DNA from: a virus
IMG/VR virus record: IMGVR_UViG_3300044630_006584
DNA length: 64,000 nt
Strand: one strand, 5' to 3'
In this document: positions 1 through 64,000 of the stretch, piece after piece
Position numbering within the stretch: the first letter of the stretch is position 1
Layout of the letters: each line of letters opens with the position of its first letter
Made by a program: the position numbers and the translations under genes
Notes under the pieces: generated by a model
The model's database searches: none
Told to the model about the DNA's origin: nothing
The model's input: the letters and a program-made list of their open reading frames with translations, nothing else

Positions 1-1
1 T

Positions 2-727
2 AACTTAAATCCACAGGGTGCTAAATTCGTTGTGTCCACTAACACTGATATAGATTCCGACTACCTCCTGGAATTCAGCAGGGCTGATCTAGATACAGCT
101 GGATCAACTGGTGCAACGTCAGACTTCGTTAAGCATCCATTTTTCTCGTGGGGTGATAGTCTGAATTTAGATTCAATCGTTCCTTATGGGCCATATAAGA
201 TTGATTTTGGAGGTGGTGCTACAGGATACATGAGCATAAATGCTTCCAATCAGATTAAGTTTGAATCCCTGGCTAGCTCAATAACTCTAGCAAATCAAAA
301 TATGACGGCGGGCGGAAACGTTATACTCAATGCACCAGCGGGTAATTTATTATCTGCAGGAACTACTAATATTCTGATCACCCCATCATACGCTGACTTT
401 GGAAACGACCTTTCGGGAGGGATAAAATTTAATTTTAATTTTTATCCAAGCGTAGCAACGAACAATGGATATTTCAACATCACTAAAAATGCCGGAGATT
501 CTATCTCTACGCAACCTTATACACAGATACCTTTCCGTGTTACTAGGCTTTTTAACTACGATACCTCCCTGAATGCAACAGTTGGAGTTAATTTAGCTAA
601 GTTTTCTTCTGGGCAATCCGGTACCGTTTTGGAAATTAGAGCAAATGGTAAAGTTTATACGAAAAAAACTTCGGAAAAGTACTATAATAATACTAACAGT
701 CCAGTCTTTACTTGGACTACCCCTTAA
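2..727 (+). CDS. Virion/tail-associated protein, 5'-partial (frame is open from the window edge)
   Basis: No stop between position 2 and the listed GTG at 32; rich in S/T/G/N and beta-strand-like; lies next to fibre genes. Confidence 0.5.
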   Translation, partial: NLNPQGAKFVVSTNTDIDSDYLLEFSRADLDTAGSTGATSDFVKHPFFSWGDSLNLDSIVPYGPYKIDFGGGATGYMSINASNQIKFESLASSITLANQNMTAGGNVILNAPAGNLLSAGTTNILITPSYADFGNDLSGGIKFNFNFYPSVATNNGYFNITKNAGDSISTQPYTQIPFRVTRLFNYDTSLNATVGVNLAKFSSGQSGTVLEIRANGKVYTKKTSEKYYNNTNSPVFTWTTP

Positions 728-743
728 ATATTTGATTTAGAAT

Positions 744-1268
744 ATGCCAGTTACACCTCAGTTAGAAAATAAAATAAATTGGTACGAAATACCATATTTT
801 GATTTAATAGATTCTAGAACTATCTTTATAGATCCATCTTATGGTGCTGTTGGAACAGACAGCACTGCTACAGCTGAGGCTAATGGGGCTTATCTGGGCA
901 TTGGATTTAATTTGGATAATTATATTTCAATAGACGCTATACCAAAGAGCGAGGCTGTTAAGCTGAGAATAATATGTGATAGACCTATACCCAGTTCTTC
1001 CACGCCTTCACTTAGTGGTTTTTCTTTTATAGGATTTTGGAGCGGTGCAACTAGACCCCAGACACTAAACTCTGATTATTTTATATTTGGTGCTACCACT
1101 TCTAATCTTAACGTATGCTCCCAGATAGAGGTTACTGTTTTCGGATCAAATACAACTACAACAGCAAGCACACAGCCAGGAGCAACTGCTTACCCTTGGG
1201 TTTTCTGGGAGGCTTATAGTTATAACGGAAAGGGCGGATGGAGTGGAAATTTTGTGCTAGCCCCTTAA
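744..1268 (+). CDS. Hypothetical virion protein
   Basis: 174 aa ORF in a structural gene run; S/T/G rich. Confidence 0.45.
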   Translation: MPVTPQLENKINWYEIPYFDLIDSRTIFIDPSYGAVGTDSTATAEANGAYLGIGFNLDNYISIDAIPKSEAVKLRIICDRPIPSSSTPSLSGFSFIGFWSGATRPQTLNSDYFIFGATTSNLNVCSQIEVTVFGSNTTTTASTQPGATAYPWVFWEAYSYNGKGGWSGNFVLAP

Positions 1269-1286
1269 TGAGCAATATATAGATAG

Positions 1287-2969
1287 ATGATAGATTTAAG
1301 GCTTTTAAACATACAGGAAGGAGATTCTCAAGCAGACATTGCCAATAAGCTGAATTATAATTTTAATCAGATTATAAATGCTGGGGACGGAGCGTACGGG
1401 TCAGTTGGAATACCAGGAGCAGTTGGATCTTATGGTGCAACTGGTATCACAGGTCCTGCTGGATTCCAGGGACAAAGGGGTAATTTTTGGTTTGTTCAGG
1501 AAACTGGACCAACTGCTGGTGTAACCGGAGGTGATTATTGGGTTGATTTAGCTAGTGACTGCGAGGTTTTTGAATGGATAGAATCGGATGGCACATATAG
1601 CTGGGTCAGTCAGGGATTTTTACTGTCCCAGAGCGGTGTTTTTGAAATCGCAGCTTCTACTACAGGCCTTACATCAGGTTATCCCACACAGGCCTATGTG
1701 ATAGCTTTACCGTCGCCATTTGAAAAAACATTAGTTCTTTCAGGAGCTTCTGGTCCTAATGTTAAAAATCCACAGCTTTCTAAGGTAATGCTAGAAACAG
1801 GTGGAACAAGTGGATTTCCTCTTCTGGAGTTTTCCAAATATGATTACCAAAGCAATTCCCCTTTTAATTCTCTAACACCTAAAATAAAGTGGTACACTAC
1901 AAATACAGGTAGCTCCGATGCATATGGATTGAATTTTGAGGCAAGAGGTGGACTTGGATTTAATGTTGCAAACTTTAATGGCGTCGCATATAACGATGTC
2001 AGATTCACTGATGGAAGTATAGTATCTGGAATAACCGGAGCATTCTCTAGTGATCTTAACTATTATGCAGCAACTGGCGATTTTAGAATTGGCACCACGC
2101 TATCCATAAAGTCGGTAAATGCTGTGTGGAATAATGTTGGATTTACCGGACCCGTTTCTTTTTCAGCGACAACTGGGGTTGATAGAATAAATTCTGGTAG
2201 AAACACTCTAATGGTTCAGAATGGAATAACTTATAATAGGACTACCTCTTATACCACTGGTCAAAATCTATTAAGTGTCAAATACACTGGATCGTCTTCG
2301 TATTCTGAATATGGACCTTATCTAGCAAGTCCAAATAATTTTTATCTGGCTGATTCGGACGGTAACAATAAATTTGCTAAAAAAACTAGTGGCTATTTCC
2401 CAAATCCTAAAACTGCATCCGGTAGTAATAATACGAGTTTCTATGTCTGGAATGGAAAAATTACAGGATCACAGGACGTTTACACAGTGGGAGCAGCAAT
2501 AAGTACAACAACAAATTCTGATTTAATGCGTCACCAGATTGGTGAATTTTTTCATCCTGATATATCCGGAGCTTCAGTGGGGAACCAAGCACTTGCCATA
2601 TTTGTACCAAATCAAACCAGTAATAAAACTGGATATGGATATCTAGTTGACAATAACCAATCTATGACATTTAGAGTTAATACAACATCTAGTGGGTATG
2701 GATTTAACACTGTTATATTGGACTCAGCATCCAATAATCCCGCAGCATTTTTCAACTTCACTGCTTATTCTAACGTGAAAAATGCCGTTTTACTGGGCGA
2801 TCTTGTAACAGGCGGGGATGAAAACACATACGCGGACCAATTTGAATTTAGTATAGTTAAAATGGGGACCGAACTAAAAGTATACTTCAAAGCTTGGGGA
2901 GGGAATTTAAAAAATTACACTACCAACGACAGCGCTATTGTTTGCGGGTGTGTGTCCACAACTTCATAA
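1287..2969 (+). CDS. Tail fibre-like protein with short collagen-like (Gly-X-Y) segment
   Basis: GSVGIPGAVGSYGATGITGPAGFQGQRG repeat after an N-terminal GDSQADIANKLNYNFNQI motif; beta-rich C-terminus. Confidence 0.65.
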   Translation: MIDLRLLNIQEGDSQADIANKLNYNFNQIINAGDGAYGSVGIPGAVGSYGATGITGPAGFQGQRGNFWFVQETGPTAGVTGGDYWVDLASDCEVFEWIESDGTYSWVSQGFLLSQSGVFEIAASTTGLTSGYPTQAYVIALPSPFEKTLVLSGASGPNVKNPQLSKVMLETGGTSGFPLLEFSKYDYQSNSPFNSLTPKIKWYTTNTGSSDAYGLNFEARGGLGFNVANFNGVAYNDVRFTDGSIVSGITGAFSSDLNYYAATGDFRIGTTLSIKSVNAVWNNVGFTGPVSFSATTGVDRINSGRNTLMVQNGITYNRTTSYTTGQNLLSVKYTGSSSYSEYGPYLASPNNFYLADSDGNNKFAKKTSGYFPNPKTASGSNNTSFYVWNGKITGSQDVYTVGAAISTTTNSDLMRHQIGEFFHPDISGASVGNQALAIFVPNQTSNKTGYGYLVDNNQSMTFRVNTTSSGYGFNTVILDSASNNPAAFFNFTAYSNVKNAVLLGDLVTGGDENTYADQFEFSIVKMGTELKVYFKAWGGNLKNYTTNDSAIVCGCVSTTS

Positions 2970-2977
2970 AAAATAAA

Positions 2978-4702
2978 ATGAGATTTAGTAATAAGCAAAT
3001 ATTCACAGGAGACACTAAGGATCTCATAGTAGACAAGATAAACGAGAACTTTTCTCAGATTATTTCCTTTTCTACAGGACCACAAGGAAGATCTGGCTTA
3101 ATAGGTCCAACCGGATATCCGGGTGGAGCTGGTCAACTTGGTGCTACCGGTGTAAGTGGACAGAGAGCATCCGATTGGACTCTTAGTGTTATGCCACCTT
3201 CTAATCCTAATGAATATGACCAATGGATAGATCAGGGTGTAACCGGTAATGGTGACATCTATCAATATGATGGATCTAACTGGCAAAGTACAGGAATATC
3301 CTTAATAGAATCACAGTTCTTTAAAGTTAAAAATGATATCCCTACTTTTTCAGCCCCAACCGAATATTCGGCGATCTATTTTACAGATCCTGATCAGAAT
3401 ACAAAGTCTTTGGTTATTTCGGACGGCGAGAACTCATCTAGCTACATAAATCCTAACTATTCAAAGCTTTTGGTGAGTACGAATGATCAGGTAGCTACTC
3501 CTATTTTTTCTTTCCGCAAATCCAACAGCTCATCTACTTCACAGCCATCTTTTTACTGGGCTCAAACTGGGAATAATCCTAGGGTAAATTTCAATAGTAA
3601 TTATGATTTAAATATATTGTCTAATAGCGGATCTCTACTAATCTATCCGCAGTATTCAGGATACGCTAACATGTCTGCTCAGCGAGCATATTTTAATGCT
3701 TATAATGATATTACGATGTCATCTGTTACTTTCTCTTCTACCGGAAGTCTACAAATACAGACCAATAATTATCAGCTCACAAGCAGCCAATTAAATGCAT
3801 CAATGGAAACGTATGTGTACGGAGCTGTAAACATAGAGCCTGCAGCTTCTGTAGCGAGCAGAAAAGAGGGTGTAGTTATAAGCAGGGGAGCGACTTCTAG
3901 TAATGCGATATCTAGCTTCTATACAACACAATCTCAATCGGAGATTCAGAATCCGCCTTCTTCAGTATGGAGACAGGTTTTCAGTATTGAACAATCAACT
4001 GCTATACTGGATGAGGTCGATCCGATAACAGATGTTACATACAGGGATGTTAGATCCAGAGCAGTATTTGGAGCCACTGGTGATGGCTACACCTCTTATA
4101 ATATATGGACATCCGGTGTTCCAACAGGACCTACAGGACCTTTCTCCTATCATGTTGTAGGTAACACCTCGATTGCAGCTCAGTCTGGAATTTTTTATAT
4201 CTCGTCTAAAATAATACCAGCAAATTTAAGATATTTCGCTGACGTTTCTTCCGTTTCTAATTTCTATACTGATACCATAACTTTCACTTTACCTACTTCG
4301 TGGCTAGGTGGAAATTCGGTTTATGTAAAAATACCAAGGACTGTAACAAATCCGCAGCAGACTGAGGGATATCCCCTATACGGTGCATCCTATGTTAACG
4401 AATTCAGAATATTCCTTGACTATGGCAGTTTTACAAACGTTAACCGAAAGATAGTCGGTGTAGTATGGGATCAATTAACAAACATATCTGGAACGACACA
4501 GGCTACATATCAGCAGCAATTTGTTACTTTTGGAACACCCTGCTATTACTTTGATATAATGTATCATTATAACAATAACAATCAGGTTATGGCTTACGTG
4601 AAAACCTGCTCCGGACAAAGTTATCCTTTAAGAATAACAAACTACACATCAAAAGTTACGATTCTTTCTGGTGAACCAGCAGCTCTATTAAGCTTCCCTT
4701 AA
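2978..4702 (+). CDS. Tail fibre-like protein, paralogue of 1287..2969
   Basis: Probable start MRFSNKQIF at 2978; GDTKDLIVDKINENFSQI plus a Gly-X-Y run ending GQRA mirror the previous gene. Confidence 0.65.
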   Translation: MRFSNKQIFTGDTKDLIVDKINENFSQIISFSTGPQGRSGLIGPTGYPGGAGQLGATGVSGQRASDWTLSVMPPSNPNEYDQWIDQGVTGNGDIYQYDGSNWQSTGISLIESQFFKVKNDIPTFSAPTEYSAIYFTDPDQNTKSLVISDGENSSSYINPNYSKLLVSTNDQVATPIFSFRKSNSSSTSQPSFYWAQTGNNPRVNFNSNYDLNILSNSGSLLIYPQYSGYANMSAQRAYFNAYNDITMSSVTFSSTGSLQIQTNNYQLTSSQLNASMETYVYGAVNIEPAASVASRKEGVVISRGATSSNAISSFYTTQSQSEIQNPPSSVWRQVFSIEQSTAILDEVDPITDVTYRDVRSRAVFGATGDGYTSYNIWTSGVPTGPTGPFSYHVVGNTSIAAQSGIFYISSKIIPANLRYFADVSSVSNFYTDTITFTLPTSWLGGNSVYVKIPRTVTNPQQTEGYPLYGASYVNEFRIFLDYGSFTNVNRKIVGVVWDQLTNISGTTQATYQQQFVTFGTPCYYFDIMYHYNNNNQVMAYVKTCSGQSYPLRITNYTSKVTILSGEPAALLSFP

Positions 4703-4736
4703 TATAAAATGTGATACTTTTAAACTGTAGATAAAT

Positions 4737-5015
4737 ATGATTGATTTAACAAAAGATGAAAGAGATTATGTGCTTGATCTATCTAGAACCTATAAGAAAT
4801 TGCATTCCGAAATAGGAGAGATAGAGAAAATGATGAAGGATTTCTCAGAAAAAACTGAGATACTTATTAGGGATTTAGAGGGAAAAAGATCAGAGGAATT
4901 AAATTTTCTGGATCAGCTTTCTGAAAAATACGGGAAGGGACAAATTGACATTTTCACTTTGAAATGGAAAAAAATAGAAGAAAATGAAAAATCTGAAGCA
5001 AGTTATCAGGGATAA
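4737..5015 (+). CDS. Hypothetical coiled-coil protein
   Basis: 92 aa helical ORF tightly packed with its neighbours. Confidence 0.5.
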   Translation: MIDLTKDERDYVLDLSRTYKKLHSEIGEIEKMMKDFSEKTEILIRDLEGKRSEELNFLDQLSEKYGKGQIDIFTLKWKKIEENEKSEASYQG

Positions 5016-5847
5016 CGAAGAAACCGTAAAGGTAAAGTCTTATTCGTTTCTTAAAAGAAATGGTTTTGTTATAGCAGCTGTTATTTTAGCTTTGTTACTA
5101 CTTAGACAATGTAACGTAAGCGATAGAATGGAAGCTGAGGTAAAAAGAGAACATAATAATTTATTGGCTTCTCAGGATTCAGTGAGATTCGTCTCCAATA
5201 AGAATGGAAATCTGGTTAATGAGAAATCTGCTTATGAACTAAAGATGTCTGAATTATCCGAGGATAACAAGGATCTAATAGAGAAGCTAGATTTATCTAA
5301 GAAAAAAACACCAGAGGTTGTAATACAGACCGTTGTTAAATATATTGATGTTTTTAGAGACGTACCAACTAAGGTACATAAAGACCAGACCGGACAGGAG
5401 TATGTAACCTTTACTCACAACCCAACACTACCTGGTCAGAATTCATTGAAGATTTCTGGTAAGATCCCATATGAAATTAAGATAAATCAAAATGAGGCCG
5501 ACCCCAAGATTGTAAGCGCTAATTTAATTACCAATCCCGCGGAGATTAACATGGAACAGCAAATATCTATTGTTTCTGGACTTTACAGAGATCCTAAAAC
5601 TAAAAGGCTAATGACGAGAGTATCCACGGACTATCCTGGTATAACCTTTAGCGACATTAACTCATTTCAAATAAAAGATACACCAGAGAATAGAAAAACT
5701 TTAATGCAGGAAAGAAAGAGATTCGGTCTTGGATTAAATATGGGATTTGGTTATGTTGTAGGTGCAGGTGGCATTTCACCTGGTGTTTATATTGGTGCGG
5801 GATTTCACTTCTCTCCAAAGTTTTTGCAAACAGACGGTTTTAAATAA
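4984..5847 (+). CDS. Membrane-anchored / putative lipoprotein with coiled coil
   Basis: Hydrophobic stretch ending LLLLRQC, coiled coil, C-terminal Gly/aromatic beta strands. Confidence 0.5.
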   Translation: MKNLKQVIRDNEETVKVKSYSFLKRNGFVIAAVILALLLLRQCNVSDRMEAEVKREHNNLLASQDSVRFVSNKNGNLVNEKSAYELKMSELSEDNKDLIEKLDLSKKKTPEVVIQTVVKYIDVFRDVPTKVHKDQTGQEYVTFTHNPTLPGQNSLKISGKIPYEIKINQNEADPKIVSANLITNPAEINMEQQISIVSGLYRDPKTKRLMTRVSTDYPGITFSDINSFQIKDTPENRKTLMQERKRFGLGLNMGFGYVVGAGGISPGVYIGAGFHFSPKFLQTDGFK

Positions 5848-5850
5848 TAA

Positions 5851-7635
5851 TTGATTAAAGTGGCTTATAGTACAACATCTAAATTCGTTCAGCTTACACC
5901 ATATCTACTAATGGAGTGGATGTATGCGGATCAACCAAATCCTGAGACGTATCCGGTAAACACAGGCACTGTAACGGTGGGATATAACAAGATGGTGAAT
6001 GGATACATTACAGCCATTGTAAATAACTCGTCTATAGTTCCAACTAACCAGATCTATAATCTGGATTCTAATTATCCAGTGACACACAACACTGGTGAGA
6101 ATAGCGTTGTGCAGATCTCGACCAACTCCTTTGTTACATTAGATCCCGGATTGATCATACCATTCAACGATTTCTCCGATGAGTTAACTCCAACTAACGA
6201 ATTGGAAATTACGTTTCCTGGTAACATAGAGGTTGTCTACGATTCTATAAGATACCATATAGTTGCCGGCTATAACCTATCTAATATAGATGGTGTTATC
6301 TTAAGTGTAAAATATCAGGATGTCAATCAAACATTTGTGACATTCTCACAAGCACTTATACAGAAGGGGACTCAGCAATCTTATACTCTTAACCCTAGTC
6401 CACTTAAGATAGGGGCTAATATCTATGATAGATATCTCGAGGTGAAAGTTCCTAGTTTGGTTGATATGAACAATAAATATCAGGCGGCTGCTTCCTCTTT
6501 CAAAAGCCAAACACTTGCAGCTCTAACCAGTCAAAGTGGAAGGGGATACGTATACGCTTCTCCCATTAGGATAGAGGTTTGGAGTGTAGTTAGCAAATCT
6601 GATTATCTAGGATACGAGAGATACGATTCTGAATTAATTTCCGCTCTCTCACTAGAGAGTGAGGATCCTTTTTCTAATATAGGAGCTGTTATTAAGGAAT
6701 CTACTTCGGGACAATTTTTTGAATATTTTGCAACAGACAATGAGGGATTTGTAGAGGATTTTATACTTTTCCAAAATTCAATAGGAAATAATTACTACAT
6801 CAATCACCAAATAGAAACACTAGAACAAATTGGTGTTGCGATTATTACTACAAATACTTTCCAGACAATACAGACAACGGGGTATGACGTTCCTAATTTC
6901 TATCGACCTATAGTTAGAAATTCTGCGGTGGCTGCAAGCTTCACCCTCAGATACACAATGTCTCTCGTAAACACTGTTGATAATTCACGTGTGGTTAGAA
7001 TTGGAACATATACGTCGAATAATCCGGGTCAATGGGGTCCAAATATTTCCCCAATACAGCTAAATACTTTTCCGCAGGTTATGAAGATCTATAACAAGGT
7101 CTATAATCAAGCGGCACTTAATATTCCTGGACAATCAAATCCAACTCCAACAGAGGTAGTTAGAACGAATAATCTTTTTATTAACTACAGCAACATATCA
7201 ACTACAAACATCCCTCTTATTATCCGTGATGGATCTATACAGAACGATACGTCTGCTGCACCAAACATTGCGCAGCCTTCTGGTAGATTGGTTGTAGATG
7301 TAACACCATTTGACAACTACTATAAGTTCAAGATGTATAAGAGCGGATCCGATGGTGCTCCTGTTGAGATAGATCTAGGTGACACTAGTAATTATAAGAT
7401 GGTGTTTATAGATAACACCGGAAAGAAACTGTACGTTGCTTCTTTACAGGACAAAAATCTAGCTAACCCATCTAAGGGTGAGGTAGCTTTCAGAATGGAC
7501 GATTCTATATCTGGAACCATACTTCAGCTGAGGGATCGAAGATTCTTCATAACTCAAGGTGGTGATCGGGTTAGTAGTGTAACCAGCGTACAGTCAAATC
7601 CTAATGTGAACGTTACAGTTACTAGAAATACATAA
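5851..7635 (+). CDS. Hypothetical structural protein
   Basis: 594 aa beta-rich ORF upstream of a tail-tube-like gene. Confidence 0.5.
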   Translation: MIKVAYSTTSKFVQLTPYLLMEWMYADQPNPETYPVNTGTVTVGYNKMVNGYITAIVNNSSIVPTNQIYNLDSNYPVTHNTGENSVVQISTNSFVTLDPGLIIPFNDFSDELTPTNELEITFPGNIEVVYDSIRYHIVAGYNLSNIDGVILSVKYQDVNQTFVTFSQALIQKGTQQSYTLNPSPLKIGANIYDRYLEVKVPSLVDMNNKYQAAASSFKSQTLAALTSQSGRGYVYASPIRIEVWSVVSKSDYLGYERYDSELISALSLESEDPFSNIGAVIKESTSGQFFEYFATDNEGFVEDFILFQNSIGNNYYINHQIETLEQIGVAIITTNTFQTIQTTGYDVPNFYRPIVRNSAVAASFTLRYTMSLVNTVDNSRVVRIGTYTSNNPGQWGPNISPIQLNTFPQVMKIYNKVYNQAALNIPGQSNPTPTEVVRTNNLFINYSNISTTNIPLIIRDGSIQNDTSAAPNIAQPSGRLVVDVTPFDNYYKFKMYKSGSDGAPVEIDLGDTSNYKMVFIDNTGKKLYVASLQDKNLANPSKGEVAFRMDDSISGTILQLRDRRFFITQGGDRVSSVTSVQSNPNVNVTVTRNT

Positions 7636-7646
7636 TAAATTTAGAA

Positions 7647-8255
7647 ATGGCATCATCAAGAAATCAGAACGGAATCCCCGCTAGAAGACAATCTCAGTAT
7701 TCTGTTGTTGGCGGAAGGTCAACTCCACAGGTGGTTTCTACACGTCCTGATGCTTCTAGCAATCTGCCAATATCCGTTGTGTATTGGGGTTACTGGAAGC
7801 CAACAGGAACAACTTATACTATTCCCGGTTCTGCTATCGTAAGTGAATCGACACAGATCGGAGTGACAGCAGCAACAGGACCTGCAGCAGCACAGAGGGA
7901 AACCACTGTGTCTAGTCCTCAGGAATTACTACAGCAAGCAACTTCAGCGGGATCGTTCCTTTATAGCATAGGACCGCAAGCTGGCTTAACCGGCACAAGT
8001 GAAAATAACCTCACGAAGACACAAACAAAAACAGCAGCAGCTGCTTTCACAAACGCTGAGCTTGTTCAAGGTGTATCAGGTATAGTTAGCGCTTTTAAGT
8101 CCACTGGATGGACTGATGCTGCTATAATAACATATTTTCTAACCCCCGGGAATCTTGGGTATAAGCAATTCCCAGGATTGACCACTGCTTTGTTTATTCA
8201 GGCTGCGGGGACTATAATTAATGTTAGTTCTCTTTTAACTCAAAAAAATAAATAA
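7647..8255 (+). CDS. Hypothetical protein (S/T/A rich)
   Basis: 202 aa ORF, in a different frame from the preceding gene. Confidence 0.45.
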   Translation: MASSRNQNGIPARRQSQYSVVGGRSTPQVVSTRPDASSNLPISVVYWGYWKPTGTTYTIPGSAIVSESTQIGVTAATGPAAAQRETTVSSPQELLQQATSAGSFLYSIGPQAGLTGTSENNLTKTQTKTAAAAFTNAELVQGVSGIVSAFKSTGWTDAAIITYFLTPGNLGYKQFPGLTTALFIQAAGTIINVSSLLTQKNK

Positions 8256-8261
8256 GGATAG

Positions 8262-8819
8262 ATGATTCTTAATTCCAAAGGTAGTAATTTTTACTTCGTC
8301 TTTCCGAAAGGATTTTTTCCGGAGAGTGTAACTAATAAATACCTTCCTTATTTAAGGAAGCAACCCATTCCGTATGATACTATTGCACAAATGATGAATA
8401 GTACGATACAATCTATAACCTTTCCGGAGCTACAGTCTGGTACCGTGGAGCAGACAAGATATCTTGGTAAGAAGCAAAGATATAAGGGATCCGTTCCAAT
8501 ACAGGATTTATTTACACAGGATTTCACTGTTTCGTTCAAACTCCTCGATGGCTATATTAACTATTTAGTTATGATGGACACATTGCTTTGGTTTCTTGAT
8601 TTTAAAAATCCAATACAGTATGACTATGATCTGAGTATCAGATTGATGGATAATAGTGGTAATATAATATCTACCGTGGGTTTCAAGAATACTATTCTTA
8701 CAGCCATCTCTAACCTCACATTAGGCTATACACAAAACTCTCCGGAGGTCCAAACTTTTACACTTAACTTCTCCTGTAACTTCATTGAGATACATCTGGA
8801 AGCCAAAGAGGGAGTTTGA
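8262..8819 (+). CDS. Tail tube/baseplate tube-fold protein (T4 gp19/gp54/gp3-like)
   Basis: Size and pattern IQSITFPEL...FTVSFKL...WF...LSIRLMD...ISNLTLGY...TFTLNFSCNFIEI resemble the myophage tube fold. Confidence 0.5.
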   Translation: MILNSKGSNFYFVFPKGFFPESVTNKYLPYLRKQPIPYDTIAQMMNSTIQSITFPELQSGTVEQTRYLGKKQRYKGSVPIQDLFTQDFTVSFKLLDGYINYLVMMDTLLWFLDFKNPIQYDYDLSIRLMDNSGNIISTVGFKNTILTAISNLTLGYTQNSPEVQTFTLNFSCNFIEIHLEAKEGV

Positions 8820-8845
8820 TATATACATAAAGAAATTTAAACAAG

Positions 8846-9088
8846 ATGAAGAAATTTTCAACAGTTAAGGAATTAAACGAAATGGAGTTTGCACAACCCC
8901 TTATAAACTCCAAAGAAAACATGATGGATCTGCTTGTAGCAGCTTCTGGAAATGATCAAAGAGTTTTGATTGACATTGTAAATTGTCTAACAGAGGATCA
9001 AATGAAGAAGTGCTACAATAAGCTCATTAAGGTTTATGGATACACTGGCGCAGCTGGACAAAGAGTTGAGTTGAAGTCAAGAGCCTAA
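8846..9088 (+). CDS. Small protein with capsid-targeting-like N-terminus
   Basis: MKKFSTVKELNE start; GATATATA at 8818-8825. Confidence 0.55.
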   Translation: MKKFSTVKELNEMEFAQPLINSKENMMDLLVAASGNDQRVLIDIVNCLTEDQMKKCYNKLIKVYGYTGAAGQRVELKSRA

Positions 9089-9091
9089 TTT

Positions 9092-9814
9092 ATGATTCTA
9101 GTAGGAATAGACTTTTCCTTAAACTCACCTGCTTTTTGTGTGTTAGCCGATGGTAAGTACCATTGGGGATCAATCACTAGGTCTGACAGAGACCGTGATT
9201 CCCTTTTGAAGAACGCAAAGAAGCCTTATGCTGTTCTATCAGCTAGTTCCGATTTCAGAATAGAGTTCCTAGATAGAAAACCTATTCCTGATGAATATTC
9301 GGAAAGGGAAAGAATAAAGATCGACTATTTCCTGGATGTTGTTCTGACTTTATGGAATGGCATCTGTGACATAATAGACAATAAAGGGGAAGAGGTTAAG
9401 ATAGCTATGGAGGGACTTAGTTTTTCCTCTAATGGTAATGCATTGATCGATATATCAATGGCTACAGCGCTATTAAGAGAAAGAATATGCAGCCACATAG
9501 GAAGCGATAATTTCTACGTTTTCTCTCCTACGTCTATAAAAAAATTCGCTTTAAAGGGTAATGCTAAGAAGGACGAATTATATGAGGCTTTGAGTACTAG
9601 AGAAAAAGACGGAACAAACTTGGATAATTTTTGTAGAATACTAGCAGATAACAAATCTGAATGGGTTACAGGAGCGAAAGCTGTGAATAAGCCGGTTGAT
9701 GATTTAGTAGATGCAACTTGGATTTTATTATACTTAAGAGAAATATTAGAAGGTAAAAATGAGAAAAATTTGGAGAAAACTAAGAGCAAAAAAAAGAAAC
9801 TGGCTAAAGCCTGA
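9092..9814 (+). CDS. RuvC-like Holliday junction resolvase
   Basis: MILVGIDFSLNSPA, IAMEGLSF, PTSIKKFALKGNAKK and DDLVDA catalytic motifs. Confidence 0.8.
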   Translation: MILVGIDFSLNSPAFCVLADGKYHWGSITRSDRDRDSLLKNAKKPYAVLSASSDFRIEFLDRKPIPDEYSERERIKIDYFLDVVLTLWNGICDIIDNKGEEVKIAMEGLSFSSNGNALIDISMATALLRERICSHIGSDNFYVFSPTSIKKFALKGNAKKDELYEALSTREKDGTNLDNFCRILADNKSEWVTGAKAVNKPVDDLVDATWILLYLREILEGKNEKNLEKTKSKKKKLAKA

Positions 9815-9938
9815 TCAGCAGCGTTCTGCAGCTGTATCTAAAATCAATAGCGACTTATTAAATTTGGGAAACTCATCTAGAATGGGCCAAATTATTACTG
9901 TCCTTTGCAAAAGCCACGAAACAAAAGTAAGTAATTAA
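9759..9938 (+). CDS. Possible 59 aa basic protein missed by the ORF track
   Basis: Open frame MRKIWRKLRAKKRNWLKP...HETKVSN fills the gap between the resolvase and SSB genes. Confidence 0.3.
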   Translation: MRKIWRKLRAKKRNWLKPDQQRSAAVSKINSDLLNLGNSSRMGQIITVLCKSHETKVSN

Positions 9939-9967
9939 ACTTAAATAAAAAAAAACAATTAAAAATT

Positions 9968-10960
9968 ATGAGTAACTTGAATGACATTTTCAATCTTGAT
10001 GGCGACATGTTCGTAACCAAGACAAAATCTGGAGAATCTAAGGATTTGGAATTTTACAAGCCGTACCCCGAGGATGGTAAGGACGGTGTGTATAAAGCAC
10101 TTATTCGCTTCGTACCAAATCCTGCAGATCCTAAGAAATCTAAGGTCCATAAATACTATGTGTATTTGAACGACCCACAAAGCGGAGACGGCTTTTCTGT
10201 AGACTGCCCATCTACAGTTGGTAAGAAGTCTATTTTAAAAGACATCTTCTGGAAGCTTAAGAACTCTCACTCTGCTGCAGATCAGGAGTTGGCTAAGAAA
10301 TTCTCTAGAAAGGAAGACTATTATTCCTTAGTACAAGTAGTACAGGATAAGAATAGACCTGAATTAGAGGGTAAAATAATGATCTGGAAATTCGGTAAGA
10401 AGATCAATGATATGGTCGAGGCACAATTAAAACCAGAGTATGGTGACCCATGCAACCCATATGACCTATTCGACGGTAAACTTTTCGGAGTTAGCGTTAG
10501 AAAAGTTGGAGAATGGAACAACTACGATCTTTGTCAATTTGTAGGCGAGAGAGGACCAATCACCATCGATGGTAACAAGATGGAGAAAACACAAGAGGGA
10601 ATGAACAGTGTTCTTGAGTATTTGAAAACCGGTCCTCAGAATCTTGGATCTTTTGAATATAAGGAGTGGGACGATAATTTAACCGAAAAAGTAATGGGCA
10701 TCATCAGAAGCACAGTACCAGACGGAAGACTTATCAATGAAATCGTTAGCGGTGTATCCAATGCATCTTCTAATGCTTCATCAGGACCAGCTAAAGCACC
10801 TTTTAAAGAGGACAAAGCTACTAGCGAATCTTCCGACTTCTATGCTGAGGTAACAACAAACTCAGCTTCTATGAAGCCAAATTCAGATTTCTTAAAATCT
10901 GAGACACCTAAGAGTTCAGGTGGATCTTCTTCACTAGAAGATTTATACGCAGATCTATAA
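9968..10960 (+). CDS. gp32: Single-stranded DNA-binding protein (T4 gp32-like)
   Basis: ALIRFVP, CPSTVGK, FSRKEDYYSLVQVVQD, GKIMIWKFGKKI, NPYDLFDG, NYD, and an acidic tail LEDLYADL. Confidence 0.9.
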   Translation: MSNLNDIFNLDGDMFVTKTKSGESKDLEFYKPYPEDGKDGVYKALIRFVPNPADPKKSKVHKYYVYLNDPQSGDGFSVDCPSTVGKKSILKDIFWKLKNSHSAADQELAKKFSRKEDYYSLVQVVQDKNRPELEGKIMIWKFGKKINDMVEAQLKPEYGDPCNPYDLFDGKLFGVSVRKVGEWNNYDLCQFVGERGPITIDGNKMEKTQEGMNSVLEYLKTGPQNLGSFEYKEWDDNLTEKVMGIIRSTVPDGRLINEIVSGVSNASSNASSGPAKAPFKEDKATSESSDFYAEVTTNSASMKPNSDFLKSETPKSSGGSSSLEDLYADL

Positions 10961-10975
10961 GATTTAAAATAATAG

Positions 10976-11009
10976 CAACCGGGGAGCTTGAGTTCTCCGG
11001 TTGTTTTTT
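10976..11009 (+). terminator. Rho-independent terminator after the SSB gene
   Basis: CAACCGGGGAGC-TTGA-GTTCTCCGGTTG followed by a T-run. Confidence 0.8.
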
Positions 11010-11014
11010 GTCCA

Positions 11015-12079
11015 ATGGAACCTAGTAAAATAGAATCACTCGTCAGGGAAGTCCTCAGTAGGGAATTCCCAGGATCCCCTAGTAAACAGAGGATATACCC
11101 TTCGGGAAACCGTCTTAATTTCTCGTGCCCATATTGCGGAGACTCTAATGACGCCAGAAAGAAGAGGGGTAACTTCTATATGGACACTCAGGCCTATAAA
11201 TGCTATAATGGAGGATGTGGAGTTTTTAAATCCTCCTTATCCTTCTTTAATGAATTCGGGGTTTATGGAAAATTATCCAGAGAAGAGATTTCCGAGATCA
11301 AGAAGATACTGGATGAAAATAGAGATAAGAGAAGACCGATAATAGGCTCTACTGATATCTCCATGTTCTTCGAAGATGACATCAACAAGTTCATTATACC
11401 CAGATCACAATTTATGGAAAGCCTGGGTTTAAAGGATGTAGCTGGTCAACCTATAGAAAGATACCTAAGGAAGAGATACCAGTCTGTAGACAATAGATTT
11501 GCATGGGATCCTAAGAAGGAGAAGCTATTCCTTTTCAATCTTAACAAGGAAGACAAGATAATTGGGCTTCAGCTGAGAAATATGAATTCAATAAAGGGGT
11601 CGTCCAAGTATCTGACTTATAAGCTAAGTGGAATATGGGAAAAACTTCTATTCTGTAAGGACAGTGAATTCTTGGATGGCTGTCGAAAAATAGATCCTAT
11701 CTCATCTGTTTTTAATGTCGCTACAATTGACTTCGGAGATGATATAACAATATTCGAAGGACCGATGGATTCCTGGCTTTGGAAAAATTCAGTGGGACTT
11801 TGCTCGGTTGAAAATAGATTCCCGTTTGATGTCGAAAATATTAGATTCTGGTACGATTGGGATAAGGCTGGACTTAACAAATCCATAGAGTTGCTCACGT
11901 CTGGATTTAAGGTGTTTAACTGGGGAAAATTTTTGGAAGATCACACTATAACAAAGAATAGAAAATGGGATTTGAATGATCTTGTCATCCATCTGAGAAA
12001 GACTGGTAAGAAGATCAGAAGATTCGAAAATTACTTTACTGACGATGTATTGGACTTGGGATACTTTATCGATGGATGA
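11015..12079 (+). CDS. gp61: DNA primase (T4 gp61-like)
   Basis: Zn finger NFSCPYCGDS...YKCYNGGC; TOPRIM IFEGPMDS and YDWD; probable start is ATG 11015 because the listed TTG lies inside the terminator. Confidence 0.85.
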   Translation: MEPSKIESLVREVLSREFPGSPSKQRIYPSGNRLNFSCPYCGDSNDARKKRGNFYMDTQAYKCYNGGCGVFKSSLSFFNEFGVYGKLSREEISEIKKILDENRDKRRPIIGSTDISMFFEDDINKFIIPRSQFMESLGLKDVAGQPIERYLRKRYQSVDNRFAWDPKKEKLFLFNLNKEDKIIGLQLRNMNSIKGSSKYLTYKLSGIWEKLLFCKDSEFLDGCRKIDPISSVFNVATIDFGDDITIFEGPMDSWLWKNSVGLCSVENRFPFDVENIRFWYDWDKAGLNKSIELLTSGFKVFNWGKFLEDHTITKNRKWDLNDLVIHLRKTGKKIRRFENYFTDDVLDLGYFIDG

Positions 12080-12302
12080 TCCAAACGAGATCCGCGATAA
12101 AATGGAAGAATGGGAAAATAGAATTGACGATGACTCGCATCCCAAATTTAAATTCCCCTTGGAAATTAAGGATTCTGACCTTGATGTGTTAAACACCGAT
12201 ATGAAAGAGCCTGACGTGAAAAAACCTCAGGATAAAAAGAAAACAGTGGTTATTAAAACCATAGAAAATAAAAATAAGAAAAACAAAAAAAGTTTATTCT
12301 AA
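12072..12302 (+). CDS. Hypothetical protein
   Basis: ATG overlaps the primase stop; stop abuts the next gene. Confidence 0.5.
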   Translation: MDDPNEIRDKMEEWENRIDDDSHPKFKFPLEIKDSDLDVLNTDMKEPDVKKPQDKKKTVVIKTIENKNKKNKKSLF

Positions 12303-12751
12303 TGGAAAAAGAGGAAAAGCAAGAAGACTATAAGCAAATGTTTGATAGGGAAAGAGAAGAGTGGAGAGAAAAAATACAGTCTGTAGCACTTAATCTAAAA
12401 GACATAAGAACGGTTGCAAAAGCACAGGTCGATCTTTTTGGATACAGACAAATGCTTCTTGAATACAGCTTTAAATTAGCCGGTATAGTATCTAAGCTTA
12501 ATGCTAAGTACAGGGAGAGTAAATCTGCTAAGCTAAAAGAATACTCTGAGAAGACCGATGTTAGATACGGGTCTAACGAGAAGACTGTTCTAATTGAGGG
12601 TGATTTAACAGCTTTGGTTGAAAAAATAGAACTCGTAGAGGGACATAGAAAATTCATGGACCAGACGGTTCAAACCGTGGATCATATGTTATATGGAATC
12701 CGCCAAAGGATAGCTCTCGAGGAATATCTGAGAGGGAGTACGGTAAAATAA
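12302..12751 (+). CDS. uvsY: Recombination mediator UvsY-like
   Basis: Helical 149 aa protein upstream of UvsW; IEGD...KIELV...FMDQTVQTVDHMLYGIRQRI pattern. Confidence 0.6.
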   Translation: MEKEEKQEDYKQMFDREREEWREKIQSVALNLKDIRTVAKAQVDLFGYRQMLLEYSFKLAGIVSKLNAKYRESKSAKLKEYSEKTDVRYGSNEKTVLIEGDLTALVEKIELVEGHRKFMDQTVQTVDHMLYGIRQRIALEEYLRGSTVK

Positions 12752-12786
12752 TCTCTATTTTATTCCATAGAGGAGATACATATGAC

Positions 12787-13479
12787 ATGGATTATTATGT
12801 TTATGTCTATCTAGATCCCAGAAGTCCTGGGTTTTACCAATATGGAGAATATAATTTTGATTATGAGCCTTTCTATATAGGAAAGGGAAGAAATTGGAGG
12901 TTTAGAAATCATTTATTAAAAGTTAAAAGAGGTAAATATCAGAATTTGCCAAAATTTCATACGATAAAACAAATATTGGAAGCTGGGATGGAACCGATAA
13001 TTATTAAATATATTGAAAATTTAAACGAATCAGAATCTTTTACCATAGAGGAGGATATGATTCAAAAAATTGGCAGGAGAGATCTAAAAAGGGGTCCTTT
13101 AAGAAATCTCAGTAATGGAGGAGAAGGTAACGGTAACAGAAAATTTACCGAGGAACATAGAAAAAATTTAAGTGCTTCTAAAAAAGGCGTAGTTACCGAA
13201 AATTTAAAAAGCCATCTTGCTAACCTCCATAAAAAATTAAAGGGAAATAAACATACGCTGGGGCTTAAATTTTCCCAGGATACTAAAAATAAAATGATAG
13301 CATCTAGGATAAAACCTATCCTTAAGATTTCCTTGGATGGGACAATTTTGGAGGAGTTTTCTTCCATAAAAGAAGCAATAGAAAAAACTAACATAAATCC
13401 AAAGACAGTTCTGAGAGGGATTGGAAAAACCGCGGGAGGATTTATCTGGGCCTATAAAGATAAAAAAAATAATGCTTAA
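12787..13479 (+). mobile_element. Free-standing GIY-YIG homing endonuclease with NUMOD3/NUMOD1-like C-terminus
   Basis: YYVYVY...FYIGKG...R...H; LRNLSNGGEG; FTEEHRKNLSASKKG; EFSSIKEA; sits between uvsY and uvsW. Confidence 0.85.
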
Positions 13480-14995
13480 ATTTATAGTATCTGACGATCA
13501 CCAATGGCTTGTCCTAACCCAGTCTCCTGACGAGGTTGAGAAGAAGCAAATTGAGATATCGATGACTAAGAAAATACACAACCACTTTTTCCATCCTTTG
13601 GTCAAGAAAAAAATATGGGACGGTAATGTCTGTTTCATAGAAAAGAAAGGACCATTCTGGAGAGTTCCTATAGGCTTGTGGAGAGAATTGATGCAGATAG
13701 GTGAAGAGTATAAAATAGAGATAGAGATAGACGGGCTAGCAAATATCATCAACCAGAAATTGACATTAGAAGAATTTACGGAGTGGTCTAATGAATTTTT
13801 TGATGATGCAGATAAAAAGCCCAGAGATTACCAGATAGAAACTGCATGGAAGATTATCAAATATAGATATTCTGTTTCAGAGGTAGCTACTTCCTCCGGG
13901 AAGACACTTATATCCTTTATGATATTCGCTTATTTGAAAAGCCAGGGCCTCATTAGGAAGTATATGATGATAGCACCTAATACTAACCTTGTCATACAGG
14001 CAAGTGAGGATTTTGATGACTATGGCCTACAGAAACTGGGGGTTAAAATACAACAGATCGGAGCAGGTAATAAACTAAGACCAGGATGTGATCTAATAAT
14101 AGGTACATTCCAGTCCCTAGTGAAACAGGAGGCTGAATTTTTCGAAGAAGTTGATGCTGTATTCGTGGACGAAGCACACCATACTAATTCAATGTCCATC
14201 AAGAAGATAGTAGCAAAATGCATGCATTCCCAATGGAGATATGGACTTACCGGTACTTTAACAAAAAGAGGAACAGCGGACTATTTAACCATACAGCAGT
14301 TTCTTGGTCCATTGGTTGTTGAGATACCACCTAGCTTCCTTTTTGAAAATAATTATGCAACCCCGATATCAATAAAGGTTGTCATTCTAGATTGGCTCGA
14401 GCAGGAATATAAGGACAAGCTATCCGAATTGAAGCTAAATCACGGTAATATAGAGGGAACAGAGATTTATAACGTTGAGAGGAGGATGGTTGTTGAATCC
14501 AAGAAGAGGATCAACTATATTGTTGACTTTATATCGAAAATCTCCAAAAATTCACTGGTCCTATTTCAGTCTGTGAAGGACGAATATGGCAAACAAATAT
14601 TCAATCTAATAAGAGATAAGAATAACGATAAGGAAGTTTTTTATGTTGATGGTGACACCGACGAGAATTTAAGGGAGGAGTATAAATCAAGAATGGGTTT
14701 CGGAGAGAATAGAATCTTGATAGCAACATACGGAACATTTGCGACAGGGATTTCTATTAACAATCTTCACAATATCTTTCTTGTTGAATCATACAAGAGC
14801 GAGGTCTTAATCAAGCAAAGCTTGGGAAGAGGAATGAGAAAAATGGAAGGAAAGGAGAAAGTTAACGTGATAGACTTTGTTGATGATTTCAGTAGTCCCA
14901 AATATCAGAATTATCTAATGAAGCACAGCCTTGTTAGAATCGAGATCTATAAAAGAGAAGGATTTTCTTATAAAGTATTCAAGGTTAAGCTTTAG
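13472..14995 (+). CDS. uvsW: SF2 DNA helicase UvsW
   Basis: PRDYQ, ATSSGKT, DEAHH, GLTGT, ATYGTFATGISI, QSLGRGMR; probable start ATG 13472. Confidence 0.9.
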   Translation: MLKFIVSDDHQWLVLTQSPDEVEKKQIEISMTKKIHNHFFHPLVKKKIWDGNVCFIEKKGPFWRVPIGLWRELMQIGEEYKIEIEIDGLANIINQKLTLEEFTEWSNEFFDDADKKPRDYQIETAWKIIKYRYSVSEVATSSGKTLISFMIFAYLKSQGLIRKYMMIAPNTNLVIQASEDFDDYGLQKLGVKIQQIGAGNKLRPGCDLIIGTFQSLVKQEAEFFEEVDAVFVDEAHHTNSMSIKKIVAKCMHSQWRYGLTGTLTKRGTADYLTIQQFLGPLVVEIPPSFLFENNYATPISIKVVILDWLEQEYKDKLSELKLNHGNIEGTEIYNVERRMVVESKKRINYIVDFISKISKNSLVLFQSVKDEYGKQIFNLIRDKNNDKEVFYVDGDTDENLREEYKSRMGFGENRILIATYGTFATGISINNLHNIFLVESYKSEVLIKQSLGRGMRKMEGKEKVNVIDFVDDFSSPKYQNYLMKHSLVRIEIYKREGFSYKVFKVKL

Positions 14996-15006
14996 CGCTA
15001 ATTTTT

Positions 15007-15014
15007 GATATATA
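15007..15014 (+). promoter_or_regulatory. Representative GATATATA late-type promoter
   Basis: Same octamer is intergenic and upstream of genes at 8818, 20919, 27842, 34524, 42826, 47455, 58893 (+) and 26310, 58819 (-); resembles T4 late TATAAATA. Confidence 0.65.
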
Positions 15015-15029
15015 GAATAAAAATTTCTT

Positions 15030-15584
15030 ATGAAAATCAAGAATTTTGACCGATTCATATCGGAGAATAGAAGATATTATAGTTCAGATCAGAGATACGG
15101 TCCTTTAAAGGGGAAGCTTTCCATTTTCAAGGACAGAGAAAGATCTAGCGATATAGGAAACTGGTTAGAGGATATAAAGGGAAGGGTTAAGAGTGAGATG
15201 GTAGCCAGAGCGGATAGACCAGGAAAGACTAAAAATCTAGGAGATCCTTTGGGAGTTTTAGGTTCGATATCTGGTTTTCTTCTTAATCTAGGAGCTGGAG
15301 TTAGCGATGCCCTTTTCGGAGACGCTAAAAAAGGAGAAGACTATAAAAAGAGAAGCAAAGAGGATTTAGACAGATGGGAAAGAAAAACATTTAGCGGGGA
15401 TCAGAAAAAAGTTACAGATAAGGATGCTGCTAGTTTTTACATGAATGGTGTGGAAAGAGGCAAGAAAATTTTCGGTAAAGACTTCGATCCAGACAAACCA
15501 AAGACTGAGGAAGAGAAAAGATATGCTGAGGATCTATACGATGCAACATCGAGATATTACGGTAGAATAAATCAAAAGAGATAA
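15030..15584 (+). CDS. Hypothetical protein with capsid-targeting-like N-terminus
   Basis: MKIKNFDRFISE; GATATATA at 15007-15014. Confidence 0.6.
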   Translation: MKIKNFDRFISENRRYYSSDQRYGPLKGKLSIFKDRERSSDIGNWLEDIKGRVKSEMVARADRPGKTKNLGDPLGVLGSISGFLLNLGAGVSDALFGDAKKGEDYKKRSKEDLDRWERKTFSGDQKKVTDKDAASFYMNGVERGKKIFGKDFDPDKPKTEEEKRYAEDLYDATSRYYGRINQKR

Positions 15585-15591
15585 AGAGATA

Positions 15592-16518
15592 ATGAGATTA
15601 AAAAATTTCGTTGAGTTTAAGAATGTATCTGAAGGCGGGAAGGCTATTAAAAGCGCTAGACCAATCAGACAGGACGAAGCTATGAAAACTATAGAAAATA
15701 TAAAGGAGGTTTTATTACCTCTTTTAGATCTTGATTCCTATAAAGAGGGAAAGGATTATATTTTTATAGGCTCAACTGGAAAAAAGAAAAATCCAGAGGA
15801 CACGTCCGGTGATATAGATCTTGGATTTAACGGAAATTATTTTGCTACCAAGCATGGCATATCATTTAAAGAGTGCTCAAAGACTCTCATGGATATGCTA
15901 AGTCCCGAACTACCTAAAGTTCTTGGATTTGAGCCTGAAATGAATAATCTATCTGGACTGAATATACTTAGTGTAGCTTGGCCAATAGCTGGTGATGCAA
16001 ATAACGGGTTTGTTCAATTGGATCTTATGCCTCTTCAAAATATGGAATGGGCGAAGTTTATCTATTATTCACCTGATTATAGAACGGACGAAAGCCAGTG
16101 GAAATCTGCTCATAGGAATTGGCTTTTGAGTGCAGCTCTTGTTGCAAGGAGGGAGATATTGGCTAATGATGAGCAAGGTGAGGTTTTAGATTACAGAACA
16201 CCTGCTTTGATCCTGCCTAGTGGTTTATACCTTCAAACCAAAAGCTTTAGAGGTAAATTAAAGCCAAGATTAAAAAATGCCCAGAAGATTCCAGGAACGG
16301 AGGAATTCATAACAGACGATCCTCAGGAATTTATAAATTATGCTCTTGGACCAGGGTACAGCGAGAATGATGTTAAAACATTCGAAAAAGTTTTATCTAT
16401 AATGACTTCTCCGAATTTCAAATATAAAGAATTTCTTCCCCAGATAAAGGAGAAGTTTATACAATTACTAAATAGAACAGATTTACCAGTTCCACCTGAG
16501 ACAGAAAAATTAGGTTGA
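15592..16518 (+). CDS. Pol-beta-superfamily nucleotidyltransferase
   Basis: IGSTGKK...SGDIDL motif and a later VQLDLM third acidic residue. Confidence 0.75.
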   Translation: MRLKNFVEFKNVSEGGKAIKSARPIRQDEAMKTIENIKEVLLPLLDLDSYKEGKDYIFIGSTGKKKNPEDTSGDIDLGFNGNYFATKHGISFKECSKTLMDMLSPELPKVLGFEPEMNNLSGLNILSVAWPIAGDANNGFVQLDLMPLQNMEWAKFIYYSPDYRTDESQWKSAHRNWLLSAALVARREILANDEQGEVLDYRTPALILPSGLYLQTKSFRGKLKPRLKNAQKIPGTEEFITDDPQEFINYALGPGYSENDVKTFEKVLSIMTSPNFKYKEFLPQIKEKFIQLLNRTDLPVPPETEKLG

Positions 16519-16558
16519 AACAAAAGTAAATTTTAAGTTAAAATTAAAAAGCGAATTT

Positions 16559-18499
16559 ATGTCGAGTATTTCCCATCTACAGGATCTTTACCACAAAAAA
16601 GGGAACGAGTTTATCAACAATCTCTTTAGCTCCTTCGTGACAGTGAACGAAAAGATGGACGGTTCTGCGTTCACATTTGAACGCGATATCGATAATGGTA
16701 AGTTTAAGTTTTATAAAAGGGATCAAAGAAATCCCATCACGATGGTTGACCGAACCATTATGAAGTACTACGAGAAACCCATACAGTACATAGAGTCACT
16801 TCCGCCCCACATAATACAATTGATACCAAGAGGATGGAGATTTGGATTGGAATATTTCTCTTCACCCCAGCCACTTGAGATTGCTTACGATAGAGTGCCG
16901 AATAACAATCTCATTCTTTCATACGTCCATAAATTGGATAACGGTAGAGCAAAGTCAACTATACAGAGTAAAGAGGATCTAGATAAATGGGCTGATTTAC
17001 TGGGAGTGGAAAAACCTCCTATTATTTTTCAGGGGAAATTAACAGATGGCCAAAAAAGAAGTATCCTTGAGTTTATAAACACACCATTCTCTGATCTAAT
17101 AGAGGAATTTAGAACAAAGAGCTTTGTAGCTTACATAGTTGGTGTTTTAAATCCTAAATTGGAAAAGACAGCATTGAATAATGATCTAGAAAAGGCAATC
17201 GAAGGTATAGTATTTAGATTTGGCTCTGATGAGGAAGGTGAAGAACCTGTTTTAGCAAAAATGGTAGATCCGCTTTTCACCGAGCTGGCAAAGAGTAAAT
17301 ATGTCCAGAAGAAAGAAACAAAGCCTAGCGATTTCCTAGTTATAACTGTTCTAGATGTTATGAACTTCATACTAGAAAAGGGAGTTGGTAGTTTTGATTT
17401 TAAGGGGAAGACCGAAGACGAAAGATATCTTTCTTTCATTTCCGATGTGTTTGTTAACTTCTTAGATGAGTATAAGGAGAAGTACAGCGAAACTGATTTC
17501 GAGGAACCTGAATATTTAAAGAAGGACGAGTTTAGAGTCAATAAGAAAATGGTTCCAAATAGAGCTGCTCTTGCCTATATAGAAGAAGATGATGCTTTCG
17601 AATCCCTATATAAATTGATTGTTAACCAGTTTAGAAAAATAAAAAAGAGAGCTGGTGGAATAATAAATCAGGATTTCATAGATCAGTTCAATTCAGTCGT
17701 GAAAGAGATAGAGGAAGCTATTTCTGAAAAAGAGGCTAAGAAAATAAACGAATCAGAGATACCTTCTTTTAATGATTTCAAATCTAAATTTAGAAAGAAA
17801 GTGGAGTATGTCACCGAGGAATCAGATAACGAGTCTGAAGAACCCCAACCATACGGCGAAACTTTCTCGCAATTCATATCAGATCTTGAGCATATAGACA
17901 CAAAGGAAGTTAAAAATGTAGCTCCGCTAGAAGAGGATTCTAATAAAGATGAATTAAAGCCAATTAATATTATCGTTGGCAGATTCCAACCTTTCCATAA
18001 AGGTCACTTAGCAATGGCGAAAGAGCTAAAAGAGGAAAATGATTTACCATCTATAGCTATTGTAGTCTACCCTGGCCACAATAAATCTGGCAAATCCCCA
18101 TTCGACGAGAATGTTATAAAGACTTACATGGAGTCTGTTGTTAGAGAATACCCGGATTTGCTGAGTGGATTTCTAATTGTCAATAAAGGTCTTTTAGGTA
18201 TTATAGCTGGAGAGGTTAGAAACATAGGCTATAGAATAGAGTTAATAGGAGCGGGTGAAGATAGAGTTGATGATTATAACAAGCAAGTAGATTACCTGGT
18301 TAAAGCGGGCAAGGAATTTCCAACCACTACAAAGATCTTTAAAACTAAAAGAATAGCTAGCTCAAGTGAGGTAAGAGATAAACTCAAGAATGAGGATTTC
18401 ACAGCATTTAAGAAGTTAGTACCACCTTGCGTCGCTTCATTATACGCAACCCTTGTTTCTGGGGTACATAACGGATTAAAACAAAGTTCTAAAAAGTAA
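16559..18499 (+). CDS. ATP-dependent (RNA) ligase-like domain fused to a HIGH-family NMNAT/cytidylyltransferase domain
   Basis: N-terminal EKMDGS (motif I), LEYF, EGIVF (IV), AKMVD (V); C-terminal GRFQPFHKGH, GEDR, ASSSEVR. Confidence 0.75.
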   Translation: MSSISHLQDLYHKKGNEFINNLFSSFVTVNEKMDGSAFTFERDIDNGKFKFYKRDQRNPITMVDRTIMKYYEKPIQYIESLPPHIIQLIPRGWRFGLEYFSSPQPLEIAYDRVPNNNLILSYVHKLDNGRAKSTIQSKEDLDKWADLLGVEKPPIIFQGKLTDGQKRSILEFINTPFSDLIEEFRTKSFVAYIVGVLNPKLEKTALNNDLEKAIEGIVFRFGSDEEGEEPVLAKMVDPLFTELAKSKYVQKKETKPSDFLVITVLDVMNFILEKGVGSFDFKGKTEDERYLSFISDVFVNFLDEYKEKYSETDFEEPEYLKKDEFRVNKKMVPNRAALAYIEEDDAFESLYKLIVNQFRKIKKRAGGIINQDFIDQFNSVVKEIEEAISEKEAKKINESEIPSFNDFKSKFRKKVEYVTEESDNESEEPQPYGETFSQFISDLEHIDTKEVKNVAPLEEDSNKDELKPINIIVGRFQPFHKGHLAMAKELKEENDLPSIAIVVYPGHNKSGKSPFDENVIKTYMESVVREYPDLLSGFLIVNKGLLGIIAGEVRNIGYRIELIGAGEDRVDDYNKQVDYLVKAGKEFPTTTKIFKTKRIASSSEVRDKLKNEDFTAFKKLVPPCVASLYATLVSGVHNGLKQSSKK

Positions 18500-18503
18500 C
18501 TGA

Positions 18504-19589
18504 ATGCAGGTTTCAAAAGGAAAACCTAAAAAATCAGAAACGCCGGAGGATATAGTTGCTTTAGAAATAGAGCAATGTAAATCTATTCTTGGTTCCATGT
18601 CCGATAGATTGGAGAAATTTGATTTATCCGGTGTAGACGAAGCCGGGCTCAGAAAGCTGAAAAAACTAATAAAGAATATAAAAAGCTCTTCCTCTCTTGT
18701 AGATATTATACACGATAATAATAAGAGATCTAGCCAGATTATAGAAACACTATATAAAGTATTCTTTAGCAGGTCTAACGAGGATTCGCGTATTATGTTC
18801 AGAAAGGGATACGTTGAGGATTTCTACATTAATCTAGATCCTGCTACCTTAGATACCATAGAGAAAAGATTCATTAAAAAACAGCCAATCAAGGGGTCTA
18901 TAAGTTTCTCCGATGCTGTAAAGAACGGTACAACTGATATAGGATGGATTGATAGTTTTAATGGAATCTCTAGAAAAGACCTGAAGGAGATTTATACTAT
19001 AGATGCCTACTTTCCAAGCGGTAAAAGAAGAAGAGGTAAGGGTGAAACTCTTTCTTGTCTTTCTTTTGGTGGCTTTATCAACAATGAGAGGGGAGCGGAT
19101 GTTTTTATAGACGGCAATCGTGTTGAAGTAAAGTCTACTATAAGCGCATCTATTACCAGCGAGGATAATCTGGTATCCCCTAAGATTAAGCAGTTTATAG
19201 ATCTGTCATATAGGATAAGTGGCAAATCAAAAAAGAAGGAGAAAACATACGGTAAGAGATCCCTGAATCTTCTCATAGCTAAGATAAAATCTAGTCAAGT
19301 AAAGGCAAACGAGTTCTGGAAGAGATTTCACCAGATAGTTGGATTTAGGACCGACCGTGATCCGGATAAGATAGTTCCAATATTAATATGTCATCAGATA
19401 GAGCATTACTCTAAGCCAGAGAACTTTAACACGATGATAATCTATAGTGAGAATACAGGGGGATTTCCAGATGCCCTTTCCGTTCTAGTGAAGAATGAAT
19501 CATTTGTAAACGATCGAAACATAGAGATACTTAACGACTTGAATATATACTTCAGGGTTTATCCCAATAAGGTAGAAATATTTTTATAA
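18504..19589 (+). CDS. PD-(D/E)xK restriction-endonuclease-fold protein
   Basis: GKGE...ADVFIDGNRVEVKS motif. Confidence 0.6.
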   Translation: MQVSKGKPKKSETPEDIVALEIEQCKSILGSMSDRLEKFDLSGVDEAGLRKLKKLIKNIKSSSSLVDIIHDNNKRSSQIIETLYKVFFSRSNEDSRIMFRKGYVEDFYINLDPATLDTIEKRFIKKQPIKGSISFSDAVKNGTTDIGWIDSFNGISRKDLKEIYTIDAYFPSGKRRRGKGETLSCLSFGGFINNERGADVFIDGNRVEVKSTISASITSEDNLVSPKIKQFIDLSYRISGKSKKKEKTYGKRSLNLLIAKIKSSQVKANEFWKRFHQIVGFRTDRDPDKIVPILICHQIEHYSKPENFNTMIIYSENTGGFPDALSVLVKNESFVNDRNIEILNDLNIYFRVYPNKVEIFL

Positions 19590-19590
19590 A

Positions 19591-20133
19591 ATGGCTTCAA
19601 TTAAAAAATTTAATGAATTCTTAGAATCTGTTTTCGAGTCCGATGGATTTGGAACAAAACCCTTTCTTTTAAGGAAAGAAAAGGACATCTTTAACTATCT
19701 CTTCTACATAGACACAGGAGAGGAAGGAAAACAAGATGCCTTTAGACTTATGATTGGTAAATACTCAAGCCATCAGGTTATAGATCAGCCTAAGAACTCA
19801 TATTGCGTGCTTAGCGTTAATAAGCTATCATCCGAACAACTAGAGGATATATCGGTAACCAAAGCTGATTTGCCACCTACGACATCCTCAGAGTTTAAAA
19901 TGTCGGAAAGCGAGGTATCTAGACTATTCGAAACCATTTCTAAATGTATTTTGGATTATCTGGAGTATAATGCTAAAGTATCTAAGATTTACGACGAGAT
20001 ACAGGATAATCTAGTTTTCTCCGGTGAAGGCACCTATATGGAATTTATGAAATCTATAATTATTTCATATTTAGGCGAAGATTGGAGTGTACAGGAGGGA
20101 GTTGATAAAAATTCAATTTTAATCTCCAGATAA
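19591..20133 (+). CDS. Hypothetical protein with capsid-targeting-like N-terminus
   Basis: MASIKKFNEFLESVFE. Confidence 0.6.
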   Translation: MASIKKFNEFLESVFESDGFGTKPFLLRKEKDIFNYLFYIDTGEEGKQDAFRLMIGKYSSHQVIDQPKNSYCVLSVNKLSSEQLEDISVTKADLPPTTSSEFKMSESEVSRLFETISKCILDYLEYNAKVSKIYDEIQDNLVFSGEGTYMEFMKSIIISYLGEDWSVQEGVDKNSILISR

Positions 20134-20185
20134 TTGAAACTTTTTTAAGTAATTTTCATATAAACTAATAAATAAATTAAAAACA

Positions 20186-20362
20186 ATGGAAAAATTCGAA
20201 CAAATCAAAGCTCTTCTTGAAGGAGTACAAGGCGACATTGAAAAATTCTACAGCAAGGGGAATTCAAGCGCAGGAACAAGAGTTAGACAAGCCATGCAAG
20301 AGCTTAAGAAATTAGCTCAGGATTTGAGAGTGGATGTTCAAGATAAAAAGAACGCTGCTTAA
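20186..20362 (+). CDS. Histone H1-like nucleoid protein (Hc1 family, Bacteroidota type); absent from the ORF track (58 aa)
   Basis: Translated by hand: MEKFEQIKALLEGVQGDIEKFYSKGNSSAGTRVRQAMQELKKLAQDLRVDVQDKKNAA; the F..KGN..AGTR.R..MQ.LK..AQ..R pattern matches Hc1; has its own promoter-like site and terminator. Confidence 0.8.
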   Translation: MEKFEQIKALLEGVQGDIEKFYSKGNSSAGTRVRQAMQELKKLAQDLRVDVQDKKNAA

Positions 20363-20380
20363 TCTCTAGGACAAATTATT

Positions 20381-20409
20381 AAAAATGGGATCTTTAGGGT
20401 CCCATTTTT
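20381..20409 (+). terminator. Rho-independent terminator after the Hc1-like gene
   Basis: AAAAATGGGA...TCCCATTTTT inverted repeat. Confidence 0.75.
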
Positions 20410-20448
20410 ATTTAAAGTGAATATATAAACTATCTAAAACAAATTAAA

Positions 20449-20655
20449 ATGAGTTACTACTTAGCAAAAGTAAATTTTGAAACCGGTGAAGTTAGCAGAA
20501 AGGGTGAGCCGGTTGTTAGAAAATCTGAATTTTTAGTAGCAGCAGAATCCGTTATTGAAGCGGAGACTAAAGTTGCTGAATATATGAAAGGCACTATGAT
20601 GTCTTTTGAGACTGTGCAGATCGCAAAGACAAGGATCGAAGCAGTCGTAAATTAA
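20449..20655 (+). CDS. DUF4494-like small protein
   Basis: YYLAKV.FE.G......RKSEFLVAAESVIEAE pattern recalled from Bacteroidota DUF4494. Confidence 0.5.
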   Translation: MSYYLAKVNFETGEVSRKGEPVVRKSEFLVAAESVIEAETKVAEYMKGTMMSFETVQIAKTRIEAVVN

Positions 20656-20677
20656 AAAGAAGAATTGATTTAATTAA

Positions 20678-20905
20678 ATGGCTGAAACATCTTTTTATGC
20701 ACCCCCGCAATCACCTATTGCAATACAACCTGGTGACAAGGGATTCGAGACTGTTGGAAAGGGATACAATAGATTCCTCTGGACTTTTTCAGATTGGAAA
20801 AAGAAAAAGAAGAAGATAATAAATCCGGATACAAACTGGACCTTGTCTTCTAAACCAATCACTCAGAAGGAGTGGGAAAAGAAAAAGAAGGACTTATATT
20901 TATAA
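20678..20905 (+). CDS. Hypothetical protein
   Basis: 75 aa ORF with an A-rich upstream region. Confidence 0.55.
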   Translation: MAETSFYAPPQSPIAIQPGDKGFETVGKGYNRFLWTFSDWKKKKKKIINPDTNWTLSSKPITQKEWEKKKKDLYL

Positions 20906-20954
20906 GCCTTTCCTTTTTGATATATAGTCTACATCAAAGAAAAAATATTTAATT

Positions 20955-21365
20955 ATGCCTTCACAAAGTTCAGCACAACAGAGGCTTTTCGGACAAGCCT
21001 ATGGTATCAAGACAGGAGAGCTTAAGCCATCAGATCTAAATCCAAAGTACAAATCTGAAATTCTAGCACTATCTAAAAAGATGACCAAGAAACAGTTGGA
21101 CGATTTCGCATCTACCAAGACCAAGAAGCTTCCTCATTATGTAAAAGAGGACGAAGTTAACGAGAAAGGTGGATTAGCAGTTGGTGGTAAAACAACTGTT
21201 GTTCCTCTTGTTAATGTTACAGGTGCGGAAGAATATTCGCCAAGTGGTCCTGGTCCAATAGTTCCTTTTCTAAATACAGACGTTCAGAAGAAAAAGAAAG
21301 GTAAAAAGAATTTACAGAATCTAAAAGATTATAGAGACTGGGTAAATGAAAATAAGGATCTATAA
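20955..21365 (+). CDS. DUF3008-like protein
   Basis: MPSQSSAQQRLFG.A...K.G...MTKKQLDDFASTKTKKLP; GATATATA at 20919-20926. Confidence 0.6.
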   Translation: MPSQSSAQQRLFGQAYGIKTGELKPSDLNPKYKSEILALSKKMTKKQLDDFASTKTKKLPHYVKEDEVNEKGGLAVGGKTTVVPLVNVTGAEEYSPSGPGPIVPFLNTDVQKKKKGKKNLQNLKDYRDWVNENKDL

Positions 21366-21394
21366 ACACATAAAGGAAAATAACAATAAACAAA

Positions 21395-21808
21395 GTGAAA
21401 AACGTACTTTCTTTTTCAGATTACGATCCAGCGGATGAATACAAATCCGAATTAAGGAGGGAGCTAAACCTTAATTCTGCTAGAAGAAGCCCTGCTTACA
21501 AGGAGCTTCTTCGTATGGGATTTGAGGAGGTAACATCAGATCAACAGGAACTTAATAACACCTTGAAGTTTATTAGAACCAGAAGACATGCTAAGGACAA
21601 GGGTCACGATTTTCCTTTCTATACTATACATCCATCTGGGACTGTTAGAAGATACAATCCTCCGAAGTCAGCTGAGCAACCAGAGGGAAGCGGAAACGAC
21701 ATTAAAAATTTCCCAAAGCCTTTCATAAGAGGAAGAGATTATATAAAAGCTATTAAGTATCTAATAGGCTATCTAGAGAGAAAAGAAGAGAAAGGTGATT
21801 ATAAATAA
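21395..21808 (+). CDS. Hypothetical protein
   Basis: MKNVLSFSDY N-terminus of the recurring motif type. Confidence 0.55.
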   Translation: MKNVLSFSDYDPADEYKSELRRELNLNSARRSPAYKELLRMGFEEVTSDQQELNNTLKFIRTRRHAKDKGHDFPFYTIHPSGTVRRYNPPKSAEQPEGSGNDIKNFPKPFIRGRDYIKAIKYLIGYLERKEEKGDYK

Positions 21809-21886
21809 ATAGAGCGCAGCTGAACATCTTCCAAAATAATATGTTTGGTGGTTCTCAAGTGAGAATGATAAAGATAAAGAATAATT

Positions 21887-22114
21887 ATGTGCGATTGCGG
21901 TGCTCCGGATACTAACTACAGGGACTATAGAATAGGCCCAAAGAAGGAAAGCAAGATTCTAAATAAATGGATTCTGGATAATCACGGGAGAAAGCTTCTA
22001 ATAAACTCACCAATCTACGATACATATAATGATATCATAGGATATGTTACCAAGGACGAAACGGGAAACATAATAAGGATATTCAAAGGAAATATAAAAA
22101 ACATACTAAATTAA
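21887..22114 (+). CDS. Hypothetical protein
   Basis: 75 aa ORF coupled to the next gene. Confidence 0.5.
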   Translation: MCDCGAPDTNYRDYRIGPKKESKILNKWILDNHGRKLLINSPIYDTYNDIIGYVTKDETGNIIRIFKGNIKNILN

Positions 22115-22115
22115 A

Positions 22116-22562
22116 ATGTACTATCCAACAGGTAAAACAACAGAAGGCAGAGAATTGATCTGCATGAAAAAGAACGCTGATCTTGTTAATGAAAAATTAG
22201 GATCTTGCGATGAAGCTTGCATTATGGAATGCACAGACAATTGGCTGAATGAAAGCAACTCATGCGTTGCCTGTAATCAATTGAACGAATATCTAAACGA
22301 GTGTGGTTACTCTATGCAAGTAAACGAGGATGGTGGAATGGCAGCTCCTCTAGCATCTTTAGGTGCTACCCCAGGCATGGGAAATCCTGCTACACCGCAG
22401 AACGGTGGAACTAATGCTGGATTCTATAATCCTAGCTTATCTGGATCTGGTGATAAGTTTGACAGCCTAACTGTTGGAACACCTGCTGCCAATAAAAGAA
22501 AGAAGAGCCTAGTTAAGAAGTTTAGAGAATTTGTCAAACTTAAAGAGTCTAATAAGAGATAA
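22116..22562 (+). CDS. Hypothetical protein with repeated [LV]NE motifs
   Basis: LVNE, WLNE, QLNE, YLNE, QVNE; C-terminal VKKFREFVKLKE. Confidence 0.55.
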   Translation: MYYPTGKTTEGRELICMKKNADLVNEKLGSCDEACIMECTDNWLNESNSCVACNQLNEYLNECGYSMQVNEDGGMAAPLASLGATPGMGNPATPQNGGTNAGFYNPSLSGSGDKFDSLTVGTPAANKRKKSLVKKFREFVKLKESNKR

Positions 22563-22591
22563 TTTGTAATTTTTGACATATAAATAAAACG

Positions 22592-22618
22592 AAAAGGAGA
22601 CATTATGTCTCCTTTTTT
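22592..22618 (+). terminator. Rho-independent terminator
   Basis: AAAAGGAGACA-TTA-TGTCTCCTTTTTT. Confidence 0.75.
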
Positions 22619-22786
22619 CTTGCGGCAATCTTTTTGAAACATGGTTCTAAAAATTACAAAAATGAAAGATTTTAAACCTATATCATTAAAGATTGAAAAA
22701 ACAAGGGTGAAACATCCTCAGAGATCCGGCTCTATAAATCCGGAACTAAAAATAAAAGTTTTAAAAATAAAAAAGTAAAAAAAACT

Positions 22787-24670
22787 ATGGGAAAAGTAAT
22801 TGGAATTGACTTGGGAACAACAAACTCTTGTGTTTCGGTCATAGAAGCAGATCAGCCAGTTGTTATTGTTAATGCCGAGGGAAAGAGAACAACTCCAAGC
22901 GTTATCGGATTCAACGATGGTGAAATTAAAATCGGGGATCCAGCTAGGAGACAAGCTGTGACAAACCCTACGAACACATTGTACTCTGTTAAGAGATTCA
23001 TTGGATCTAACTTTGACGATGTGAAGAAAGAGGCTAAGAAAATGCCTTATGTGGTTAAAAAGGGCAGCGATAATAGAGTTATCGTGGAAGCTAATGGAAG
23101 AGATTATATCCCACAGGAGATCGCAGCTATGGTTCTTCAGAATCTTAAAAGAGTTGCAGAGGATTACCTCGGAAGCGAAGTAACAGAAGCGGTTATCACT
23201 GTGCCTGCTTATTTTAATGACGCACAGAGGCAAGCAACAAAAGAGGCAGGTGAGATTGCTGGTCTTAATGTATTGAGAATTATCAACGAGCCAACGGCTG
23301 CAGCACTAGCTTATGGACTTGATAAAATGGACAAAGATCAAAAGGTAGCGGTATATGACCTCGGCGGTGGTACATTTGACGTATCCATCTTGGAAATAGG
23401 ATCTGGCGTATTTGAAGTTCTTTCAACTAACGGTGACACACATCTTGGTGGTGACAACTTCGATGAGAAGATCATTGATTGGATTGTGGAAGAGTTCAAG
23501 TCGCAAACTGGAATAGATGCCTCTAAGGACCCAATGGCTTATCAACGTATTAGAGAAGCTGCTGAGAAGGCTAAAATCGAATTATCAAATTCATCAGAAA
23601 CAGAAATTAACCTACCTTATCTAAGCGCTCTTTCAGATGGGCCTAAGCACTTTGTAGGTAAACTTTCGAGAGCTAAATTTGAGCAAATGATTGATGATTT
23701 AATTCAGAAGACACTTGCTCCCTGTAGAAAAGCTATCAAAGATTCCAAACTTAAAGTTTCTGAAATAGATGAGATTCTATTGGTTGGTGGATCAACAAGA
23801 ATTCCTAAGGTTCAAGAGGAAGTAGAAAAGCTATTTGGTAAAAAGCCAAATAAGAGCGTAAATCCCGATGAGGTTGTTGCTATTGGAGCGGCAGTTCAGG
23901 GAGCAGTTTTAAAAGGAGACATCACGGACGTTCTTTTGCTTGATGTTACACCGCTTTCTTTAGGTATTGAAACAATGGGAGGTGTATTCACCAAATTGAT
24001 TGAAGCTAACTCAACTATCCCTATTAGAAAAAGCGAGTCATTCTCTACTGCCGTTGATAACCAGGCAAATGTGGAAATCCATGTTTTACAGGGTGAAAGA
24101 CCAATGGCTTCAGATAACAAGACTCTGGGAAGATTCATGCTAACTGATGTTCCGCCTGCTCCAAGAGGGATTCCTCAGATTGAAGTTACCTTTGATATTG
24201 ATGCTAACGGTATCATTAGCGTTTCTGCTAAGGATAAAGGAACAGGTAAAGAGCAGAACATCAAGATTGAATCTGGTAACAAGCTGTCAGATGATGAAAT
24301 CAAGAAGATGAAGGATGACGCTTTATCTAATGAGAAAGCAGACAAGGAAAGACTTAAGTTATCCCAGGCTAAAAATGAGTTGGATGGCTTAATTTTCCAA
24401 GCTGAAAAAATGATTAAAGATTTTGAAGAAAAGACATCTGAGGAGGAAAGAGCTAAGATTAATTCTATGATCGAGTCCGCTAAGGAGACCGTAAAAGGTG
24501 AGGATGCTGAAAAGATGGAATCTAGCACCAAGGATCTAGTCGAGGCACTCCAAGAAATCTCCACTAAAGTTTATGCTCAAGAGCAAGCTAACTCCGGCGA
24601 AGCTGGTGAAACAACTAGCTCAACAAGCACAGAAGCTGAAGAGGTTGAATTTGAGGAGGTTAAGGGATAA
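22787..24670 (+). CDS. dnaK: Hsp70 chaperone DnaK
   Basis: [50 protein letters not shown]. Confidence 0.97.
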
Positions 24671-24686
24671 CCCAATATTATCCTAG

Positions 24687-24712
24687 AAAAAGCCGGGTAA
24701 CCGGCTTTTTTT
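24687..24712 (+). terminator. Rho-independent terminator after dnaK
   Basis: AAAAAGCCGG-GTAA-CCGGCTTTTTTT. Confidence 0.85.
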
Positions 24713-24740
24713 GTGCGGATATGTTTTTTATATTTGTCAC

Positions 24741-25130
24741 ATGGCTAGAGAAATATTAATACAGGAAGAGTATCTGGACAATCCGTGGAGAATGATGGTC
24801 TGCTGTATATGTCTAAACCAAACAAACAATAAACAGGTTAGACCGATATTAGAATCCCTATTTTCCATAATACCTGATCAGGTATCTGCTATTTCCTGTG
24901 AGAAGGAAAGAATTTCAGAATGTCTAAAGTCTACTGGATTCCAAAACGTAAAAGCGGATAGAATAAAAAAGATGAGTCAAAAGTGGATAGAAGGGTTCGA
25001 GAATCCTTCAGAGTTACCAGGGATAGGTAAATACGGTCAGGACTCCTGGGATATCTTCATAAATGGAAATACGGAAAGAGAAACCTCTGATAAAAAATTA
25101 ATAACCTATCTGTCCTTTTTTAGAAGATAA
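24741..25130 (+). CDS. HhH-GPD DNA glycosylase, MBD4-like
   Basis: PWRMMVCCICLNQT, LKSTGFQNVKA, ELPGIGKYGQDSWDIF; probable start ATG 24741. Confidence 0.8.
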   Translation: MAREILIQEEYLDNPWRMMVCCICLNQTNNKQVRPILESLFSIIPDQVSAISCEKERISECLKSTGFQNVKADRIKKMSQKWIEGFENPSELPGIGKYGQDSWDIFINGNTERETSDKKLITYLSFFRR

Positions 25131-25949
25131 AGCCAGAGCCAATCTGTTTAAAAGACCATCCATTCTCTCAAAAAATTCTCCCTCGTATTGCATTTCTAGA
25201 TTTGCTTCGTAATAGGGAATTCCTTTGTTTATATAGAAAGCTTCTACAAGTTCATCTGGGCAATTTATGCCAGAGTATCTACATTGGTAGACTAGTGGCA
25301 TGATTGAATTTATCGGATCCCAGTTTGAATCACCTATCTCTATAGGGTCACTTGAGTAATCGTTTGCTCCATCGTCCCCGTGAATGTAAAAAGCTGCGGT
25401 TTTTCCTTCTAGGTGATTCTTGAGGAGATTATCATATTCTCCTGATAATTCAGTCGGTCCGGTGATCTCAGAATTTTTAATATTACCCTCGCCCATTATT
25501 TCTATGGCTTCTTCCCTGGTTAGCGTTAGATTAGCGCAAACCAATCTATCAAACATTGCTTTAACCTGGGTAGAAACCGAATACCAGTTTATAGGACTAA
25601 CCACAAGGAAAGCGTCACACTCTTCCAGTTTATCGTAAATCTCCGCTTCATACATCAAGTCCTTTTTTTCCATGTCTTTTCCATAACATGTACATTTCCA
25701 ATGACAATGAAATCCACCCGAAGTAGAAACGCATCCTTTACATGGACTTATCGTTACATCCCCGATTGATAGGTCTATTACCTCTATATCGTAAACACTA
25801 GACCAGTACTCAAATATGTAGTTGATCAATTTTTTAGATTTAGGTGTTTGGTTTGAGCAGGACTTTAGTTTTCTTGGCGAGCCCTGAAACACCAGAAGTT
25901 TAGGTTTGCTATATGTTCTAAATTCTTGAAATTCCCTTAGATTTTCCAT
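25098..25949 (-). CDS. NAD(P)H-dependent FMN reductase / flavodoxin-like protein with Cys cluster
   Basis: FQGSPRK, PCKGCVS...CHWKCTC, CDAFLVVSPINWYSVSTQVKAMFDRL. Confidence 0.8.
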   Translation of the reverse strand: MENLREFQEFRTYSKPKLLVFQGSPRKLKSCSNQTPKSKKLINYIFEYWSSVYDIEVIDLSIGDVTISPCKGCVSTSGGFHCHWKCTCYGKDMEKKDLMYEAEIYDKLEECDAFLVVSPINWYSVSTQVKAMFDRLVCANLTLTREEAIEIMGEGNIKNSEITGPTELSGEYDNLLKNHLEGKTAAFYIHGDDGANDYSSDPIEIGDSNWDPINSIMPLVYQCRYSGINCPDELVEAFYINKGIPYYEANLEMQYEGEFFERMDGLLNRLALALSSKKGQIGY

Positions 25950-25986
25950 ATTCTTTTTGTCGATCTATCGAAGCTGTATAAATTAC

Positions 25987-26286
25987 TTACTTCTTCTTAG
26001 CTGAATTGCTAAGAAATTCTTCTTTTAAATAATTAGTGATCTCTGTTGGTGATTTTCTCTTCTCTTTCACAATGCTAGTGAAATTTTCCGATTTGCCACA
26101 CTCATCTAGAAAATCACAGAAATAAGATCCCTCGTACATTGGGTCTAGTACCTGGGGAAGAGGCTGGTGGGCTGATTGGTAATTTCTAGAATTAACCCGC
26201 GTAACGTATGCATCACCCGGAACCTGAACCGTTCCCGGATCAAAATCTTCGTTTAGAAAATCGGTAAGGGACTTTATATTTTTCAT
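25987..26286 (-). CDS. Hypothetical protein with capsid-targeting-like N-terminus
   Basis: MKNIKSLTDFLNE; minus-strand GATATATA at 26310-26317. Confidence 0.6.
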   Translation of the reverse strand: MKNIKSLTDFLNEDFDPGTVQVPGDAYVTRVNSRNYQSAHQPLPQVLDPMYEGSYFCDFLDECGKSENFTSIVKEKRKSPTEITNYLKEEFLSNSAKKK

Positions 26287-26400
26287 TACGATGTAAGTTT
26301 TGTTGGATTTATATATCTGTGGAAAATTAAATAAAAAAGAAAGGGAATATTGGAAATAAATCGCATAACTTCAATACAATACTAACAAATCCAATAAAGC

Positions 26401-27819
26401 ATGATAGTAGATATAGAAAATAAAGGAACGTATCTGAACGTTTCTCATTTCAGTGACGAGGGCGATCTAGTTTTTTTGCACATTCCCGTTCCTGAGGAGG
26501 AGAGATTTGTTTGGTCAAAGTGCTATCCTAATGACAGAAAAAAAGACCCAGAATGGAAAGACTGGACGGGTGCACCAGTTAAAAAGGATCCTTCTGAGAG
26601 ATACGATAAGTATAGAATGGCTCAAATGCTGGAAGAGTCAGATCGCAGCATAACAGCACCACTTTGGGAGTATCAGACACCAAAGAAATACTTTCTCGAT
26701 ATCGAGGTTGAGATCACGGATGAGATGGCAGATGCGTTAGATACGGAGAACACAAAGAATAGAGTTTTATCAATCGGTATCGCAACAGACAAATGCAAGC
26801 TTATTGTTTTAGGTCTAGATCCTCTAACTCAAGAGCAACAGGTTTCCATTCATAATAAGCTGAATAGCTACTTCGAAAAAACCGGTGACGAGTGGAGCTT
26901 TAAATACAAGCAATTTGAAAGCGAGTATGATATGATGTATACTTTCTTTAAGGACATAGGATCGAAGATGCCATTCATTACAGGATGGAACTGGCTAGGG
27001 TATGACTGGCCGTATTTGATAAACCGTGCAAAGAAGCTGGGAATAGATCCCAAGATGATATCACCGTCACGTACTCTAATAGGAAAGAATCAGCTACCAC
27101 AACACATACTAATGGTCGATTACTTGGATATCTATAAAAAATGGGACCGTGTTATAAAGATCAAGGAAAGTAATAGGTTGGATTATGTTGCTGAAAAAGC
27201 TATAGGACTCAAGAAGATCTCATATAACGGAACTCTCCGTGATCTATATCAATCTAATTTTGAAGACTTTATCTACTATAACGCAGTCGATTGTGCTCTT
27301 GTTCATTATATAGATCAGAAGCTAAAGACCTTACAGACTTTCTTTAAGATAGCATTGGTAACAGGCGTAGAAATTAATAGAGCACTTTCCCCAGTTTGGT
27401 CAACAGAGAGCATGATGCTCAGAAAGTTCCTAGAAAGAAAACAGGTATTTGTTAACGAGAGGAAAGAAGAGCAGGCAGTTAAATTTGCAGGTGGATATGT
27501 TAAGGAGCCAATAGCGGGATTGCACGAATGGATAGCTTGTTATGACTTTGCCTCCCTGTACCCAAATACAATTGTTCAATGGGGTATATCCCCTGAAGTC
27601 TATAAAGGGAAGAGCATATTAACTCCAAAGGAAAGTTGGGTTAAAACATCATCTGGTGCGTACTTCGGAGGAGAAGACGAAGAGCCTATACTAAGAGGCA
27701 TAGTTAGCGATCTTTATGCAAAAAGAAGAGCTACAAAGAACAAAATGTTAGCTTTACAGATCGAAATCGATAGACTTGAAAAATTACTAAAAAAAGAATC
27801 AGAAAATTCCCCTAAATAG
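26401..27819 (+). CDS. gp43: Family B DNA polymerase, N-terminal half (3'-5' exonuclease + motif A)
   Basis: ExoI FLDIEV, ExoII TGWNWLGYDWPYL, ExoIII YNAVD, GGYVKEP, YDFASLYP; ends in the first fingers helix. Confidence 0.9.
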   Translation: MIVDIENKGTYLNVSHFSDEGDLVFLHIPVPEEERFVWSKCYPNDRKKDPEWKDWTGAPVKKDPSERYDKYRMAQMLEESDRSITAPLWEYQTPKKYFLDIEVEITDEMADALDTENTKNRVLSIGIATDKCKLIVLGLDPLTQEQQVSIHNKLNSYFEKTGDEWSFKYKQFESEYDMMYTFFKDIGSKMPFITGWNWLGYDWPYLINRAKKLGIDPKMISPSRTLIGKNQLPQHILMVDYLDIYKKWDRVIKIKESNRLDYVAEKAIGLKKISYNGTLRDLYQSNFEDFIYYNAVDCALVHYIDQKLKTLQTFFKIALVTGVEINRALSPVWSTESMMLRKFLERKQVFVNERKEEQAVKFAGGYVKEPIAGLHEWIACYDFASLYPNTIVQWGISPEVYKGKSILTPKESWVKTSSGAYFGGEDEEPILRGIVSDLYAKRRATKNKMLALQIEIDRLEKLLKKESENSPK

Positions 27820-27901
27820 GGGGACCAAGACTAGCCAGGGTGATATATAAAAAACCCCGGTGGGAGTCAAACCTTAATTTAAACTATTAAAAACGAAGAA
27901 A

Positions 27902-28366
27902 ATGGCTAACACAGACAACAAATGTGCTGATCTAGAAGTTCAGGACTATTACAAAGGAACAGAGGACACACTGGGACTAATCTACAACAAACAGAAGGAG
28001 CTTCAAGCTAGATATGGGTTCGATTTTACGGATTGGACACTAAAGCAAATTGCTGACTTTTGGATGGTAAACAAACACGCCCTAGCCGACGAACTTAATG
28101 AGATGTTCGATGCACTCGGCGGTGTTAATGATGGTATAGGCTCTGCCGCATGGAAGTATTGGAAAAAAGACAATGCTAAAGCCGCAGACATGAAAATTTC
28201 AGACCTATCAGAATCTGATAAGTTGGAGCTTTATTACGAGTGGATCGACGGTCTCCACTTTTTTATGAATTTTGGTATTTCCATGGGAATGACAAGCGAG
28301 GATATCGTGAATCTCTATATGGCAAAGCAAAAAGAAAATCACGACCGTCAAGATAGAGGTTACTAA
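27902..28366 (+). CDS. gp56: dCTPase/dUTPase, T4 gp56-like (all-alpha)
   Basis: [38 protein letters not shown] and [26 protein letters not shown] parallel T4 gp56 as recalled. Confidence 0.8.
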
Positions 28367-28380
28367 AAAAAATTAATTTA

Positions 28381-29370
28381 ATGGAAAATTCAATATATTC
28401 CTATGGGGAAAAGATCCTCCAGGAGAACCCGAATAGGTTCGTTATATTCCCTATAGAGCATCCGGATTTATGGGATCTTTATAAAAAGCAGCAGGCTTGC
28501 ATATGGACTGCGGAAGAGATAGATCTATCCCAGGATTTAAACGACTGGAGGAATGTTCTTAATGACGATGAGAAATATTTTGTTAAGAATATCTTAGCTT
28601 TCTTCGCTGCCTCAGATGGAATAGTGAATGAAAATCTAGCGGAGAACTTCGTTAAGGAGGTTCAGTACTCCGAAGCCAAGTTCTTCTATGGGTTTCAGAT
28701 CATGATGGAGAATATCCACAGCGAGACTTACTCCTTGCTGATTGATACCTATATACAGGAACAGGAAGAAAAAAATATGCTTTTTAAAGCTATTGATACA
28801 ATCCCAGCTGTTAAGAAAAAAGCAGAATGGGCTCTAAAGTGGATTCAGTCCCCTCATTTCCAAGAGAGACTTATCGCTTTTGCAGCTGTAGAAGGAATCT
28901 TCTTCTCCGGTTCTTTTTGCTCTATTTTCTGGTTAAAGAAAAGAGGGTTAATGCCAGGTCTTTCATTCTCTAATGAGTTAATCTCAAGAGATGAGGGAAT
29001 GCATTGCGATTTTGCTGTACATTTGCACAACAATCACATTATCAATAAAGTTTCTCCAGATAGAATAAAAGAGATTCTCACCAGCGCTTTGGAAATTGAG
29101 AAGGAATTCATAACGGAGTCACTTCCAGTTAGACTAATTGGTATGAACTCCGAATTGATGATCCAGTATCTTGAATTTGTGACTGATAGATTATTAGTAG
29201 ACCTCGGCTGCTCGAGAGTTTATAATTCTGAAAATCCATTCGATTTTATGGCTAATATAGCATTACAGGGAAAGACTAACTTTTTTGAAAAGAGGGTGGG
29301 CGAATATCAGAAAGCGGGTATTATGAATAAAAATGAAGACGACCCATTTGGGTTCGATACAGATTTCTAA
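28381..29370 (+). CDS. nrdB: Class Ia ribonucleotide reductase small subunit
   Basis: [50 protein letters not shown]. Confidence 0.95.
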
Positions 29371-29388
29371 AAATAAGTTAAATAAAAT

Positions 29389-31905
29389 ATGCAAGTAATT
29401 AAGAGAGACGGTTCTAAAGAACCAGTGAGATTTGAGAAAGTTTCTAATAGAATTAGGAAGATGACCTATGGTCTAAATCAAGACCTAGTTGATCCTGTGG
29501 GTATTTCACAGAAGGTAATTGCGGGGATTTATGATGGTATATCCACTCAAGAGTTGGATACGCTAGCCGCTGAGACAGCTGCCTCTATGATACCGAAACA
29601 CCCTGACCATTCCATTCTAGCTTCTAGAATTGCAGTTTCCAGACTGCATAAAACAACAAAGAAGAAATTCTCAGATACCATAGATACTCTTTATAATTAC
29701 ATAGATCCTGTTACTAACAAGCCAGCTGGAATGATTAGTGAAAAGACCTATCAGGTTGTAATGCAGAATAAAAACAAGCTGGATAGCGCAATACTACACG
29801 AGAGAGATTTCGATTTTGAGTATTTTGGATTTAAGACTCTTGAGAGAAGCTACCTATTAAAAACAAATGGCGAGGTAGCAGAAACACCGCAGCACATGTA
29901 TATGCGTGTTGCCGCTGGTATATGGGGAGATGATATGAAGAACGTTATTAAAACTTACGAACTTCTTTCGAATCATATGATGACCCACGCAACGCCCACC
30001 CTATTCAACTCTGGAACTAGAAAGCCTCAACTTTCATCCTGTTTCCTTCTAATGATGGACGATGATTCAATTCCTGGTATCTATAAGACATTATCAGATG
30101 TTGCTGTTATCTCACAGAACGCAGGAGGTATTGGATTGGCTATTCATAACGTCAGAAGCACAGGTTCTTATATTAAAGGCACAAATGGTAATTCCAATGG
30201 TATTATACCAATGCTAAGAGTTTTCAACGAGACTGCAAGATATGTTGATCAAGGAGGCGGAAGACGTAAAGGATCCTTCGCAATCTATATCGAGCCTTGG
30301 CATGCTGACATCGAGGATTTCTTAGATCTTAGAAAGAATACAGGTAAGGAAGAAAGAAGAGCTCGTGATCTTTTCTTGGCTCTTTGGACACCGGATATCT
30401 TCATGAAGAGAGTGAAAGAAAATGGCGAATGGTCACTATTCTCGCCATCTGACGTGGAAGGTATTTGGGAACTATATGGAGATGCATTTGATCAAGCTTA
30501 TATTGCTGCTGAAGAAGCTGGAAAGGCTAGAAAAACAGTCAAAGCAAGAGATCTCTGGGCGAAAATAATCGAGTCACAAATAGAGACAGGAACACCCTAT
30601 ATTCTATACAAGGACCATGCTAATAAGAAATCCAATCAGAAGAATATCGGCACAATTAAAAGCTCTAACCTATGTACCGAGATCATGGAGGTTACTTCTA
30701 AAGAGGAACAAGCCGTTTGTAACCTTGCATCCATTCCGGTTAACAAGTTCTTAAAGTCTACCGACGCTAGAACAACTAAGTTAATAAGAGGCAAGTGCGA
30801 CGTTGATCACGATGAGCTCTATAAGGTGTCTTATCAGACAACACTTAATCTAAATCAGGTTATTGATGTCAACTATTATCCAACAGAGGAGACTAAGAGA
30901 TCCAATATGAAGCACAGACCAATCGGAATAGGCATTCAGGGATTGGCCGATCTATATGCCATCATGGGTATCGGATTCACATCGGAAGAAGCCAGAAAGA
31001 TAAACTCTGATATTTTTGAGACAATATATTTTGCATCATGCACAGCTTCTAAAGATCTAGCAAAAGCCAATGGTGCATATGAATCATTCGAGGGCTCCCC
31101 GATTAGCAAAGGAGAATTCCAGTTTAATATGTGGGGATTCAATGACGACGATCTTTCAGGAAGATGGGACTGGGGAAAATTGAGAAAGGATGTTATGAAA
31201 CATGGTGTTAGAAACTCACTGCTATTAGCACCAATGCCTACAGCTTCTACAGCTCAGATCATGGGTAACAATGAGGCATTTGAGCCTTTCACATCTAATA
31301 TCTACACCAGAAGAACACTATCAGGAGAATTTGTAGTTGTTAATAAGCATCTCGTGAAAGATCTCATCAATCTTGACCTTTGGGGAGAGGATATGAAGAA
31401 TATGATCATAATCAATAAGGGATCTATACAGAACATTCCTAGCATACCGGATGATATCAAGGAGGTCTATAAAACGGTGTGGGAGATTAAGCAAAAAGAT
31501 CTATTGGATATGTCAGCAGACAGAGGAAGATTTATTTGCCAATCTCAGTCTATGAACTTGTTCATCGAGGGTGTGAATGCTGCTAAATTGACAGCTGCTC
31601 ACTTCCATAGTTGGGAGATAGGCTTAAAGACTGGTATGTACTATTTAAGAACTAAATCAGCAGCTGATGCTCTTTCAGGGCTAGGAGTTGATCTATCTAA
31701 ATATAAGACACAAAAGACAGAAGAGGCTAAACCAGTTCAAGCTGAGCCGGCTAAACAAATTGAGGTTACTAAAGTGGCAACTTCTCTGCCTCCGGAGATC
31801 ACAGCCAATTCACAGGAGTTAGCTGACCTGGCTGCTAAATTAACTTCTGACATAGTCTGTAGTCTTGATAGCGGGCCAGACGAGTGTATTGCTTGCGGAT
31901 CTTAA
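29389..31905 (+). CDS. nrdA: Class Ia ribonucleotide reductase large subunit with ATP cone
   Basis: MQVIKRDG ATP cone, ATPTLFN, QLSSCF, SNLCTEI, CNLAS, APMPTASTAQI, terminal CIACGS; no intein seen. Confidence 0.95.
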   Translation: MQVIKRDGSKEPVRFEKVSNRIRKMTYGLNQDLVDPVGISQKVIAGIYDGISTQELDTLAAETAASMIPKHPDHSILASRIAVSRLHKTTKKKFSDTIDTLYNYIDPVTNKPAGMISEKTYQVVMQNKNKLDSAILHERDFDFEYFGFKTLERSYLLKTNGEVAETPQHMYMRVAAGIWGDDMKNVIKTYELLSNHMMTHATPTLFNSGTRKPQLSSCFLLMMDDDSIPGIYKTLSDVAVISQNAGGIGLAIHNVRSTGSYIKGTNGNSNGIIPMLRVFNETARYVDQGGGRRKGSFAIYIEPWHADIEDFLDLRKNTGKEERRARDLFLALWTPDIFMKRVKENGEWSLFSPSDVEGIWELYGDAFDQAYIAAEEAGKARKTVKARDLWAKIIESQIETGTPYILYKDHANKKSNQKNIGTIKSSNLCTEIMEVTSKEEQAVCNLASIPVNKFLKSTDARTTKLIRGKCDVDHDELYKVSYQTTLNLNQVIDVNYYPTEETKRSNMKHRPIGIGIQGLADLYAIMGIGFTSEEARKINSDIFETIYFASCTASKDLAKANGAYESFEGSPISKGEFQFNMWGFNDDDLSGRWDWGKLRKDVMKHGVRNSLLLAPMPTASTAQIMGNNEAFEPFTSNIYTRRTLSGEFVVVNKHLVKDLINLDLWGEDMKNMIIINKGSIQNIPSIPDDIKEVYKTVWEIKQKDLLDMSADRGRFICQSQSMNLFIEGVNAAKLTAAHFHSWEIGLKTGMYYLRTKSAADALSGLGVDLSKYKTQKTEEAKPVQAEPAKQIEVTKVATSLPPEITANSQELADLAAKLTSDIVCSLDSGPDECIACGS

Positions 31906-31926
31906 TTAAGAATAGATAAATAGGAT

Positions 31927-32568
31927 ATGAATTCTAGCATTAAAAGATTTTCCGATTTTGTAAACGAAAGGGAGCTTCCTGATAAGCAGGGAAAAATAAT
32001 AGTTCTACTTGGCCCTCCTGGATCAGGGAAAGGTACTCTAGCAAAGGGACTAATAAAGGACTATGATTTCCAGCACATCTCAACAGGTGATCTAATTAGA
32101 AACTCAGACGATAAGGAGCTGAAGAAAATCATAGCAAATGGAAAGATGATTCCAGATGATAAGATGCTTGAGATACTAAAGGAAAAAGTTAAGGAACTTG
32201 ATTTAGAAAAAAATATAGCATTTGACGGATTCCCTAGGAATATAGAGCAATCTAAGATGCTAGATAAAATGCTAGGTAAGCTAGGTCTTGGTTTAAATTA
32301 TGCTATTTTCTTAGACCTTCCAAGAGAAGAAGCAATCGATAGATTAAAGAAAAGAGCTAAAGAAGAGGGAAGGAAGGACGATGCTAGTTTTGAAACTATT
32401 AACAAGAGATTTGACGAGTATCTTGAAAAGACTTTACCTCTGATAGAGCTTTACACTAAAAACAGGAAAGTCAAGAGAATAGACTCGTCTGAAGGGAAGG
32501 ATGCGGTTTTGTCTAATGTTGTTGATGCTTTGGGCTTGAAAAAGTCCAAGGAGCAAAATAAAGGATAA
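31927..32568 (+). CDS. adk: Adenylate kinase with capsid-targeting-like N-terminus
   Basis: LGPPGSGKGT, HISTGDLIR, FDGFPRN, GRKDD; starts MNSSIKRFSDFVNE. Confidence 0.9.
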   Translation: MNSSIKRFSDFVNERELPDKQGKIIVLLGPPGSGKGTLAKGLIKDYDFQHISTGDLIRNSDDKELKKIIANGKMIPDDKMLEILKEKVKELDLEKNIAFDGFPRNIEQSKMLDKMLGKLGLGLNYAIFLDLPREEAIDRLKKRAKEEGRKDDASFETINKRFDEYLEKTLPLIELYTKNRKVKRIDSSEGKDAVLSNVVDALGLKKSKEQNKG

Positions 32569-33203
32569 TGCGTTCTGAAGCAGTCGACCAATTCGTAAAT
32601 TCCTTAAAAAAGAGGATTAAAGAGGAGAAGCTTAAACAGAGTGTCGAAAGGACATTCTTAGAGGAAGCCGTGAATCTTCTGGTCTCAGTTTTCTCTTCTG
32701 GAACTGGATCTTTTGTAAAGGGTGTTAAGAATTATAAATCTAAGGACTTTAGCTCTTATATTGATGTTGAATCCACAGACGAAGGAAAACTTAAAACCAT
32801 AATAAAGGAGTCAATTCGGGGCATAGATTCTAAAATGAAATGGCTGGATCTAGGCGATCTAGTTATAATAAGCTGCAATCTCAAAAGTCTAGAACTCATA
32901 TCGGGTTCTCTAGAAAATCCTGTACTGGTAGAAGTTTATCCTTCTCCTTCTGGAAAAAATACCAGAATTCGTGTTATGTTAGGTAACAGGGACAAACACT
33001 GCGGTAAGGTTCTAAGAAAGAACATGAAGTGGGTAACCTGGATCTGGAACGGTAAATTACACAAGATAGTACTAGATAGAGTTGATCCATTTGCTACAGA
33101 GATAATCTTTTCGGGTGAAATAGATGGGCAAACATACGGGATAGCTACAGAATTAGATTATTCAGGTCTTAATTATGAAATCTTATCAGTAAATAAACTA
33201 TAA
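32568..33203 (+). CDS. Hypothetical protein
   Basis: 211 aa ORF overlapping the adk stop. Confidence 0.55.
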   Translation: MRSEAVDQFVNSLKKRIKEEKLKQSVERTFLEEAVNLLVSVFSSGTGSFVKGVKNYKSKDFSSYIDVESTDEGKLKTIIKESIRGIDSKMKWLDLGDLVIISCNLKSLELISGSLENPVLVEVYPSPSGKNTRIRVMLGNRDKHCGKVLRKNMKWVTWIWNGKLHKIVLDRVDPFATEIIFSGEIDGQTYGIATELDYSGLNYEILSVNKL

Positions 33204-33223
33204 CGATAACAAAATTTTTCAAA

Positions 33224-34507
33224 ATGCCAACAAGTAGAAATAAAAAGAAAGGTGGTAATAAATCAAATACACCTAAACAAAATTTTAAACAGGTGCAACA
33301 AAATTCAACAATGAAAGCTGCCCCTATATCAGGGTTACAGGAGATTAAAAAACAAACGTCTACCCTGTGTTTGGTTATGATCGTAAAAGACGAGGCCGAT
33401 AACATCAGGGAGTGTTTATCAAAAGTAGCACCTTATATCAATTACTGGGTGATTGTAGACACTGGATCCACTGATAATACCATCGAGGTAATCAGAGAAA
33501 CAATGGCAGAGTTTGAGATAGAAGGAGAACTTCACGAGAGACCTTGGGTTAACTTTGAGGTTAACAGAACTGAAAGTCTTGAGTTGGCTAAGGATAAGTG
33601 TGACTATAGATGGATTATCGATGCGGATGATACGTTTATGGTTGAACAATTCGGATTTAATCCATTTGCACACATCGATAATTCGATGGACACTTATCAG
33701 ATCACATACAGACTTAATGCTCTTCAATACCATAGAGCTCAGATAGTTAGATCTAATCAGCCTTGGGTTTATAAGGGTGTACTTCACGAGTATCTTCATT
33801 GCGATTTACCAAATCTAAAAAGCGCTATTCTTCCAGGATGCTACGTTAAAGCAGACATTAGCCCCTTGAAAAGAGCTAGCTCTCTAGAGGAAAAGTATGC
33901 TAAGGATGCTGAGATTCTAGAAAAAGCGTTAGTGGACGAGCCAAACAATACCAGATACATGTTCTATCTGGCTCAAAGTTACAGGGATTCAGATCAGCTG
34001 GAAAAGTCCCTAGAAGCTTATAAGAAAAGAGCAGAAGCCGGGGAATGGGAGGAGGAAGTTTACTATTCTCTCTATATGATAGCTAAATTAATGGAGAAGA
34101 TGGCATTCCCCGCAACGGAGGTTGTCAATGCTTATTCTAAAGCATGGGAGTATAGACCGCAAAGATTGGAAGCTGTATTTCACGTTATGAGAAAGCTCAG
34201 AGAAGAGAACAGGTACGTTTTATCTTTCACTTATGGAGACCTAGCTATTAAAACACCAGGGACTAGCGACATTCTGTTCGTAGAGCCTGAAATCTGGCAA
34301 TGGAGAATGGTTGATGAGTATTCTATAGCAGCTTTCTATATAGGTCACCCGGAAATAGCTTTTGAGAAGACCTCTCAGATAGTTGGATCCCCGATCTTTT
34401 CAACACTACACCCGCAAGAACAGGATAGATTAAAGAGAAATCTTGAGTTCTATAAGAAGGGAAATGAAAATGTTAAATCTGGCAAGGCCAAATTAACAAG
34501 AGTATAA
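33224..34507 (+). CDS. GT2 family glycosyltransferase with TPR repeats
   Basis: LCLVMIVKDE, VDTGSTD, WVNF...R, IIDADD, GVLHE, followed by TPR-like RYMFYLAQSY helices. Confidence 0.85.
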   Translation: MPTSRNKKKGGNKSNTPKQNFKQVQQNSTMKAAPISGLQEIKKQTSTLCLVMIVKDEADNIRECLSKVAPYINYWVIVDTGSTDNTIEVIRETMAEFEIEGELHERPWVNFEVNRTESLELAKDKCDYRWIIDADDTFMVEQFGFNPFAHIDNSMDTYQITYRLNALQYHRAQIVRSNQPWVYKGVLHEYLHCDLPNLKSAILPGCYVKADISPLKRASSLEEKYAKDAEILEKALVDEPNNTRYMFYLAQSYRDSDQLEKSLEAYKKRAEAGEWEEEVYYSLYMIAKLMEKMAFPATEVVNAYSKAWEYRPQRLEAVFHVMRKLREENRYVLSFTYGDLAIKTPGTSDILFVEPEIWQWRMVDEYSIAAFYIGHPEIAFEKTSQIVGSPIFSTLHPQEQDRLKRNLEFYKKGNENVKSGKAKLTRV

Positions 34508-34556
34508 TTTCTAAAATTTGTTTGATATATAGACTATTAAAAAATAAAAAATAGAA

Positions 34557-35078
34557 ATGAAACACATTAAAATTTACGAGAACTTTGTTTCGAATGTTAA
34601 CGAGAGCTCAATCCCGGTTTACGACGATACTGCATTTAATAAAACAGGTGGTGAACCAGAAATGAACGTTAGCCCACTTAAGGCAATTGCTGTTATTCAA
34701 GATTTATTGGATCAGAAAGCAATGGGAGAAGTTGACGAGGTAACCGTAGTAGCTGAAATACCAACACAAGGAAAAACTAAGCCTGTGTACGTGGATGAGG
34801 TTATCGCAAAAGCAAAAGAGGAAGCTGCTCTTAAGTACAGACGCGAAACTGGAATAGATATAGAAAAAGCTGCACCTTCAGATATCGAAAGAGCTGGTGT
34901 TATGCAAGATGTTTTCTTTGATTCTGAATTTATTGTGGATAGAATCGATAAAAGCGCTGATGGAACATTCATCGTTTGCTATCCTCAAAGCTTGTCTGCT
35001 AAGGCTAAGACTAATCCTGCTCACTATTCAGTATATTTAAAGCCAGAGCAAATTGAAGAGGTTCACTACTCTTACTAA
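34557..35078 (+). CDS. Hypothetical protein with capsid-targeting-like N-terminus
   Basis: MKHIKIYENFVSNVNE; GATATATA at 34524-34531. Confidence 0.6.
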   Translation: MKHIKIYENFVSNVNESSIPVYDDTAFNKTGGEPEMNVSPLKAIAVIQDLLDQKAMGEVDEVTVVAEIPTQGKTKPVYVDEVIAKAKEEAALKYRRETGIDIEKAAPSDIERAGVMQDVFFDSEFIVDRIDKSADGTFIVCYPQSLSAKAKTNPAHYSVYLKPEQIEEVHYSY

Positions 35079-35102
35079 TTTTAATTTTTAAACTAAACCC
35101 AT

Positions 35103-35137
35103 AGATGCCCGGATATTTTATTCGGGCATCTTTTTTT
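35103..35137 (+). terminator. Rho-independent terminator
   Basis: AGATGCCCG...CGGGCATCT plus T-run. Confidence 0.8.
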
Positions 35138-35177
35138 CTACGGTGATTGTTATTAATCTTGAATAATTATAGAAGGA

Positions 35178-35945
35178 ATGTATATAAGCTCAATAGAAAA
35201 CAGAGAGATCCTTGAATCCCTAAAAGATTTTTGTAAAGTAAGAAATCTAGGCACTGCACTTGAGAATAGTGCTGAACCTAGTCCCCGTGCTAGATTCATA
35301 ATGGACTTGTGTGAAAGGGTAGGAATAACCTACGAGATTGACTATTTTGTGAGCGGAGGTTGTCACTATCATAATATAGTATTAAGGGGGAATTCCGCAA
35401 GAATGGTTATTGCCCATCATGACATAGTTAACATTGAATCTGAAAATGCAAACGATAACTCAGCTTCTGTTATAAATGCTATACTTCTTAAAAAGTTAGT
35501 TCCTGAAGTACATGTCGTAATAACAGACGGTGAGGAGGTGGGATTTGCTGGATCTAGTAGGCTAGCTGGTCAAATAAAGAATGGTTCTTTTGGCTCTATA
35601 GAATGGGTGCTTAACTTGGAGTTAAGCGGTAGGGGTGGTAGAAATTTCATGATCGGTGACTACGCAGGTGAGCTCACGGATAGAATAAAGGAGATGTTTG
35701 GCCCCCCAGTTAAAAGAACTCCAGGAAGTGATTGCTTGCCTTTATACATGAACGGGATAGACACAAATGTTATCAATCCCCTGCCTCTCTTATTGGAGGG
35801 GGAATCTGATATGCTCAATGAAAATGGGTATCTTGATAACTCATCTTGGTATCTTTGTCACAGTATGATGGATACTTTTGACAAAATCTCCATACAAGAT
35901 ATGGAGGAATTCGTAACAGAGGTTCTAGTTCCTTTAGTTAGATAA
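35178..35945 (+). CDS. M28 family metallopeptidase
   Basis: IAHHD, ANDNSAS, DGEE, NLE, CHSMMD zinc-ligand motifs. Confidence 0.8.
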   Translation: MYISSIENREILESLKDFCKVRNLGTALENSAEPSPRARFIMDLCERVGITYEIDYFVSGGCHYHNIVLRGNSARMVIAHHDIVNIESENANDNSASVINAILLKKLVPEVHVVITDGEEVGFAGSSRLAGQIKNGSFGSIEWVLNLELSGRGGRNFMIGDYAGELTDRIKEMFGPPVKRTPGSDCLPLYMNGIDTNVINPLPLLLEGESDMLNENGYLDNSSWYLCHSMMDTFDKISIQDMEEFVTEVLVPLVR

Positions 35946-35951
35946 AATAAT

Positions 35952-37739
35952 ATGGCTACAAAACCGAGTAAAGAAATACAAGTCCTCAGCGACTTTGAAC
36001 ACATTTTGGCTAGACCTACCATATATGTTGGTAGCGTAAAAACTTCAGAAGAACAGGTACCTATAGTGGAAGAGAGCAAGTGCATCAAGTCACAGCCCAG
36101 ACCGATCTCCGTTGGTATGTATAAACTTTTCGATGAGGTTTTTTCTAATTGCGTCGATGAGGCCAAGAGGATGAAATCGCCGATGAAGAAAATCACGGTA
36201 GATATCGATTCCCGCTCTAATTCGATCTCCATTACTGATTCCGGTGACGGATTTCTCAATGGATCCAAAAAGAATAAAAAGAGCGGATTATCCAACGTTG
36301 AGACCGCAGTATCCATGCTAAGAGCTGGTTCCAATTTCGATAACGATGATATAGAGGAATCCCTAATTGGTACCAACGGGATGGGAGTTAGTCTTGTTAA
36401 CGCTTTGTCGTCATTCTTCGAGATAGAGACAACAAACAGTCAAGAAACATATTCCCAAAGATGGGAGAATTTCTTAGCATCTAAACCCGATGTAAAGGCG
36501 AAGTCTTCTGGTAGTGAAACAGGAACAAGGGTTAGCTTTTCTCCTCTACCTAAGATATTCGATAATAATAAATGGGACCGAGATATCCTATGGTCCACAC
36601 TGGTTCTGAAAAAGAGGGTATTGGAAACCGAAAAAAAGACCGAGAATATTAACATAGAGTTTATATGGGACGGTAAAAAGACCTCGATCAGCTCAACTCT
36701 ATCACCGGGATTTTCATACAAGTGTCAAATAGGTGAACTTCTAATATGGCCAAAGAGTGAATCCACTTCTTCCTTTGCTTTTGTGAACTCTGCAATATGC
36801 ACAGGTATTCACCAGAAGATAGTTATGGATAGGATCAATGGTGAGCTGGAGGATAGCCTAGGTCATCATTTCTATGACCATCTACTGATTCTTAATTTAT
36901 CCCCGGGGTTAGTAAGATTTGGCGACCAGAATAAAACTAAATTTGTAAGTAAAAGGGAAGAGGTAGAACCAACCATCGTTAGAAGTTTCGAAGCCGGTTT
37001 ACAAAAATTCTACAGAACAGAAACATTTAAATCGATAAAGAAATCTGTTGACGAGAGGAGAAAAGATGCGGAGATAAAGAAGATTAGAAAGGAAAAAAAG
37101 AATGTAAAGATAAAATTTTCGCATAAGTATTTTCCTCCAACAGCTTCTAAGGCAGAGAATCTATTTATAGTAGAGGGGCTAAGCGCTATGGGATCTCTTC
37201 TTCAGAAAAGAGATCCTAAGAAGGACGGTGTCTATGCATTAAAGGGAAAGATTAAAAATGCAAGATCTCTCGGTGACCTATCATCAAATAGAGAGATATT
37301 GGAGCTAATGCAAATATTAAATCTGGATCCGGAGGAAAAGAGCTTTGATGGACCTTTTAAAAACATAGTTATATCAACAGACCAGGATCCCGATGGATCC
37401 CATATTACCAGCTTGCTGGTTAATCTTTTCTATACCTGGTTTCCGTGGATAGTGGGACAGGGAAGGTTACATATATTGGAAACACCTCTAGTTAGCTCGG
37501 GTGATAGGGTTAAAAAATATTACTTCTCGCTAGATGAATTCAAGAGAGCATCTTCTTCTGATCTTAAGAATGTAAGGTACCTTAAAGGACTAGGATCTCT
37601 ATCTTTGGATGATTGGGATTTTGTTATGAGAAACAGAAGAATCCTGCAGATATCACCAGATCCAGAATCCAAGTCAAGCCTGGAAATGGCTTTTGGTAAA
37701 TCCTCTCAGGCAAGAAAAAATTGGTTATCTGGATTTTAA
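35952..37739 (+). CDS. Type IIA topoisomerase large subunit (GHKL ATPase + TOPRIM; gp39+gp60 / GyrB-like)
   Basis: EHILARPTIYVGS, LFDEVFSNCVDE, GSNFD, GTNGMGVSLVN, VEGLSA, LKGKIKN, TDQDPDGSHI, YLKGLGS. Confidence 0.92.
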   Translation: MATKPSKEIQVLSDFEHILARPTIYVGSVKTSEEQVPIVEESKCIKSQPRPISVGMYKLFDEVFSNCVDEAKRMKSPMKKITVDIDSRSNSISITDSGDGFLNGSKKNKKSGLSNVETAVSMLRAGSNFDNDDIEESLIGTNGMGVSLVNALSSFFEIETTNSQETYSQRWENFLASKPDVKAKSSGSETGTRVSFSPLPKIFDNNKWDRDILWSTLVLKKRVLETEKKTENINIEFIWDGKKTSISSTLSPGFSYKCQIGELLIWPKSESTSSFAFVNSAICTGIHQKIVMDRINGELEDSLGHHFYDHLLILNLSPGLVRFGDQNKTKFVSKREEVEPTIVRSFEAGLQKFYRTETFKSIKKSVDERRKDAEIKKIRKEKKNVKIKFSHKYFPPTASKAENLFIVEGLSAMGSLLQKRDPKKDGVYALKGKIKNARSLGDLSSNREILELMQILNLDPEEKSFDGPFKNIVISTDQDPDGSHITSLLVNLFYTWFPWIVGQGRLHILETPLVSSGDRVKKYYFSLDEFKRASSSDLKNVRYLKGLGSLSLDDWDFVMRNRRILQISPDPESKSSLEMAFGKSSQARKNWLSGF

Positions 37740-37788
37740 TTATTTAGACGATCTGGTTCTCTGCGGGGATTTCCAATAGATTTGTAAT

Positions 37789-38703
37789 ATGGAAAGAAGA
37801 TATGGATATTGCTGTATTAACCTCTCTCTTGAAAAGGAGAAGGTTTCTACGAATCGGGGTATGGTCAAAAGAACCTTCCTGGAAAGAGGATTACCCTACG
37901 CCTCACAACTGGCTTTATTGAACGTAAAGGATCTCTATAAGGTCTTAACGTGGAATGCCGAAACTGGGATACGTATGTACCGGATGAGTTCCGATATATT
38001 CCCATGGTGCTCTGAGTATGAATTATCAGACCTGCCCGACTTCGAGGAGATCGCGATAGCTCTAAAATTATGCGGCGATCTATCTAAGACCACAGATCAG
38101 AGACTAACATTTCACCCGTCTCCATATTGCGTGATAGCTTCCGAAAGACCGGATGTGGTTCAGAAATCATTTAAGGAGCTAAGACAGCATGCCGAGATAA
38201 TGGATCTAATGGGATTGGATCAGTCTTATGACTATCCAATAAACATCCACATCAACACATCAAAGCCAACCAAAGAGGAAGCTGCTGAAAGGTTCTGTAA
38301 AGCCTATCTAGAGCTACCCGATAATGTGAAAAGAAGATTGGTTGTGGAGGTTGACGACAAAAAGTCACAATTCACTTCGGTTGATCTCGCACAACTTGTC
38401 CACTCTAAGGTGGGGATCCCGGTTACATTTGACTATCTGCATAACATTTGCAATCCTCCAGAGGGAATATCTGAGGCTGAGTCTTTGTCCATTTGTGTTT
38501 CGACATGGGGAGATTTTACACCAATCACTCACTATTCGGATTCTAGAAAACTAAACGAAGATGCTAGCTCTAAGGAGCTTGCTCATTCTGACTGGATCTG
38601 GGGGAATCCCGAAACATACGGGATGAATTTTGATATAGAATTCGAAGTGAAGCAGAAGGATCTTGCTTTGCTGAGATATCTAGATAGTAAAAATAATAAA
38701 TAG
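37789..38703 (+). CDS. uvsE: UV-damage endonuclease UvsE/UVDE
   Basis: GYCCIN, YRMSSDIFPW, RLTFHP, NIHIN, FDYLHN, THYS, HSD. Confidence 0.9.
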   Translation: MERRYGYCCINLSLEKEKVSTNRGMVKRTFLERGLPYASQLALLNVKDLYKVLTWNAETGIRMYRMSSDIFPWCSEYELSDLPDFEEIAIALKLCGDLSKTTDQRLTFHPSPYCVIASERPDVVQKSFKELRQHAEIMDLMGLDQSYDYPINIHINTSKPTKEEAAERFCKAYLELPDNVKRRLVVEVDDKKSQFTSVDLAQLVHSKVGIPVTFDYLHNICNPPEGISEAESLSICVSTWGDFTPITHYSDSRKLNEDASSKELAHSDWIWGNPETYGMNFDIEFEVKQKDLALLRYLDSKNNK

Positions 38704-38706
38704 TAA

Positions 38707-38997
38707 ATGAAAGAAGAAGACATAAAAGAATGGATGATGTGGAAAGCGATGGAGGAATTTAATTCCAATGTTTCCGAAAATGGAGGTGTCGTGAACGGTA
38801 TTAAGTACACTCAGGATCTGGATCTAGAGTTACAAATCAGAATAGATTATCTAAAAGACGAGTTTGGTCAGGAAGAAACTGAGGTAGAGATTTCAAAATA
38901 TAAGAACCCAGACGGTAGCTTCATAGAGGGGTTTCACTCCAATGAAGAAGTTTGGGACTCTATCTTAACGAATCTTAAGAAATCCAAAAATATATAA
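38707..38997 (+). CDS. Hypothetical acidic protein
   Basis: 96 aa ORF in an operon-like run. Confidence 0.5.
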   Translation: MKEEDIKEWMMWKAMEEFNSNVSENGGVVNGIKYTQDLDLELQIRIDYLKDEFGQEETEVEISKYKNPDGSFIEGFHSNEEVWDSILTNLKKSKNI

Positions 38998-39001
38998 TCT
39001 C

Positions 39002-39331
39002 ATGTCTAAAAGCTTCTACCCCTCTAAGGGATTCGGTTCGGAAGGACCTCATCCTCAATTTAACATACTCAGAAAGCATATCGATAGAGCGGTTCAGGAT
39101 CTTTTTTTGAGTGCTCTTAGAAATCCAACAGAAGAGTTGAACTATGTGTTCAGGTCGGATGACCAGATTGATTCCTTTACTCAAAGAATGATTAAATACT
39201 GGGAATCACATGAGGATTATGAGATCTGTGCAGAAATACAAAAGCTGGGTAGAAATTTCAAAAAGGAGTGGAAAGAAAGATCTACACCGGATTCTTTCGA
39301 GCCTAAGAAAATTATAGACATATTCAAGTAA
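39002..39331 (+). CDS. Small protein with UVR-like motif
   Basis: HEDYEICAEIQKL. Confidence 0.5.
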   Translation: MSKSFYPSKGFGSEGPHPQFNILRKHIDRAVQDLFLSALRNPTEELNYVFRSDDQIDSFTQRMIKYWESHEDYEICAEIQKLGRNFKKEWKERSTPDSFEPKKIIDIFK

Positions 39332-39337
39332 AAAATT

Positions 39338-40390
39338 ATGGCAAAAGATTACTACTCAATACTAGGTATTGCCAGGAACGCATCGTCCGAAGATATTAAG
39401 AAAGCTTATAGAAAGCTAGCTATTAAATATCACCCGGATAAAAATAACGGAGACAAAGAGTCGGAAAGAAAATTCAGAGAGGTGAGTGAGGCATACGAAA
39501 CACTCTCGGATCAGGATAAAAAAAGAAAATATGATAATCCAGATCCATTCAGGAGCCAAGGGTGGAATCCGTTTCAGGGAACTGATCCATTTCAGGGAAA
39601 CGATTTCTATAGCTTTTTTGGAGGGAGAAACGGTGGCTTCTCACAAGATCCTTTGATTAATAAGGGTAGAAATGTTAACGTATCAATGGAAGTCACACTT
39701 GATGAAATATTAAGTGGTGCTACTAAGAGAGTAGCTATATGGAGAAAAGAAGGATGTTCGTATTGCTCGGGAACAGGATCTGCTTCAGGTAAGCTTGAAA
39801 CGTGTAACGAGTGCCACGGATCGGGTAAGATAAGACAGACCGTAAATACTGCATTCGGTACGGTTGCCCATGAATCTTTTTGTAATACGTGTCAGGGTTC
39901 TGGATCTAAAAGTACTGACCCGTGTAGGCATTGCAACGGATCGGGTACAGAAAGAATATTGGACGAGATAGACATAGCTATGCCAAGAGGCAGCGTTGGA
40001 GGTATGAGTTTTGTAGTTTCTGGGAAGGGTGACCATGCAAAATCACCCTGCAATCCGGGAGATCTTGTTGTGAATGTGAATGAGATAGCGCATCGATATT
40101 TTAAGAGGGATGGTATAAATCTAGTATGCGAGGAATCTATAAGCTATAAGGAAGCTTGCTTAGGAACAGATATAAATATACCAAACCTGAAAGGTGGTGA
40201 ATATAAGATCAAGGTTCCGGGAGGAACGAGTCCTGGTAAAATATTTAGACTACAGGGTAAAGGTATTCCGGAATTTAATGGATTTATAAACGGGGATATC
40301 CTCGTTAAGGTTAGCATTAAAGTACCTCAGTTCATATCTGACGAACAGAGAATAAAGTTGGAAGAATTGGATAAATCACTCTCTATATGA
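39338..40390 (+). CDS. dnaJ: Hsp40 chaperone DnaJ
   Basis: J-domain KYHPDKN, G/F region, four CxxCxGxG repeats, C-terminal domain. Confidence 0.95.
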   Translation: MAKDYYSILGIARNASSEDIKKAYRKLAIKYHPDKNNGDKESERKFREVSEAYETLSDQDKKRKYDNPDPFRSQGWNPFQGTDPFQGNDFYSFFGGRNGGFSQDPLINKGRNVNVSMEVTLDEILSGATKRVAIWRKEGCSYCSGTGSASGKLETCNECHGSGKIRQTVNTAFGTVAHESFCNTCQGSGSKSTDPCRHCNGSGTERILDEIDIAMPRGSVGGMSFVVSGKGDHAKSPCNPGDLVVNVNEIAHRYFKRDGINLVCEESISYKEACLGTDINIPNLKGGEYKIKVPGGTSPGKIFRLQGKGIPEFNGFINGDILVKVSIKVPQFISDEQRIKLEELDKSLSI

Positions 40391-40752
40391 TGGACCTTAT
40401 TCTTTTTCTACTCGTCTCATTTTCATTTTGCTACTTGGTGGTAACCTCCTATATAGTAGCTCCTGTTAGAAATTACTTTCTAGTAAAATATCCATATATT
40501 GGGAAACTACTTAGCTGCATACAGTGCTTTGGATTTTGGAGCGGCTTTCTATTTTCATTGCTTTCTTATTTTGGGTTAATCTCTATCAATCAAGATAATA
40601 TTAGATACTCAGATATCCCTATATTGAGTTTTTTCCTCTGCGGACTGCTAGCAAGTCTTTTCTCTGTACTGGCGAATTCCCTTATTTTTTATCTAAACTC
40701 TAGAGATATATACATTATAGAAAAAGATAAAAAAAAGAACCAAAATGAGTAA
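40387..40752 (+). CDS. Membrane protein, DUF1360-like
   Basis: Several TM segments and PVR...GKLLSCIQCFGFWSG. Confidence 0.55.
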   Translation: MMDLILFLLVSFSFCYLVVTSYIVAPVRNYFLVKYPYIGKLLSCIQCFGFWSGFLFSLLSYFGLISINQDNIRYSDIPILSFFLCGLLASLFSVLANSLIFYLNSRDIYIIEKDKKKNQNE

Positions 40753-42256
40753 AGTAAAAAGCTGGACAGATTTTAATAAATTCTCATTCAGTACTATCGC
40801 TATAAACGAGAGTGATCCAGCACAAGTACTTAGCGACGAGAATGCTAAAGCTGCTGAACAAATAAGGAAGTATCTAAAAGAGAAAGGGGTAAGCGTAGAT
40901 GGAATCACAATCGACTTCTCTTCCGACGGCGTCGAAGCAGCCCCAAAGGAAGATCCTAATAAAACTGTATCCTATTCTACAGGTGGAGTTACAGGTGGAG
41001 ATAGAATTAGGGGTGGAGATAGAATTGGACACACAGGTGCTCACAGCTCAAGTTCGAACGATAAATTAGGAAATTTAGCTGATACCCTTGCTGATGCTGC
41101 TGAGTATGCAGGAAGAGGACTTGGAAACACTATCAAATCAGATTCGACGACGTTCGGTAGTGCGCTTAGTGCTGATGGTAGAAAACAGATTAAAGATTAT
41201 TTCTTCGGTACCGGTGGAGAAGTGGAAACAATAGGTGGTGGCGTTTCAGGATTTGCAGCTTTTTCAGGTTCTTCTTTAAATGGTGGTATAGATGCTTCCA
41301 ACCAGGAGTCATATCAAAACAAAAAAACAGAGGTTCTCAAGACTGAAAATCCCGATCTTAGTAAAGCCACGAGCAATTTAACTCAACCAAACTACTATAA
41401 TATAGGTAAACCCTCTTTTGTTGGATCAAAAGAATATAAGGATATACTTGATTCCATAGGAAAAAATAGAAAATCCGCACTTAGATTTTTGGAGGATATA
41501 GGAGTTGATACTGAACTAATAAGGGAAAGAGAAAATCACTTAGTTGCTCTTAGATCCTCTTTAGATATAAAGAATTCTTATCCGAACGATTTTACTGACT
41601 TTTTTATATTGTTCAAAATTGATGGTGATATTGACACATTTCTGGGAAGTACAACACCATCACCAGCATTTAGAGTTAAAGAGTGGTACGACTATCTCAT
41701 TAAAATAGGATTTACAAAACTAATAGTTCAACAGGGATCATATATTTTAGACCCGGGTGTTTATAAATTTGTGATAAAAGATACTGATACGAAAAGTAAA
41801 TATTTCGGTTCATCTATTTTACAGCAAGACGGAACCTCTAATTTTCATAAATATGGATTGATGGGGAGTGCAGCTGAGGCTAAAAGGACCAACACATTCT
41901 CTCCTGGTAGTCTTGAAAAAGGAAGAATTGATCTTTGTATAACTCCTGCTCTACCTGAAGGAAGAAATGCAGACGGATTAGATGCTACGACATCGGGAGA
42001 TCAGGTTATAAAGAACGCGAAATCATTTGATAAGATACTAGCAGCAGCTAAATCTAATCCTTCAGCAACTCTTCCTTATATTCTAGCAGAAAATAACGGG
42101 GTTAAATCTAAAAGAGAGGAGAGAAGGGAGAGAAGAGAGGAAAGGAAAGAAGAAAAGAAGGGCACAGAGAAAGCTGAAGTAAATGCAGAAGATGCAAAAG
42201 TTAACGAATCTTTCAGCCAAAATGGTATGAAATACCTTAAAAAATTCGGCGAATAA
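40745..42256 (+). CDS. Hypothetical (probably virion) protein with a degenerate L,D-transpeptidase-like region
   Basis: Motif-type N-terminus MSKVKSWTDF...INE; LVALR...NDFTD...STTP...ILDPGVY...TSGDQV segment. Confidence 0.45.
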   Translation: MSKVKSWTDFNKFSFSTIAINESDPAQVLSDENAKAAEQIRKYLKEKGVSVDGITIDFSSDGVEAAPKEDPNKTVSYSTGGVTGGDRIRGGDRIGHTGAHSSSSNDKLGNLADTLADAAEYAGRGLGNTIKSDSTTFGSALSADGRKQIKDYFFGTGGEVETIGGGVSGFAAFSGSSLNGGIDASNQESYQNKKTEVLKTENPDLSKATSNLTQPNYYNIGKPSFVGSKEYKDILDSIGKNRKSALRFLEDIGVDTELIRERENHLVALRSSLDIKNSYPNDFTDFFILFKIDGDIDTFLGSTTPSPAFRVKEWYDYLIKIGFTKLIVQQGSYILDPGVYKFVIKDTDTKSKYFGSSILQQDGTSNFHKYGLMGSAAEAKRTNTFSPGSLEKGRIDLCITPALPEGRNADGLDATTSGDQVIKNAKSFDKILAAAKSNPSATLPYILAENNGVKSKREERRERREERKEEKKGTEKAEVNAEDAKVNESFSQNGMKYLKKFGE

Positions 42257-42300
42257 GAAACTTAGCTTCATTTTTTCAATAGAACTTCTAAACATAGAAG

Positions 42301-42807
42301 TTGAATAAATTAAGCATCACAGATCAGATCAATACCCAATATAGGGATTATGCCCTATATGTTATACAGAGCAGGGGTATTCCAAATTTCTATGATTTCC
42401 TAACTCCGGTACAGAGATTAATCTTAGAAAACTCCCCATCCAGATACAATAAAACCGTTGGACTAGTAGGGGAGGTTATTAAAACCGGATTTTATCATCA
42501 TGGAGATTGCCTTGATGGCGACACCCTCATAAATCTAGCAGACGGAACATCTATAAAGATTAAAGAGTGGTATAAAAACAATCCAGAGGCTGACCTATTG
42601 GTAAGATCTTTCGATACAGATTCCGGTGAAGAAGTTATAGGATATGCGCATAGCCCTAGAATAGGCCAACTAAATAATGAATATCTAGAGATAGAATTAG
42701 AATCGGGCGAAATAATAAGATGCACAGATAATCATCCATTCTTAGTGGATGGTGAATGGATTAAAGCCGGTGATTTGGTGAAAGGGCACGACATAACAAA
42801 TTTATGA
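42301..42807 (+). CDS. Type IIA topoisomerase gp52/GyrA N-extein (69 aa) fused to the N-terminal split-intein fragment (99 aa)
   Basis: YALYVIQSRGIP...LTPVQR...YHHGD then CLDGDTLI (block A) and IRCTDNHPF (block B). Confidence 0.92.
   Translation: MNKLSITDQINTQYRDYALYVIQSRGIPNFYDFLTPVQRLILENSPSRYNKTVGLVGEVIKTGFYHHGDCLDGDTLINLADGTSIKIKEWYKNNPEADLLVRSFDTDSGEEVIGYAHSPRIGQLNNEYLEIELESGEIIRCTDNHPFLVDGEWIKAGDLVKGHDITNL
42508..42804 (+). other. Split intein N-fragment (IntN)
   Basis: Begins at Cys70 (CLDGDTLINLADG), has TxxH (CTDNH), and ends WIKAGDLVKGHDITNL-stop with no HN terminus. Confidence 0.92.
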
Positions 42808-42846
42808 TTTTTTCATACCATCATTGATATATAAAATAAAAAATCC

Positions 42847-43725
42847 ATGATGATAGAGAAATATTGCGAAAGGTGTGGCATTAAATACCAAACAGATAAA
42901 AAATCATTTTTTAAGTATTGTAGTACCTTATGTAGGTCTAGAGATAAATTCATAGCTATCAAGGATAAGCATGGAAATGAATTTAACGTGTGGAAAAATA
43001 ATTTCCAAAAATACCCTGATTTTTATCTTAGTCTGAGTAAGATCAATAATACAAGAAATAAATGTTTTATATGTGGCATTGAATATAATTCTTTTAGAAT
43101 GTGCTGTAGCAAAGAATGCTCAAGCATAATGAAAAAGCAAACTACTTTTAAAACTACAGGGGCTGAACATAATCTATCATCTGGTTCCAAATCTAGATCC
43201 AATATGGAAGAAAACCTCATCCAATTATACGGGGTCAGTAACGTATATCAAAGGCATGATGTTAAAGAAAAATTAAAAAATACTTGGTATTTGAAATATG
43301 GATATGACAACCCATCCAAATCTAAAAATGTAAAAGAGAAGAAAAGAAAGGAAGCAGAGAAGAATGGATTTTGGATTCCAAGGGAAGAATGGTCTGAAAG
43401 AAAAATCTATGAAGCTAATGTTCACGAGATTACTTGGTCGCAAATGAGAAATTTTGCAAAACTTAAATTCGGAAGTGATATATGGGATAGAATAAAGGAA
43501 TCAAGGGGGTTACCTCAGACAGAATGGCTAACAGTCGATCATAGATATTCTAGAAACCAGGGATTTTTGGAAAAGATGGATCCTAGTATAATTGGGCACA
43601 TCTGCAATATAGATATATTAACATTCAGCGAAAACCGAAATAAATGGTCGACGTCTAGTATAACAATCGGTGAATTAAAAGCAGAAATAGAAGAATTCAA
43701 TAAAAATATAAGAGATGCGGATTAA
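42847..43725 (+). mobile_element. Free-standing HNH-type homing endonuclease between the split-intein halves
   Basis: Two CxxC...CSxxC zinc ribbons, YGV.N/KYGYDN repeats, C-terminal VDHRYS...GHICN...ENRNK; GATATATA at 42826-42833. Confidence 0.7.
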
Positions 43726-43831
43726 ATCAATAAAAAAAATTATCTTGGATTCACCCAAGCCTTTTTATGATATAACAGTAGAAAAGTACTCCAATTTTTC
43801 AATTGGTAAATCAAACATAATATCCCATAAT
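43715..43831 (+). other. Split intein C-fragment (IntC, 39 aa)
   Basis: MRIKSIKKI...FYDITVEKYSNF...IISHN followed by Ser+1. Confidence 0.92.
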
Positions 43832-45022
43832 TCTTCTTTGGCCGGAGCAATATCAAAACTAGCAAGGCCATTCGGTTGCTCCTTCCAGATATTAGAAGGT
43901 GATGGATTTTTTGGATCGCCTGTTAACCCTTCGCCATCCGCTCCTAGGTACACCTCTGTTAGAATTAACAATAAGATAAAAGAGCTAATAGAAAAGCACT
44001 CCGATCTTAACGAGGCAAACGAAGAGGGATCTCACGATTGGATTCACGTGGAAATGCCTATAGGTCTTATGACCCATATGGTTGGTATTGCAGTTGGCTA
44101 TAGAACTAATATACTACCCAGAAAAATGGAGGATGTTATAGAGTACCTCTCGGGTCAGCCTAAATTATTGAAGCCGCATTTCCGAGATTTTTCAGGCAAA
44201 GTAACCAAGTATAATAATGAGGAGAACACATGGTTAATAGAGTCCGGTCTTGAGGTCAATGCCTCTAAGAAATCAATGAGAATATTCGATCTTCCGCCAG
44301 CTATCAGATACGATAGCTTTATGGTGAGGCTTGAATCAAAGCTTGATCTATTAGGATGTGAATACCGCATAGAAAATAAATCTCAGAGTAAGTGTGATCT
44401 TACAATTACATTCCGTGGAATTGACGACGATAAGTTCAAATACGTTTCCGATAATATTTCAAGGATTACAAAGATTATAATCAAGGAAGATATTGTTTTA
44501 GTCAAAGACGGGGGAGTAGCTGAATATGGATCAATAAAGGAATACCTGGATCAATTTAAGGTACATCTGGAAGAGGTAAGATTGAAAAGACTGAAAAAAG
44601 ATGCATTGAATCTTTTGTCTGATCTTGAGTTTCTAGAAGCAAAATTAAAGTTTCTAAATTTCATGATACAGAAGAAAAGAAGTAATTCAGAGATCTCCCA
44701 GTTCTTGTCAGTGTACAATTCAAGGATAACATCAAGATTACAGAGAATAGAAGCAGTTAAACTAAGCGTAGAAAGCATAGAAGAGACTAAGAGCGAGATC
44801 GAGCGTATTAAGAAGGCAACAACAGAGAATAAGAAAGCTGTTAAAGAACAGGAGACAAAATACAAAGAGGCAAAGAAGCTTTTAAAAAAGCTATCGAAAC
44901 CACTGGTTAGGACTAACTCACTATTCGAGCCCACCGAGATTGACGGGATAGAAATATTCCAGCCGGAAGAGGAATCAGAAGAAAAAGAGGGGGAAGATCA
45001 AGAATTAGACGAAAACATTTAA
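43715..45022 (+). CDS. IntC fused to the topoisomerase gp52/GyrA C-extein
   Basis: After HN: SSLAGAISKLA...GDGFFGS...APRYTS (active-site Tyr)...GIAVGYRTNILP. Confidence 0.92.
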   Translation: MRIKSIKKIILDSPKPFYDITVEKYSNFSIGKSNIISHNSSLAGAISKLARPFGCSFQILEGDGFFGSPVNPSPSAPRYTSVRINNKIKELIEKHSDLNEANEEGSHDWIHVEMPIGLMTHMVGIAVGYRTNILPRKMEDVIEYLSGQPKLLKPHFRDFSGKVTKYNNEENTWLIESGLEVNASKKSMRIFDLPPAIRYDSFMVRLESKLDLLGCEYRIENKSQSKCDLTITFRGIDDDKFKYVSDNISRITKIIIKEDIVLVKDGGVAEYGSIKEYLDQFKVHLEEVRLKRLKKDALNLLSDLEFLEAKLKFLNFMIQKKRSNSEISQFLSVYNSRITSRLQRIEAVKLSVESIEETKSEIERIKKATTENKKAVKEQETKYKEAKKLLKKLSKPLVRTNSLFEPTEIDGIEIFQPEEESEEKEGEDQELDENI

Positions 45023-45053
45023 ACTAAACATCTAAAACTATAAAAGGAAAAAA

Positions 45054-45836
45054 ATGATAAAACTAAGAATCACCAGTACCAACAATCTGATTAATTTTCT
45101 CAAGCGATTGAAACCCGTAGATAGAAGCGTGCTTCTAGAACTAACGTCCGATAACATTTTCTGTAAGGTTCACACACCGGATAAGGCTGTTATGAAATTT
45201 GCTTCTCTAGCTTTCGGTGAAGTTTTCGAAGGTGAGATAACATGGAAAGACATTCTTAAGGGTAAGACTCAAGAAGAAAGAGTTAAAATTGGATTGATTG
45301 AGGTTGGTAAATTTATGGATTGCTTCAAGCATTTCAGACCAGAAGAGGATGTTTTCATGGAGATATCAACTGAGGTGTTAGAGGGAAACCTTGTAGCTAC
45401 AGATGTGCTTCTGACCTCTAAATCTCTACACATTAGAGTTAAATGTGCTGATCTATCTCTTCTCTCCTATGTTGATGATAATATTTTGGATATGGTTCAC
45501 TCTAAGGAAGACACTATTGCCCAATTTAAGATTTACCAATCTGATTTTTCATCAATAGTTTCGTTATGTGGATTGGAAAGTAATTCGGAAGAACTTCTTT
45601 ATTTTGACGTGTCCAGCAAGGAGGTTAGAGCTAAAGGTGAGTCATTCAATTACAAAATCAGCATCTCTCCAGAAGAGATAAGAGTTGATAGCGACAATGC
45701 TACTTCGCAGATCTACAAAACCCAACTTTCCTACATGGAATCTGAAACTTGTGATTGTTATGTACATGAAAACAGATTGGTTTTATTCTCGCAGCAGAGT
45801 AACACGTCTATTGCAATTGGTATTGTAATTAAATAA
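45054..45836 (+). CDS. Probable DNA polymerase sliding clamp (gp45/PCNA-like)
   Basis: 260 aa, alternating alpha/beta two-domain pattern, directly upstream of the polymerase C-half. Confidence 0.55.
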   Translation: MIKLRITSTNNLINFLKRLKPVDRSVLLELTSDNIFCKVHTPDKAVMKFASLAFGEVFEGEITWKDILKGKTQEERVKIGLIEVGKFMDCFKHFRPEEDVFMEISTEVLEGNLVATDVLLTSKSLHIRVKCADLSLLSYVDDNILDMVHSKEDTIAQFKIYQSDFSSIVSLCGLESNSEELLYFDVSSKEVRAKGESFNYKISISPEEIRVDSDNATSQIYKTQLSYMESETCDCYVHENRLVLFSQQSNTSIAIGIVIK

Positions 45837-45844
45837 AAAAACAA

Positions 45845-46993
45845 ATGACAGAGACGGAAATCGAAGAGATAAAGAATAAGATAACGGAGCTTACGTCTTT
45901 AAAGAATGAGTTAAAGAATGAGGAGCAGGCTGTTAAGCTAACGATGAATTCCATCTACGGCGCGGTAGGAAATTCTTTCTTTGTTTGCTTTAATACCGAT
46001 GTTGCAGAGGCAGTTACCCTACAGGGTCAGGATATGATCAAGTTCTCTGAAAAGATTGTAAATAGATATTTTCAGGAACATTGGCATCTAGATACTGAGC
46101 TGCACGAGCAATTGGGGCTATCCCAAGTTAAGAGAGTCCACAAGCCACTGGTTATCTACTCTGACACTGACTCTAATTATGTTGCTTTTGAGGAAGTTGT
46201 AAACTCATGTGACTGGAAAGGAGATCCTAAAGATCTTATCCTACAGATAAACGAGAAAAGATTTAAGGGATATCTAAAAAACTGCTTCGAGATTTATTCA
46301 AAGAAATGGGGTACTGAAAATAAACAGGATTTCGAGTTGGAGACACTTGCTATAAATGGTATATTCCTAGGTAAGAAAAAGTATGTTACTAATCTTGTGT
46401 ACGAGGACGGAGTCCACATGGAGCCTTTATCCAGATTAAAGATAACTGGTGTTGAAATGATCAAAGGCGGAACACCCCCATTCGTTAGAGAGAAGCTAAG
46501 CTATCTTACAAAATTCATCTTCTCCAAAGGTAAAAAGTTCAGTATCAAAGAATTTGTACAAGAGCTTAAATCCATTAAAAAAGATTTTAAAGCTCAGGAG
46601 TCCCAGAATATCTCTGCAGCTATACAAATCAACAACTACGAGAAGTTTGTTTTGAATGACGTCTCAGCGCTAGAAGTTGGAAAGGGATGTCCCATCCATG
46701 TTAGAGCAAGTGCATATCACAATTATCTACTGAATAATTCAAAATTTAAGGACAAGTATGCTATGATTAGAAGTTCAGATAAAGTTAATTTCTTCTTTGT
46801 TAAAACCAAATCCGCAGCTGAAAATAATGTATTTGCATTTGTTCAAGGTAATTTCCCATACGAATTTGCACCGCAGATAGATTACGATCAGCAATTCACC
46901 AAGACTATTTTGGACCCAATCAACAGGTTCATTGAAGCTATGGGCCACAACCCTATAAGTCCAAATCTATTCATGATAAATCCTCTTTTTTAA
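45845..46993 (+). CDS. gp43: Family B DNA polymerase, C-terminal half (motifs B and C, palm, thumb)
   Basis: KLTMNSIYG, AVTLQGQ, YSDTDS, KKKY, ITGVEMIKGGTP. Confidence 0.92.
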   Translation: MTETEIEEIKNKITELTSLKNELKNEEQAVKLTMNSIYGAVGNSFFVCFNTDVAEAVTLQGQDMIKFSEKIVNRYFQEHWHLDTELHEQLGLSQVKRVHKPLVIYSDTDSNYVAFEEVVNSCDWKGDPKDLILQINEKRFKGYLKNCFEIYSKKWGTENKQDFELETLAINGIFLGKKKYVTNLVYEDGVHMEPLSRLKITGVEMIKGGTPPFVREKLSYLTKFIFSKGKKFSIKEFVQELKSIKKDFKAQESQNISAAIQINNYEKFVLNDVSALEVGKGCPIHVRASAYHNYLLNNSKFKDKYAMIRSSDKVNFFFVKTKSAAENNVFAFVQGNFPYEFAPQIDYDQQFTKTILDPINRFIEAMGHNPISPNLFMINPLF

Positions 46994-46994
46994 T

Positions 46995-47186
46995 ATGGGA
47001 TTCAGTAAAAGATACCTCCCTGATTTAGATAAATTGGTGGAGATGAGAAAGGAGATTAATGACGATCGGGAATTTCTAAAATTCGTAGTCGGTAAGAGCG
47101 ACTGCTTAATGGGAAGCACAGAATCTCTTCAGATGATCAGATATATTGAGGAGGAAATAGAAAATGAAAGAAAAAATGGGATTTGA
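46995..47186 (+). CDS. Hypothetical protein
   Basis: 63 aa ORF one base after the polymerase stop. Confidence 0.55.
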   Translation: MGFSKRYLPDLDKLVEMRKEINDDREFLKFVVGKSDCLMGSTESLQMIRYIEEEIENERKNGI

Positions 47187-47463
47187 AGAGGAAATAGATT
47201 TCGAAATGTCTGCAGAGGATTTGCAGCTCTATAAAGATACTGTGACCAGTGAGTACTTCACCATATTTTCAAACAAAGAAATCTTTGTTAAGACAGACAA
47301 AGTAAATGATGGAAGAAAAGTACAGAAGCTTTATGAGATACTCGATCTTTTTATACTGGAAGGAATGCAGGACGAAACTATCTGCCAGATAGAATCCCTT
47401 ATTGATGCTCTAACTATTAAGATACTAGTTGAAAAAGATATCATTCCCAGCGCTGATATATAA
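47164..47463 (+). CDS. Hypothetical acidic protein
   Basis: 99 aa ORF overlapping the previous gene. Confidence 0.5.
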   Translation: MKEKMGFEEEIDFEMSAEDLQLYKDTVTSEYFTIFSNKEIFVKTDKVNDGRKVQKLYEILDLFILEGMQDETICQIESLIDALTIKILVEKDIIPSADI

Positions 47464-47478
47464 AAGAAAAAATTCTGA

Positions 47479-48966
47479 ATGCTTATCACCGAGAGAGTCC
47501 TTAGGTTTGGCAACTTTTTAAACGAGTCAGCCAGTAATAGCCCAGTTAATGTCGTTATATTATCAGGCACAGCGAAGCCAAGCAAGACATCAAAGCAATT
47601 TATGAAGGTATGCTCCGATAGAGGTATAGAATGCCATGTTATAAATGTTAATAATGCTAGGATTAAAAAAGTCTATAATGGACACGTAATTGAGGATATA
47701 GCTAACAATGTTAAAGTTTCTATAGATCCAAATACAACAGCCATCATACCGAGAAGAGGAGTTATCAATAACTCCCATACTATTTCGGTTATGAAAGCAT
47801 TGGAAGATGCTAGATACTTCTGCGTGAACACGCTAGATTCAATATTAGCTTGTGAGAATAAATTCACCACTTGTGAAATAATGGAATCCCACGATCTACC
47901 AGTTCCTAAGTTTGCACTGGTTCCAGATGAGAAATCTCTGGACGCTGCTCTAGCATCTGTTGGAGGTAAATTCCCGATTGTTATGAAATTACTTTCTGGC
48001 TCCCAAGGAATAGGGGTTTCTTTGGTTGATTCTTATTCATCACTTAAGTCGGTTTACCAGACAATTAAGAAACTAAATCCAACTAGTGAGATCCTATTAC
48101 AGGAGAAAATTGATTCGGATTTCGATTTAAGAATACAGGTACTTGTTAAAAAGCTTAATGCTTTGGAGCCGGAGGACGATAATGCTGTTATCCTGGGTGT
48201 TATGAAAAGATCTGCAGTTAAAGGGGATTTTAGAACCAATTATTCACTGGGCGGATCAGTTTCTAAATATGAGATAGACGACGATCTTACTGAAATGGCG
48301 ATTAGAGCTGCTACTGCAGTTGGCTGCCACTGGTGTGGCGTTGATATCATGATCGATAGCAAAACAGGCAAACCTTATATCCTGGAAGTTAATGCTTCCC
48401 CTGGAACTGAAGGTATTTCTAAGGCCATAGATAAGCCTATTGTTAATGATGTTATAGACTATGTCACTAAGAAATCAAATTGGACATTCTCTAATCTAGA
48501 GGTTGGATATCTGGAGAATATCAAGATACCAGGAATAGGAGAGATGATTGCTAAATTTGACACAGGTAATGGAGCTAAGTCTTGTACTATACACGCAGAT
48601 AAAATAGAAAAAAAAGGTGGTAAATTAATTTGGTCTATAGGCAGCAAAGAGTTTACCTCTGATATTATGGGATATAGCATGGCGGAGGTTGGATCTGATA
48701 TCGATAAAAGACCCATTATACATCTAGATATAGAATTTAACTCTGTTAGAGTTAAAAATGTAAGGGTATCTCCAGTAGACAGAACAGAGAAAAGCACACC
48801 ATTTCTTGTCAATAGAGCATTTATGAGAAGACTGGGTCTTATAGTTAATCCACATAAGGCTTTCTTAGCAACCAAAGAGCCAAAAGATGAATATTCTCCT
48901 GGAGAATCTAAAGGTGAACCACATGCTGGAATTCTTTTCAAAGAATCAAAAAAGAACAAGAAATGA
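47479..48966 (+). CDS. rimK: RimK-like ATP-grasp ligase fused to a retropepsin-like (RimB / ATP-dependent Zn protease family) domain
   Basis: ENKF, KLLSGSQGIGV, LLQEKI, DLRIQV, FRTNYSLGG, GVDIM, LEVNASPG; C-terminal AKFDTGNGA.S...RPII...DRTEKSTPFLVNR. Confidence 0.85.
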   Translation: MLITERVLRFGNFLNESASNSPVNVVILSGTAKPSKTSKQFMKVCSDRGIECHVINVNNARIKKVYNGHVIEDIANNVKVSIDPNTTAIIPRRGVINNSHTISVMKALEDARYFCVNTLDSILACENKFTTCEIMESHDLPVPKFALVPDEKSLDAALASVGGKFPIVMKLLSGSQGIGVSLVDSYSSLKSVYQTIKKLNPTSEILLQEKIDSDFDLRIQVLVKKLNALEPEDDNAVILGVMKRSAVKGDFRTNYSLGGSVSKYEIDDDLTEMAIRAATAVGCHWCGVDIMIDSKTGKPYILEVNASPGTEGISKAIDKPIVNDVIDYVTKKSNWTFSNLEVGYLENIKIPGIGEMIAKFDTGNGAKSCTIHADKIEKKGGKLIWSIGSKEFTSDIMGYSMAEVGSDIDKRPIIHLDIEFNSVRVKNVRVSPVDRTEKSTPFLVNRAFMRRLGLIVNPHKAFLATKEPKDEYSPGESKGEPHAGILFKESKKNKK

Positions 48967-49280
48967 ACAATATATTATTATTTGAGGATTTCCTCCAGGA
49001 GCTAAGCCTTTCGGATGACATACAAAAGAGAATCAAGGAGTGGATGGCTAATAACGAATCAGAATTTGATTTTAAAGACGATAGCAGCTTTGAGGAAAAT
49101 GCGGATACGGTAGTGGATGACTGTATGACTGATCTAAACATAAACAAATCTCTAAAGAGTGATGTTAAGGATTTCATGCAGAATCAGATGGACTTATCCG
49201 ACGGCATATCTGTTATCATGAGTCCGGGAAAAGAACTTAACCTGAATCCTATCGACCAGGTTCAGAGATTCCAATATTAA
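48963..49280 (+). CDS. Hypothetical acidic protein with capsid-targeting-like N-terminus
   Basis: MNNILLFEDFLQE. Confidence 0.6.
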   Translation: MNNILLFEDFLQELSLSDDIQKRIKEWMANNESEFDFKDDSSFEENADTVVDDCMTDLNINKSLKSDVKDFMQNQMDLSDGISVIMSPGKELNLNPIDQVQRFQY

Positions 49281-49292
49281 TAAACAAGAACA

Positions 49293-49589
49293 ATGGAAAA
49301 TTTAAAAGAAAAAATAGGTGAAGGAATTCACCTGGTAGATTTTTGGGCTGAGTGGTGTTCCCCCTGTAAGACGTTAACCCCGGTCATTTCAGAATTGCAA
49401 GAGAAGTACGATGGTAAAGCTGGTATTCATAAAGTGAATGTTGACGAAAATCCCGAATTAACAAAAGAACTTGGTATAAGATCCATACCAACTGTTATCC
49501 TTTTCAAGGACGGGCAGGAGATGGAAAGAATAGCTGGAGTTAAGGAAATCTCGCTATATGATGAAAAAATCAAAGCTTTCTTGAACTAA
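49293..49589 (+). CDS. trxA: Thioredoxin
   Basis: DFWAEWCSPCK, IRSIPT. Confidence 0.92.
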   Translation: MENLKEKIGEGIHLVDFWAEWCSPCKTLTPVISELQEKYDGKAGIHKVNVDENPELTKELGIRSIPTVILFKDGQEMERIAGVKEISLYDEKIKAFLN

Positions 49590-49650
49590 TCACGAAACCT
49601 TTCCAATTCTAGGCTCATATAATCTTGGTAACTAAAAATTCCAAATTGAT

Positions 49651-51111
49651 ATGAGCCTTATTTCTGCCCTAAGAACTGAAGACAGACTAACCGAAAACGG
49701 TATGGTCACAAATTCAACTTCTCTTAATTCCTGCGTGGATTTTTTCTTCCAAGCGGGTGCATATAGAAAAGCGGAAGAGGCTGATATCATAGCTTCTTTC
49801 TCTGCAGCATTTGCACAGGATCAACTAAGAGCTCTAAAGATTCTTTTCTGGGCTAGGGACGTCAGAGGCGGAGCAGGCGAGAGAAGAGTATTTCGTATTT
49901 GCATTTCGCATCTTGCCAAATATCACTTACCTTATTTAATGGCTAATCTTGATGTCATTACAGAGTATGGCAGATGGGATGATTACTTGGTTCTATTGGG
50001 ACTACAGAATGATAAGTTATCTCAGGAGGTATCCGGCATCATTCTTAAATCTATCAAGGAAGATAGAAATGCACTTGCTGCTAAGTGGATGCCTAGAAAA
50101 GGACCTATTGCCAACCAGCTTCGTAAGAGCTGGAGGATGACACCAAAGGGGTATAGAAAACTTCTAGTTGAAACTAGCAATGTGATCGAAACACACATGT
50201 GTGCTAAGGAGTGGGCAAAGATAAACTACTCACAGGTTCCCTCTGTTGCTGCTGCTAGATACCCAAGAGCATTCATGAAGAATGACACGGACAGATACAG
50301 AGAATATCTTGCAGCTCTGGCAAATCCAACTCTTTATGAAGCAAATGTCAAAGTGAATGCATCTGCTGTTTATCCCTATGATGTTGTGAAGACACTAAGA
50401 AGAGGAGTAGAGGAATTGGCGGTTGAACAATGGAAAGCTCTTCCTAATTATCTAGAGGGCAACACCAAGATGATCCTTCCGGTTGTTGACGTGTCGGGTT
50501 CTATGGGATGCTCGGTATCTGATGGCAGCACATTGACATGCATGGATGTTGCTATCTCTTTAGGACTTTACATCTCCGAAAAAAATACTGGTGCTTTCCA
50601 GGACGCTTTTATCACATTCTCTGAGAGACCACATCTTCAATATCTAAAGGGAAATCTGAAAGAGAGATTCAATCAGTTGGAGTCAGCTGAGTGGGGTATG
50701 TCAACTAACCTAGAGTCAGTTTTTAAGCTTATCCTAAAAAAGGCTAAATCTGAAAATCTTGATGCTAGAGAGATGCCAGAACAAATTATGATTCTTTCTG
50801 ATATGCAGTTTAATGAAGCTATTTCTGACCCATCACTAACTGCTTACAGCATGATCCGTGAAAATTTTGAGAAAGCAGGATACGCTATGCCAGAGATAGT
50901 TTTCTGGAATCTGCAATCAAGAGACAGAAACGTACCGGTTAGATTCGATGAGGCTGGCACTGCTTTAATCTCTGGATTCTCACCAGCTATTTTAACTTCT
51001 CTATTGAACGGAACAGGGATCACTCCGGTTTTGATTATGGATGAAACGTTAAATAAATCAAGATATTCAAAAATTTCTTTACCTAATACTGAAACTTTTG
51101 ATAACAACTAG
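49651..51111 (+). CDS. DUF2828 family protein (Ro60/TROVE-like helical domain + vWA)
   Basis: TENG, LFWARDVRGGAGER, YGRWDD, AAKWMPR, VVDVSGSMG (MIDAS), TFSE, ILSDMQF, FWNL, SGFS. Confidence 0.85.
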   Translation: MSLISALRTEDRLTENGMVTNSTSLNSCVDFFFQAGAYRKAEEADIIASFSAAFAQDQLRALKILFWARDVRGGAGERRVFRICISHLAKYHLPYLMANLDVITEYGRWDDYLVLLGLQNDKLSQEVSGIILKSIKEDRNALAAKWMPRKGPIANQLRKSWRMTPKGYRKLLVETSNVIETHMCAKEWAKINYSQVPSVAAARYPRAFMKNDTDRYREYLAALANPTLYEANVKVNASAVYPYDVVKTLRRGVEELAVEQWKALPNYLEGNTKMILPVVDVSGSMGCSVSDGSTLTCMDVAISLGLYISEKNTGAFQDAFITFSERPHLQYLKGNLKERFNQLESAEWGMSTNLESVFKLILKKAKSENLDAREMPEQIMILSDMQFNEAISDPSLTAYSMIRENFEKAGYAMPEIVFWNLQSRDRNVPVRFDEAGTALISGFSPAILTSLLNGTGITPVLIMDETLNKSRYSKISLPNTETFDNN

Positions 51112-51119
51112 TATATAAT
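51091..51119 (+). promoter_or_regulatory. Representative GAAAC-N18-TATAAT promoter-like element upstream of the small RNAs
   Basis: Similar bipartite sites at 20136, 49594, 51753, 16517, 22709. Confidence 0.5.
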
Positions 51120-51133
51120 ATCTAAATAAATAA

Positions 51134-51220
51134 GGAATCGTTTCAGCAAAAAAATAATAAATTACAACGATTGATTATCAAGCCAGAGATCGCAAGATCA
51201 AAGGCAAAAACACCGATTCC
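51134..51220 (+). ncRNA. Putative small structured RNA, copy 1 (terminal stem GGAAUCG/CGAUUCC)
   Basis: 7-bp terminal complementarity, conserved TTTCAGCAAA after the 5' strand, internal GATC-GCAA-GATC hairpin. Confidence 0.55.
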
Positions 51221-51250
51221 GTTTTATTTTTCAGATAAGCATTGAAATAA

Positions 51251-51306
51251 GGGATTGTTTCAGCAAATTAAAAAACTATACAATTTGGAATGTAAAACCC
51301 AATCCC
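51251..51306 (+). ncRNA. Putative small structured RNA, copy 2 (terminal stem GGGAUUG/CAAUCCC)
   Basis: Same architecture as copy 1 with two compensatory base-pair changes. Confidence 0.55.
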
Positions 51307-51313
51307 GTTCCAC

Positions 51314-51343
51314 AAAACCCAGATGTAAAAGTCTGGGTTTTTT
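51314..51343 (+). terminator. Rho-independent terminator after the small-RNA pair
   Basis: AAAACCCAGA...TCTGGGTTTTTT. Confidence 0.8.
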
Positions 51344-51357
51344 CATATATAATGAAC

Positions 51358-51721
51358 GGGGATGTTAATGGCATTGACGTGCAACGGAAGTTCTTTGAGA
51401 TGATGCAGGCAGTGTTAGATGGAAACACTTTAAATACCTATCAAAACGATAAATGACAACTCTTACGTAGAGTCAGCTGAGTTTGCTCTTGCAGCCTAAG
51501 CTACGGGTCGGTACGACCTAGGAACAGAAAGTACCCAGAAGCTGTACACAGCAAACCCGAAGAAATCAGACATCTGATGGATTCACTGACTAACGCTGAA
51601 GTCAGATCAAAAAATACAGCAAAAACAGTTTGTACGGAGTTCTGATAAACCGATACTAAGCCTGTGAACGAGTCCTCTGCGCTTGTTGAGACGGACCCGG
51701 GTTCGACCCCCGGCATCTCCA
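51358..51721 (+). ncRNA. ssrA: tmRNA (one-piece); tag (A)DNSYVESAEFALAA at 51455-51499; CCA not encoded (CTA follows)
   Basis: Acceptor stem GGGGATG/CATCTCC-A with G3:U70, 5' GGCATTGAC, T-arm CCGGGTTCGACCCCCGG, ALAA-ending tag after ATAAAT. Confidence 0.93.
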
Positions 51722-51723
51722 CT

Positions 51724-51748
51724 AAAGGGAGCAATTTGCTCCCTTTTT
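51724..51748 (+). terminator. Rho-independent terminator after tmRNA
   Basis: AAAGGGAGCA-ATT-TGCTCCCTTTTT. Confidence 0.85.
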
Positions 51749-51806
51749 ATTTGAAACTTTTTTTTAGACAGGTATATAGAATACTAAACTTAAAACAAAA
51801 AACAAA

Positions 51807-52208
51807 ATGATTTATTTATTTGCAATTTTAGCCTTGACTATAGCAGTCATAGTGGGCTACCAGATTTACTCAGCTGTATCCAAGGATCAAAAGAAGATCG
51901 ATCGTGAAATGGAAGAAGAGCCAACAGTATTAGATAATGGGATAGATTACACGACATCAGAGCCAGAGACTTTCAAATACGATGAGATTAAATGGGAATC
52001 TACAGCTACTGTAGAATCCACAATCGATTACACATTGGCAGGAACTACAGTAACACAAGTTGTTGAAGTAAAAGAGGAAAAGCCTAAGAAGAAGAAAAGC
52101 TACTATAAGAAAAAGGATAAGAAAAGCTCAGGCGAAAAAGCAGCTCCTAAAATGAAAGCTAAGGGACCTAAAAAGAAAGGCGGAAAAGACGATTTGCTTT
52201 TAAGCTAA
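51807..52208 (+). CDS. Membrane-anchored protein with lysine-rich tail
   Basis: N-terminal TM helix, acidic middle, KKKK-rich C-terminus. Confidence 0.6.
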   Translation: MIYLFAILALTIAVIVGYQIYSAVSKDQKKIDREMEEEPTVLDNGIDYTTSEPETFKYDEIKWESTATVESTIDYTLAGTTVTQVVEVKEEKPKKKKSYYKKKDKKSSGEKAAPKMKAKGPKKKGGKDDLLLS

Positions 52209-52225
52209 AATATTCGAAATAAAAT

Positions 52226-52257
52226 AAAAAAACCCTGAGATTATCTCAGGGTTTTTT
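52226..52257. terminator. Bidirectional terminator between convergent genes
   Basis: AAAAAAACCCTGAGA-TTA-TCTCAGGGTTTTTT. Confidence 0.85.
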
Positions 52258-52674
52258 GTTGCCTAAATATTTATATTTTTCTAATTTACGCCTGTAGTCT
52301 AATTCATACGTGTAGCAAATAACATCCTCTAGATTATCTTCCATATCGACCATTGAATTTATAAAGAAGAGTCTCATTGATTCTTTGATTAGAATTGCAG
52401 AAAGATCTTCTATAGATCCCTGCTCGAGCTCTTTAACCGGTATAAGGATAGCACCATTTGAGAAAGACATTATGGAATCAGAATCCCAGAAATCTATCTT
52501 ATTACAGTTATCCAAAAGAATATTATACATGGAACTATCTGTTTCCTCTACTAGTGAAATAGCAGAATTTACCTTATCCTCTAATTTCCCGTTGGTCCCA
52601 GATATCACTATCTGTGAGCCAGCATTCAAAGAAATTGACAACAACGCTAATGTAATTGGAATGTTAAGTTTCAT
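52246..52674 (-). CDS. Secreted/periplasmic hypothetical protein
   Basis: Signal peptide MKLNIPITLALLSISLNAGS. Confidence 0.55.
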   Translation of the reverse strand: MKLNIPITLALLSISLNAGSQIVISGTNGKLEDKVNSAISLVEETDSSMYNILLDNCNKIDFWDSDSIMSFSNGAILIPVKELEQGSIEDLSAILIKESMRLFFINSMVDMEDNLEDVICYTYELDYRRKLEKYKYLGNKKP

Positions 52675-52679
52675 GTGTA

Positions 52680-53237
52680 TTAAGCTTTTTCTTCCTCTGT
52701 GCCCTCAGTGTATTCCTCTGTGTAGTTCACATCAGCAGGTTCTTCGTACACATCAGCAACCGGTTCTTCATATGGTTCTACCACAGGCTCGTTATGAAAA
52801 GCTACAGGCTCCTCCACTACTGGCTCAGAAACAACCTCTTCTTTTCTTATAATTATAATCGGCTCCTGAGGAGGTCTTGGAGTTGTTGGATACTCGGTAA
52901 CGCTAGATAGGCTACTTCCATCCTCCTCGTCAACCTTTTGGATTAACATCTTGTCTCTGTCTTCTGAATTGAACCAATAGTCAACTACTTTGTTTAGGTT
53001 ACCAACAAAGGCTCCAAACAGGATCAGAAGCATTTCTTTCCAGTTTTCTGCTATTTCCAATTGGAACATAACTGCCATATTGATACCGAAAATAATAAAG
53101 AAGAACAAGAACAATACTATCCCTGTAATTCTCCATCTGTTTGCCTGCATCTGTTGTAACATGTAGTAGAAACGGTTTTTGTCCTCTACCTTTACATAAG
53201 GCGCTTCTTGAAATAACATCCTTTTTAATCTGCTCAT
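52680..53237 (-). CDS. Two-TM membrane protein with acidic Pro-rich tail (holin-like motif)
   Basis: Two TM helices ending LLILFGAFVGNLNKVVDYWFNS; EEPVA repeats. Confidence 0.6.
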   Translation of the reverse strand: MSRLKRMLFQEAPYVKVEDKNRFYYMLQQMQANRWRITGIVLFLFFFIIFGINMAVMFQLEIAENWKEMLLILFGAFVGNLNKVVDYWFNSEDRDKMLIQKVDEEDGSSLSSVTEYPTTPRPPQEPIIIIRKEEVVSEPVVEEPVAFHNEPVVEPYEEPVADVYEEPADVNYTEEYTEGTEEEKA

Positions 53238-53246
53238 TTTTTTAAT

Positions 53247-53933
53247 TTATTTTTCTTCTTTGCTAGGGGATGACCCGTACTTAACACCGAGAATAGTTCC
53301 AACTATACTGAAACTGTTTGTTAACAGGATACCGAACATATTACTCCAGGTGGAGCCTATAATATCAGTGTCCATCCCTATTGTCATAGAGTAAACATAA
53401 ATTCCAGTAGTTATTGTCCCTACACCGATGATTACATATAGAGCAACCCTAACAATATTATTTATTAACTCAAATTGAGTTTTCTTTTGGATTAGGTCCA
53501 GGTTGTTTTCCGCTTCTTTCTTAGCGTTTTCTGCAATGACTCTTGCTTGTTCGGATTGTTTCATAGCCTCAATAAGCTCAGCCCCTATCTTTTCATTTTC
53601 TTTTTTCCATTCAAGAAGTTCTGAGTTTTGGCTTTCAATTTGATTCTTTTGGTCCTCCATACTTGTTAAAGTATTCTGGAGTTCCTCCATCATTCTTTGA
53701 TTTTCCTCGTTTAACTCAGTTAAGTCTTTGTTCTGAACTTGTACCTGTTTAGTTATCTCCAAACGTTTACGTCTAGTTAGCCCATCCTTTTCAATACAAC
53801 TTTTAAGATACTCCTTAAACTCTTCGTCGTCTTGAGCGTCTATCAATTTAGTGATATTACCTTCAAGACCAATGTTCTTGGTCTTAAAAGTTTCAAGCAA
53901 TATCTTCTTTGTATCTTTATCTAAAACAATCAT
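53247..53933 (-). CDS. Coiled-coil protein with two C-terminal TM helices
   Basis: Long heptad region, then VALYVIIGVGTITTGIYVY and MFGILLTNSFSIVGTILGV. Confidence 0.65.
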   Translation of the reverse strand: MIVLDKDTKKILLETFKTKNIGLEGNITKLIDAQDDEEFKEYLKSCIEKDGLTRRKRLEITKQVQVQNKDLTELNEENQRMMEELQNTLTSMEDQKNQIESQNSELLEWKKENEKIGAELIEAMKQSEQARVIAENAKKEAENNLDLIQKKTQFELINNIVRVALYVIIGVGTITTGIYVYSMTIGMDTDIIGSTWSNMFGILLTNSFSIVGTILGVKYGSSPSKEEK

Positions 53934-54364
53934 TACTTATAAACTTTGAAAGGAGCAGTTCTATTTCTATATCCGTCGTAGTCCTTTTTAAATTCCTCGA
54001 GTCTTGGCTCGATATCATCGGACTTAATAATCCAAAACTGAGCACCTGCCTGAAGAGCTTTAGCTTGTTCTTCAGGTTCGTTACTTGAAGAGATGATACC
54101 AATTACTACGTGGTTACCATATTCAAAGTTAACCTTACGTATAAGCTCTATACCATCAAAGGATGAACCTATAATGTTTAAATCCACAAAAACACACTCG
54201 GGTCTTCCGTTTGGATCTTTTTGCCAGTCAGCAAATAGCTTGGCAGCTTCATCAGAGCTATTTAAACTCTTCAATGACAGTGTAATGTCCAGCAGTGAGC
54301 AGCTATCTTCAAAAACTAGATGAAAAAGATTTTCATCGTCGACTAATAAAATTGAATCTATCAT
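53933..54364 (-). CDS. Single-domain response regulator (receiver only)
   Basis: LLVDD, phospho-acceptor VFVDLN, FDG, IISSS, conserved Lys in WIIKSDD. Confidence 0.88.
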   Translation of the reverse strand: MIDSILLVDDENLFHLVFEDSCSLLDITLSLKSLNSSDEAAKLFADWQKDPNGRPECVFVDLNIIGSSFDGIELIRKVNFEYGNHVVIGIISSSNEPEEQAKALQAGAQFWIIKSDDIEPRLEEFKKDYDGYRNRTAPFKVYK

Positions 54365-54372
54365 TTTTTTCT

Positions 54373-55695
54373 TTATTTTATTTTTATTTTCATCCTGGTC
54401 CCACTTTCAATTTTTTCACAACTCAATTTAAAACCATGTTCTTCTAATATTGCAACACATATGTTCAATCCAAGACCCTTCTCGTCACCAGTGACATCAG
54501 CCTTCTTTGAATATTTTGTTAAATGTTTTTCAAATTGTTTTTGTGAGAATCCTCTGCCGTTGTCCTCAACTATTAAATATTCTTCCTCGTTATATATTTT
54601 AACCTTTTTAGATTCGCTATCGTTATATGACAAGCCATTCTTAATTAAGTTCTCAACCGCGTTACAGAATAAAGTCTCATTTACTTCCAGGTCACCCAAG
54701 TTAGCTATCTCAACCTGTGAACTATATGAATTTGGTGATACGTATTTCCAAATCAAATCTTTAGCGTTAACCACAGATTTATTTAATACAACATTTTGTT
54801 TAACAAGATTAGTGAATTCATATACACTCTTATAAACTCTCTGGGTATGACTCAATCCCTCTTTAACCATCTTAAGTGCCCCTTCGATCTTTAATCTTTG
54901 GATGTCCTCAGCGGTTAATCTTTTTTCTAATGAACTAATACCCCTTGGCATATATGTGTTGATACCTGAGTGCATGTCATGCCGAATGATTCTTGCCGCA
55001 TGCTCCAAATAGCTGTTCTTCTTAGCAATATCACTAATCTGTTGTTCAATTTCAACATCTTGTACATTTATTCTTTTTCTCTGTAAAACAACAGCTAACA
55101 TTAAACCGAACAAAACTAAAACACCTAAAGAGCTATAAAGATATTTCTTTAAGGTTTCTCTTTCTTTTTCTAAATCAGTTTTCTCGTGTATTAAGTTTCC
55201 ATTCTCATCTGTTAAGTCACCAGTCTCCAAAGTTAAACCGATAATATTCTTTTCTTTACCTAATGAACCGATTGTATTTTCTTTGGATTTAATAAGTTCT
55301 TCATTTCTAACCGCTTGAGCCAATAGTGAATCTCGCTCAGCAGTAAGTTTAGCAAGTTTATTATCAATTTGAGCTAATATATTTTTCAAATTTTCTTTAG
55401 GTAAATCACTATATGAATTTGGTAAATCTTCCATGAATTTAACATCCTCAGTGATACTTGCTAAATCCCCCGCTGAAAGTTTAGTGACATCAACAGGTTC
55501 TGGCTCTGGTTCTGGAGAAACCCAAGTGGTAATAATTTCTTGTATACTCATAGCAGAAACTTGTAAAGTATCCAGATCATCATTTGTCCACGATGTGTCT
55601 ATCGCATCAACGATAGTATCTTTATAACTAACTTCTTGCGAATATGAACTTGATGTTACAAGGATAGCTGAAAGTAAGAGTATCATCTTTTTCAT
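54373..55695 (-). CDS. Sensor histidine kinase (signal peptide, extracytoplasmic coiled coil, 1 TM)
   Basis: H-box RIIRHDMHSG, N-box ENLIKNGLSY, G1 EDNGRG, G2 GLGLNIC. Confidence 0.88.
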   Translation of the reverse strand: MKKMILLLSAILVTSSSYSQEVSYKDTIVDAIDTSWTNDDLDTLQVSAMSIQEIITTWVSPEPEPEPVDVTKLSAGDLASITEDVKFMEDLPNSYSDLPKENLKNILAQIDNKLAKLTAERDSLLAQAVRNEELIKSKENTIGSLGKEKNIIGLTLETGDLTDENGNLIHEKTDLEKERETLKKYLYSSLGVLVLFGLMLAVVLQRKRINVQDVEIEQQISDIAKKNSYLEHAARIIRHDMHSGINTYMPRGISSLEKRLTAEDIQRLKIEGALKMVKEGLSHTQRVYKSVYEFTNLVKQNVVLNKSVVNAKDLIWKYVSPNSYSSQVEIANLGDLEVNETLFCNAVENLIKNGLSYNDSESKKVKIYNEEEYLIVEDNGRGFSQKQFEKHLTKYSKKADVTGDEKGLGLNICVAILEEHGFKLSCEKIESGTRMKIKIK

Positions 55696-56297
55696 TTCTT
55701 TAATAAGTTTTTATTTTTCCAAATCCTTTGTTCATATAATCTAAGCTCTTTTTCAAAATCTTTAAATTGAATACCTTTAAAATAGTCAACAGCGGGGTAA
55801 TATTCTTGATTATATTGTTTTTTTAATTCATTCCAATATTCATATTCCTTTGGAGTCATTCTAATCAATTGAATTGTTTCTCCATAATCAATGCTGGTCA
55901 TGTTGTAATCGTCTAGGTTTATGAAGTAGATGGAATTGTAAGGTGGGATTGTGTATACCAAACTTGGTCCAGCCGCCAACTCAAATAATATAAGATTAAT
56001 TTCATCCGCCCATTTGTAAGTTGTGTCAGCAACATATTGAATACTATCAACCGTACCGTTAAGTTTAGTTACCGCGTTAGTTAAACTGTCAATCTTTTTA
56101 TTTTGTGCCAGTATTTTTTTATTCTGTTCTCTTATAATTTTTCTTTGAGTATCGATTACCTTATTAACATCTAAAGATTGCTTGATAGTTAAAATAACAA
56201 CAGAGTCACCCTTATAGATTGTTTGAATTGGGTATTTTAACTGTCCCGTAGTAACAGCGGAAATCATTAAAAAGATTAAGGTTATTAGTGTTTTCAT
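55692..56297 (-). CDS. Secreted coiled-coil protein
   Basis: Signal peptide MKTLITLIFLMISAVTTG; heptad region; overlaps both kinase genes. Confidence 0.6.
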   Translation of the reverse strand: MKTLITLIFLMISAVTTGQLKYPIQTIYKGDSVVILTIKQSLDVNKVIDTQRKIIREQNKKILAQNKKIDSLTNAVTKLNGTVDSIQYVADTTYKWADEINLILFELAAGPSLVYTIPPYNSIYFINLDDYNMTSIDYGETIQLIRMTPKEYEYWNELKKQYNQEYYPAVDYFKGIQFKDFEKELRLYEQRIWKNKNLLKK

Positions 56298-57883
56298 TTG
56301 AATTTAATTTTCATTTTAGTTCCTATTTCGTTTTTCTCACACGTAATTTGAAACTTATGTTCTTCCAAAATTGCCACACAAATATTTAATCCTAAACCAG
56401 TCCCTGATTCTTTCTGACCCTCTTTTCTTGTGTAAGGCTTAGATAAATGATTAAAATCATCCTGGGTAATTCCTCTACCGTTATCCTGTATATAGATTGT
56501 GTTTTCGTCTGAATAGAGCTTAACGAATTTTGAATCCGAATCGTTATATTTTAAACCATTTCTGATCAGGTTGTCTAGTGCAGTACAGAACAGAGGCTCG
56601 TTTACTTCTATGATTGGTAGAGTGTCGTCTAGTATAACCTGACTAATGTAAGCTGTAGATGACAGATAATCATGCAGTATGTACTTAATGCTGCATTCAG
56701 CTTTATTCAGAACAACATCCTTTTTAACCAGATTGGTGAACTCGTAAACACCTTTATAAACTTTCTGAGAATGTTTAAGACCCTCCTTAATCATTTTAAG
56801 TGGGGCTTCGATTTTAAGATTAGTAATATCCTCTTGTGTCAATCTCCTTTCCAATGAGTTAACACCTCTTGGCATATAAGTGTTAATCCCGGAATGCATA
56901 TCATGTCTTAGTATTTTAGCGGCGTGTTCTAAATAAGTGTTTTTCTTTTCAATCTCCTTTTTTTGTTCGTAAGATTGAGTGACGTCTGTTGCAATTTTCA
57001 TAACACGATAAATCTTACCGTCAGTGCCAATAATAGGATTGTAAGTGGCTTGTAAATAAACTAAAGACCCATCTTTTTTAACTCTAGAGATCTCACCAGA
57101 AAATAATATACCTCCCCTTAATTTTTTCCAAAAAAGAGAATAGTCTTCACTTTTTTCATATTCAGCATCTACAAAAATTCTATGATGCTTTCCAACTACC
57201 TCATCCTGTGAAGAATATCCCATAGTTTCTAAAAACAAATTATTAGCAAAAATAATATTACCGTCTAAATCAAACTCAATAACAGCATTAGATTTGTTTA
57301 TGGCGTTCATTCTGTTACGAATTTCCGCTTCTTTTTTCTTAAGCTCCGTGATGTCTTGCCTGATAGATAAAAAACCATCTAATCTCCCATCAGTTCCAAA
57401 TCTTGCCCTGATGTATGTGTCAACGTAATATAAACTGCCATCTTTGGCTTTATTAGTTACCACGTCATTCCATATCTCACCCTTCATAACGGTCTCGTAC
57501 ATTTTACCCCAATATCCGTCAGGTTGTGTGCCTGAATTAACTATTGAGTGGTCCTTACCAATTACTTCTTCAAGCTTCCAACCAGATACCTGTTCAAACT
57601 TATCATTAACATAAGTTATTTTACCTTTCCTATCTGTAATCGATACGATTGCCGCCTTATTAATAAATTTATCTGTCTCGTCAAGCTTTTTAGATTGGCT
57701 TTCCCTTACCTCTCTGATTATTAAGTAAAAGAGGGGTACGAAAAGAAGGAAGCAGGAGTATTCTATTCCCCTAGTTAATCTTGTTGACTCAATAATCTCA
57801 AATAAAACTGCTGTTTTAATAATAAAAAAAACAGACATGATTAATGAGCTGAGAAATAGATAGACTTTTGATTTTTTATTCAT
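56294..57883 (-). CDS. PAS-PAS sensor histidine kinase (2 N-terminal TM)
   Basis: PAS1 ITDRKGKITYVNDKF...KAKDGSLYYV, PAS2 IEFDLDGNIIFANNLF...KKDGSLVYLQATYNP, H-box KILRHDMHSG, DNLIRNGLKY, QDNGRG, GTGLGLNIC. Confidence 0.9.
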   Translation of the reverse strand: MNKKSKVYLFLSSLIMSVFFIIKTAVLFEIIESTRLTRGIEYSCFLLFVPLFYLIIREVRESQSKKLDETDKFINKAAIVSITDRKGKITYVNDKFEQVSGWKLEEVIGKDHSIVNSGTQPDGYWGKMYETVMKGEIWNDVVTNKAKDGSLYYVDTYIRARFGTDGRLDGFLSIRQDITELKKKEAEIRNRMNAINKSNAVIEFDLDGNIIFANNLFLETMGYSSQDEVVGKHHRIFVDAEYEKSEDYSLFWKKLRGGILFSGEISRVKKDGSLVYLQATYNPIIGTDGKIYRVMKIATDVTQSYEQKKEIEKKNTYLEHAAKILRHDMHSGINTYMPRGVNSLERRLTQEDITNLKIEAPLKMIKEGLKHSQKVYKGVYEFTNLVKKDVVLNKAECSIKYILHDYLSSTAYISQVILDDTLPIIEVNEPLFCTALDNLIRNGLKYNDSDSKFVKLYSDENTIYIQDNGRGITQDDFNHLSKPYTRKEGQKESGTGLGLNICVAILEEHKFQITCEKNEIGTKMKIKFK

Positions 57884-57941
57884 TGGATTATATATTCTGG
57901 ATTTTCAAAATAAGGGGTCCATAAATCCAATTTAGCCCAAT

Positions 57942-57971
57942 AAAAAAAAGGATCCCATAAGGATCCTTTTT
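57942..57971. terminator. Terminator (symmetrical) downstream of the 57993..58814 gene
   Basis: AAAAAAAAGGATCC-CATAA-GGATCCTTTTT. Confidence 0.75.
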
Positions 57972-57992
57972 CGTCTAAGTTGGTTGGATTTT

Positions 57993-58814
57993 TTATTTCC
58001 CCTTGGAGTACATCGCATCAGTAAGAAGTCCCTTACTTTTTAGATATTCCATATATGCGTTTTTGATCTTTTCCTGATCCTGATTTATCTCAGATGCTAT
58101 TTTAGTAATTGCAGTTTTTTCTGCTTTTTTAATATCTGAAAATAGAGGGGATGCAGATCTTAAAGAATTTATCAAGCTAAACACCTTCATGCCTGTCTTA
58201 ATGTCGGATTCTTTTTTATCTTTTCTTTGCTCGGCTGCTCTATCCAATGCATCCATAGCCTTGTCTCTGTTTTGAGTAAAGGAAGGATCCTGTATTGCGT
58301 TTGCTGCTATACCAGCTAGTTCTGATGGACTTTTACCTTGGAATCTATTGAAAGCTTTTATTAACTTAGGGTAGATAGCTTCGCTTGAATCCTCGGTTAT
58401 ACCGTTTAGAAGATTTACGAATTTTTTAGTTGTTCTTATCGCTGTCGTGTAAGAATCTAATCCGATAGCATCAGAGAAAGCTGGCAGAGTGATTTTGAAA
58501 GCTCCCGATGTTTTATCATTCATACCAAATTGATCTATACCTGGTATCATAACGATGTATTTAGCAGTTTCTCCTTCTGCCTTACCCAAAGCTCTCAGAT
58601 ATATTGCAGCCAATTGCTCAGGTGTAAGTATTTGGAAATCCCTAGCAAAAGCTGCTTTTTCACCTGAAGTTAATTCCACTTGCAAATCCTCCTCTGAATC
58701 AGCGGAGCTTAAATCGGATTCGTATAAAAAACCCTGGATCATTTTCTCATAAACTTTATTCACTAAAAGTTCTATAGAGAAATCTTCAAAAAGTTTAATT
58801 TTTCTATTTTTCAT
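57993..58814 (-). CDS. Hypothetical helical protein with capsid-targeting-like N-terminus
   Basis: MKNRKIKLFEDFSIE; minus-strand GATATATA at 58819-58826. Confidence 0.6.
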   Translation of the reverse strand: MKNRKIKLFEDFSIELLVNKVYEKMIQGFLYESDLSSADSEEDLQVELTSGEKAAFARDFQILTPEQLAAIYLRALGKAEGETAKYIVMIPGIDQFGMNDKTSGAFKITLPAFSDAIGLDSYTTAIRTTKKFVNLLNGITEDSSEAIYPKLIKAFNRFQGKSPSELAGIAANAIQDPSFTQNRDKAMDALDRAAEQRKDKKESDIKTGMKVFSLINSLRSASPLFSDIKKAEKTAITKIASEINQDQEKIKNAYMEYLKSKGLLTDAMYSKGK

Positions 58815-58904
58815 GATTTATATATCCGATCAATTAATGAAAAATTATCTGAGATGTGTGTAAAAATAGTATTTTTCTGTTTAGCGGGAGAGGATATATA
58901 CAGT

Positions 58905-59708
58905 ATGTATTACGCTTATGAACACTACAAAAAAGACACTGATCAGATCTTTTATGTTGGGATAGGAAAAATAGATGAGGGCAAATATCAAAGAGCATAC
59001 TCCCTCGCGAAAAGAAACCCACATTGGCACGCCACTGCCAAAAAATATGGATTTGATTACAAAATAGTTTTCGAATCCGAATCAAGGGAAGAGGTTTGCA
59101 ACAAAGAAATCGATCTGATTTTAAAATATGGAAGGAAGGATCTTGGAACAGGCCCACTAGTTAATAAAACAACCGGAGGAGAGAAGACGTTTAAAATGTC
59201 AAAGGATTCGATATTAAAAATTTTAGAAACGAAAAGAAAAAATGGGTCAATGGAGATAATTTCACAAAGAGCGAGAGAAAGAATGTTAACTAATAATCCA
59301 TGGAAGGGTAAAACTCATGATGGGTTCAACAAAAAGGAGGTTTATCAATACGAAGCATCGACTGGTGTTTTTGTTGAAAAATATAAATCTATAAAAAGTG
59401 CTACAAGTGCAATGGGATTTTCGTCTGATAAGGTCATCGGCAAATGTTTAAGAGGTGAGAATCAAACCGGAGGTGGATATATCTGGTACTACGAATACCA
59501 AGGCGAAAAAGTTGATCGAATAAGAAGAGGAATAGCTAAGTATCAGCTCCAGCCAGTTATTGAAGTCGATCAATATGGGAATATTATTAATGAATGGGAA
59601 TGTATTTCGGATGCAGCTCTAGCAGCTGGTGTTACGCCCTCCGCGACGAGCCAAGCAATCCGTAAAAATGTACTTTGCAAGGGAAGAAAATTCAAAATAA
59701 AAGCCTAG
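58905..59708 (+). mobile_element. Free-standing GIY-YIG homing endonuclease with two NUMOD1-like repeats
   Basis: YAYEH...FYVGIGK...RA; LVNKTTGGE; YKSIKSA and WECISDAA; probable start ATG 58905 after GATATATA 58893-58900. Confidence 0.8.
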
Positions 59709-59728
59709 AGTTTTAATTCTAGGCTTTT
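59699..59728. terminator. Bidirectional terminator between the GIY-YIG and endolysin genes
   Basis: AAAAGCCTAGA...TCTAGGCTTTT. Confidence 0.8.
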
Positions 59729-59754
59729 ATTTATGTTTAATTTATAATTCTGAA

Positions 59755-60591
59755 TTACTTGAGCAAGTTATAAAACTTAGATGTTTTTTCAATTCTATCA
59801 GGTAGTCCATGTGTGCCACCATTTACTCTTTTGGTAACGGAAGTAATCGATGCTGCATCTACCCCCTTGTCGCACAAAGCCCAAAGATTGTTCTTTGAAA
59901 AAAACCATGCTGCTGACATGAGAGAATATTTAGTTGCAACTAGATCCGGGTTTGCCACGACATCGTCTTCAACTAATTTATCGAAAGCTTCGTAATTGCT
60001 TTTGCCAGTCAGCTGGATCGCCCCCCTCCCCTTATAGCGATAGCCGTCTCCTGAAGCCTCGTCACCATTACCCATTCTTGAGGAATAAACTCTATTCGCA
60101 ATTTTTTCGGGCTGTTTGGCGTAGGATTCACTAAGATTACCCGGGAAATATTTTCCGAATATTTTCTTAAGGCCATCAGCTGAGTAGTTCAAATTTTCTT
60201 GTAAAATCTTGAAGTTTCCCGATTCGTGTGCACATTGACCTAATATGTGGGCCAATCTAAGTGTGTTTGTAATTCCAAATTTCTTAGCCGTGTCTGGAAT
60301 TTGAGCGATTACAGCATCAGGAATATGACCTTTTAAAGCTGCCAATTTGAAATCACTTGCAGGAACTCCCACCACAGGAGCAGATTCAGCTACAGTATTT
60401 TCAACAGGTGCTATTCCTAATTTTTGAAATGTAGCAGCTCCGGCTATACCGTCAGCAGCCAATCCCATTTTAGCTTGCCATTCTTTAAGGACTTTCTCAG
60501 TGCCTGGACCGAAATTACCATCCGCGGTAATTCCCAATGCGGTCTGAAGTTTAACAACCTCAGGACCTTTAGAACCTAGTTTAAGTAACAT
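59755..60591 (-). CDS. Endolysin: peptidoglycan-binding domain + GH19 catalytic domain
   Basis: LKLGSKG..V..LQ..LGI.ADG.FG..T...WQ; LAHILGQCAHES, ENLNYS, YKGRGAIQLTGKSNY, VNGGTHGL.DR. Confidence 0.9.
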   Translation of the reverse strand: MLLKLGSKGPEVVKLQTALGITADGNFGPGTEKVLKEWQAKMGLAADGIAGAATFQKLGIAPVENTVAESAPVVGVPASDFKLAALKGHIPDAVIAQIPDTAKKFGITNTLRLAHILGQCAHESGNFKILQENLNYSADGLKKIFGKYFPGNLSESYAKQPEKIANRVYSSRMGNGDEASGDGYRYKGRGAIQLTGKSNYEAFDKLVEDDVVANPDLVATKYSLMSAAWFFSKNNLWALCDKGVDAASITSVTKRVNGGTHGLPDRIEKTSKFYNLLK

Positions 60592-60673
60592 AATATTAAT
60601 TTTTTCTTTATTTATCTCTAAAGTTCTTTTTTACTACGGAATCTTTTCTTATTTTTGTATAAAATCAATACTT

Positions 60674-61105
60674 ATGAACTCAATTGGAAGAAAAAGATTA
60701 TTTTTCAAATGGTTAAAATACTGGAGAAACCTCAAGAGATCCGCAATAGGATATCAGTTAGAAACAACTGATGAGGACAGGATCATGATCAAGGCCGTTA
60801 AGATAATGGTCAAGAGAAAGGATATAAGGATCTTCTATTCCCCACTCTCCCATTCGGTCTATATGCAAACGCCGGATCACAAGTATACAATAATATTTAA
60901 CGAATACGAGATCAGGATTGCTAATCACAAATTATTTCTGTCCACTAAAATAGCCCCTAAGATAGGCGACCAGCTTATGATGCTAGGCAGGGAGAGAATA
61001 GAAAAAGAGATGAAATCTGTAGAGGCAGAGGTCAGGAAGAATGAATTTAAGTTCTTACAGGACCTAACAAAATTTTTAGAAACAGATGAAGAAGACAGCA
61101 AATAG
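60674..61105 (+). CDS. Hypothetical protein
   Basis: 143 aa ORF. Confidence 0.55.
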   Translation: MNSIGRKRLFFKWLKYWRNLKRSAIGYQLETTDEDRIMIKAVKIMVKRKDIRIFYSPLSHSVYMQTPDHKYTIIFNEYEIRIANHKLFLSTKIAPKIGDQLMMLGRERIEKEMKSVEAEVRKNEFKFLQDLTKFLETDEEDSK

Positions 61106-61475
61106 TTTTAAGAAAATAGCAATCATAGCCCACGACGGTAAGAAAGCTCAGATGGTCTCATTTATCATGCACCATTTGAACTTCTTTGGGAGAGAGGATC
61201 TTCTGTTATATGCAACCGGAACTACAGGTAAGCACGTGGAAGAAGCGGGTGTGAGAGTAAAGAAACTACTATCTGGTCCACTTGGCGGTGATGCCCAGAT
61301 AGCACAGATGGTTTCCCTAGGAGAACTGGACCTTGTGATATTCTTTAGAGATCCATTGGGCATGCATCCTCACGAGCCGGATGTCCAGATGCTAATGAGG
61401 CTTTGCGATGTGCACGAGATACCGCTAGCAACAAATCCAAGCACTGCTAAACTATTGATACAAAATCTAATTTAG
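61086..61475 (+). CDS. mgsA: Methylglyoxal synthase
   Basis: IAIIAHDGKK, YATGTTG, SGPLGGDAQIA, FFRDPL..HPHEPDVQMLMRLCDVH.IPLATN. Confidence 0.95.
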   Translation: MKKTANSFKKIAIIAHDGKKAQMVSFIMHHLNFFGREDLLLYATGTTGKHVEEAGVRVKKLLSGPLGGDAQIAQMVSLGELDLVIFFRDPLGMHPHEPDVQMLMRLCDVHEIPLATNPSTAKLLIQNLI

Positions 61476-61512
61476 CAAGAACTTTTCTTTCTTTTTTAGT
61501 ATAATATTTAAG

Positions 61513-62289
61513 ATGAGAGCCTTTCAACACCCTTCAGCAGCAATAAAGTACACTAAAGAGTGTCTTATTAACCATGGATATGTCGTAAAGACTGAAAGAT
61601 GGCAGGGAATACCCTCTCCGGATGATATGTTTGAATTACTGGGACATTCTTTGAGATTTGTGATTCCGGAAACTGAAGATGTGCTTATAGAGGAGGTTAG
61701 ACCAAATCTTCCGTGGGCAAAAGAGCACTTCGAAGAAAGGGTTAGTGGTCTACCGCTAAACCCACCACCCTCGCATGTTAAGTGGCCATTTGCACAGAAG
61801 TCAAACGAACAATTCGGTGGAAATGAAAAATTTAGCCACAGCTACCCAGAGAGAATTTGGCCAAAATTTACATCGGACAGCCCTAATGAAATAATGAAGG
61901 GAATAAGATACGATTATGGTGATTTCAACGACGTAGTGGATCTGATGGAGAGAGAACCTTTTACAAGACAGGCATTTCTTCCTATTTGGTTTCCAGAGGA
62001 TACAGGATCTGCTCACGGGGAAAGAGTACCCTGTACTATAGGATATCACTTCATTAGAAGAGGCGACCATATGCACATAGTCTATTATATTAGATCATGT
62101 GATTACATCAGACACTTCCGGGACGATATCTATTTAGCCTGTATGAAATTATATTGGCTTTTAGATAAACTCAAAGAAAAAGATTATGAAGCATGGAAAG
62201 ACGTGAAGCCGGGATGGTACACTATGCACATTACTTCTTTACACTGTTTCAATAAGGAGAAGGGTATTTTAAAACAGTCTAGATTATGA
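61513..62289 (+). CDS. Thymidylate synthase superfamily enzyme, dCMP hydroxymethylase-like
   Basis: TRQA, catalytic PCT, RSCD, with Asp (RHFRDD) at the position of the ThyA specificity Asn; ITSLHCF. Confidence 0.75.
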   Translation: MRAFQHPSAAIKYTKECLINHGYVVKTERWQGIPSPDDMFELLGHSLRFVIPETEDVLIEEVRPNLPWAKEHFEERVSGLPLNPPPSHVKWPFAQKSNEQFGGNEKFSHSYPERIWPKFTSDSPNEIMKGIRYDYGDFNDVVDLMEREPFTRQAFLPIWFPEDTGSAHGERVPCTIGYHFIRRGDHMHIVYYIRSCDYIRHFRDDIYLACMKLYWLLDKLKEKDYEAWKDVKPGWYTMHITSLHCFNKEKGILKQSRL

Positions 62290-62390
62290 TGGATTTTATA
62301 GCTAGGTTATTTGAATCGATGAGTGATGGATTCGTTAATCATTTAATTGGGATAGTCAATATTTTAGTCAATAAGTAATAATATAAAGTT

Positions 62391-62669
62391 ATGATGGAGA
62401 AACACAAAACGGAATTCAAGCAGGTCATAGAGCCAAGCGAGAGTCTAATGGTATCTTATAGAAAGCTATTTAATAGAAATCAAAGCAAGTGGATGAGGAG
62501 ATCAAAGCTGGAGCTCTCTGATTTAGGAAAGGATTTTATCTGGGAGGATAAGACCTACACACTGGAAGGAGCTATAGATGCGATGAATATGCTCGTCAGA
62601 GAGACAGAGTCTAATAAATACTATAGAGTTCACTCCGACCTGGTAACTGCAGCTTTCGGATTATCTTAA
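62391..62669 (+). CDS. Hypothetical protein
   Basis: 92 aa ORF. Confidence 0.55.
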   Translation: MMEKHKTEFKQVIEPSESLMVSYRKLFNRNQSKWMRRSKLELSDLGKDFIWEDKTYTLEGAIDAMNMLVRETESNKYYRVHSDLVTAAFGLS

Positions 62670-62682
62670 AAAAAATTTCAAA

Positions 62683-62904
62683 TTGATTAAGTTCACCATA
62701 CAAACAAACAATCCCAAAACTCATATAGAGGCTTGCTCTGTCGTTGATTATTTCAGATGCAATATTCTTAAGGAAAGGATGGGAAATCCTGGGGATGTCT
62801 TTTATGCTGAGTTCGTTCTAGAAAGCAGCGAGGAATGTTTTGAGATATTATCAGCATTTCCAGGGATCTCTGTTTTTATGGACCCCCTGAATACTCTTCG
62901 ATAA
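62683..62904 (+). CDS. Hypothetical protein
   Basis: 73 aa ORF with TTG start. Confidence 0.4.
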   Translation: MIKFTIQTNNPKTHIEACSVVDYFRCNILKERMGNPGDVFYAEFVLESSEECFEILSAFPGISVFMDPLNTLR

Positions 62905-62969
62905 CATCCATTTTTTCAGCTCTTTCTTAATATATAGTAGGATCATTTAGATCTAAAATTACTATTAAG

Positions 62970-63356
62970 ATGATGCCAGAGAACAAAAACGAATCCGTGC
63001 TTATAAGGCAGGTACTCGAAGAGTTACAAAAGATGGGTAATAAAATGCCCAATGGGGAACTAAAAGTGTTAGAAAAAAGCATAGACGAGATGAGGGATTC
63101 ACAGAAGTCAATGAAGGAGGATCTTTCCGAACTTAAGAAGAAACTTCTGGATCCATATGACGGCGTTATAGTAAGGGTCAACGAAAACACTAAATTCAGG
63201 ATGCAGGAAGAGGATAGGTTCGAGGACTATATGAAAATAAATGTCGATGTTCAGGATCTTAAAAAGTGGCAGAGCGGAATAAACAAAGCCATGTGGATTA
63301 TATTCGGTGCGTTAATAGCAATAGCGGTAAAAGTTATTTTTAACACGAGTGTTTAA
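62970..63356 (+). CDS. Coiled-coil protein with C-terminal TM anchor
   Basis: Heptads, then KAMWIIFGALIAIAVKVIF; AATATATA at 62929-62936. Confidence 0.6.
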   Translation: MMPENKNESVLIRQVLEELQKMGNKMPNGELKVLEKSIDEMRDSQKSMKEDLSELKKKLLDPYDGVIVRVNENTKFRMQEEDRFEDYMKINVDVQDLKKWQSGINKAMWIIFGALIAIAVKVIFNTSV

Positions 63357-63370
63357 AAAAAATATCAGAC

Positions 63371-63691
63371 ATGCAGGAAGAAGAAAGCTACTCTCTCGAC
63401 TACCTTCTTCAATTAACGAAGACTGACAGAGACACGTTCTGGGAGATCCTTTATTCCTCAGTCAAGAAAGCTATAGATAATTGCGAATCTACCGCAACAA
63501 TATTCCAGGTAGAATCTGAGACTTCCGATGGCAGTGAGATAACAGCTATAACACTAAGCGAAAATCAATTCGATGCTCTTTTGGAAAACTACCTTCATTA
63601 TTCTGAAAATAATGAGGACTATGAAAAATGCAGCGAAATAAAAGGTGTCATAGAGGAATATAAGAAAACAAAAGGTTATAAATCATGGTAA
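63371..63691 (+). CDS. Small protein with UVR-like motif
   Basis: NEDYEKCSEIK. Confidence 0.55.
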   Translation: MQEEESYSLDYLLQLTKTDRDTFWEILYSSVKKAIDNCESTATIFQVESETSDGSEITAITLSENQFDALLENYLHYSENNEDYEKCSEIKGVIEEYKKTKGYKSW

Positions 63692-63891
63692 CCGATGAGA
63701 ATAGGAAAAAGTACACAAATACCCTAGCTCTCTTCACCGATATAAGTAGGAGCAAAGGCAAAAACTTTTCCGTCGAAGCGATAAAGGAATGTATTAAATC
63801 ATTAGAATACTTCGAGGAATATGAAAAATGCATGATCCTAAAATTTATAATGGATTCCAGTAAAACTAACGAGGGTGGAAAAATTAAATAG
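63685..63891 (+). CDS. Small protein with UVR-like motif
   Basis: FEEYEKCMILK. Confidence 0.5.
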   Translation: MVTDENRKKYTNTLALFTDISRSKGKNFSVEAIKECIKSLEYFEEYEKCMILKFIMDSSKTNEGGKIK

Positions 63892-64000
63892 ACAAATATT
63901 CGAGAATACTATCCATACAATGAAAAAATATGGATCCTCGGAATTTTTTAAAACATATTCACAGGGAGTAATAAGAAAAAGAAACTCGATAAAGAATACA

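Follow-up and report, generated by a model that had tools for sequence, protein, structure and literature searches.

The window analysed here, a 64,000-nucleotide stretch of the viral record IMGVR_UViG_3300044630_006584, raises the question of why a dozen otherwise unrelated proteins, enzymes among them, begin with the same short peptide. Judging by its sequence, the window is from an uncultivated jumbo myovirus, a distant member of the T4 superfamily. Its capsid-protein relatives are the Lak phages, other huge phages, PTm1 and PAU, and the host is therefore probably a member of the Bacteroidota. The original prediction was that the peptide acts like the capsid targeting sequence (CTS) of T4 and that the proteins bearing it are packaged and injected.

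Our analysis has shown that the tag, with the consensus Φ-K-x-F-x-(D/E)-F-Φ-x-E at ORF N-termini, is carried by 12 of the 84 ORFs of the window, where about 0.1-0.3 would be expected. A post-hoc regular expression, [ILV][KRL].[FWYL].[DEN][FY], searched in the first 16 residues, matched 11/84 ORFs against 0.32 expected with interior windows as background. A PSSM of 12 columns, thresholded at the 99.8th percentile of scores in interior windows, matched 12/84 against 0.13 expected. When the PSSM was trained only on two complete genomes of relatives, G003 and G004, with the window excluded, it still found 10/84 window ORFs (binomial P=1.7e-16) and matched 1/657 interior windows. In the control, the AT-rich jumbo phage PTm1, 1/308 N-termini matched. 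The motif is thus enriched over background, and the enrichment survives cross-validation. Stripped of their tags, the window proteins gave zero BLASTP pairs at E<1e-3 among themselves, and the claim that about a dozen unrelated proteins share one N-terminal tag holds. Eleven of the twelve examples first named (15030, 15592, 19591, 25949-, 26286-, 31927, 34557, 40745, 47479, 48963 and 58814-) pass, one (8846) fails, and a further tagged gene (21395) had been overlooked.

The best-conserved columns of the tag are F, F, Φ and E. Over 70 tag instances, F or Y occupies the first aromatic column in 66/70 and the second also in 66/70, and Glu stands in the cleavage column in 35/70, against a Glu background that we estimate at less than about 10%. 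In about half of the tags Glu does not stand exactly 3 residues past the second aromatic, and a longer linker is required; in the window, Φ/small-x-E follows within the next residues in 11/12 tags, the exception being that of the FMN reductase. Since codons at the conserved positions vary synonymously, selection acts on the peptide, and its residue swaps are conservative (I/L/V, F/Y/W, D/E). Orthologs at 31-69% identity retain the tag while flanking residues change, so that only an F-x-x-F..E skeleton is preserved. Catalytic Pfam domains begin at residues 16-27, which places the tag outside the folds, as an addition to them, and residues 1-20 have low pLDDT in the AF2 models of the adenylate kinase (Adk) and the nucleotidyltransferase (NTase)-like protein.

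Four of the tagged genes resemble enzymes. Adk (213 aa, 31927..32568, + strand) matches Pfam ADK at E=1.8e-36 from residue 27 and bears MNSSIKRFSDFVNE at 31927-31968 (PSSM score 26.2). F11 and E14 are invariant across its 7 orthologs (47-69% identity), and its AF2 model has a pLDDT of about 50 for residues 1-20, with the fold starting from a strand at 24-28. The RimK-like ATP-grasp ligase fusion (495 aa, 47479..48966, + strand; Pfam RimK E=1.9e-34, RimK_N from residue 24) bears MLITERVLRFGNFLNE at 47479-47526 (21.5), and its orthologs keep the tag at 63% identity. The NADPH-dependent FMN reductase-like flavoprotein (283 aa, 25098..25949, - strand; Pfam FMN_red from residue 16) carries the extension MENLREFQEFRTYSK at 25905-25949; this tag, the weakest of the set (11.1), lacks a clear Φ-x-E cut site. 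A homolog of this reductase was absent from G002, G003, G004 and LR756500, and G002 has another tagged gene, of 150 aa, at this locus instead. For these three the Pfam domains uphold the enzyme functions first assigned. The fourth (308 aa, 15592..16518, + strand; MRLKNFVEFKNVSE at 15592-15633, 15.5) is Pol-beta-fold NTase-like: F6, F9, E14 and GS..GDxD are invariant in its family (8 orthologs), and its top Foldseek matches are all Pol-beta-fold NTases, although weak (E 0.007-0.1). In its AF2 model pLDDT is below 50 for residues 1-16.

The other eight tagged proteins are of unknown function. The gene at 15030..15584 (+, 184 aa) bears MKIKNFDRFISE at 15030-15065 (score 19.1); Pfam and PHROG searches gave no match for its product, and the tag persists in the G003 and G004 orthologs, which are 31-34% identical. 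That at 19591..20133 (+, 180 aa) bears MASIKKFNEFLE at 19591-19626 (18.7), and its orthologs read ..FSDFSFHMNE|SDGFG and ..FGQFINNMNE|SDGFG. In the gene at 21395..21808 (+, 137 aa), MKNVLSFSDYDPADE lies at 21395-21439 (17.1) and is retained by the G003 and G004 orthologs at about 60% identity. On the - strand, 25987..26286 (99 aa) carries MKNIKSLTDFLNE at 26248-26286 (21.1), with orthologs that retain it, and 57993..58814 (273 aa) carries MKNRKIKLFEDFSIE at 58770-58814 (21.9), with a homolog in G002 only, at 91% identity. The gene at 34557..35078 (+, 173 aa; MKHIKIYENFVSNVNE at 34557-34604, 14.1) has a longer linker to Glu, as in T4 IPI, and its orthologs keep the tag at about 31% identity. 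The 503-aa product of 40745..42256 (+; MSKVKSWTDFNKFSFSTIAINE at 40745-40810, 12.3) has a homolog in G002 only (80% identity), and searches of Pfam, PHROG and phage databases found no match. Lastly, 48963..49280 (+, 105 aa; MNNILLFEDFLQE at 48963-49001, 23.5) has a start that overlaps the stop of the RimK-like gene, and its orthologs retain the tag. We regard 8846..9088 (+, 80 aa) as a doubtful member: its N-terminus, MKKFSTVKELNE, has one aromatic residue only and scores 1.1, below the profile threshold. Its orthologs are conserved, reading MKKYSELQELNE and MKKFTDLKQLNE.

The tagged genes also share a promoter-like octamer, (G/A)ATATATA. The form GATATATA is found on the + strand at 15007..15014 (15 nt before the start of 15030), 34524..34531 (before 34557), 40705..40712 (before 40745), 47455..47462 (before 47479) and 8818..8825 (before the doubtful 8846), and on the - strand at 26310..26317 (before 26286-) and 58819..58826 (before 58814-); AATATATA lies at 19542..19549 (+), before 19591. 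The copies at 15007, 26310 and 47455 probably also serve 15592, 25949- and 48963, respectively. The octamer is upstream of 58-65% of tagged genes versus 11-13% of untagged ones (Fisher P=7e-4, 1e-8, 6e-8), and it also precedes putative portal and protease genes and large structural-looking genes (putative sheath, fibre). The suggestion that tagged genes carry a late-type promoter is thus supported, in that the octamer is enriched before them and common to head genes; we call it late-promoter-like solely for its position before structural genes. This association suggests that the tagged genes may be expressed together with the head genes.

Does the tag correspond to the T4 CTS? With a profile built from the clade only, the two best-scoring T4 ORFs out of 269 are IPII (15.5) and then IPIII (15.3), both above the threshold of 8.2, and training without the window likewise gives a profile that accepts both. 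T4 IPI matches in its MKTFKEF core only. Mullaney and Black mapped the CTS determinants to residues 4 and 7 for targeting and 8 and 10 for processing (PMC9026906), and the four conserved tag columns coincide with these residues when compared with the IPIII N-terminus, MKTYQEFIAE (from AF158101). The assignment to the T4 CTS type is therefore well founded, both on the ranking and on the agreement with experimental determinants. Only the tag is common to the two sets: the window's tagged proteins had no BLASTP match to T4 ORFs at E<1e-5.

Further support comes from relatives. Complete genomes of 270-290 kb each have 23-35 or more tagged genes, and 6 or 7 of these lie inside the head module, beside putative portal, protease and capsid genes. 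G003 and G004, both complete, encode a Peptidase_S77/S80 protein in which the gp21 His (DHP) and Ser (SSR) are conserved; the clade protease scores on Peptidase_S80 as well. This gp21-type protease occurs in at least 124 clade contigs, and the contigs nearest to the window are without the head module. A protease and scaffold in the window's own genome are predicted from these relatives, in which the tagged orthologs are only 31-63% identical. In the relatives the protease is fused to a scaffold-like C-terminal domain, and the PTm1 homolog of the fusion is annotated as scaffold plus protease. In the scaffold part a 14-residue unit, YSxYLAEN.., is repeated in tandem, and the core of this unit is the same as the tag. 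There are 14 repeats in G003 and 13 in G004, and 74/74 complete clade ORFs have 8-17 with an invariant period of 14. The density of ΦNE in the repeat region is 7.7 times the proteome average. Both genomes also have a Gp23-family capsid protein with an N-terminal region that aligns with the T4 gp23 propeptide, and HSLNE|SAGAY is invariant in 44 distinct relatives; the L-N-E|S ending of this site is shared by many tags. What is new here is a scaffold of tandem repeats with the tag as their core, which suggests that cargo co-assembles with the scaffold. The tagged proteins of G003 include two CHAP domains, SLT, OmpA and GDPD, and wall-active proteins of such kinds are ejected by other phages. Cargo genes are exchanged between genomes about 90% identical in DNA.

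Based on these observations, we put at roughly 70% the probability that the tag is the clade's version of the T4 CTS, joined to a prohead-protease site, and that its carriers are packaged, trimmed and injected. The tagged genes would be transcribed late, with the head genes, from the (G/A)ATATATA promoters. The F-x-x-F aromatics, equivalent to T4 Tyr4 and Phe7, would then bind the assembling scaffold core. Because the core of the scaffold repeat, Y-x-x-Y-L-A-E, matches the tag in sequence as the same heptad, the tag probably joins the repeat array as an extra unit. After closure of the shell, by analogy with T4, the gp21-type serine protease would cut after the Glu of Φ-x-E in the tags, in each scaffold repeat and at SLNE|SA of the capsid protein, and the cargo would be freed within the head. 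Finally, it would be ejected with the DNA. The predicted cargo of the window comprises Adk, the RimK-like ligase, the flavoprotein, the NTase-like protein and the eight proteins of unknown function, and that of relatives adds CHAP and SLT cell-wall hydrolases. It is thus probable that a large set of proteins enters the host along with the phage DNA.

A different fate for the carriers, which we consider unlikely, is that the tag binds the scaffold and is cut, but that the proteins serve in the assembly phase and are lost with the scaffold, by expulsion or degradation, instead of staying in the head for injection; they might assist the core or scaffold, or be enzymes that gather where heads assemble or that cleavage activates. 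The identity of the tag core with the scaffold repeat fits this explanation, as T4 scaffold proteins are cut and exit the head (PMC9026906), yet in T4 the decapeptide alone retains GFP, a nuclease and beta-galactosidase, all foreign proteins, inside the mature head and brings about their delivery (PMC9026906, PMC3012670). Several tagged genes do lie within the head module, and it is not obvious what enzymes such as Adk and the FMN reductase would do in the opening minutes of infection; the wall hydrolases in the cargo, however, fit ejection. Moreover, as far as checked, cut sites are unusually dense in the scaffold part only, and not in the enzyme bodies. Less probable still is a leader or address for a target other than the prohead, such as a modifying enzyme (RiPP-like), a degradation signal or another intracellular site. 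The tag is disordered in models, like leaders, but the motif agrees with the T4 CTS at each position, has counterparts in the scaffold repeat and in the cut site of the capsid protein, and lacks the hydrophobic core of a Sec or Tat signal. Nor is a radical-SAM gene present in G003 or G004, which are complete and rich in tags. Finally, a nucleotide-level start feature of an AT-rich genome, a recent duplication of 5' ends or chance would fit the N-termini of AT-rich phages, which are rich in Lys, Asn and Ile, and the many tags that start MK, but this reading was tested and rejected on the synonymous codons and conservative swaps, the skeleton kept by orthologs, and the PTm1 and interior controls, and we hold it to be very improbable.

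Capsid targeting followed by injection may extend well beyond this window. We see an even chance that giant phages of the T4 superfamily load 10% or more of their proteome (35-50 proteins) through a copy of the scaffold-repeat heptad, the load comprising nucleotide-metabolism enzymes, a RimK-like ligase, a flavoprotein, NTases and wall hydrolases. If so, infection would start with a pre-made, injected enzyme kit, and the injected proteome of uncultivated phages could be read straight from sequence.

We found no published description of such expanded tags. The F-x-x-F tag was not seen in the close structural relatives PTm1 and Lak-A1, which counts against the proposal. Among cultivated systems, phiKZ and SPN3US are, like the clade, giant myoviruses that package tens of proteins, which for the clade is a prediction; theirs are cut after Glu by an S80 head protease and ejected (PMC7411985, PMC5694885). 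Their abstracts mention no shared N-terminal address peptide. In contrast to these phages, the clade has a capsid and scaffold lineage that is gp23/gp21-like, and its cargo set is different. In Sphingomonas phage PAU (JQ362498), a jumbo relative by its capsid protein (32% identity), about 20 proteins share an N-terminal peptide of their own, MKT[LI]xxL[YF]E[AS]xLNE; among them are gp152, annotated as scaffolding protein, and gp154, annotated as 'internal capsid protein'. The PAU motif differs from the clade tag in having one aromatic residue, and its tagged genes are mostly small and clustered round the head genes, with no enzymes noticed among them.

Compared with T4 itself, the clade system is known from genes alone. 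The clade tag starts 2-4 residues longer than the T4 CTS and usually has Asn at P2, the protease is fused to the scaffold, and beyond the tag the cargo proteins are not homologous to the internal proteins of T4. T4 tags 3-4 proteins, whereas 12/84 window ORFs and at least 23-35 per complete genome are tagged here, and in place of small basic anti-restriction proteins only, the predicted cargo adds metabolic and nucleotide enzymes and wall hydrolases. Adk, FMN reductase and other enzymes of the housekeeping type would be uncommon as cargo and have no known T4 precedent, which also counts against the proposal. Nevertheless, the tag occupies the extreme N-terminus of otherwise unrelated proteins as the CTS does, with the same aromatic-x-x-aromatic-Φ-x-Glu skeleton (MKTYQEFIAE in T4, for example IKRFSDFVNE here) and a longer-linker variant like that of IPI. 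Judging by the relatives' genes, the clade also shares with T4 a gp21-family protease, a scaffold and a gp23-family capsid protein, and its cargo genes are swapped between close strains as at the internal-protein loci of T-even phages.

Our analysis has shown that a shared N-terminal peptide, Φ-K-x-F-x-(D/E)-F-Φ-x-E, heads roughly one in seven of the window's genes and, within its clade, dozens of genes per genome. A regular expression, written after the examples were known, matched 11 of the 84 window N-termini, where interior windows predict 0.32. A 12-column profile, used with a cut-off equal to the 99.8th percentile of interior-window scores, matched 12/84 N-termini in the window and, among IMG/VR relatives, 16/243 in G002, 35/386 in G003 and 23/353 in G004, with no more than one expected in each. 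The predicted enrichment over background was therefore present. As a control for circularity, the profile was retrained without the window, on G003 and G004 only; it recovered 10/84 window N-termini versus 1/657 interior windows (P=1.7e-16), and 1/308 N-termini of the AT-rich control phage PTm1. Eleven of the twelve examples in the original prediction passed the profile, but 8846 failed and was rejected as a clear member, and gene 21395, absent from that list, was gained. With the tag removed, no two of the twelve tagged proteins resemble each other, so that they are mutually unrelated as had been claimed. Codons at the conserved positions vary (ATC/ATT/ATA/TTA/GTA; TTT/TTC/TAC/TGG; GAA/GAG/GAT) and the residues show conservative swaps, which indicates selection on the peptide and not on the DNA. 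A nucleotide-level effect or chance was rejected as the source of the similarity given this variation and the retrained-profile and PTm1 counts, and duplication given the variation.

The tag is an appendage on its proteins. Pfam domains bear out the earlier calls of an adenylate kinase, a RimK fusion (RimK_N) and an FMN reductase (FMN_red), and they start at residues 27, 24 and 16, respectively. AlphaFold models from ortholog alignments place residues 1-20 of the adenylate kinase and 1-16 of the nucleotidyltransferase (NTase)-like protein outside the fold, with pLDDT of about 50 or lower. The F-x-x-F...E skeleton is kept in orthologs at 31-69% identity, while the remaining tag residues change.

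The proposed likeness to the capsid targeting sequence (CTS) of T4 internal proteins, which the prohead protease gp21 removes after Glu, was borne out. T4 IPII and IPIII start MKTYQEFIAE and IPI starts MKTFKEFTSTTTPVSTITE (AF158101); with a clade-only profile, IPII and IPIII took the top two ranks of 269 T4 ORFs. The best-conserved profile columns are two aromatics three apart, then a hydrophobic residue, with a Glu two further on. According to a review (PMC9026906), the amber-suppressor mapping of Mullaney and Black identified Tyr and Phe at CTS residues 4 and 7 as the main determinants of targeting, and Ile and Glu at residues 8 and 10 as those of processing. The four conserved tag columns are exactly residues 4, 7, 8 and 10. 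Judged by sequence, the tag is the T4 CTS motif. IPI is paralleled by the tags of 34557 and 40745, which have a longer spacer before Glu. T4 gene 61.1 (AF158101 18966-19130, minus strand) encodes a 54-aa hypothetical protein, gp61.1, that starts MKTFKEFIKE and ranks third of 269 on the tag profile; it may be an unrecognised CTS-bearing T4 protein.

The window is phage DNA of about 37% G+C that encodes a T4 gp32-like protein (Pfam) and, from N-terminal translations, what we take to be split topoisomerase II and DNA polymerase genes and a ribonucleotide reductase. Neither megablast with 9.4 kb of the window nor tblastn with its 503-aa tagged protein found a match among 50,697 phage records. Close and distant relatives are present in IMG/VR: G002 (180 kb, 66% complete) has about 90% DNA identity to the window, and G003 (290 kb) and G004 (271 kb) are complete. 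The clade consists of widespread environmental phages with genomes of about 180 up to 434 kb. The relatives' capsid protein is 43-45% identical to its counterparts in Lak megaphages and the huge phage LR756500, and 27-37% identical to those of Tenacibaculum phages PTm1 and pT24, Sphingomonas phage PAU, and Chryseobacterium and Flavobacterium phages. Based upon these identities, we assign the window to a distant T4-superfamily branch that infects mostly Bacteroidota. The window also carries a tmRNA gene at 51358-51722 (plus strand; tag peptide DNSYVESAEFALAA; ARAGORN) and genes that we recognised by eye as presumably DnaK-like (22787-24670) and DnaJ-like (39338-40390; MAKDYYSILGI...), both untagged. 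Its minus-strand membrane and signalling genes at 52160-57943 have no counterpart in the 90%-identical G002, an insertion or deletion between close relatives.

The order of the head module in G003 and G004 is a tagged NTase, a 905-aa putative portal, a 650-676-aa protease-scaffold, the capsid protein and several tagged genes. Of 80 head-module loci compared, not one has a DNA-level overlap with the window or with G002, and the nearest record, the 39-kb fragment G001, has no protease. Both the Peptidase_S77 and the S80 model match the protease domain, and it aligns with T4 gp21 at His (ELDHPE versus ELNHPP) and Ser (SISSRAAGS versus GVSSRGLGS), which we take to be the catalytic residues of gp21. 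The relatives' capsid protein belongs to the Gp23 family (E=2e-41). Towards the N-terminus it is similar to the T4 gp23 propeptide and carries HSLNE/SAGAY (slash at the predicted cut), which is invariant in 44 distinct relatives. Many tags share this ending (FLNE/S, FVNE, AINE/S), and thus a single protease specificity would suffice for capsid protein and tags alike.

The relatives' protease ORF carries a C-terminal tandem array built from the 14-residue unit Y-[ST]-[EK]-Y-[LVI]-A-E-N-[LV]-x-x-x-I-x, with 14 copies in G003 (ORF 43277-45307; L033:3277-5307) and 13 in G004. All 74 complete clade ORFs (G003 and 73 loci among L086-L165) have 8-17 copies, always with a period of 14. The unit core, Y-x-x-Y-L-A-E, is the tag heptad and is close to Y-Q-E-F-I-A-E of T4; nine of the 14 G003 units score >6 bits on the tag core columns, and ΦNE sites are 7.7 times denser in the array than in the proteome. 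LR756500 has a degenerate version of the repeat, and PTm1 a different, Trp-based one. We infer from the match that the tag may be one free copy of the scaffold repeat, by which tagged proteins (putative cargo) would be built into the array; cleavage by the fused protease after each Φ-x-E would then take the scaffold apart and set the cargo free. The match is a new lead on mechanism and, if the tag acts as it does in T4, would give a concrete, testable answer to the question of the CTS binding partner in the T4 core. That the tag is instead a leader for another enzyme is unlikely, since the motif matches three independent head features and the tag-rich complete genomes G003 and G004 have no radical-SAM gene, for which reason a radical-SAM leader was rejected.

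Many tagged genes were also said to carry a late-type promoter, and the counts agree. An ATATATA motif, usually as GATATATA, was scored within 80 nt upstream of starts; it precedes 7/12 tagged versus 8/72 untagged genes in the window (Fisher P=7e-4), 20/35 versus 45/351 in G003 (P=1e-8) and 15/23 versus 43/330 in G004 (P=6e-8). Four of the five window tagged genes that do not have the octamer (15592, 21395, 25949-, 48963) lie directly downstream of an octamer-bearing gene, and upstream of the fifth, 31927, is another motif, TAGATAAATA. Because the octamer also precedes the putative portal, the protease and large structural-looking genes (putative sheath and fibre) in G003, it is most likely the clade counterpart of the T4 late promoter TATAAATA.

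The putative cargo of the window includes the adenylate kinase, the RimK-like ATP-grasp fusion and, with a weak tag, the FMN-reductase-like flavoprotein. The product of 15592, called a nucleotidyltransferase earlier, is a probable Pol-beta-fold NTase: GS..GDxD is invariant and the fold matches are all NTases, but these Foldseek matches are weak, and no PDB sequence matched its profile. Eight further tagged window proteins have no Pfam or PHROG match, bringing those with nothing in either database to nine. G003 adds two CHAP domains, an SLT transglycosylase, an OmpA-like domain, a GDPD phosphodiesterase, a PRTase-domain protein and another NTase. Wall-active enzymes are typical ejected virion proteins of other phages, and their presence in G003 fits delivery. 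Action of the tag in assembly only, with neither retention in the head nor injection, is in our estimate improbable. G003 and G004 lack homologs of the FMN reductase, the 503-aa protein and a 273-aa protein, and where the window has the tagged FMN-reductase gene (25058-25993), the G002 locus (116822-117274) is occupied by a tagged 150-aa gene unrelated to it, MKHLILFEDYTSTE. The putative cargo set is fluid, with cassette-like exchange at this locus.

Tags were also sought in other giant phages. In the 400 kb read of LR756500 (462 kb), 31 of 572 ORFs are tagged, with consensus MKYIKEYEDFINE, and PTm1 shows no enrichment (1/308). PAU (JQ362498) has its own peptide, MKT[LI]xxL[YF]E[AS]xLNE, on about 20 proteins. 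It is distinct from the F-x-x-F tag and heads the annotated scaffolding protein gp152 and 'internal capsid protein' gp154; it is a lineage-specific counterpart of the tag. The PAU genes lie at about 100-114 kb, plus 9332 and 159561. In G003, a second peptide, MKNLKTY(R/Q/S)QLFES, heads four genes (236158-239281 and 276158-276793), each behind an ATATATA octamer or in tandem after such a gene, and is closer to the PAU type than to the F-x-x-F tag. The first 400 kb of Lak-A1 (MK250016, TAG read as Gln) gave 0/429 for the F-x-x-F tag; several of its proteins (e.g. 39000, 310297, 393226, 216330) start ..K(K/A)LYE(N/S)I.........(I/L)NE and may represent a family of paralogs or a further variant of the tag.

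We found no virion proteome of PTm1, PAU, pT24 or MA9V in the literature, and no publication that connects capsid targeting sequences with huge phages. If the tag functions as in T4, the injected proteins of uncultivated giant phages would be predictable from sequence alone, ordinary-looking enzymes among them. This would bear on the takeover of cells by huge phages and on the reason for their many 'cellular' genes, and would supply natural tag variants for T4-based protein-delivery vectors. The T4 CTS has been known for thirty years and serves as an engineering tool, and its known natural carriers are mainly a handful of small anti-restriction proteins. The CTS-like sequences noted in PMC9026906 are all on small, basic T-even phage proteins. 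The T4-type signal itself is thus known, and what is new is the scale and cargo of tagging and the match between tag and scaffold repeat. Compared with T4, the signal is identical in kind, but the scale and cargo of this clade differ greatly.

Follow-up and report, generated by a model that had tools for sequence, protein, structure and literature searches.

The closest described systems are the fractured genes of uncultured phages reported by Dassa et al. (2009), namely gp41-1 to -9, NrdJ-1/2, NrdA-1 to -7, IMPDH-1, DnaE, ligase and terminase, a list from which topoisomerase is absent (PMC2677866). The genes that an earlier, sequence-only reading of the present locus had named as precedents (gp41, NrdJ/NrdA, IMPDH and DnaE) are all on it. 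In the fractured layout, an N-extein fused to the N-terminal intein half (IntN), a free-standing homing endonuclease and a C-terminal intein half (IntC) fused to the C-extein follow one another on one strand. The endonucleases described there are only of the GIY-YIG and Vsr-like types; an HNH-like enzyme in this position was predicted but not observed (PMC2677866). The halves of the cyanobacterial DnaE inteins lie at separate loci (PMC2677866), whereas those of the gp52 intein described here lie at one.

A second kind of split gene has no intein halves: T4 gene 39/60 is split by mobA, and Aeh1 nrdA by mobE, the latter being controlled by a late promoter and a hairpin that sequesters the ribosome binding site (PMC3045599, PMC2677866). 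The tails of NrdA-a/NrdA-b in Aeh1 and of gp39/gp60 in T4 have been proposed to act as non-covalent interaction tags. As at the gp52 locus, a free-standing endonuclease splits an essential gene of DNA metabolism, and the T4 case likewise concerns topoisomerase II; unlike our model for gp52, the fragments of 39/60 and nrdA assemble non-covalently, without protein splicing.

We analysed a 64,000-nt stretch of DNA (IMG/VR record IMGVR_UViG_3300044630_006584; hereafter the window) from an uncultured T4-like phage. Three consecutive ORFs lie on its + strand. ORF1 (42301-42807; 168 aa, TTG start) encodes the first 69 aa of a gp52/GyrA-like topoisomerase II subunit, ending in YHHGD (42301..42507; residues 1-69), and then a 99-aa IntN (42508..42807; residues 70-168) with Cys1, block A CLDGDTLI, block B CTDNHPF including its Thr and His, and a terminal TNL followed by a TGA stop codon at 42805. 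ORF2 (42847..43725; 292 aa, stop codon at 43723) is a free-standing homing endonuclease gene. The ATG of ORF3 (43715-45022; 435 aa) lies within the 3′ end of the endonuclease gene, overlapping it by 11 nt; ORF3 encodes a 39-aa IntC (43715..43831; residues 1-39) that starts with MRIKSIKKI and contains block F FYDITVE and block G IISHN, followed by a 396-aa C-extein of gp52 (43832..45022) that begins at Ser+1 (S40) with SSLAGAISKLA. All three ORFs lie where the sequence-only reading had placed them, and its observation is confirmed. The three + strand ORFs, with matches of ORF2 to the PHROG homing-endonuclease families 3339 and 12131, reproduce the layout of Dassa et al. 2009, and the locus shares with those cases the canonical split site, the opposite charges of the halves, a T4-like phage host and a hairpin with a late-promoter-like element ahead of the endonuclease. 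The evidence supports assignment of the locus as a fractured gp52/GyrA gene, with a free-standing endonuclease between the two halves of a putative, naturally split intein of class 1 (Cys1, Ser+1). The layout itself is known (Dassa et al. 2009); what appears to be new, as far as the literature was searched, is the host gene gp52 and the insertion site, neither of which is on the 2009 list.

Searching with intein HMMs, which the sequence-only reading had suggested as a check, recovered both halves. ORF1 residues 70-149 scored 49.5 bits against TIGR01445 (intein_Nterm), covering model positions 1-83 of 83, and ORF3 residues 17-40 scored 21.1 bits against TIGR01443 (intein_Cterm). Since the NCBIfam curated cut-offs for these models are 24.5 and 15.6 bits, respectively, we conclude that the halves are not chance matches. 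C70, T142 and H145 of ORF1 are invariant among 31 IntN homologues, and IntC has a length of 39-41 aa and ends in HN|S[SA] in all 18 of the split loci examined. The net charge is -12 for IntN and +4 for IntC, an acidic/basic pairing also seen in NrdJ-1 and IMPDH-1. For the fold, we turned to a contiguous homologue (L021) that is 49-56% identical to the intein halves of the window; its AF2 model (pLDDT 88.6, pTM 0.82) had 65 PDB matches at E ≤0.001, and each of the matches listed was an intein or an intein-like HINT domain (BIL). The Ssp DnaB mini-intein 1mi8 matched best (E 6e-11, TM 0.80/0.88, rmsd 2.0), and Npu DnaE, NrdJ-1 and gp41-1 were also matched. This homologue model supports a predicted HINT fold for the gp52 intein. 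By profile, the nearest solved inteins are NrdJ-1 (PDB 8UBS; E 6e-8) and 4kl6, a chimeric DnaE intein (E 5e-7). Like NrdJ-1 and DnaE (Npu, Ssp), the gp52 intein is class-1 with Cys1 and is split into ~100 and ~39 residues at the same loop, but it is only 15-24% identical to the solved inteins listed. Its +1 nucleophile is Ser, whereas the +1 residue of DnaE inteins is Cys.

The exteins are recognisable as topoisomerase on both sides of the insertion. Pfam DNA_topoisoIV (PF00521) matches ORF1 over profile positions 1-63 with 25.6 bits, which is sub-threshold alone, and ORF3 over positions 50-428 with 93.6 bits; the gp52 parts also match PHROG 551 and the T4 gp52 structure 8YLU (E 2e-6). The N-extein aligns with residues 11-82 of E. 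coli GyrA and the C-extein with residues 83-192, placing SAPRY(79)TS opposite AAMRY(122)TE. The catalytic Tyr, ORF3 residue 79 (43949-43951), is carried by the C-extein. In YHHGD|SS the insertion separates Asp from Ser, a position that corresponds to D82|S83 of E. coli GyrA and lies 39 residues upstream of the catalytic Tyr. Ser+1 of gp52 matches the quinolone-resistance serine of gyrase, GyrA S83. Mycobacterial GyrA inteins (such as Mxe GyrA) occupy the same type IIA topoisomerase A subunit family and also lie in the DNA-cleavage core, but they are contiguous and sit directly after the catalytic Tyr. Consistent with the two sites being different, as the sequence-only reading had it, the NCBIfam NF038098 GyrA_w_intein profile runs unbroken across the gp52 site and its match ends at the catalytic Tyr. 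Full-text searches of the literature turned up no split intein in gp52 or at GyrA D82|S83, in line with that reading, to which none was known at this topoisomerase site. The partner subunit is uninterrupted: a 595-aa GyrB-like ORF (35952..37739, + strand; gp39/gp60 equivalent) matches Pfam Toprim, scores a sub-threshold 23.7 bits against HATPase_c (cut-off 26.4), and has the same synteny in sister loci.

If the halves splice, the product should be an intact subunit. Consistent with this prediction, residues 1-69 of ORF1 joined to residues 40-435 of ORF3 give a 465-aa protein that is 100% identical to a contiguous gp52 (P0165), whose residues 1-69 are the N-extein and residues 70-465 the C-extein. 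This uninterrupted gp52 was found on seven contigs with the same synteny as the window and 96.5-98% DNA identity. Relative to these sister genomes, the window differs by a clean 1,324-bp indel comprising the whole mobile cassette of IntN, endonuclease and IntC (42508..43831, + strand). At the intein-less sister loci (L083-L085), megablast alignments break at window position 42507 and resume at 43841; the exact junction was set by codon-level comparison. The insertion is precise and in frame. Because sister phages without the insert encode exactly the predicted spliced protein, we conclude that the fractured gene is real and recently mobile. Sixteen of the 17 nucleotide differences in the gene fall between -70 and +24 nt from the junction, and all are silent (binomial p ~3e-18). 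We conclude that this clustering marks a gene-conversion tract of ~94 nt. The event may have been a gain in the lineage of the window or a precise loss in the sisters. No close donor of the window's junction flanks was found among the intein-bearing loci compared, which match at 5-10 of 16 diagnostic sites. Comparison of the locus with 50,697 phage records (blastn) gave no match, and gp52 is absent from the nearest virus record (G001).

The intein is widespread at this site. Among 80 IMG/VR loci, 55 are empty, 22 are split, one is contiguous and two are cut off by contig ends. In addition, ~76 protein clusters (90% identity) from assemblies of JGI, ENA, Logan and NCBI contain N-extein+IntN proteins close to full length (168-192 aa), and identity within the family ranges from 39 to 98%. 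The split layout of the gp52 intein is common in metagenomes. These counts bear on whether the three ORFs arose by mis-assembly of a contiguous intein, a refutation that the sequence-only reading had itself raised, or of an intein that contains an endonuclease domain. Contiguous mini-inteins do exist at the site (L021 and a second form, P0164). Nevertheless, the three-ORF layout recurs in independent JGI, ENA, Logan and NCBI assemblies at 39-98% identity, the position of the IntN stop is constant, the endonuclease has its own 5′ hairpin, and the IntC ATG overlaps the endonuclease stop. Given the ~76 clusters from independent assemblies and the 22 of 80 IMG/VR loci with the same split layout, we conclude that it is not an assembly error, and we regard such an artefact as extremely improbable.

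The relatives show all stages: the empty site, a contiguous mini-intein, the split form with endonuclease and the split form with a decayed endonuclease. Only remnants of the endonuclease persist in L003 and L007, HEG-less variants comparable to gp41-7 in Dassa et al. 2009, and that of L008 is broken. The distribution of the cassette is patchy and disagrees with the relatedness of the host genes: the nearest gp52 relative in IMG/VR (L015; 94-96% aa identity) is without intein, while in L003, the nearest locus that carries the intein, the inteins share 85-92% identity with those of the window but the C-extein only 64%. Comparison with this locus, where the endonuclease has been lost, gave pN 0.071 versus pS 0.738 for IntN and pN 0.032 versus pS 0.446 for IntC (omega ~0.02 and ~0.05, respectively). 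These values point to strong purifying selection on both intein halves, also in a locus whose endonuclease is gone. The relatives keep the intein under selection through each later stage of endonuclease decay. The decayed endonucleases of some relatives would also be expected if gp52 were a dead pseudogene broken by a selfish insertion, the phage having lost topoisomerase function or relying on that of the host. Such decay is very unlikely, since neither extein part is damaged and both show full identity to the uninterrupted gene of the sister phages, the intein halves remain under purifying selection after endonuclease loss, the layout recurs with open reading frames in dozens of diverged lineages, and frameshifts or relaxed selection (omega near 1) were not seen across the family.

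The same values bear on whether the halves have ceased to splice and serve as mere interaction tags, keeping two fragments of gp52 associated without a covalent bond. Phage genes that are split by HEGs and work without protein splicing are documented (PMC3045599), but all catalytic residues of the gp52 intein (Cys1, block B Thr/His, the terminal His-Asn and Ser+1) are kept in homologues down to 39% identity, and omega is 0.02-0.05. Moreover, ~138 intein residues retained beside the catalytic Tyr, at the equivalent of GyrA S83, would probably hinder the enzyme. We therefore consider non-splicing tags unlikely. Curated intein models, the HINT-fold model of the homologue, purifying selection and identity to the sister allele all favour the fractured gp52 with a split class-1 intein that the sequence-only reading had proposed, and we hold it highly probable that this is a mobile cassette in a fractured gene, with trans-splicing to a whole subunit and homing by the endonuclease.

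Whereas the anatomy of the locus, its family membership, the selection, the empty allele and the conversion tract are shown by the data, we infer how the intein splices, what the nuclease cuts and how the system is regulated. In our model, gp52 would be made as two polypeptides, whose acidic IntN and basic IntC would come together as a HINT domain and carry out trans-splicing. A thioester formed at Cys1 would be transferred to Ser+1, followed by cyclisation of Asn39 and an O-to-N shift, leaving a scarless 465-aa subunit that would work with the intact GyrB-like subunit. Repair of an intein-less gp52 allele cut by the endonuclease would copy the cassette in. With this locus, the DNA-cleaving subunit of topoisomerase II joins the short list of genes fractured by split inteins, and an insertion point at the residue matching the quinolone-resistance serine of gyrase is added as well. 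It also offers an unusually clean natural record of homing, in which the empty allele of near-identical sisters equals the predicted spliced product and a silent ~94-nt conversion tract lies at the junction.

The family may also provide protein engineers with many natural variants of a Cys1/Ser+1 split intein as candidate tools. IntC of one locus (L024) is 85% identical to that of the window while its IntN is only 48% identical, suggesting that N and C halves recombine in nature. It is possible, although we propose it only tentatively, that the gp52 HHGD|S inteins form a large natural allelic series of contiguous, split and HEG-less forms with recombining halves, and a putative family of trans-splicing tools. 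Should diverged halves prove able to cross-splice inside the family while remaining orthogonal to gp41-1, NrdJ-1 and DnaE, they would constitute a new Cys1/Ser+1 trans-splicing tool with ready natural variants. The family would then also be a field system for dating a homing event, by comparison with a sister genome that lacks the intein and is otherwise nearly identical.

The endonuclease combines a pair of Cys4 zinc ribbons with a helical region of the DUF7487 type (27.5 bits against the Pfam model) and an HNH-like C-terminal domain, in which D231, H232, N254 and N263 are invariant among 26 homologues. The closest clusters in the Atlas carry the name HNH (score 0.90-0.92), and structural comparison of the nuclease domain with VIA-align placed HNH-type nucleases in the top rows (Gme HNH, Z 4.5 over 68 aligned residues), although no match reached Z 5. 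Pfam HNH models did not match the nuclease domain alone, even at E up to 5, the C-terminal domains of nine endonucleases, scanned on their own against Pfam, likewise gave no credible HNH match, and whole-protein Foldseek of the ORF2 model returned nothing at E ≤0.001. By conserved residues and weak structural matches the nuclease looks HNH-like, the type that Dassa et al. 2009 expected for this layout but did not find. Judging indirectly from the conversion tract and the patchy distribution of the cassette, it most likely cuts intein-less gp52 alleles near the insertion site. In a clade of huge phages with the intein at the same site, the endonucleases share DUF7487 and carry a weak DUF559/Vsr-like signal (E 0.007-0.027, below the Pfam cut-off).

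An RNA hairpin (42809..42861, + strand), in which the endonuclease start codon and first codons pair with an upstream U-rich arm, precedes ORF2. An A/T-rich late-promoter-like box (42826-42839) lies in its loop and matches TATAAATA at only 6/8 positions; with 6 occurrences in the window versus 8.3 expected, this motif shows no enrichment, and generic sigma-70 promoter and terminator scans gave results at chance level. By analogy with mobE and the cases of Dassa et al. 2009, the hairpin may hide the endonuclease start codon in read-through transcripts, and the box may release it at a late stage of infection. Folding 91 nt around the endonuclease start gave no significant structure (z -0.4); only the tightly bounded 54-nt hairpin is significant (z -2.95). 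In each of the four loci of the window clade that were folded, the hairpin is conserved and reaches significance, with z of -6.5 (L004), -5.7 (L005) and -8.4 (L024) in the other three, and in L005 the loop contains an exact TATAAATA.

The sequence-only reading had described a topoisomerase gene fractured by a split intein, and the three plus-strand ORFs of the window agree with it in their coordinates and in the make-up of the extein and intein parts. ORF1 (42301–42807; 168 aa, TTG start) encodes an N-extein resembling the gp52/GyrA N-terminus (residues 1–69, ending YHHGD), followed by the first intein half, IntN (residues 70–168), which starts CLDGDTLI and includes CTDNHPF. ORF2 (42847–43725; 292 aa) is the endonuclease gene, and ORF3 (43715–45022; 435 aa) encodes the second intein half, IntC, in its first 39 residues (MRIKSIKKI...FYDITVE...IISHN) and then the C-extein (SSLAGAISKLA...SAPRYTS). 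ORF1 and ORF3 both match PHROG 551 (DNA topoisomerase II), and positions of the Pfam DNA_topoisoIV profile are divided between them (1–63 and 50–428, respectively). The gene for the GyrB-like partner subunit (35952–37739) is intact. Both curated NCBIfam intein models scored above cut-off, bearing out the intein assignment: TIGR01445 matched ORF1 70–149 over the entire model (49.5 bits; cut-off 24.5), and TIGR01443 matched ORF3 17–40 (21.1 bits; cut-off 15.6). YHHGD, C70, T142 and H145 are invariant in an alignment of 31 N-extein+IntN proteins with identity down to 39%, and in 18/18 sequences examined IntC is 39–41 aa long, starts M[KRS][IV]K and ends HN|S[SA]. The net charge is -12 for IntN and +4 for IntC, the same polarity as in NrdJ-1, IMPDH-1 and NrdA-2 (Dassa et al. 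2009, PMC2677866).

A search for longer relatives yielded P0165, a contiguous, intein-less gp52 of 465 aa belonging to a 104-member cluster. ORF1 1–69 joined to ORF3 40–435 is identical to P0165 at every letter. P0165 was found on seven contigs, one of 173 kb, which have their genes in the same order as the window (Toprim subunit, UvdE, DnaJ, gp52, a 260-aa ORF and the C-terminal half of DNA polymerase). Three of these loci are 96.5–98% identical to the window in DNA across 13 kb, with an alignment that breaks at 42507 and restarts at 43841; thus, the mobile cassette (42508–43831; 1,324 bp) is a clean insertion/deletion between strains of one phage species. Within the 1,398-nt gp52 gene, the window differs from the intein-less sister locus L084 at 17 nucleotides, all silent; 16 of them fall in the interval from -70 to +24 nt relative to the junction (binomial p ~3e-18). 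Among the differences is the Ser+1 codon, which switches from AGC to TCT. This silent cluster looks like the footprint of gene conversion by a diverged donor; taken alone, the tract would be compatible with cassette gain in the window lineage or loss in the sisters, and cannot tell the two apart. The pattern recurs on another, shorter contig, the 1.2-kb ENA contig L002. Its last stretch (~1150–1234) is the reverse complement of the gene's expected continuation, a foldback assembly artefact, and for this reason the gp52 called there is truncated at 174 aa. That the window locus is a real, recently mobile fractured gene is well supported; its splicing, nuclease specificity and regulation are predicted.

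When the ORFs were aligned with HMMER to chains of E. coli GyrA in native numbering, ...HHGD of ORF1 fell on ...HPHGD(82), and S40 and Y79 of ORF3 on S83 and the catalytic Y122. We therefore place the intein at the equivalent of GyrA D82|S83, 39 residues upstream of the catalytic Tyr, with the serine familiar from quinolone resistance as its +1 nucleophile. The mycobacterial GyrA intein, by contrast, lies immediately after the catalytic Tyr. Consistent with the earlier statement that this is another site, NF038098 (NCBIfam, intein-containing GyrA) aligned gap-free over D82|S83 and stopped at the Tyr, so the window site differs from the mycobacterial one. No split intein had been known at this topoisomerase site, and our literature search, confined to full texts, likewise gave no report of one with gp52, GyrA or topoisomerase; the survey of 34 inteins by Pinto et al. 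mentions none. Fractured hosts in Dassa et al. 2009 (PMC2677866) are gp41, IMPDH, DnaE, NrdA, NrdJ, ligase and terminase.

In locus L021 the same intein is a single contiguous 144-aa mini-intein within a 589-aa gp52. Its structure model, for which the input alignment included both window halves (pLDDT 88.6, pTM 0.82), matched inteins or intein-like HINT domains among the solved structures listed, at 15–24% identity; the top match was the Ssp DnaB mini-intein 1mi8 (E 6e-11, TM 0.80/0.88), with Npu DnaE, NrdJ-1 and gp41-1 among the others. By sequence profile, the closest solved intein is NrdJ-1 (E 6e-8), itself from a fractured gene, followed by DnaE inteins.

Near-full-length N-extein+IntN proteins (168–192 aa) form ~76 clusters at 90% identity; their contigs, of up to 293 kb, come from JGI, ENA, Logan and NCBI assemblies. 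Among the best 80 IMG/VR loci, gp52 is uninterrupted in 55, mostly with SS after YHHGD, split in 22 and interrupted by a contiguous intein in one; the other two are truncated by a contig edge. P0164 (621 aa), from the window's own clade, is a second contiguous-intein form. The endonuclease is gone from two split loci: in L003 the 121-nt gap retains its 5′ leader fused to its final 33 codons, and in L007 frameshifted remnants persist. L008 has an endonuclease broken into two. The element and its host gene have discordant histories: the nearest gp52 relative in IMG/VR (L015; 94–96% aa identity) has no intein, and L003 is 85% and 92% identical to the window in IntN and IntC but only 64% in the C-extein. 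The L024 cassette (L024 4989–7738) is a mosaic, with 85% identity to the window in IntC but 48% in IntN and ~40% in the endonuclease, implying recombination within the cassette. Between the window and the endonuclease-less L003, pN/pS was 0.071/0.738 for IntN (omega ~0.02) and 0.032/0.446 for IntC (omega ~0.05). Selection thus retains both halves even where the endonuclease is absent, a point in favour of the predicted splicing over decay.

ORF2 has ~38 close relatives (54–99% identity). An AF2 model (pLDDT 89.3, pTM 0.49) and the alignment divide it into two Cys4 zinc ribbons, a helical DUF7487 region (27.5 bits; Pfam cut-off 27) and a C-terminal domain in which D231-H232, N254 and N263 are invariant. 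This last domain had no structural match at Z 5 or above; its best matches were HNH-type nucleases, led by Gme HNH (Z 4.5), with the BrxU C-terminus, Vibrio endonuclease I and Cas9 HNH domains among the others. A language-model search placed it nearest to viral clusters named HNH (0.90–0.92), and Pfam HNH models did not match it. We consider it likely that the nuclease domain is HNH-like. Dassa et al. 2009 (PMC2677866) found only GIY-YIG or Vsr-like endonucleases, and predicted that HNH types could fracture genes too. A huge-phage clade, with LR756500.1 among its members, shares the intein site and has an endonuclease with the DUF7487 part in common; the C-terminus of this endonuclease gave only a weak DUF559 (Vsr-like) signal below the Pfam cut-off (L011 and L016; E 0.007–0.027). 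This suggests that the nuclease domain was exchanged on a common DNA-binding region.

In a 54-nt hairpin (42809–42861), an upstream U-rich arm base-pairs with the start ATG and initial codons of the endonuclease (z -2.95 in the window; -6.5, -5.7 and -8.4 in L004, L005 and L024). Its loop contains an A/T-rich box, an exact TATAAATA in L005. This arrangement parallels the hairpin/late-transcript control of endonucleases in the mobE paradigm and Figure 4 of Dassa et al. 2009 (PMC2677866): the endonuclease would stay silent on read-through transcripts, and late transcripts beginning in the loop would free its start codon. The ATG of IntC falls 11 nt within the 3′ end of the endonuclease gene, and the two may therefore be translationally coupled.

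On LR756500.1, the 462-kb contig of that huge-phage clade that carries L001 and L065, the gene immediately upstream of gp52 (in the region L001 3144–4989) opens with an IntC-like leader, ...ISHN|SALSAV, and is preceded by a 373-aa endonuclease with a C-terminus similar to that of ORF2; this neighbour therefore looks fractured too, and probably encodes a GyrB-like topoisomerase subunit. Upstream of the fractured gp52 of L023, residues 426–515 of a 595-aa ORF (L023 413–2200) give an intein-like match to the window IntN, and a second endonuclease-like ORF follows (L023 2245–3387). The IntN region also matches 'uvsW_1'/ATP-dependent DNA helicase genes of Salmonella phages S16, STP4-a, STML-198 and relatives (31% identity), and PHROG 16259 (DNA helicase) matches ORF1 110–166, which suggests that UvsW of S16-like phages may carry an intein, perhaps split. 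The window's family-B (gp43-like) DNA polymerase is encoded by two genes ~18 kb apart, 26401–27819 (exonuclease domain and Pfam DNA_pol_B profile 16–140) and 45845–46993 (profile 133–451), with no intein motifs at the break; sister genomes carry the same 382-aa C-terminal gene. The window also encodes a full-length Hsp70/DnaK (22787–24670; Pfam 853 bits) and a DnaJ-type co-chaperone (39338–40390), the latter assigned by synteny with the intein-less sister locus L083.

Follow-up and report, generated by a model that had tools for sequence, protein, structure and literature searches.

The 64,000-nt stretch of viral DNA that we analysed (the window) carries on its minus strand what appears to be an intact phage-borne two-component system, as the preliminary description had proposed: the kinases share an invariant H-box, the receiver has kept its functional residues, and the genes recur on viral contigs. 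Of the seven-gene operon as first described, a core of kinase, receiver and membrane protein in the order HK>REC>TM5 is the only conserved unit, and CC2 with HK2, TM6 and SEC7 are additions specific to the lineage. We infer that the pathway terminates in the two-TM hairpin of TM5, its conserved last element, and we lean slightly towards signal-gated control of lysis timing as its purpose, whereby the phage would read host redox and envelope state to set the burst. Output at the membrane had been proposed before; the likely target process, lysis, had not been named. Somewhat short of an even chance, in our estimate, is the wider proposal that lysis is regulated by a novel class of protein that responds to signals, in which a membrane hairpin would be set through a cytoplasmic coiled coil, either by a fused PAS or GAF domain (one-component form) or by a phosphorylated stand-alone receiver that takes its phosphate from one or two phage kinases (two-component form).

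The operon (52246-57883, minus strand) consists of seven same-strand, coupled genes running from a promoter-like motif to a bidirectional terminator, and all of the ORFs were found where they had been placed, with neighbours overlapping by 1-4 nt or separated by 5-9 nt. Besides two paralogous histidine kinases and one stand-alone receiver, they encode two proteins of the membrane and two that are secreted. The 5' border is marked by a GC-rich hairpin with a T-run at the end of the upstream gene (57941-57972, minus strand), read from the sequence as a GGATCC..GGATCC stem followed by T8. At the other end lies the bidirectional intrinsic terminator already described (52227-52257), which should be usable on both strands because its 14-bp stem lies between an A6 and a T6 run. 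The promoter-like motif, AATATATAA (57888-57896, minus strand), ends 4 nt before the start codon of HK1 and is a copy of RATATATAR, of which the whole window holds 14 copies versus 6.6 expected; 12 of these lie just 5' of ORF starts on the coding strand. The motif had been called a late-type octamer, and it is indeed a member of a genuinely over-represented motif, but the word late is unproven, given that RATATATAR also stands 5' of nucleotide-metabolism genes and that a similar upstream motif was seen at only one of five capsid genes of relatives. At other loci, an octamer of either the RATATATAR or the T4 type was present in only 26 of 82 distinct regions upstream of the first kinase.

HK1 (56294-57883, minus strand) is predicted to be a membrane-anchored PAS-PAS histidine kinase of 529 aa, with a TM segment at the N terminus and Pfam matches to PAS_9, PAS_3, PAS and HATPase_c. 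Its first PAS domain (PAS1, about aa 72-197; 57293-57670, minus strand) aligned over its whole length with the FAD-PAS structures of MmoS (3ewk, 2e-30), Aer (8dik, 7e-18) and NifL (2gj3, 4e-13), and it scored 114 bits against the NifL model TIGR02938, which falls short of the cut-off for the full-length model, as a match by a single domain should. By sequence and fold, PAS1 can be placed with the MmoS/NifL/Aer-type FAD-PAS domains, in keeping with the flavin type first suggested for it, and flavin binding is predicted. Unlike in MmoS, NifL and Aer, a domain of this type with its predicted cofactor is here wired to a phage kinase or, in the related protein P0131, straight to a membrane hairpin. 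A second PAS domain (PAS2, about aa 200-305, minus strand) is followed by the DHp-CA core (aa 300-529; 56297-56986, minus strand), for which a full-length alignment with HK853 (2c2a/3dge) was obtained.

The second kinase, HK2 (54373-55695, minus strand; 440 aa, HATPase_c), consists of a signal/anchor helix, a disordered acidic linker, a three-helix extracytoplasmic region, a TM helix continuous with DHp, and CA. The hydrophobic segment falls at aa 186-204, and the AF2 model (m0f1f1d423fad; mean pLDDT 70) places the H-box histidine inside a long helix. Upstream of HK2 is the gene for CC2 (55692-56297, minus strand), a secreted coiled-coil protein of 201 aa with a signal peptide and no Pfam family. 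Members of the CC2 family (F4) were found at about 60 loci, each time between the two kinases, and only in loci with a second kinase; a comparison of CC2 with the extracytoplasmic region of HK2 gave no meaningful similarity.

The sensor regions of HK1 and HK2 are unrelated, and their cores are 60% identical (E 2e-90). The near-identical H-box reported for the pair is genuine, since it is kept unchanged, including the phospho-accepting His of RHD, in 221 of 222 related kinases. HK-REC hybrid proteins occur in relatives. The kinases gave no match to Pfam HisKA, for which the RHDMHSGINTY H-box is too divergent. Both scored above the cut-off for PF02518 (HK1 57 bits, HK2 45.9 bits), and the kinase alignments show the N box together with the motifs DNGRG and GxGLGL. 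HK1 and HK2 can be classed as class I (HisKA/HATPase_c) kinases whose catalytic boxes are intact. The kinase tree was a quick IQ-TREE reconstruction from which duplicate sequences, sequences without the H-box pattern and cores shorter than 200 aa were left out. A paralogous pair of kinases with an invariant H-box, beside a single and nearly invariant receiver, is what would be expected if both kinases signal to REC.

REC (53933-54364, minus strand; 143 aa) is a stand-alone CheY-like receiver that matched PF00072 (34 bits versus a cut-off of 30.2) and carries no other domain, neither an output nor a DNA-binding domain; the earlier domain calls for all three signalling proteins were thus reproduced. 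D9, D10, D61, S92-94 and K114 are invariant in the alignment (A1), where mean column identity is 83% over the 20 most diverse sequences, and the phospho-acceptor pocket is intact. The best 120 relatives are all 141-143 aa long. In the ranking of conservation REC stands highest (median identity 85%), with HK and TM5 at about 60%. The kinase core with its H, N, G1 and G2 boxes resembles HK853, and the Asp-Asp-Asp-Ser/Thr-Lys set of the receiver and its presumed output through protein contact resemble CheY, Spo0F, DivK and CpdR. What distinguishes the present system from these is that it is encoded by a virus, that its H-box is divergent and that its partner is a new membrane hairpin.

TM5 (53247-53933, minus strand; 228 aa) follows REC directly in 140 of 144 REC-bearing loci. 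From its alignment (A2) and AF2 model (pLDDT 85.5), it consists of a small N-terminal head, a coiled coil of variable length, a juxtamembrane helix leading into TM1, a short loop and a highly conserved TM2, so that both termini of the two-TM hairpin would lie inside. When the model was compared with the PDB by Foldseek, no match had an E value under 8, and the atlas look-alikes of TM5, like those of TM6, are viral unannotated clusters only. With no DNA-binding domain in REC and TM5 as its fixed partner, the protein-protein, non-transcriptional output at the membrane that was first envisaged is supported by the gene content. When TM5(1-160) and REC were modelled as a complex, the three runs scored 0.50, 0.01 and 0.51, and the best of three controls scored 0.01. 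This pass was graded weak by the tool, with runs agreeing on at least 82% of contacts and partner pLDDT of at least 85. Of the 80 solved complexes used to calibrate the tool, 58 attained the mark, as did 2 of 110 mismatched pairs; passes at a score of 0.60 or less came from just 7 of the 80 solved complexes and from both of those mismatched pairs.

The hairpin family comprises 116 representative clusters, and some members are fused to sensory domains: GAF in P0126, PAS-PAS in P0162, and a single PAS in P0131, P0156, P0228 and P0229. The PAS domain of P0131 matched PAS1 of HK1 at 2e-45. In the contexts recovered, no kinase or receiver was found near these PAS/GAF-hairpin fusions, which argues that the hairpin is itself an effector under regulation and does more than anchor. 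A search for fusions of REC to the hairpin turned up only kinase-receiver hybrids.

From these observations we propose a branched two-component pathway owned by the phage. HK1 would sense the cytoplasm through its FAD-type PAS domain and second PAS domain, while HK2, always paired with the secreted CC2, has a small helical extracytoplasmic domain. Both kinases would phosphorylate REC at Asp61, and the synteny and domain fusions suggest that REC~P then acts on the cytoplasmic head or the coiled coil of a dimeric TM5 hairpin. The signal would travel along the coiled coil to the hairpin, as in the one-protein PAS/GAF-hairpin versions. The hairpin itself, judging by gene context across lineages, would work in the lysis pathway, where TM5 more likely regulates a separate small holin, in the manner of an antiholin or as a co-holin, than acts as the sole holin. 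Lysis would in this way be advanced or delayed by the redox or energy state of the host, through HK1, and by an envelope or periplasmic cue, through HK2 and CC2.

The link to lysis comes from the neighbourhood of the module. In the window, an endolysin with PG_binding_1 and GH19 domains (Pfam; phrog_181 endolysin, 6e-71) is encoded at 59755-60591 on the minus strand, 1.9 kb upstream of the operon and on the same strand. Of 79 non-redundant loci, 30 have a GH19 endolysin gene directly next to the module and 46 have one within four genes, and no GH19 gene was found in the fetched flanks of 32; many loci come from related phages, and these synteny counts are not independent. The sole GH19 gene is 0.8-1.7 kb from REC in three of four long genomes, and in G006 the GH19 gene is 75 kb from the module. 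Hairpin genes occur 0-5 genes upstream of cell-wall hydrolases of five Pfam families, namely PG_binding_1+GH19 (L171), GH19 with glucosaminidase (L172), Amidase_2 (L173, L174), GH46 (L175) and Peptidase_M15_3. L171 and L172 also carry a 2-TM holin-like protein, coiled-coil proteins with an N-terminal TM segment, and spanin-like lipoproteins. By tblastn, the 64-kb window yielded no homologue of the small proteins, holin-like or spanin-like, that other loci carry. One member of the hairpin family, P0153, has cytochrome oxidase genes as neighbours and no lysin in its vicinity.

Perhaps TM5 does end the pathway but governs some other envelope process, such as superinfection exclusion, membrane energetics or cell-wall remodelling in assembly, and the proximity to lysins is mere clustering of envelope-directed genes. 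We consider this unlikely, although several observations speak for it. Searches of Pfam, PHROGs and NCBIfam linked TM5 to no family of holins or antiholins, the flanks fetched for about 40% of the non-redundant loci contain no lysin, and within the window a homing-endonuclease-like gene, an uncharacterised gene and a terminator separate the operon from the endolysin side. Lysis genes are also often scattered in T4-like phages. Against this, hairpin genes are found inside apparently complete lysis cassettes, with 2-TM holin-like proteins, spanin-like pairs and lysins of the five families, and such a pattern makes loose clustering of envelope genes a hard explanation.

Another explanation is that REC~P or the kinases target host proteins, for example in motility/gliding or in a host two-component system, as a means of host takeover, in which case TM5 would do no more than tether the relay or give it its location. 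CheY and other single-domain receivers contact varied protein targets, and the conservation of the whole REC surface, at 83% mean column identity, could stem from contacts with several partners, among them a host protein that is itself conserved. However, we regard this as rather improbable: the hairpin is fused to PAS or GAF domains where no kinase or receiver is nearby, the invariant H-box and invariant REC point to an insulated cognate pair, and a single kinase locus, with no more than one receiver, is present genome-wide.

The DNA belongs to a phage and not to a host. The HK>REC>TM5 core was found on more than 150 viral contigs (IMG/VR loci), always in the same order and direction, whereas close matches among 185,579 cellular species genomes were confined to five MAG contigs of 2-89 kb from five phyla, each with the module; a mainly cellular distribution had been named in advance as the finding that would count against a phage system. 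That the cluster is misassembled host DNA, or a recent and decaying acquisition without phage function, is extremely improbable and, within the limits of sequence data, refuted. Cells are the usual home of two-component genes, and the operon runs opposite to most genes of the window with slightly lower GC, but it is under strong purifying selection across those viral contigs and near-complete T4-like genomes, bears the phage's own promoter-like motif, is nearly missing from cellular genomes, and recurs on an independent IMG/VR contig as a 98-100% identical copy with the same flanking genes (L001/L081).

The phage that carries the operon is giant, T4-like and uncultured. Five long records, which span 203-385 kb and of which two are at least 95% complete, all have a T4-type gp23 and one kinase locus each, and four of the five have a single receiver. 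Such systems had been described as rare in lytic phages, which is true of cultured ones: a nucleotide search of 50,697 GenBank phage records gave no match, and a protein search of GenBank phages gave only generic PAS/kinase matches in unrelated records. It is not true of metagenomic T4-like jumbo phages, where the module is abundant, the REC family forming 3,865 clusters in metagenome proteins on contigs of up to about 294 kb. The cluster is not present in the nearest record (G001), a fragment of 39 kb. None of eight proteins matched any known defence protein model in PADLOC, and a reading as a defence system was consequently dropped. No published description of the module was found in the literature searched.

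Known systems offer partial parallels. In the lysis inhibition of T4 (holin T, antiholins RI and RIII) and in that of ICP1 (TeaA/ArrA), the antiholin itself senses superinfection (PMC11413866, PMC7182436). As there, a large or T4-type lytic phage would convert a sensed condition into lysis time, here by a proposed post-translational route through membrane proteins; those systems, however, have no kinase, receiver or phosphorylation, whereas here a predicted His-Asp relay combines sensors of redox and envelope type with a hairpin protein that is unrelated. Five related genomes gave no match to holin T (PF11031), a result that carries no information, as the control genomes were equally silent. 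In Staphylococcus and Bacillus, LytSR is a two-component system coupled to the holin-/antiholin-like membrane proteins Cid/Lrg (PMC5717393). The present system would share such a coupling, but LytSR is cellular and LytR binds DNA and acts on transcription, while here the system is viral, REC has no output domain, in particular no LytTR-type DNA-binding domain, and the link would be between proteins. Homologues of Lrg/Cid may act as transporters.

Phage burst size and fitness depend on lysis timing, and to our knowledge T-even-type lysis inhibition is the only well-understood sensory control of it. If the proposed mechanism is correct, phage lysis would here for the first time be seen under the post-translational control of a histidine-aspartate phosphorelay, and in the version found in the window an envelope cue would be weighed together with the redox state of the host. 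Large environmental phages would then compute lysis time from the metabolic and envelope state of the host, using a new modular sensor-to-membrane effector in which PAS, GAF or receiver acts through a coiled coil on a hairpin. Given the 3,865 receiver clusters in metagenomes, the family could shape virus-driven turnover in natural waters, and the modular switch could also serve as a lysis tool.

The last two genes of the operon are lineage-specific envelope additions. TM6 (52680-53237, minus strand), a membrane protein of 185 aa with an acidic proline-rich tail, belongs to a family (F11) found at 31 loci, in all of which TM5 directly precedes it. It is holin-like in form only. The operon had been credited with two 2-TM proteins, which is accurate for TM5, but TM6 has one clear and one weaker hydrophobic segment. 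SEC7 (52246-52674, minus strand), a secreted protein of 142 aa, was found only in L001/L081, where it is just 42-45% identical although the adjoining genes are 92-100% identical.

The operon comprises seven minus-strand ORFs (52246-57883), with overlaps of 1-4 nt or gaps of 5-9 nt between neighbours, named in order of transcription HK1, CC2, HK2, REC, TM5, TM6 and SEC7. A kinase followed by the receiver and TM5 (HK>REC>TM5, here the module) is the invariant unit, with order and direction constant across loci. For a host or mainly cellular origin of the cluster there are only five close matches, from a scan of the receiver alignment against 185,579 prokaryote species (one genome per species). 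Since all five carry the module on short MAG contigs (2-89 kb) assigned to five different phyla, their sequences present the pattern of mis-binned phage contigs, and the preliminary description of the cluster as phage-borne is therefore maintained. The window includes genes for RNR, topoisomerase II, a Ro/TROVE-like product and a tmRNA, the kinases were found again in more than 150 IMG/VR loci, and one contig (L001/L081) is 92-100% identical over most of the operon, with the same flanking genes. All five long module-carrying records (203-385 kb, two of them 95% complete or better) encode a T4-type gp23 and contain a single kinase locus, four of them with one receiver only.

TM5 (228 aa, model pLDDT 85.5) is predicted to have a small N-terminal head, a long helix (residues 37-185) that becomes the first transmembrane (TM) segment, a short loop and a second TM segment. 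Searched against 1.84 billion proteins, a profile of its juxtamembrane helix and hairpin recovered 116 representative clusters, with the TM5-type head in 46 and a cytoplasmic sensor fused to the hairpin in six, namely a GAF domain (P0126), a PAS-PAS pair (P0162) or a single PAS (P0131, P0156, P0228 and P0229). Neither a kinase nor a receiver was found near these fused forms in the contexts recovered. Sensors joined straight to the hairpin, in contexts free of kinase and receiver, mark it at the sequence level as a regulated effector and make TM5 the likely target of REC. Because the PAS of P0131 matches the first PAS of HK1 (2e-45), one sensor type appears to feed the same hairpin either directly or via a kinase and receiver. 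Complex prediction for TM5(1-160) with REC gave a weak signal, with scores of 0.50, 0.01 and 0.51 in three runs against 0.01 for the best of three controls, agreement between runs in at least 82% of contacts, and partner pLDDT of at least 85. In calibration, 58 of 80 solved complexes reached the mark for this tool, as did 2 of 110 mismatched pairs, and scores of 0.60 or below comprise just 7 of the 80 solved complexes plus both mismatched pairs that passed.

An endolysin (PG_binding_1 + GH19; phrog_181, 6e-71) is encoded 1.9 kb upstream of the operon on the same strand, with one homing-endonuclease-like gene and one unknown gene in between. In 30 of 79 non-redundant relatives a GH19 endolysin gene directly adjoins the module, and in 46 it lies within four genes, although this adjacency is not universal and the counts are not independent, many loci being related. 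The arrangement varies, with the lysin gene either downstream in the same direction or upstream and divergently oriented; in three of the four long genomes with both genes the sole GH19 gene is 0.8-1.7 kb from REC, and 75 kb separate the two in the fourth. More telling is the placement of hairpin genes of other architectures and lineages, which lie a short way 5' of genes for cell-wall hydrolases from several distinct families: the PAS-PAS fusion P0162 precedes a PG_binding_1 + GH19 enzyme (L171), the GAF fusion P0126 a GH19 enzyme and then a glucosaminidase (L172), the PAS fusion P0228 an Amidase_2 (L173 and L174), a divergent HK-REC-hairpin trio a GH46 enzyme (L175), and the PAS fusion P0156 (one contig) a directly adjacent Peptidase_M15_3.

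Between hairpin and lysin, L172 encodes three small envelope proteins: a 78-aa holin-like protein with two TM segments, an i-spanin-like coiled-coil protein with an N-terminal TM segment, and an o-spanin-like lipoprotein. The gene kinds of L171 match these (holin-like, spanin-like). Since a separate small holin-like gene adjoins the hairpin at both loci, the hairpin is more likely a regulator, antiholin-like or co-holin, than the sole holin. TM5 fell in no described holin family in Pfam, PHROGs or a PDB fold search of its model, and a search of the 64-kb window detected nothing homologous to the small lysis-type proteins of other loci. The homing-endonuclease-like gene (58854-59708, plus strand, opposite to the operon; NUMOD1 at borderline score) looks like an insertion that split lysin from module, because the two directly adjoin in many relatives. 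At L175, a caspase-like Peptidase_C14 gene (L175:3952-4917) lies between the hairpin gene and the GH46 enzyme.

The components are ordinary (class I kinase, CheY-like receiver, FAD-type PAS), whereas the whole system is not, and no description of the module was found in the literature searched. Closest to its proposed way of working would be lysis inhibition in T4 and ICP1, where membrane proteins set lysis time upon a cue (PMC11413866, PMC7182436), although no components are common to both. The putative coupling also recalls LytSR-Cid/Lrg, a two-component system coupled to holin-like proteins (PMC5717393), but output there is transcriptional and the phage module has none of this kind. What the window adds is an expanded form, in which two kinases come with a secreted partner and TM6 and SEC7 are also present.

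In HK1 (529 aa), a membrane anchor at the N-terminus is followed by two PAS domains and HATPase_c, and its DHp-CA core aligns with HK853 over the full core length. Its PAS1 is nearest to the FAD-binding PAS-A of MmoS (3ewk, 2e-30), then to Aer (8dik) and NifL (2gj3), consistent with the flavin-type resemblance to Aer and NifL noted earlier. The view of the kinases as a paralogous pair also holds, the core of HK2 (440 aa) being 60% identical to that of HK1 (E 2e-90); their sensor regions are unrelated. The HK2 model (mean pLDDT 70) divides into five parts, beginning with a signal or anchor helix and a disordered acidic linker; it predicts three extracytoplasmic helices, a single unbroken helix from membrane to DHp with no HAMP domain, and a normal CA domain. 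The H-box, around the phospho-accepting His, is identical or near-identical in 221 of 222 kinases, and the sensor region before it varies from about 100 to 500 aa. Two kinases are present in 33 of 79 non-redundant loci. A quick maximum-likelihood tree of kinase cores groups every PAS-type first kinase with most of the single kinases in one clade (SH-aLRT 98) from which second kinases are absent, so having two kinases is an old state rather than a recent duplication. Relatives also encode kinase-receiver hybrid proteins. A more distant giant phage (G005, 385 kb, loci L105/L106) has a related kinase, which is an orphan since neither a receiver nor a GH19 lysin homologue was detected in that record.

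REC (143 aa) consists of a receiver domain alone, as first described, with D9, D10, D61, S92-94 and K114 kept without exception, and is the most conserved product of the operon (median identity 85%, against about 60% for HK and TM5). CC2, a predicted secreted coiled-coil protein, is present only where the second kinase is. TM6, found in 31 loci, combines an acidic tail with either one hydrophobic segment or two. SEC7 (52246-52674, minus strand) carries a predicted signal peptide and is confined to the window's lineage; it is 42-45% identical to its counterpart at L001:15326 onward, in a relative (L001/L081) otherwise 92-100% identical, reflecting either fast evolution or replacement of a cassette at the operon 3' end. 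Gln directly after the signal-peptide cleavage site is the 'Q-rule' of Bacteroidetes. It occupies the first position past the likely site in all three predicted secreted proteins (YS/Q, 54373-55695; TG/Q, 55692-56297; GS/Q, 52246-52674), and presumably this hints at a Bacteroidota host.

Two metagenome proteins of the hairpin family were also observed. In P0129 (157 aa) the first ~60 residues are TM6-like and are joined at a shared IAEN motif to a TM5 juxtamembrane helix and hairpin; it is either a true recombinant or a chimera produced by assembly or gene calling. The 130-aa P0153 gene directly follows cytochrome c oxidase assembly genes on a 13-kb contig (neighbours COX1, CtaG, COX3, SURF1 and COX15), an arrangement that may reflect the edge of a prophage, chimerism of the contig or a truly different setting.

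The hairpin terminator of the gene upstream of the operon lies at ~57941-57972, the promoter-like motif AATATATAA 4 nt ahead of the HK1 start, and a bidirectional terminator (52227-52257, a 14-bp hairpin between A and T runs) closes the operon and can act on either strand. RATATATAR is no chance match, since the window holds 14 copies against 6.6 expected and 12 of these closely precede an ORF start, on the strand that encodes the ORF. The motif described as a late-type octamer is thus genuine, though at most putatively 'late': because nucleotide-metabolism genes are likewise preceded by it and four of five capsid genes of relatives lack it, AATATATAA/RATATATAR is best called simply a phage promoter-like element. 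An extra copy inside HK2 (54590-54598, minus strand), ~225 nt 5' of the REC start, may be a chance coding match or an internal promoter for REC-TM5. Just downstream of the operon terminator region is the phage tmRNA gene (51358-51722, plus strand), whose tag peptide ends in ALAA and which has its own terminator at 51724-51746.
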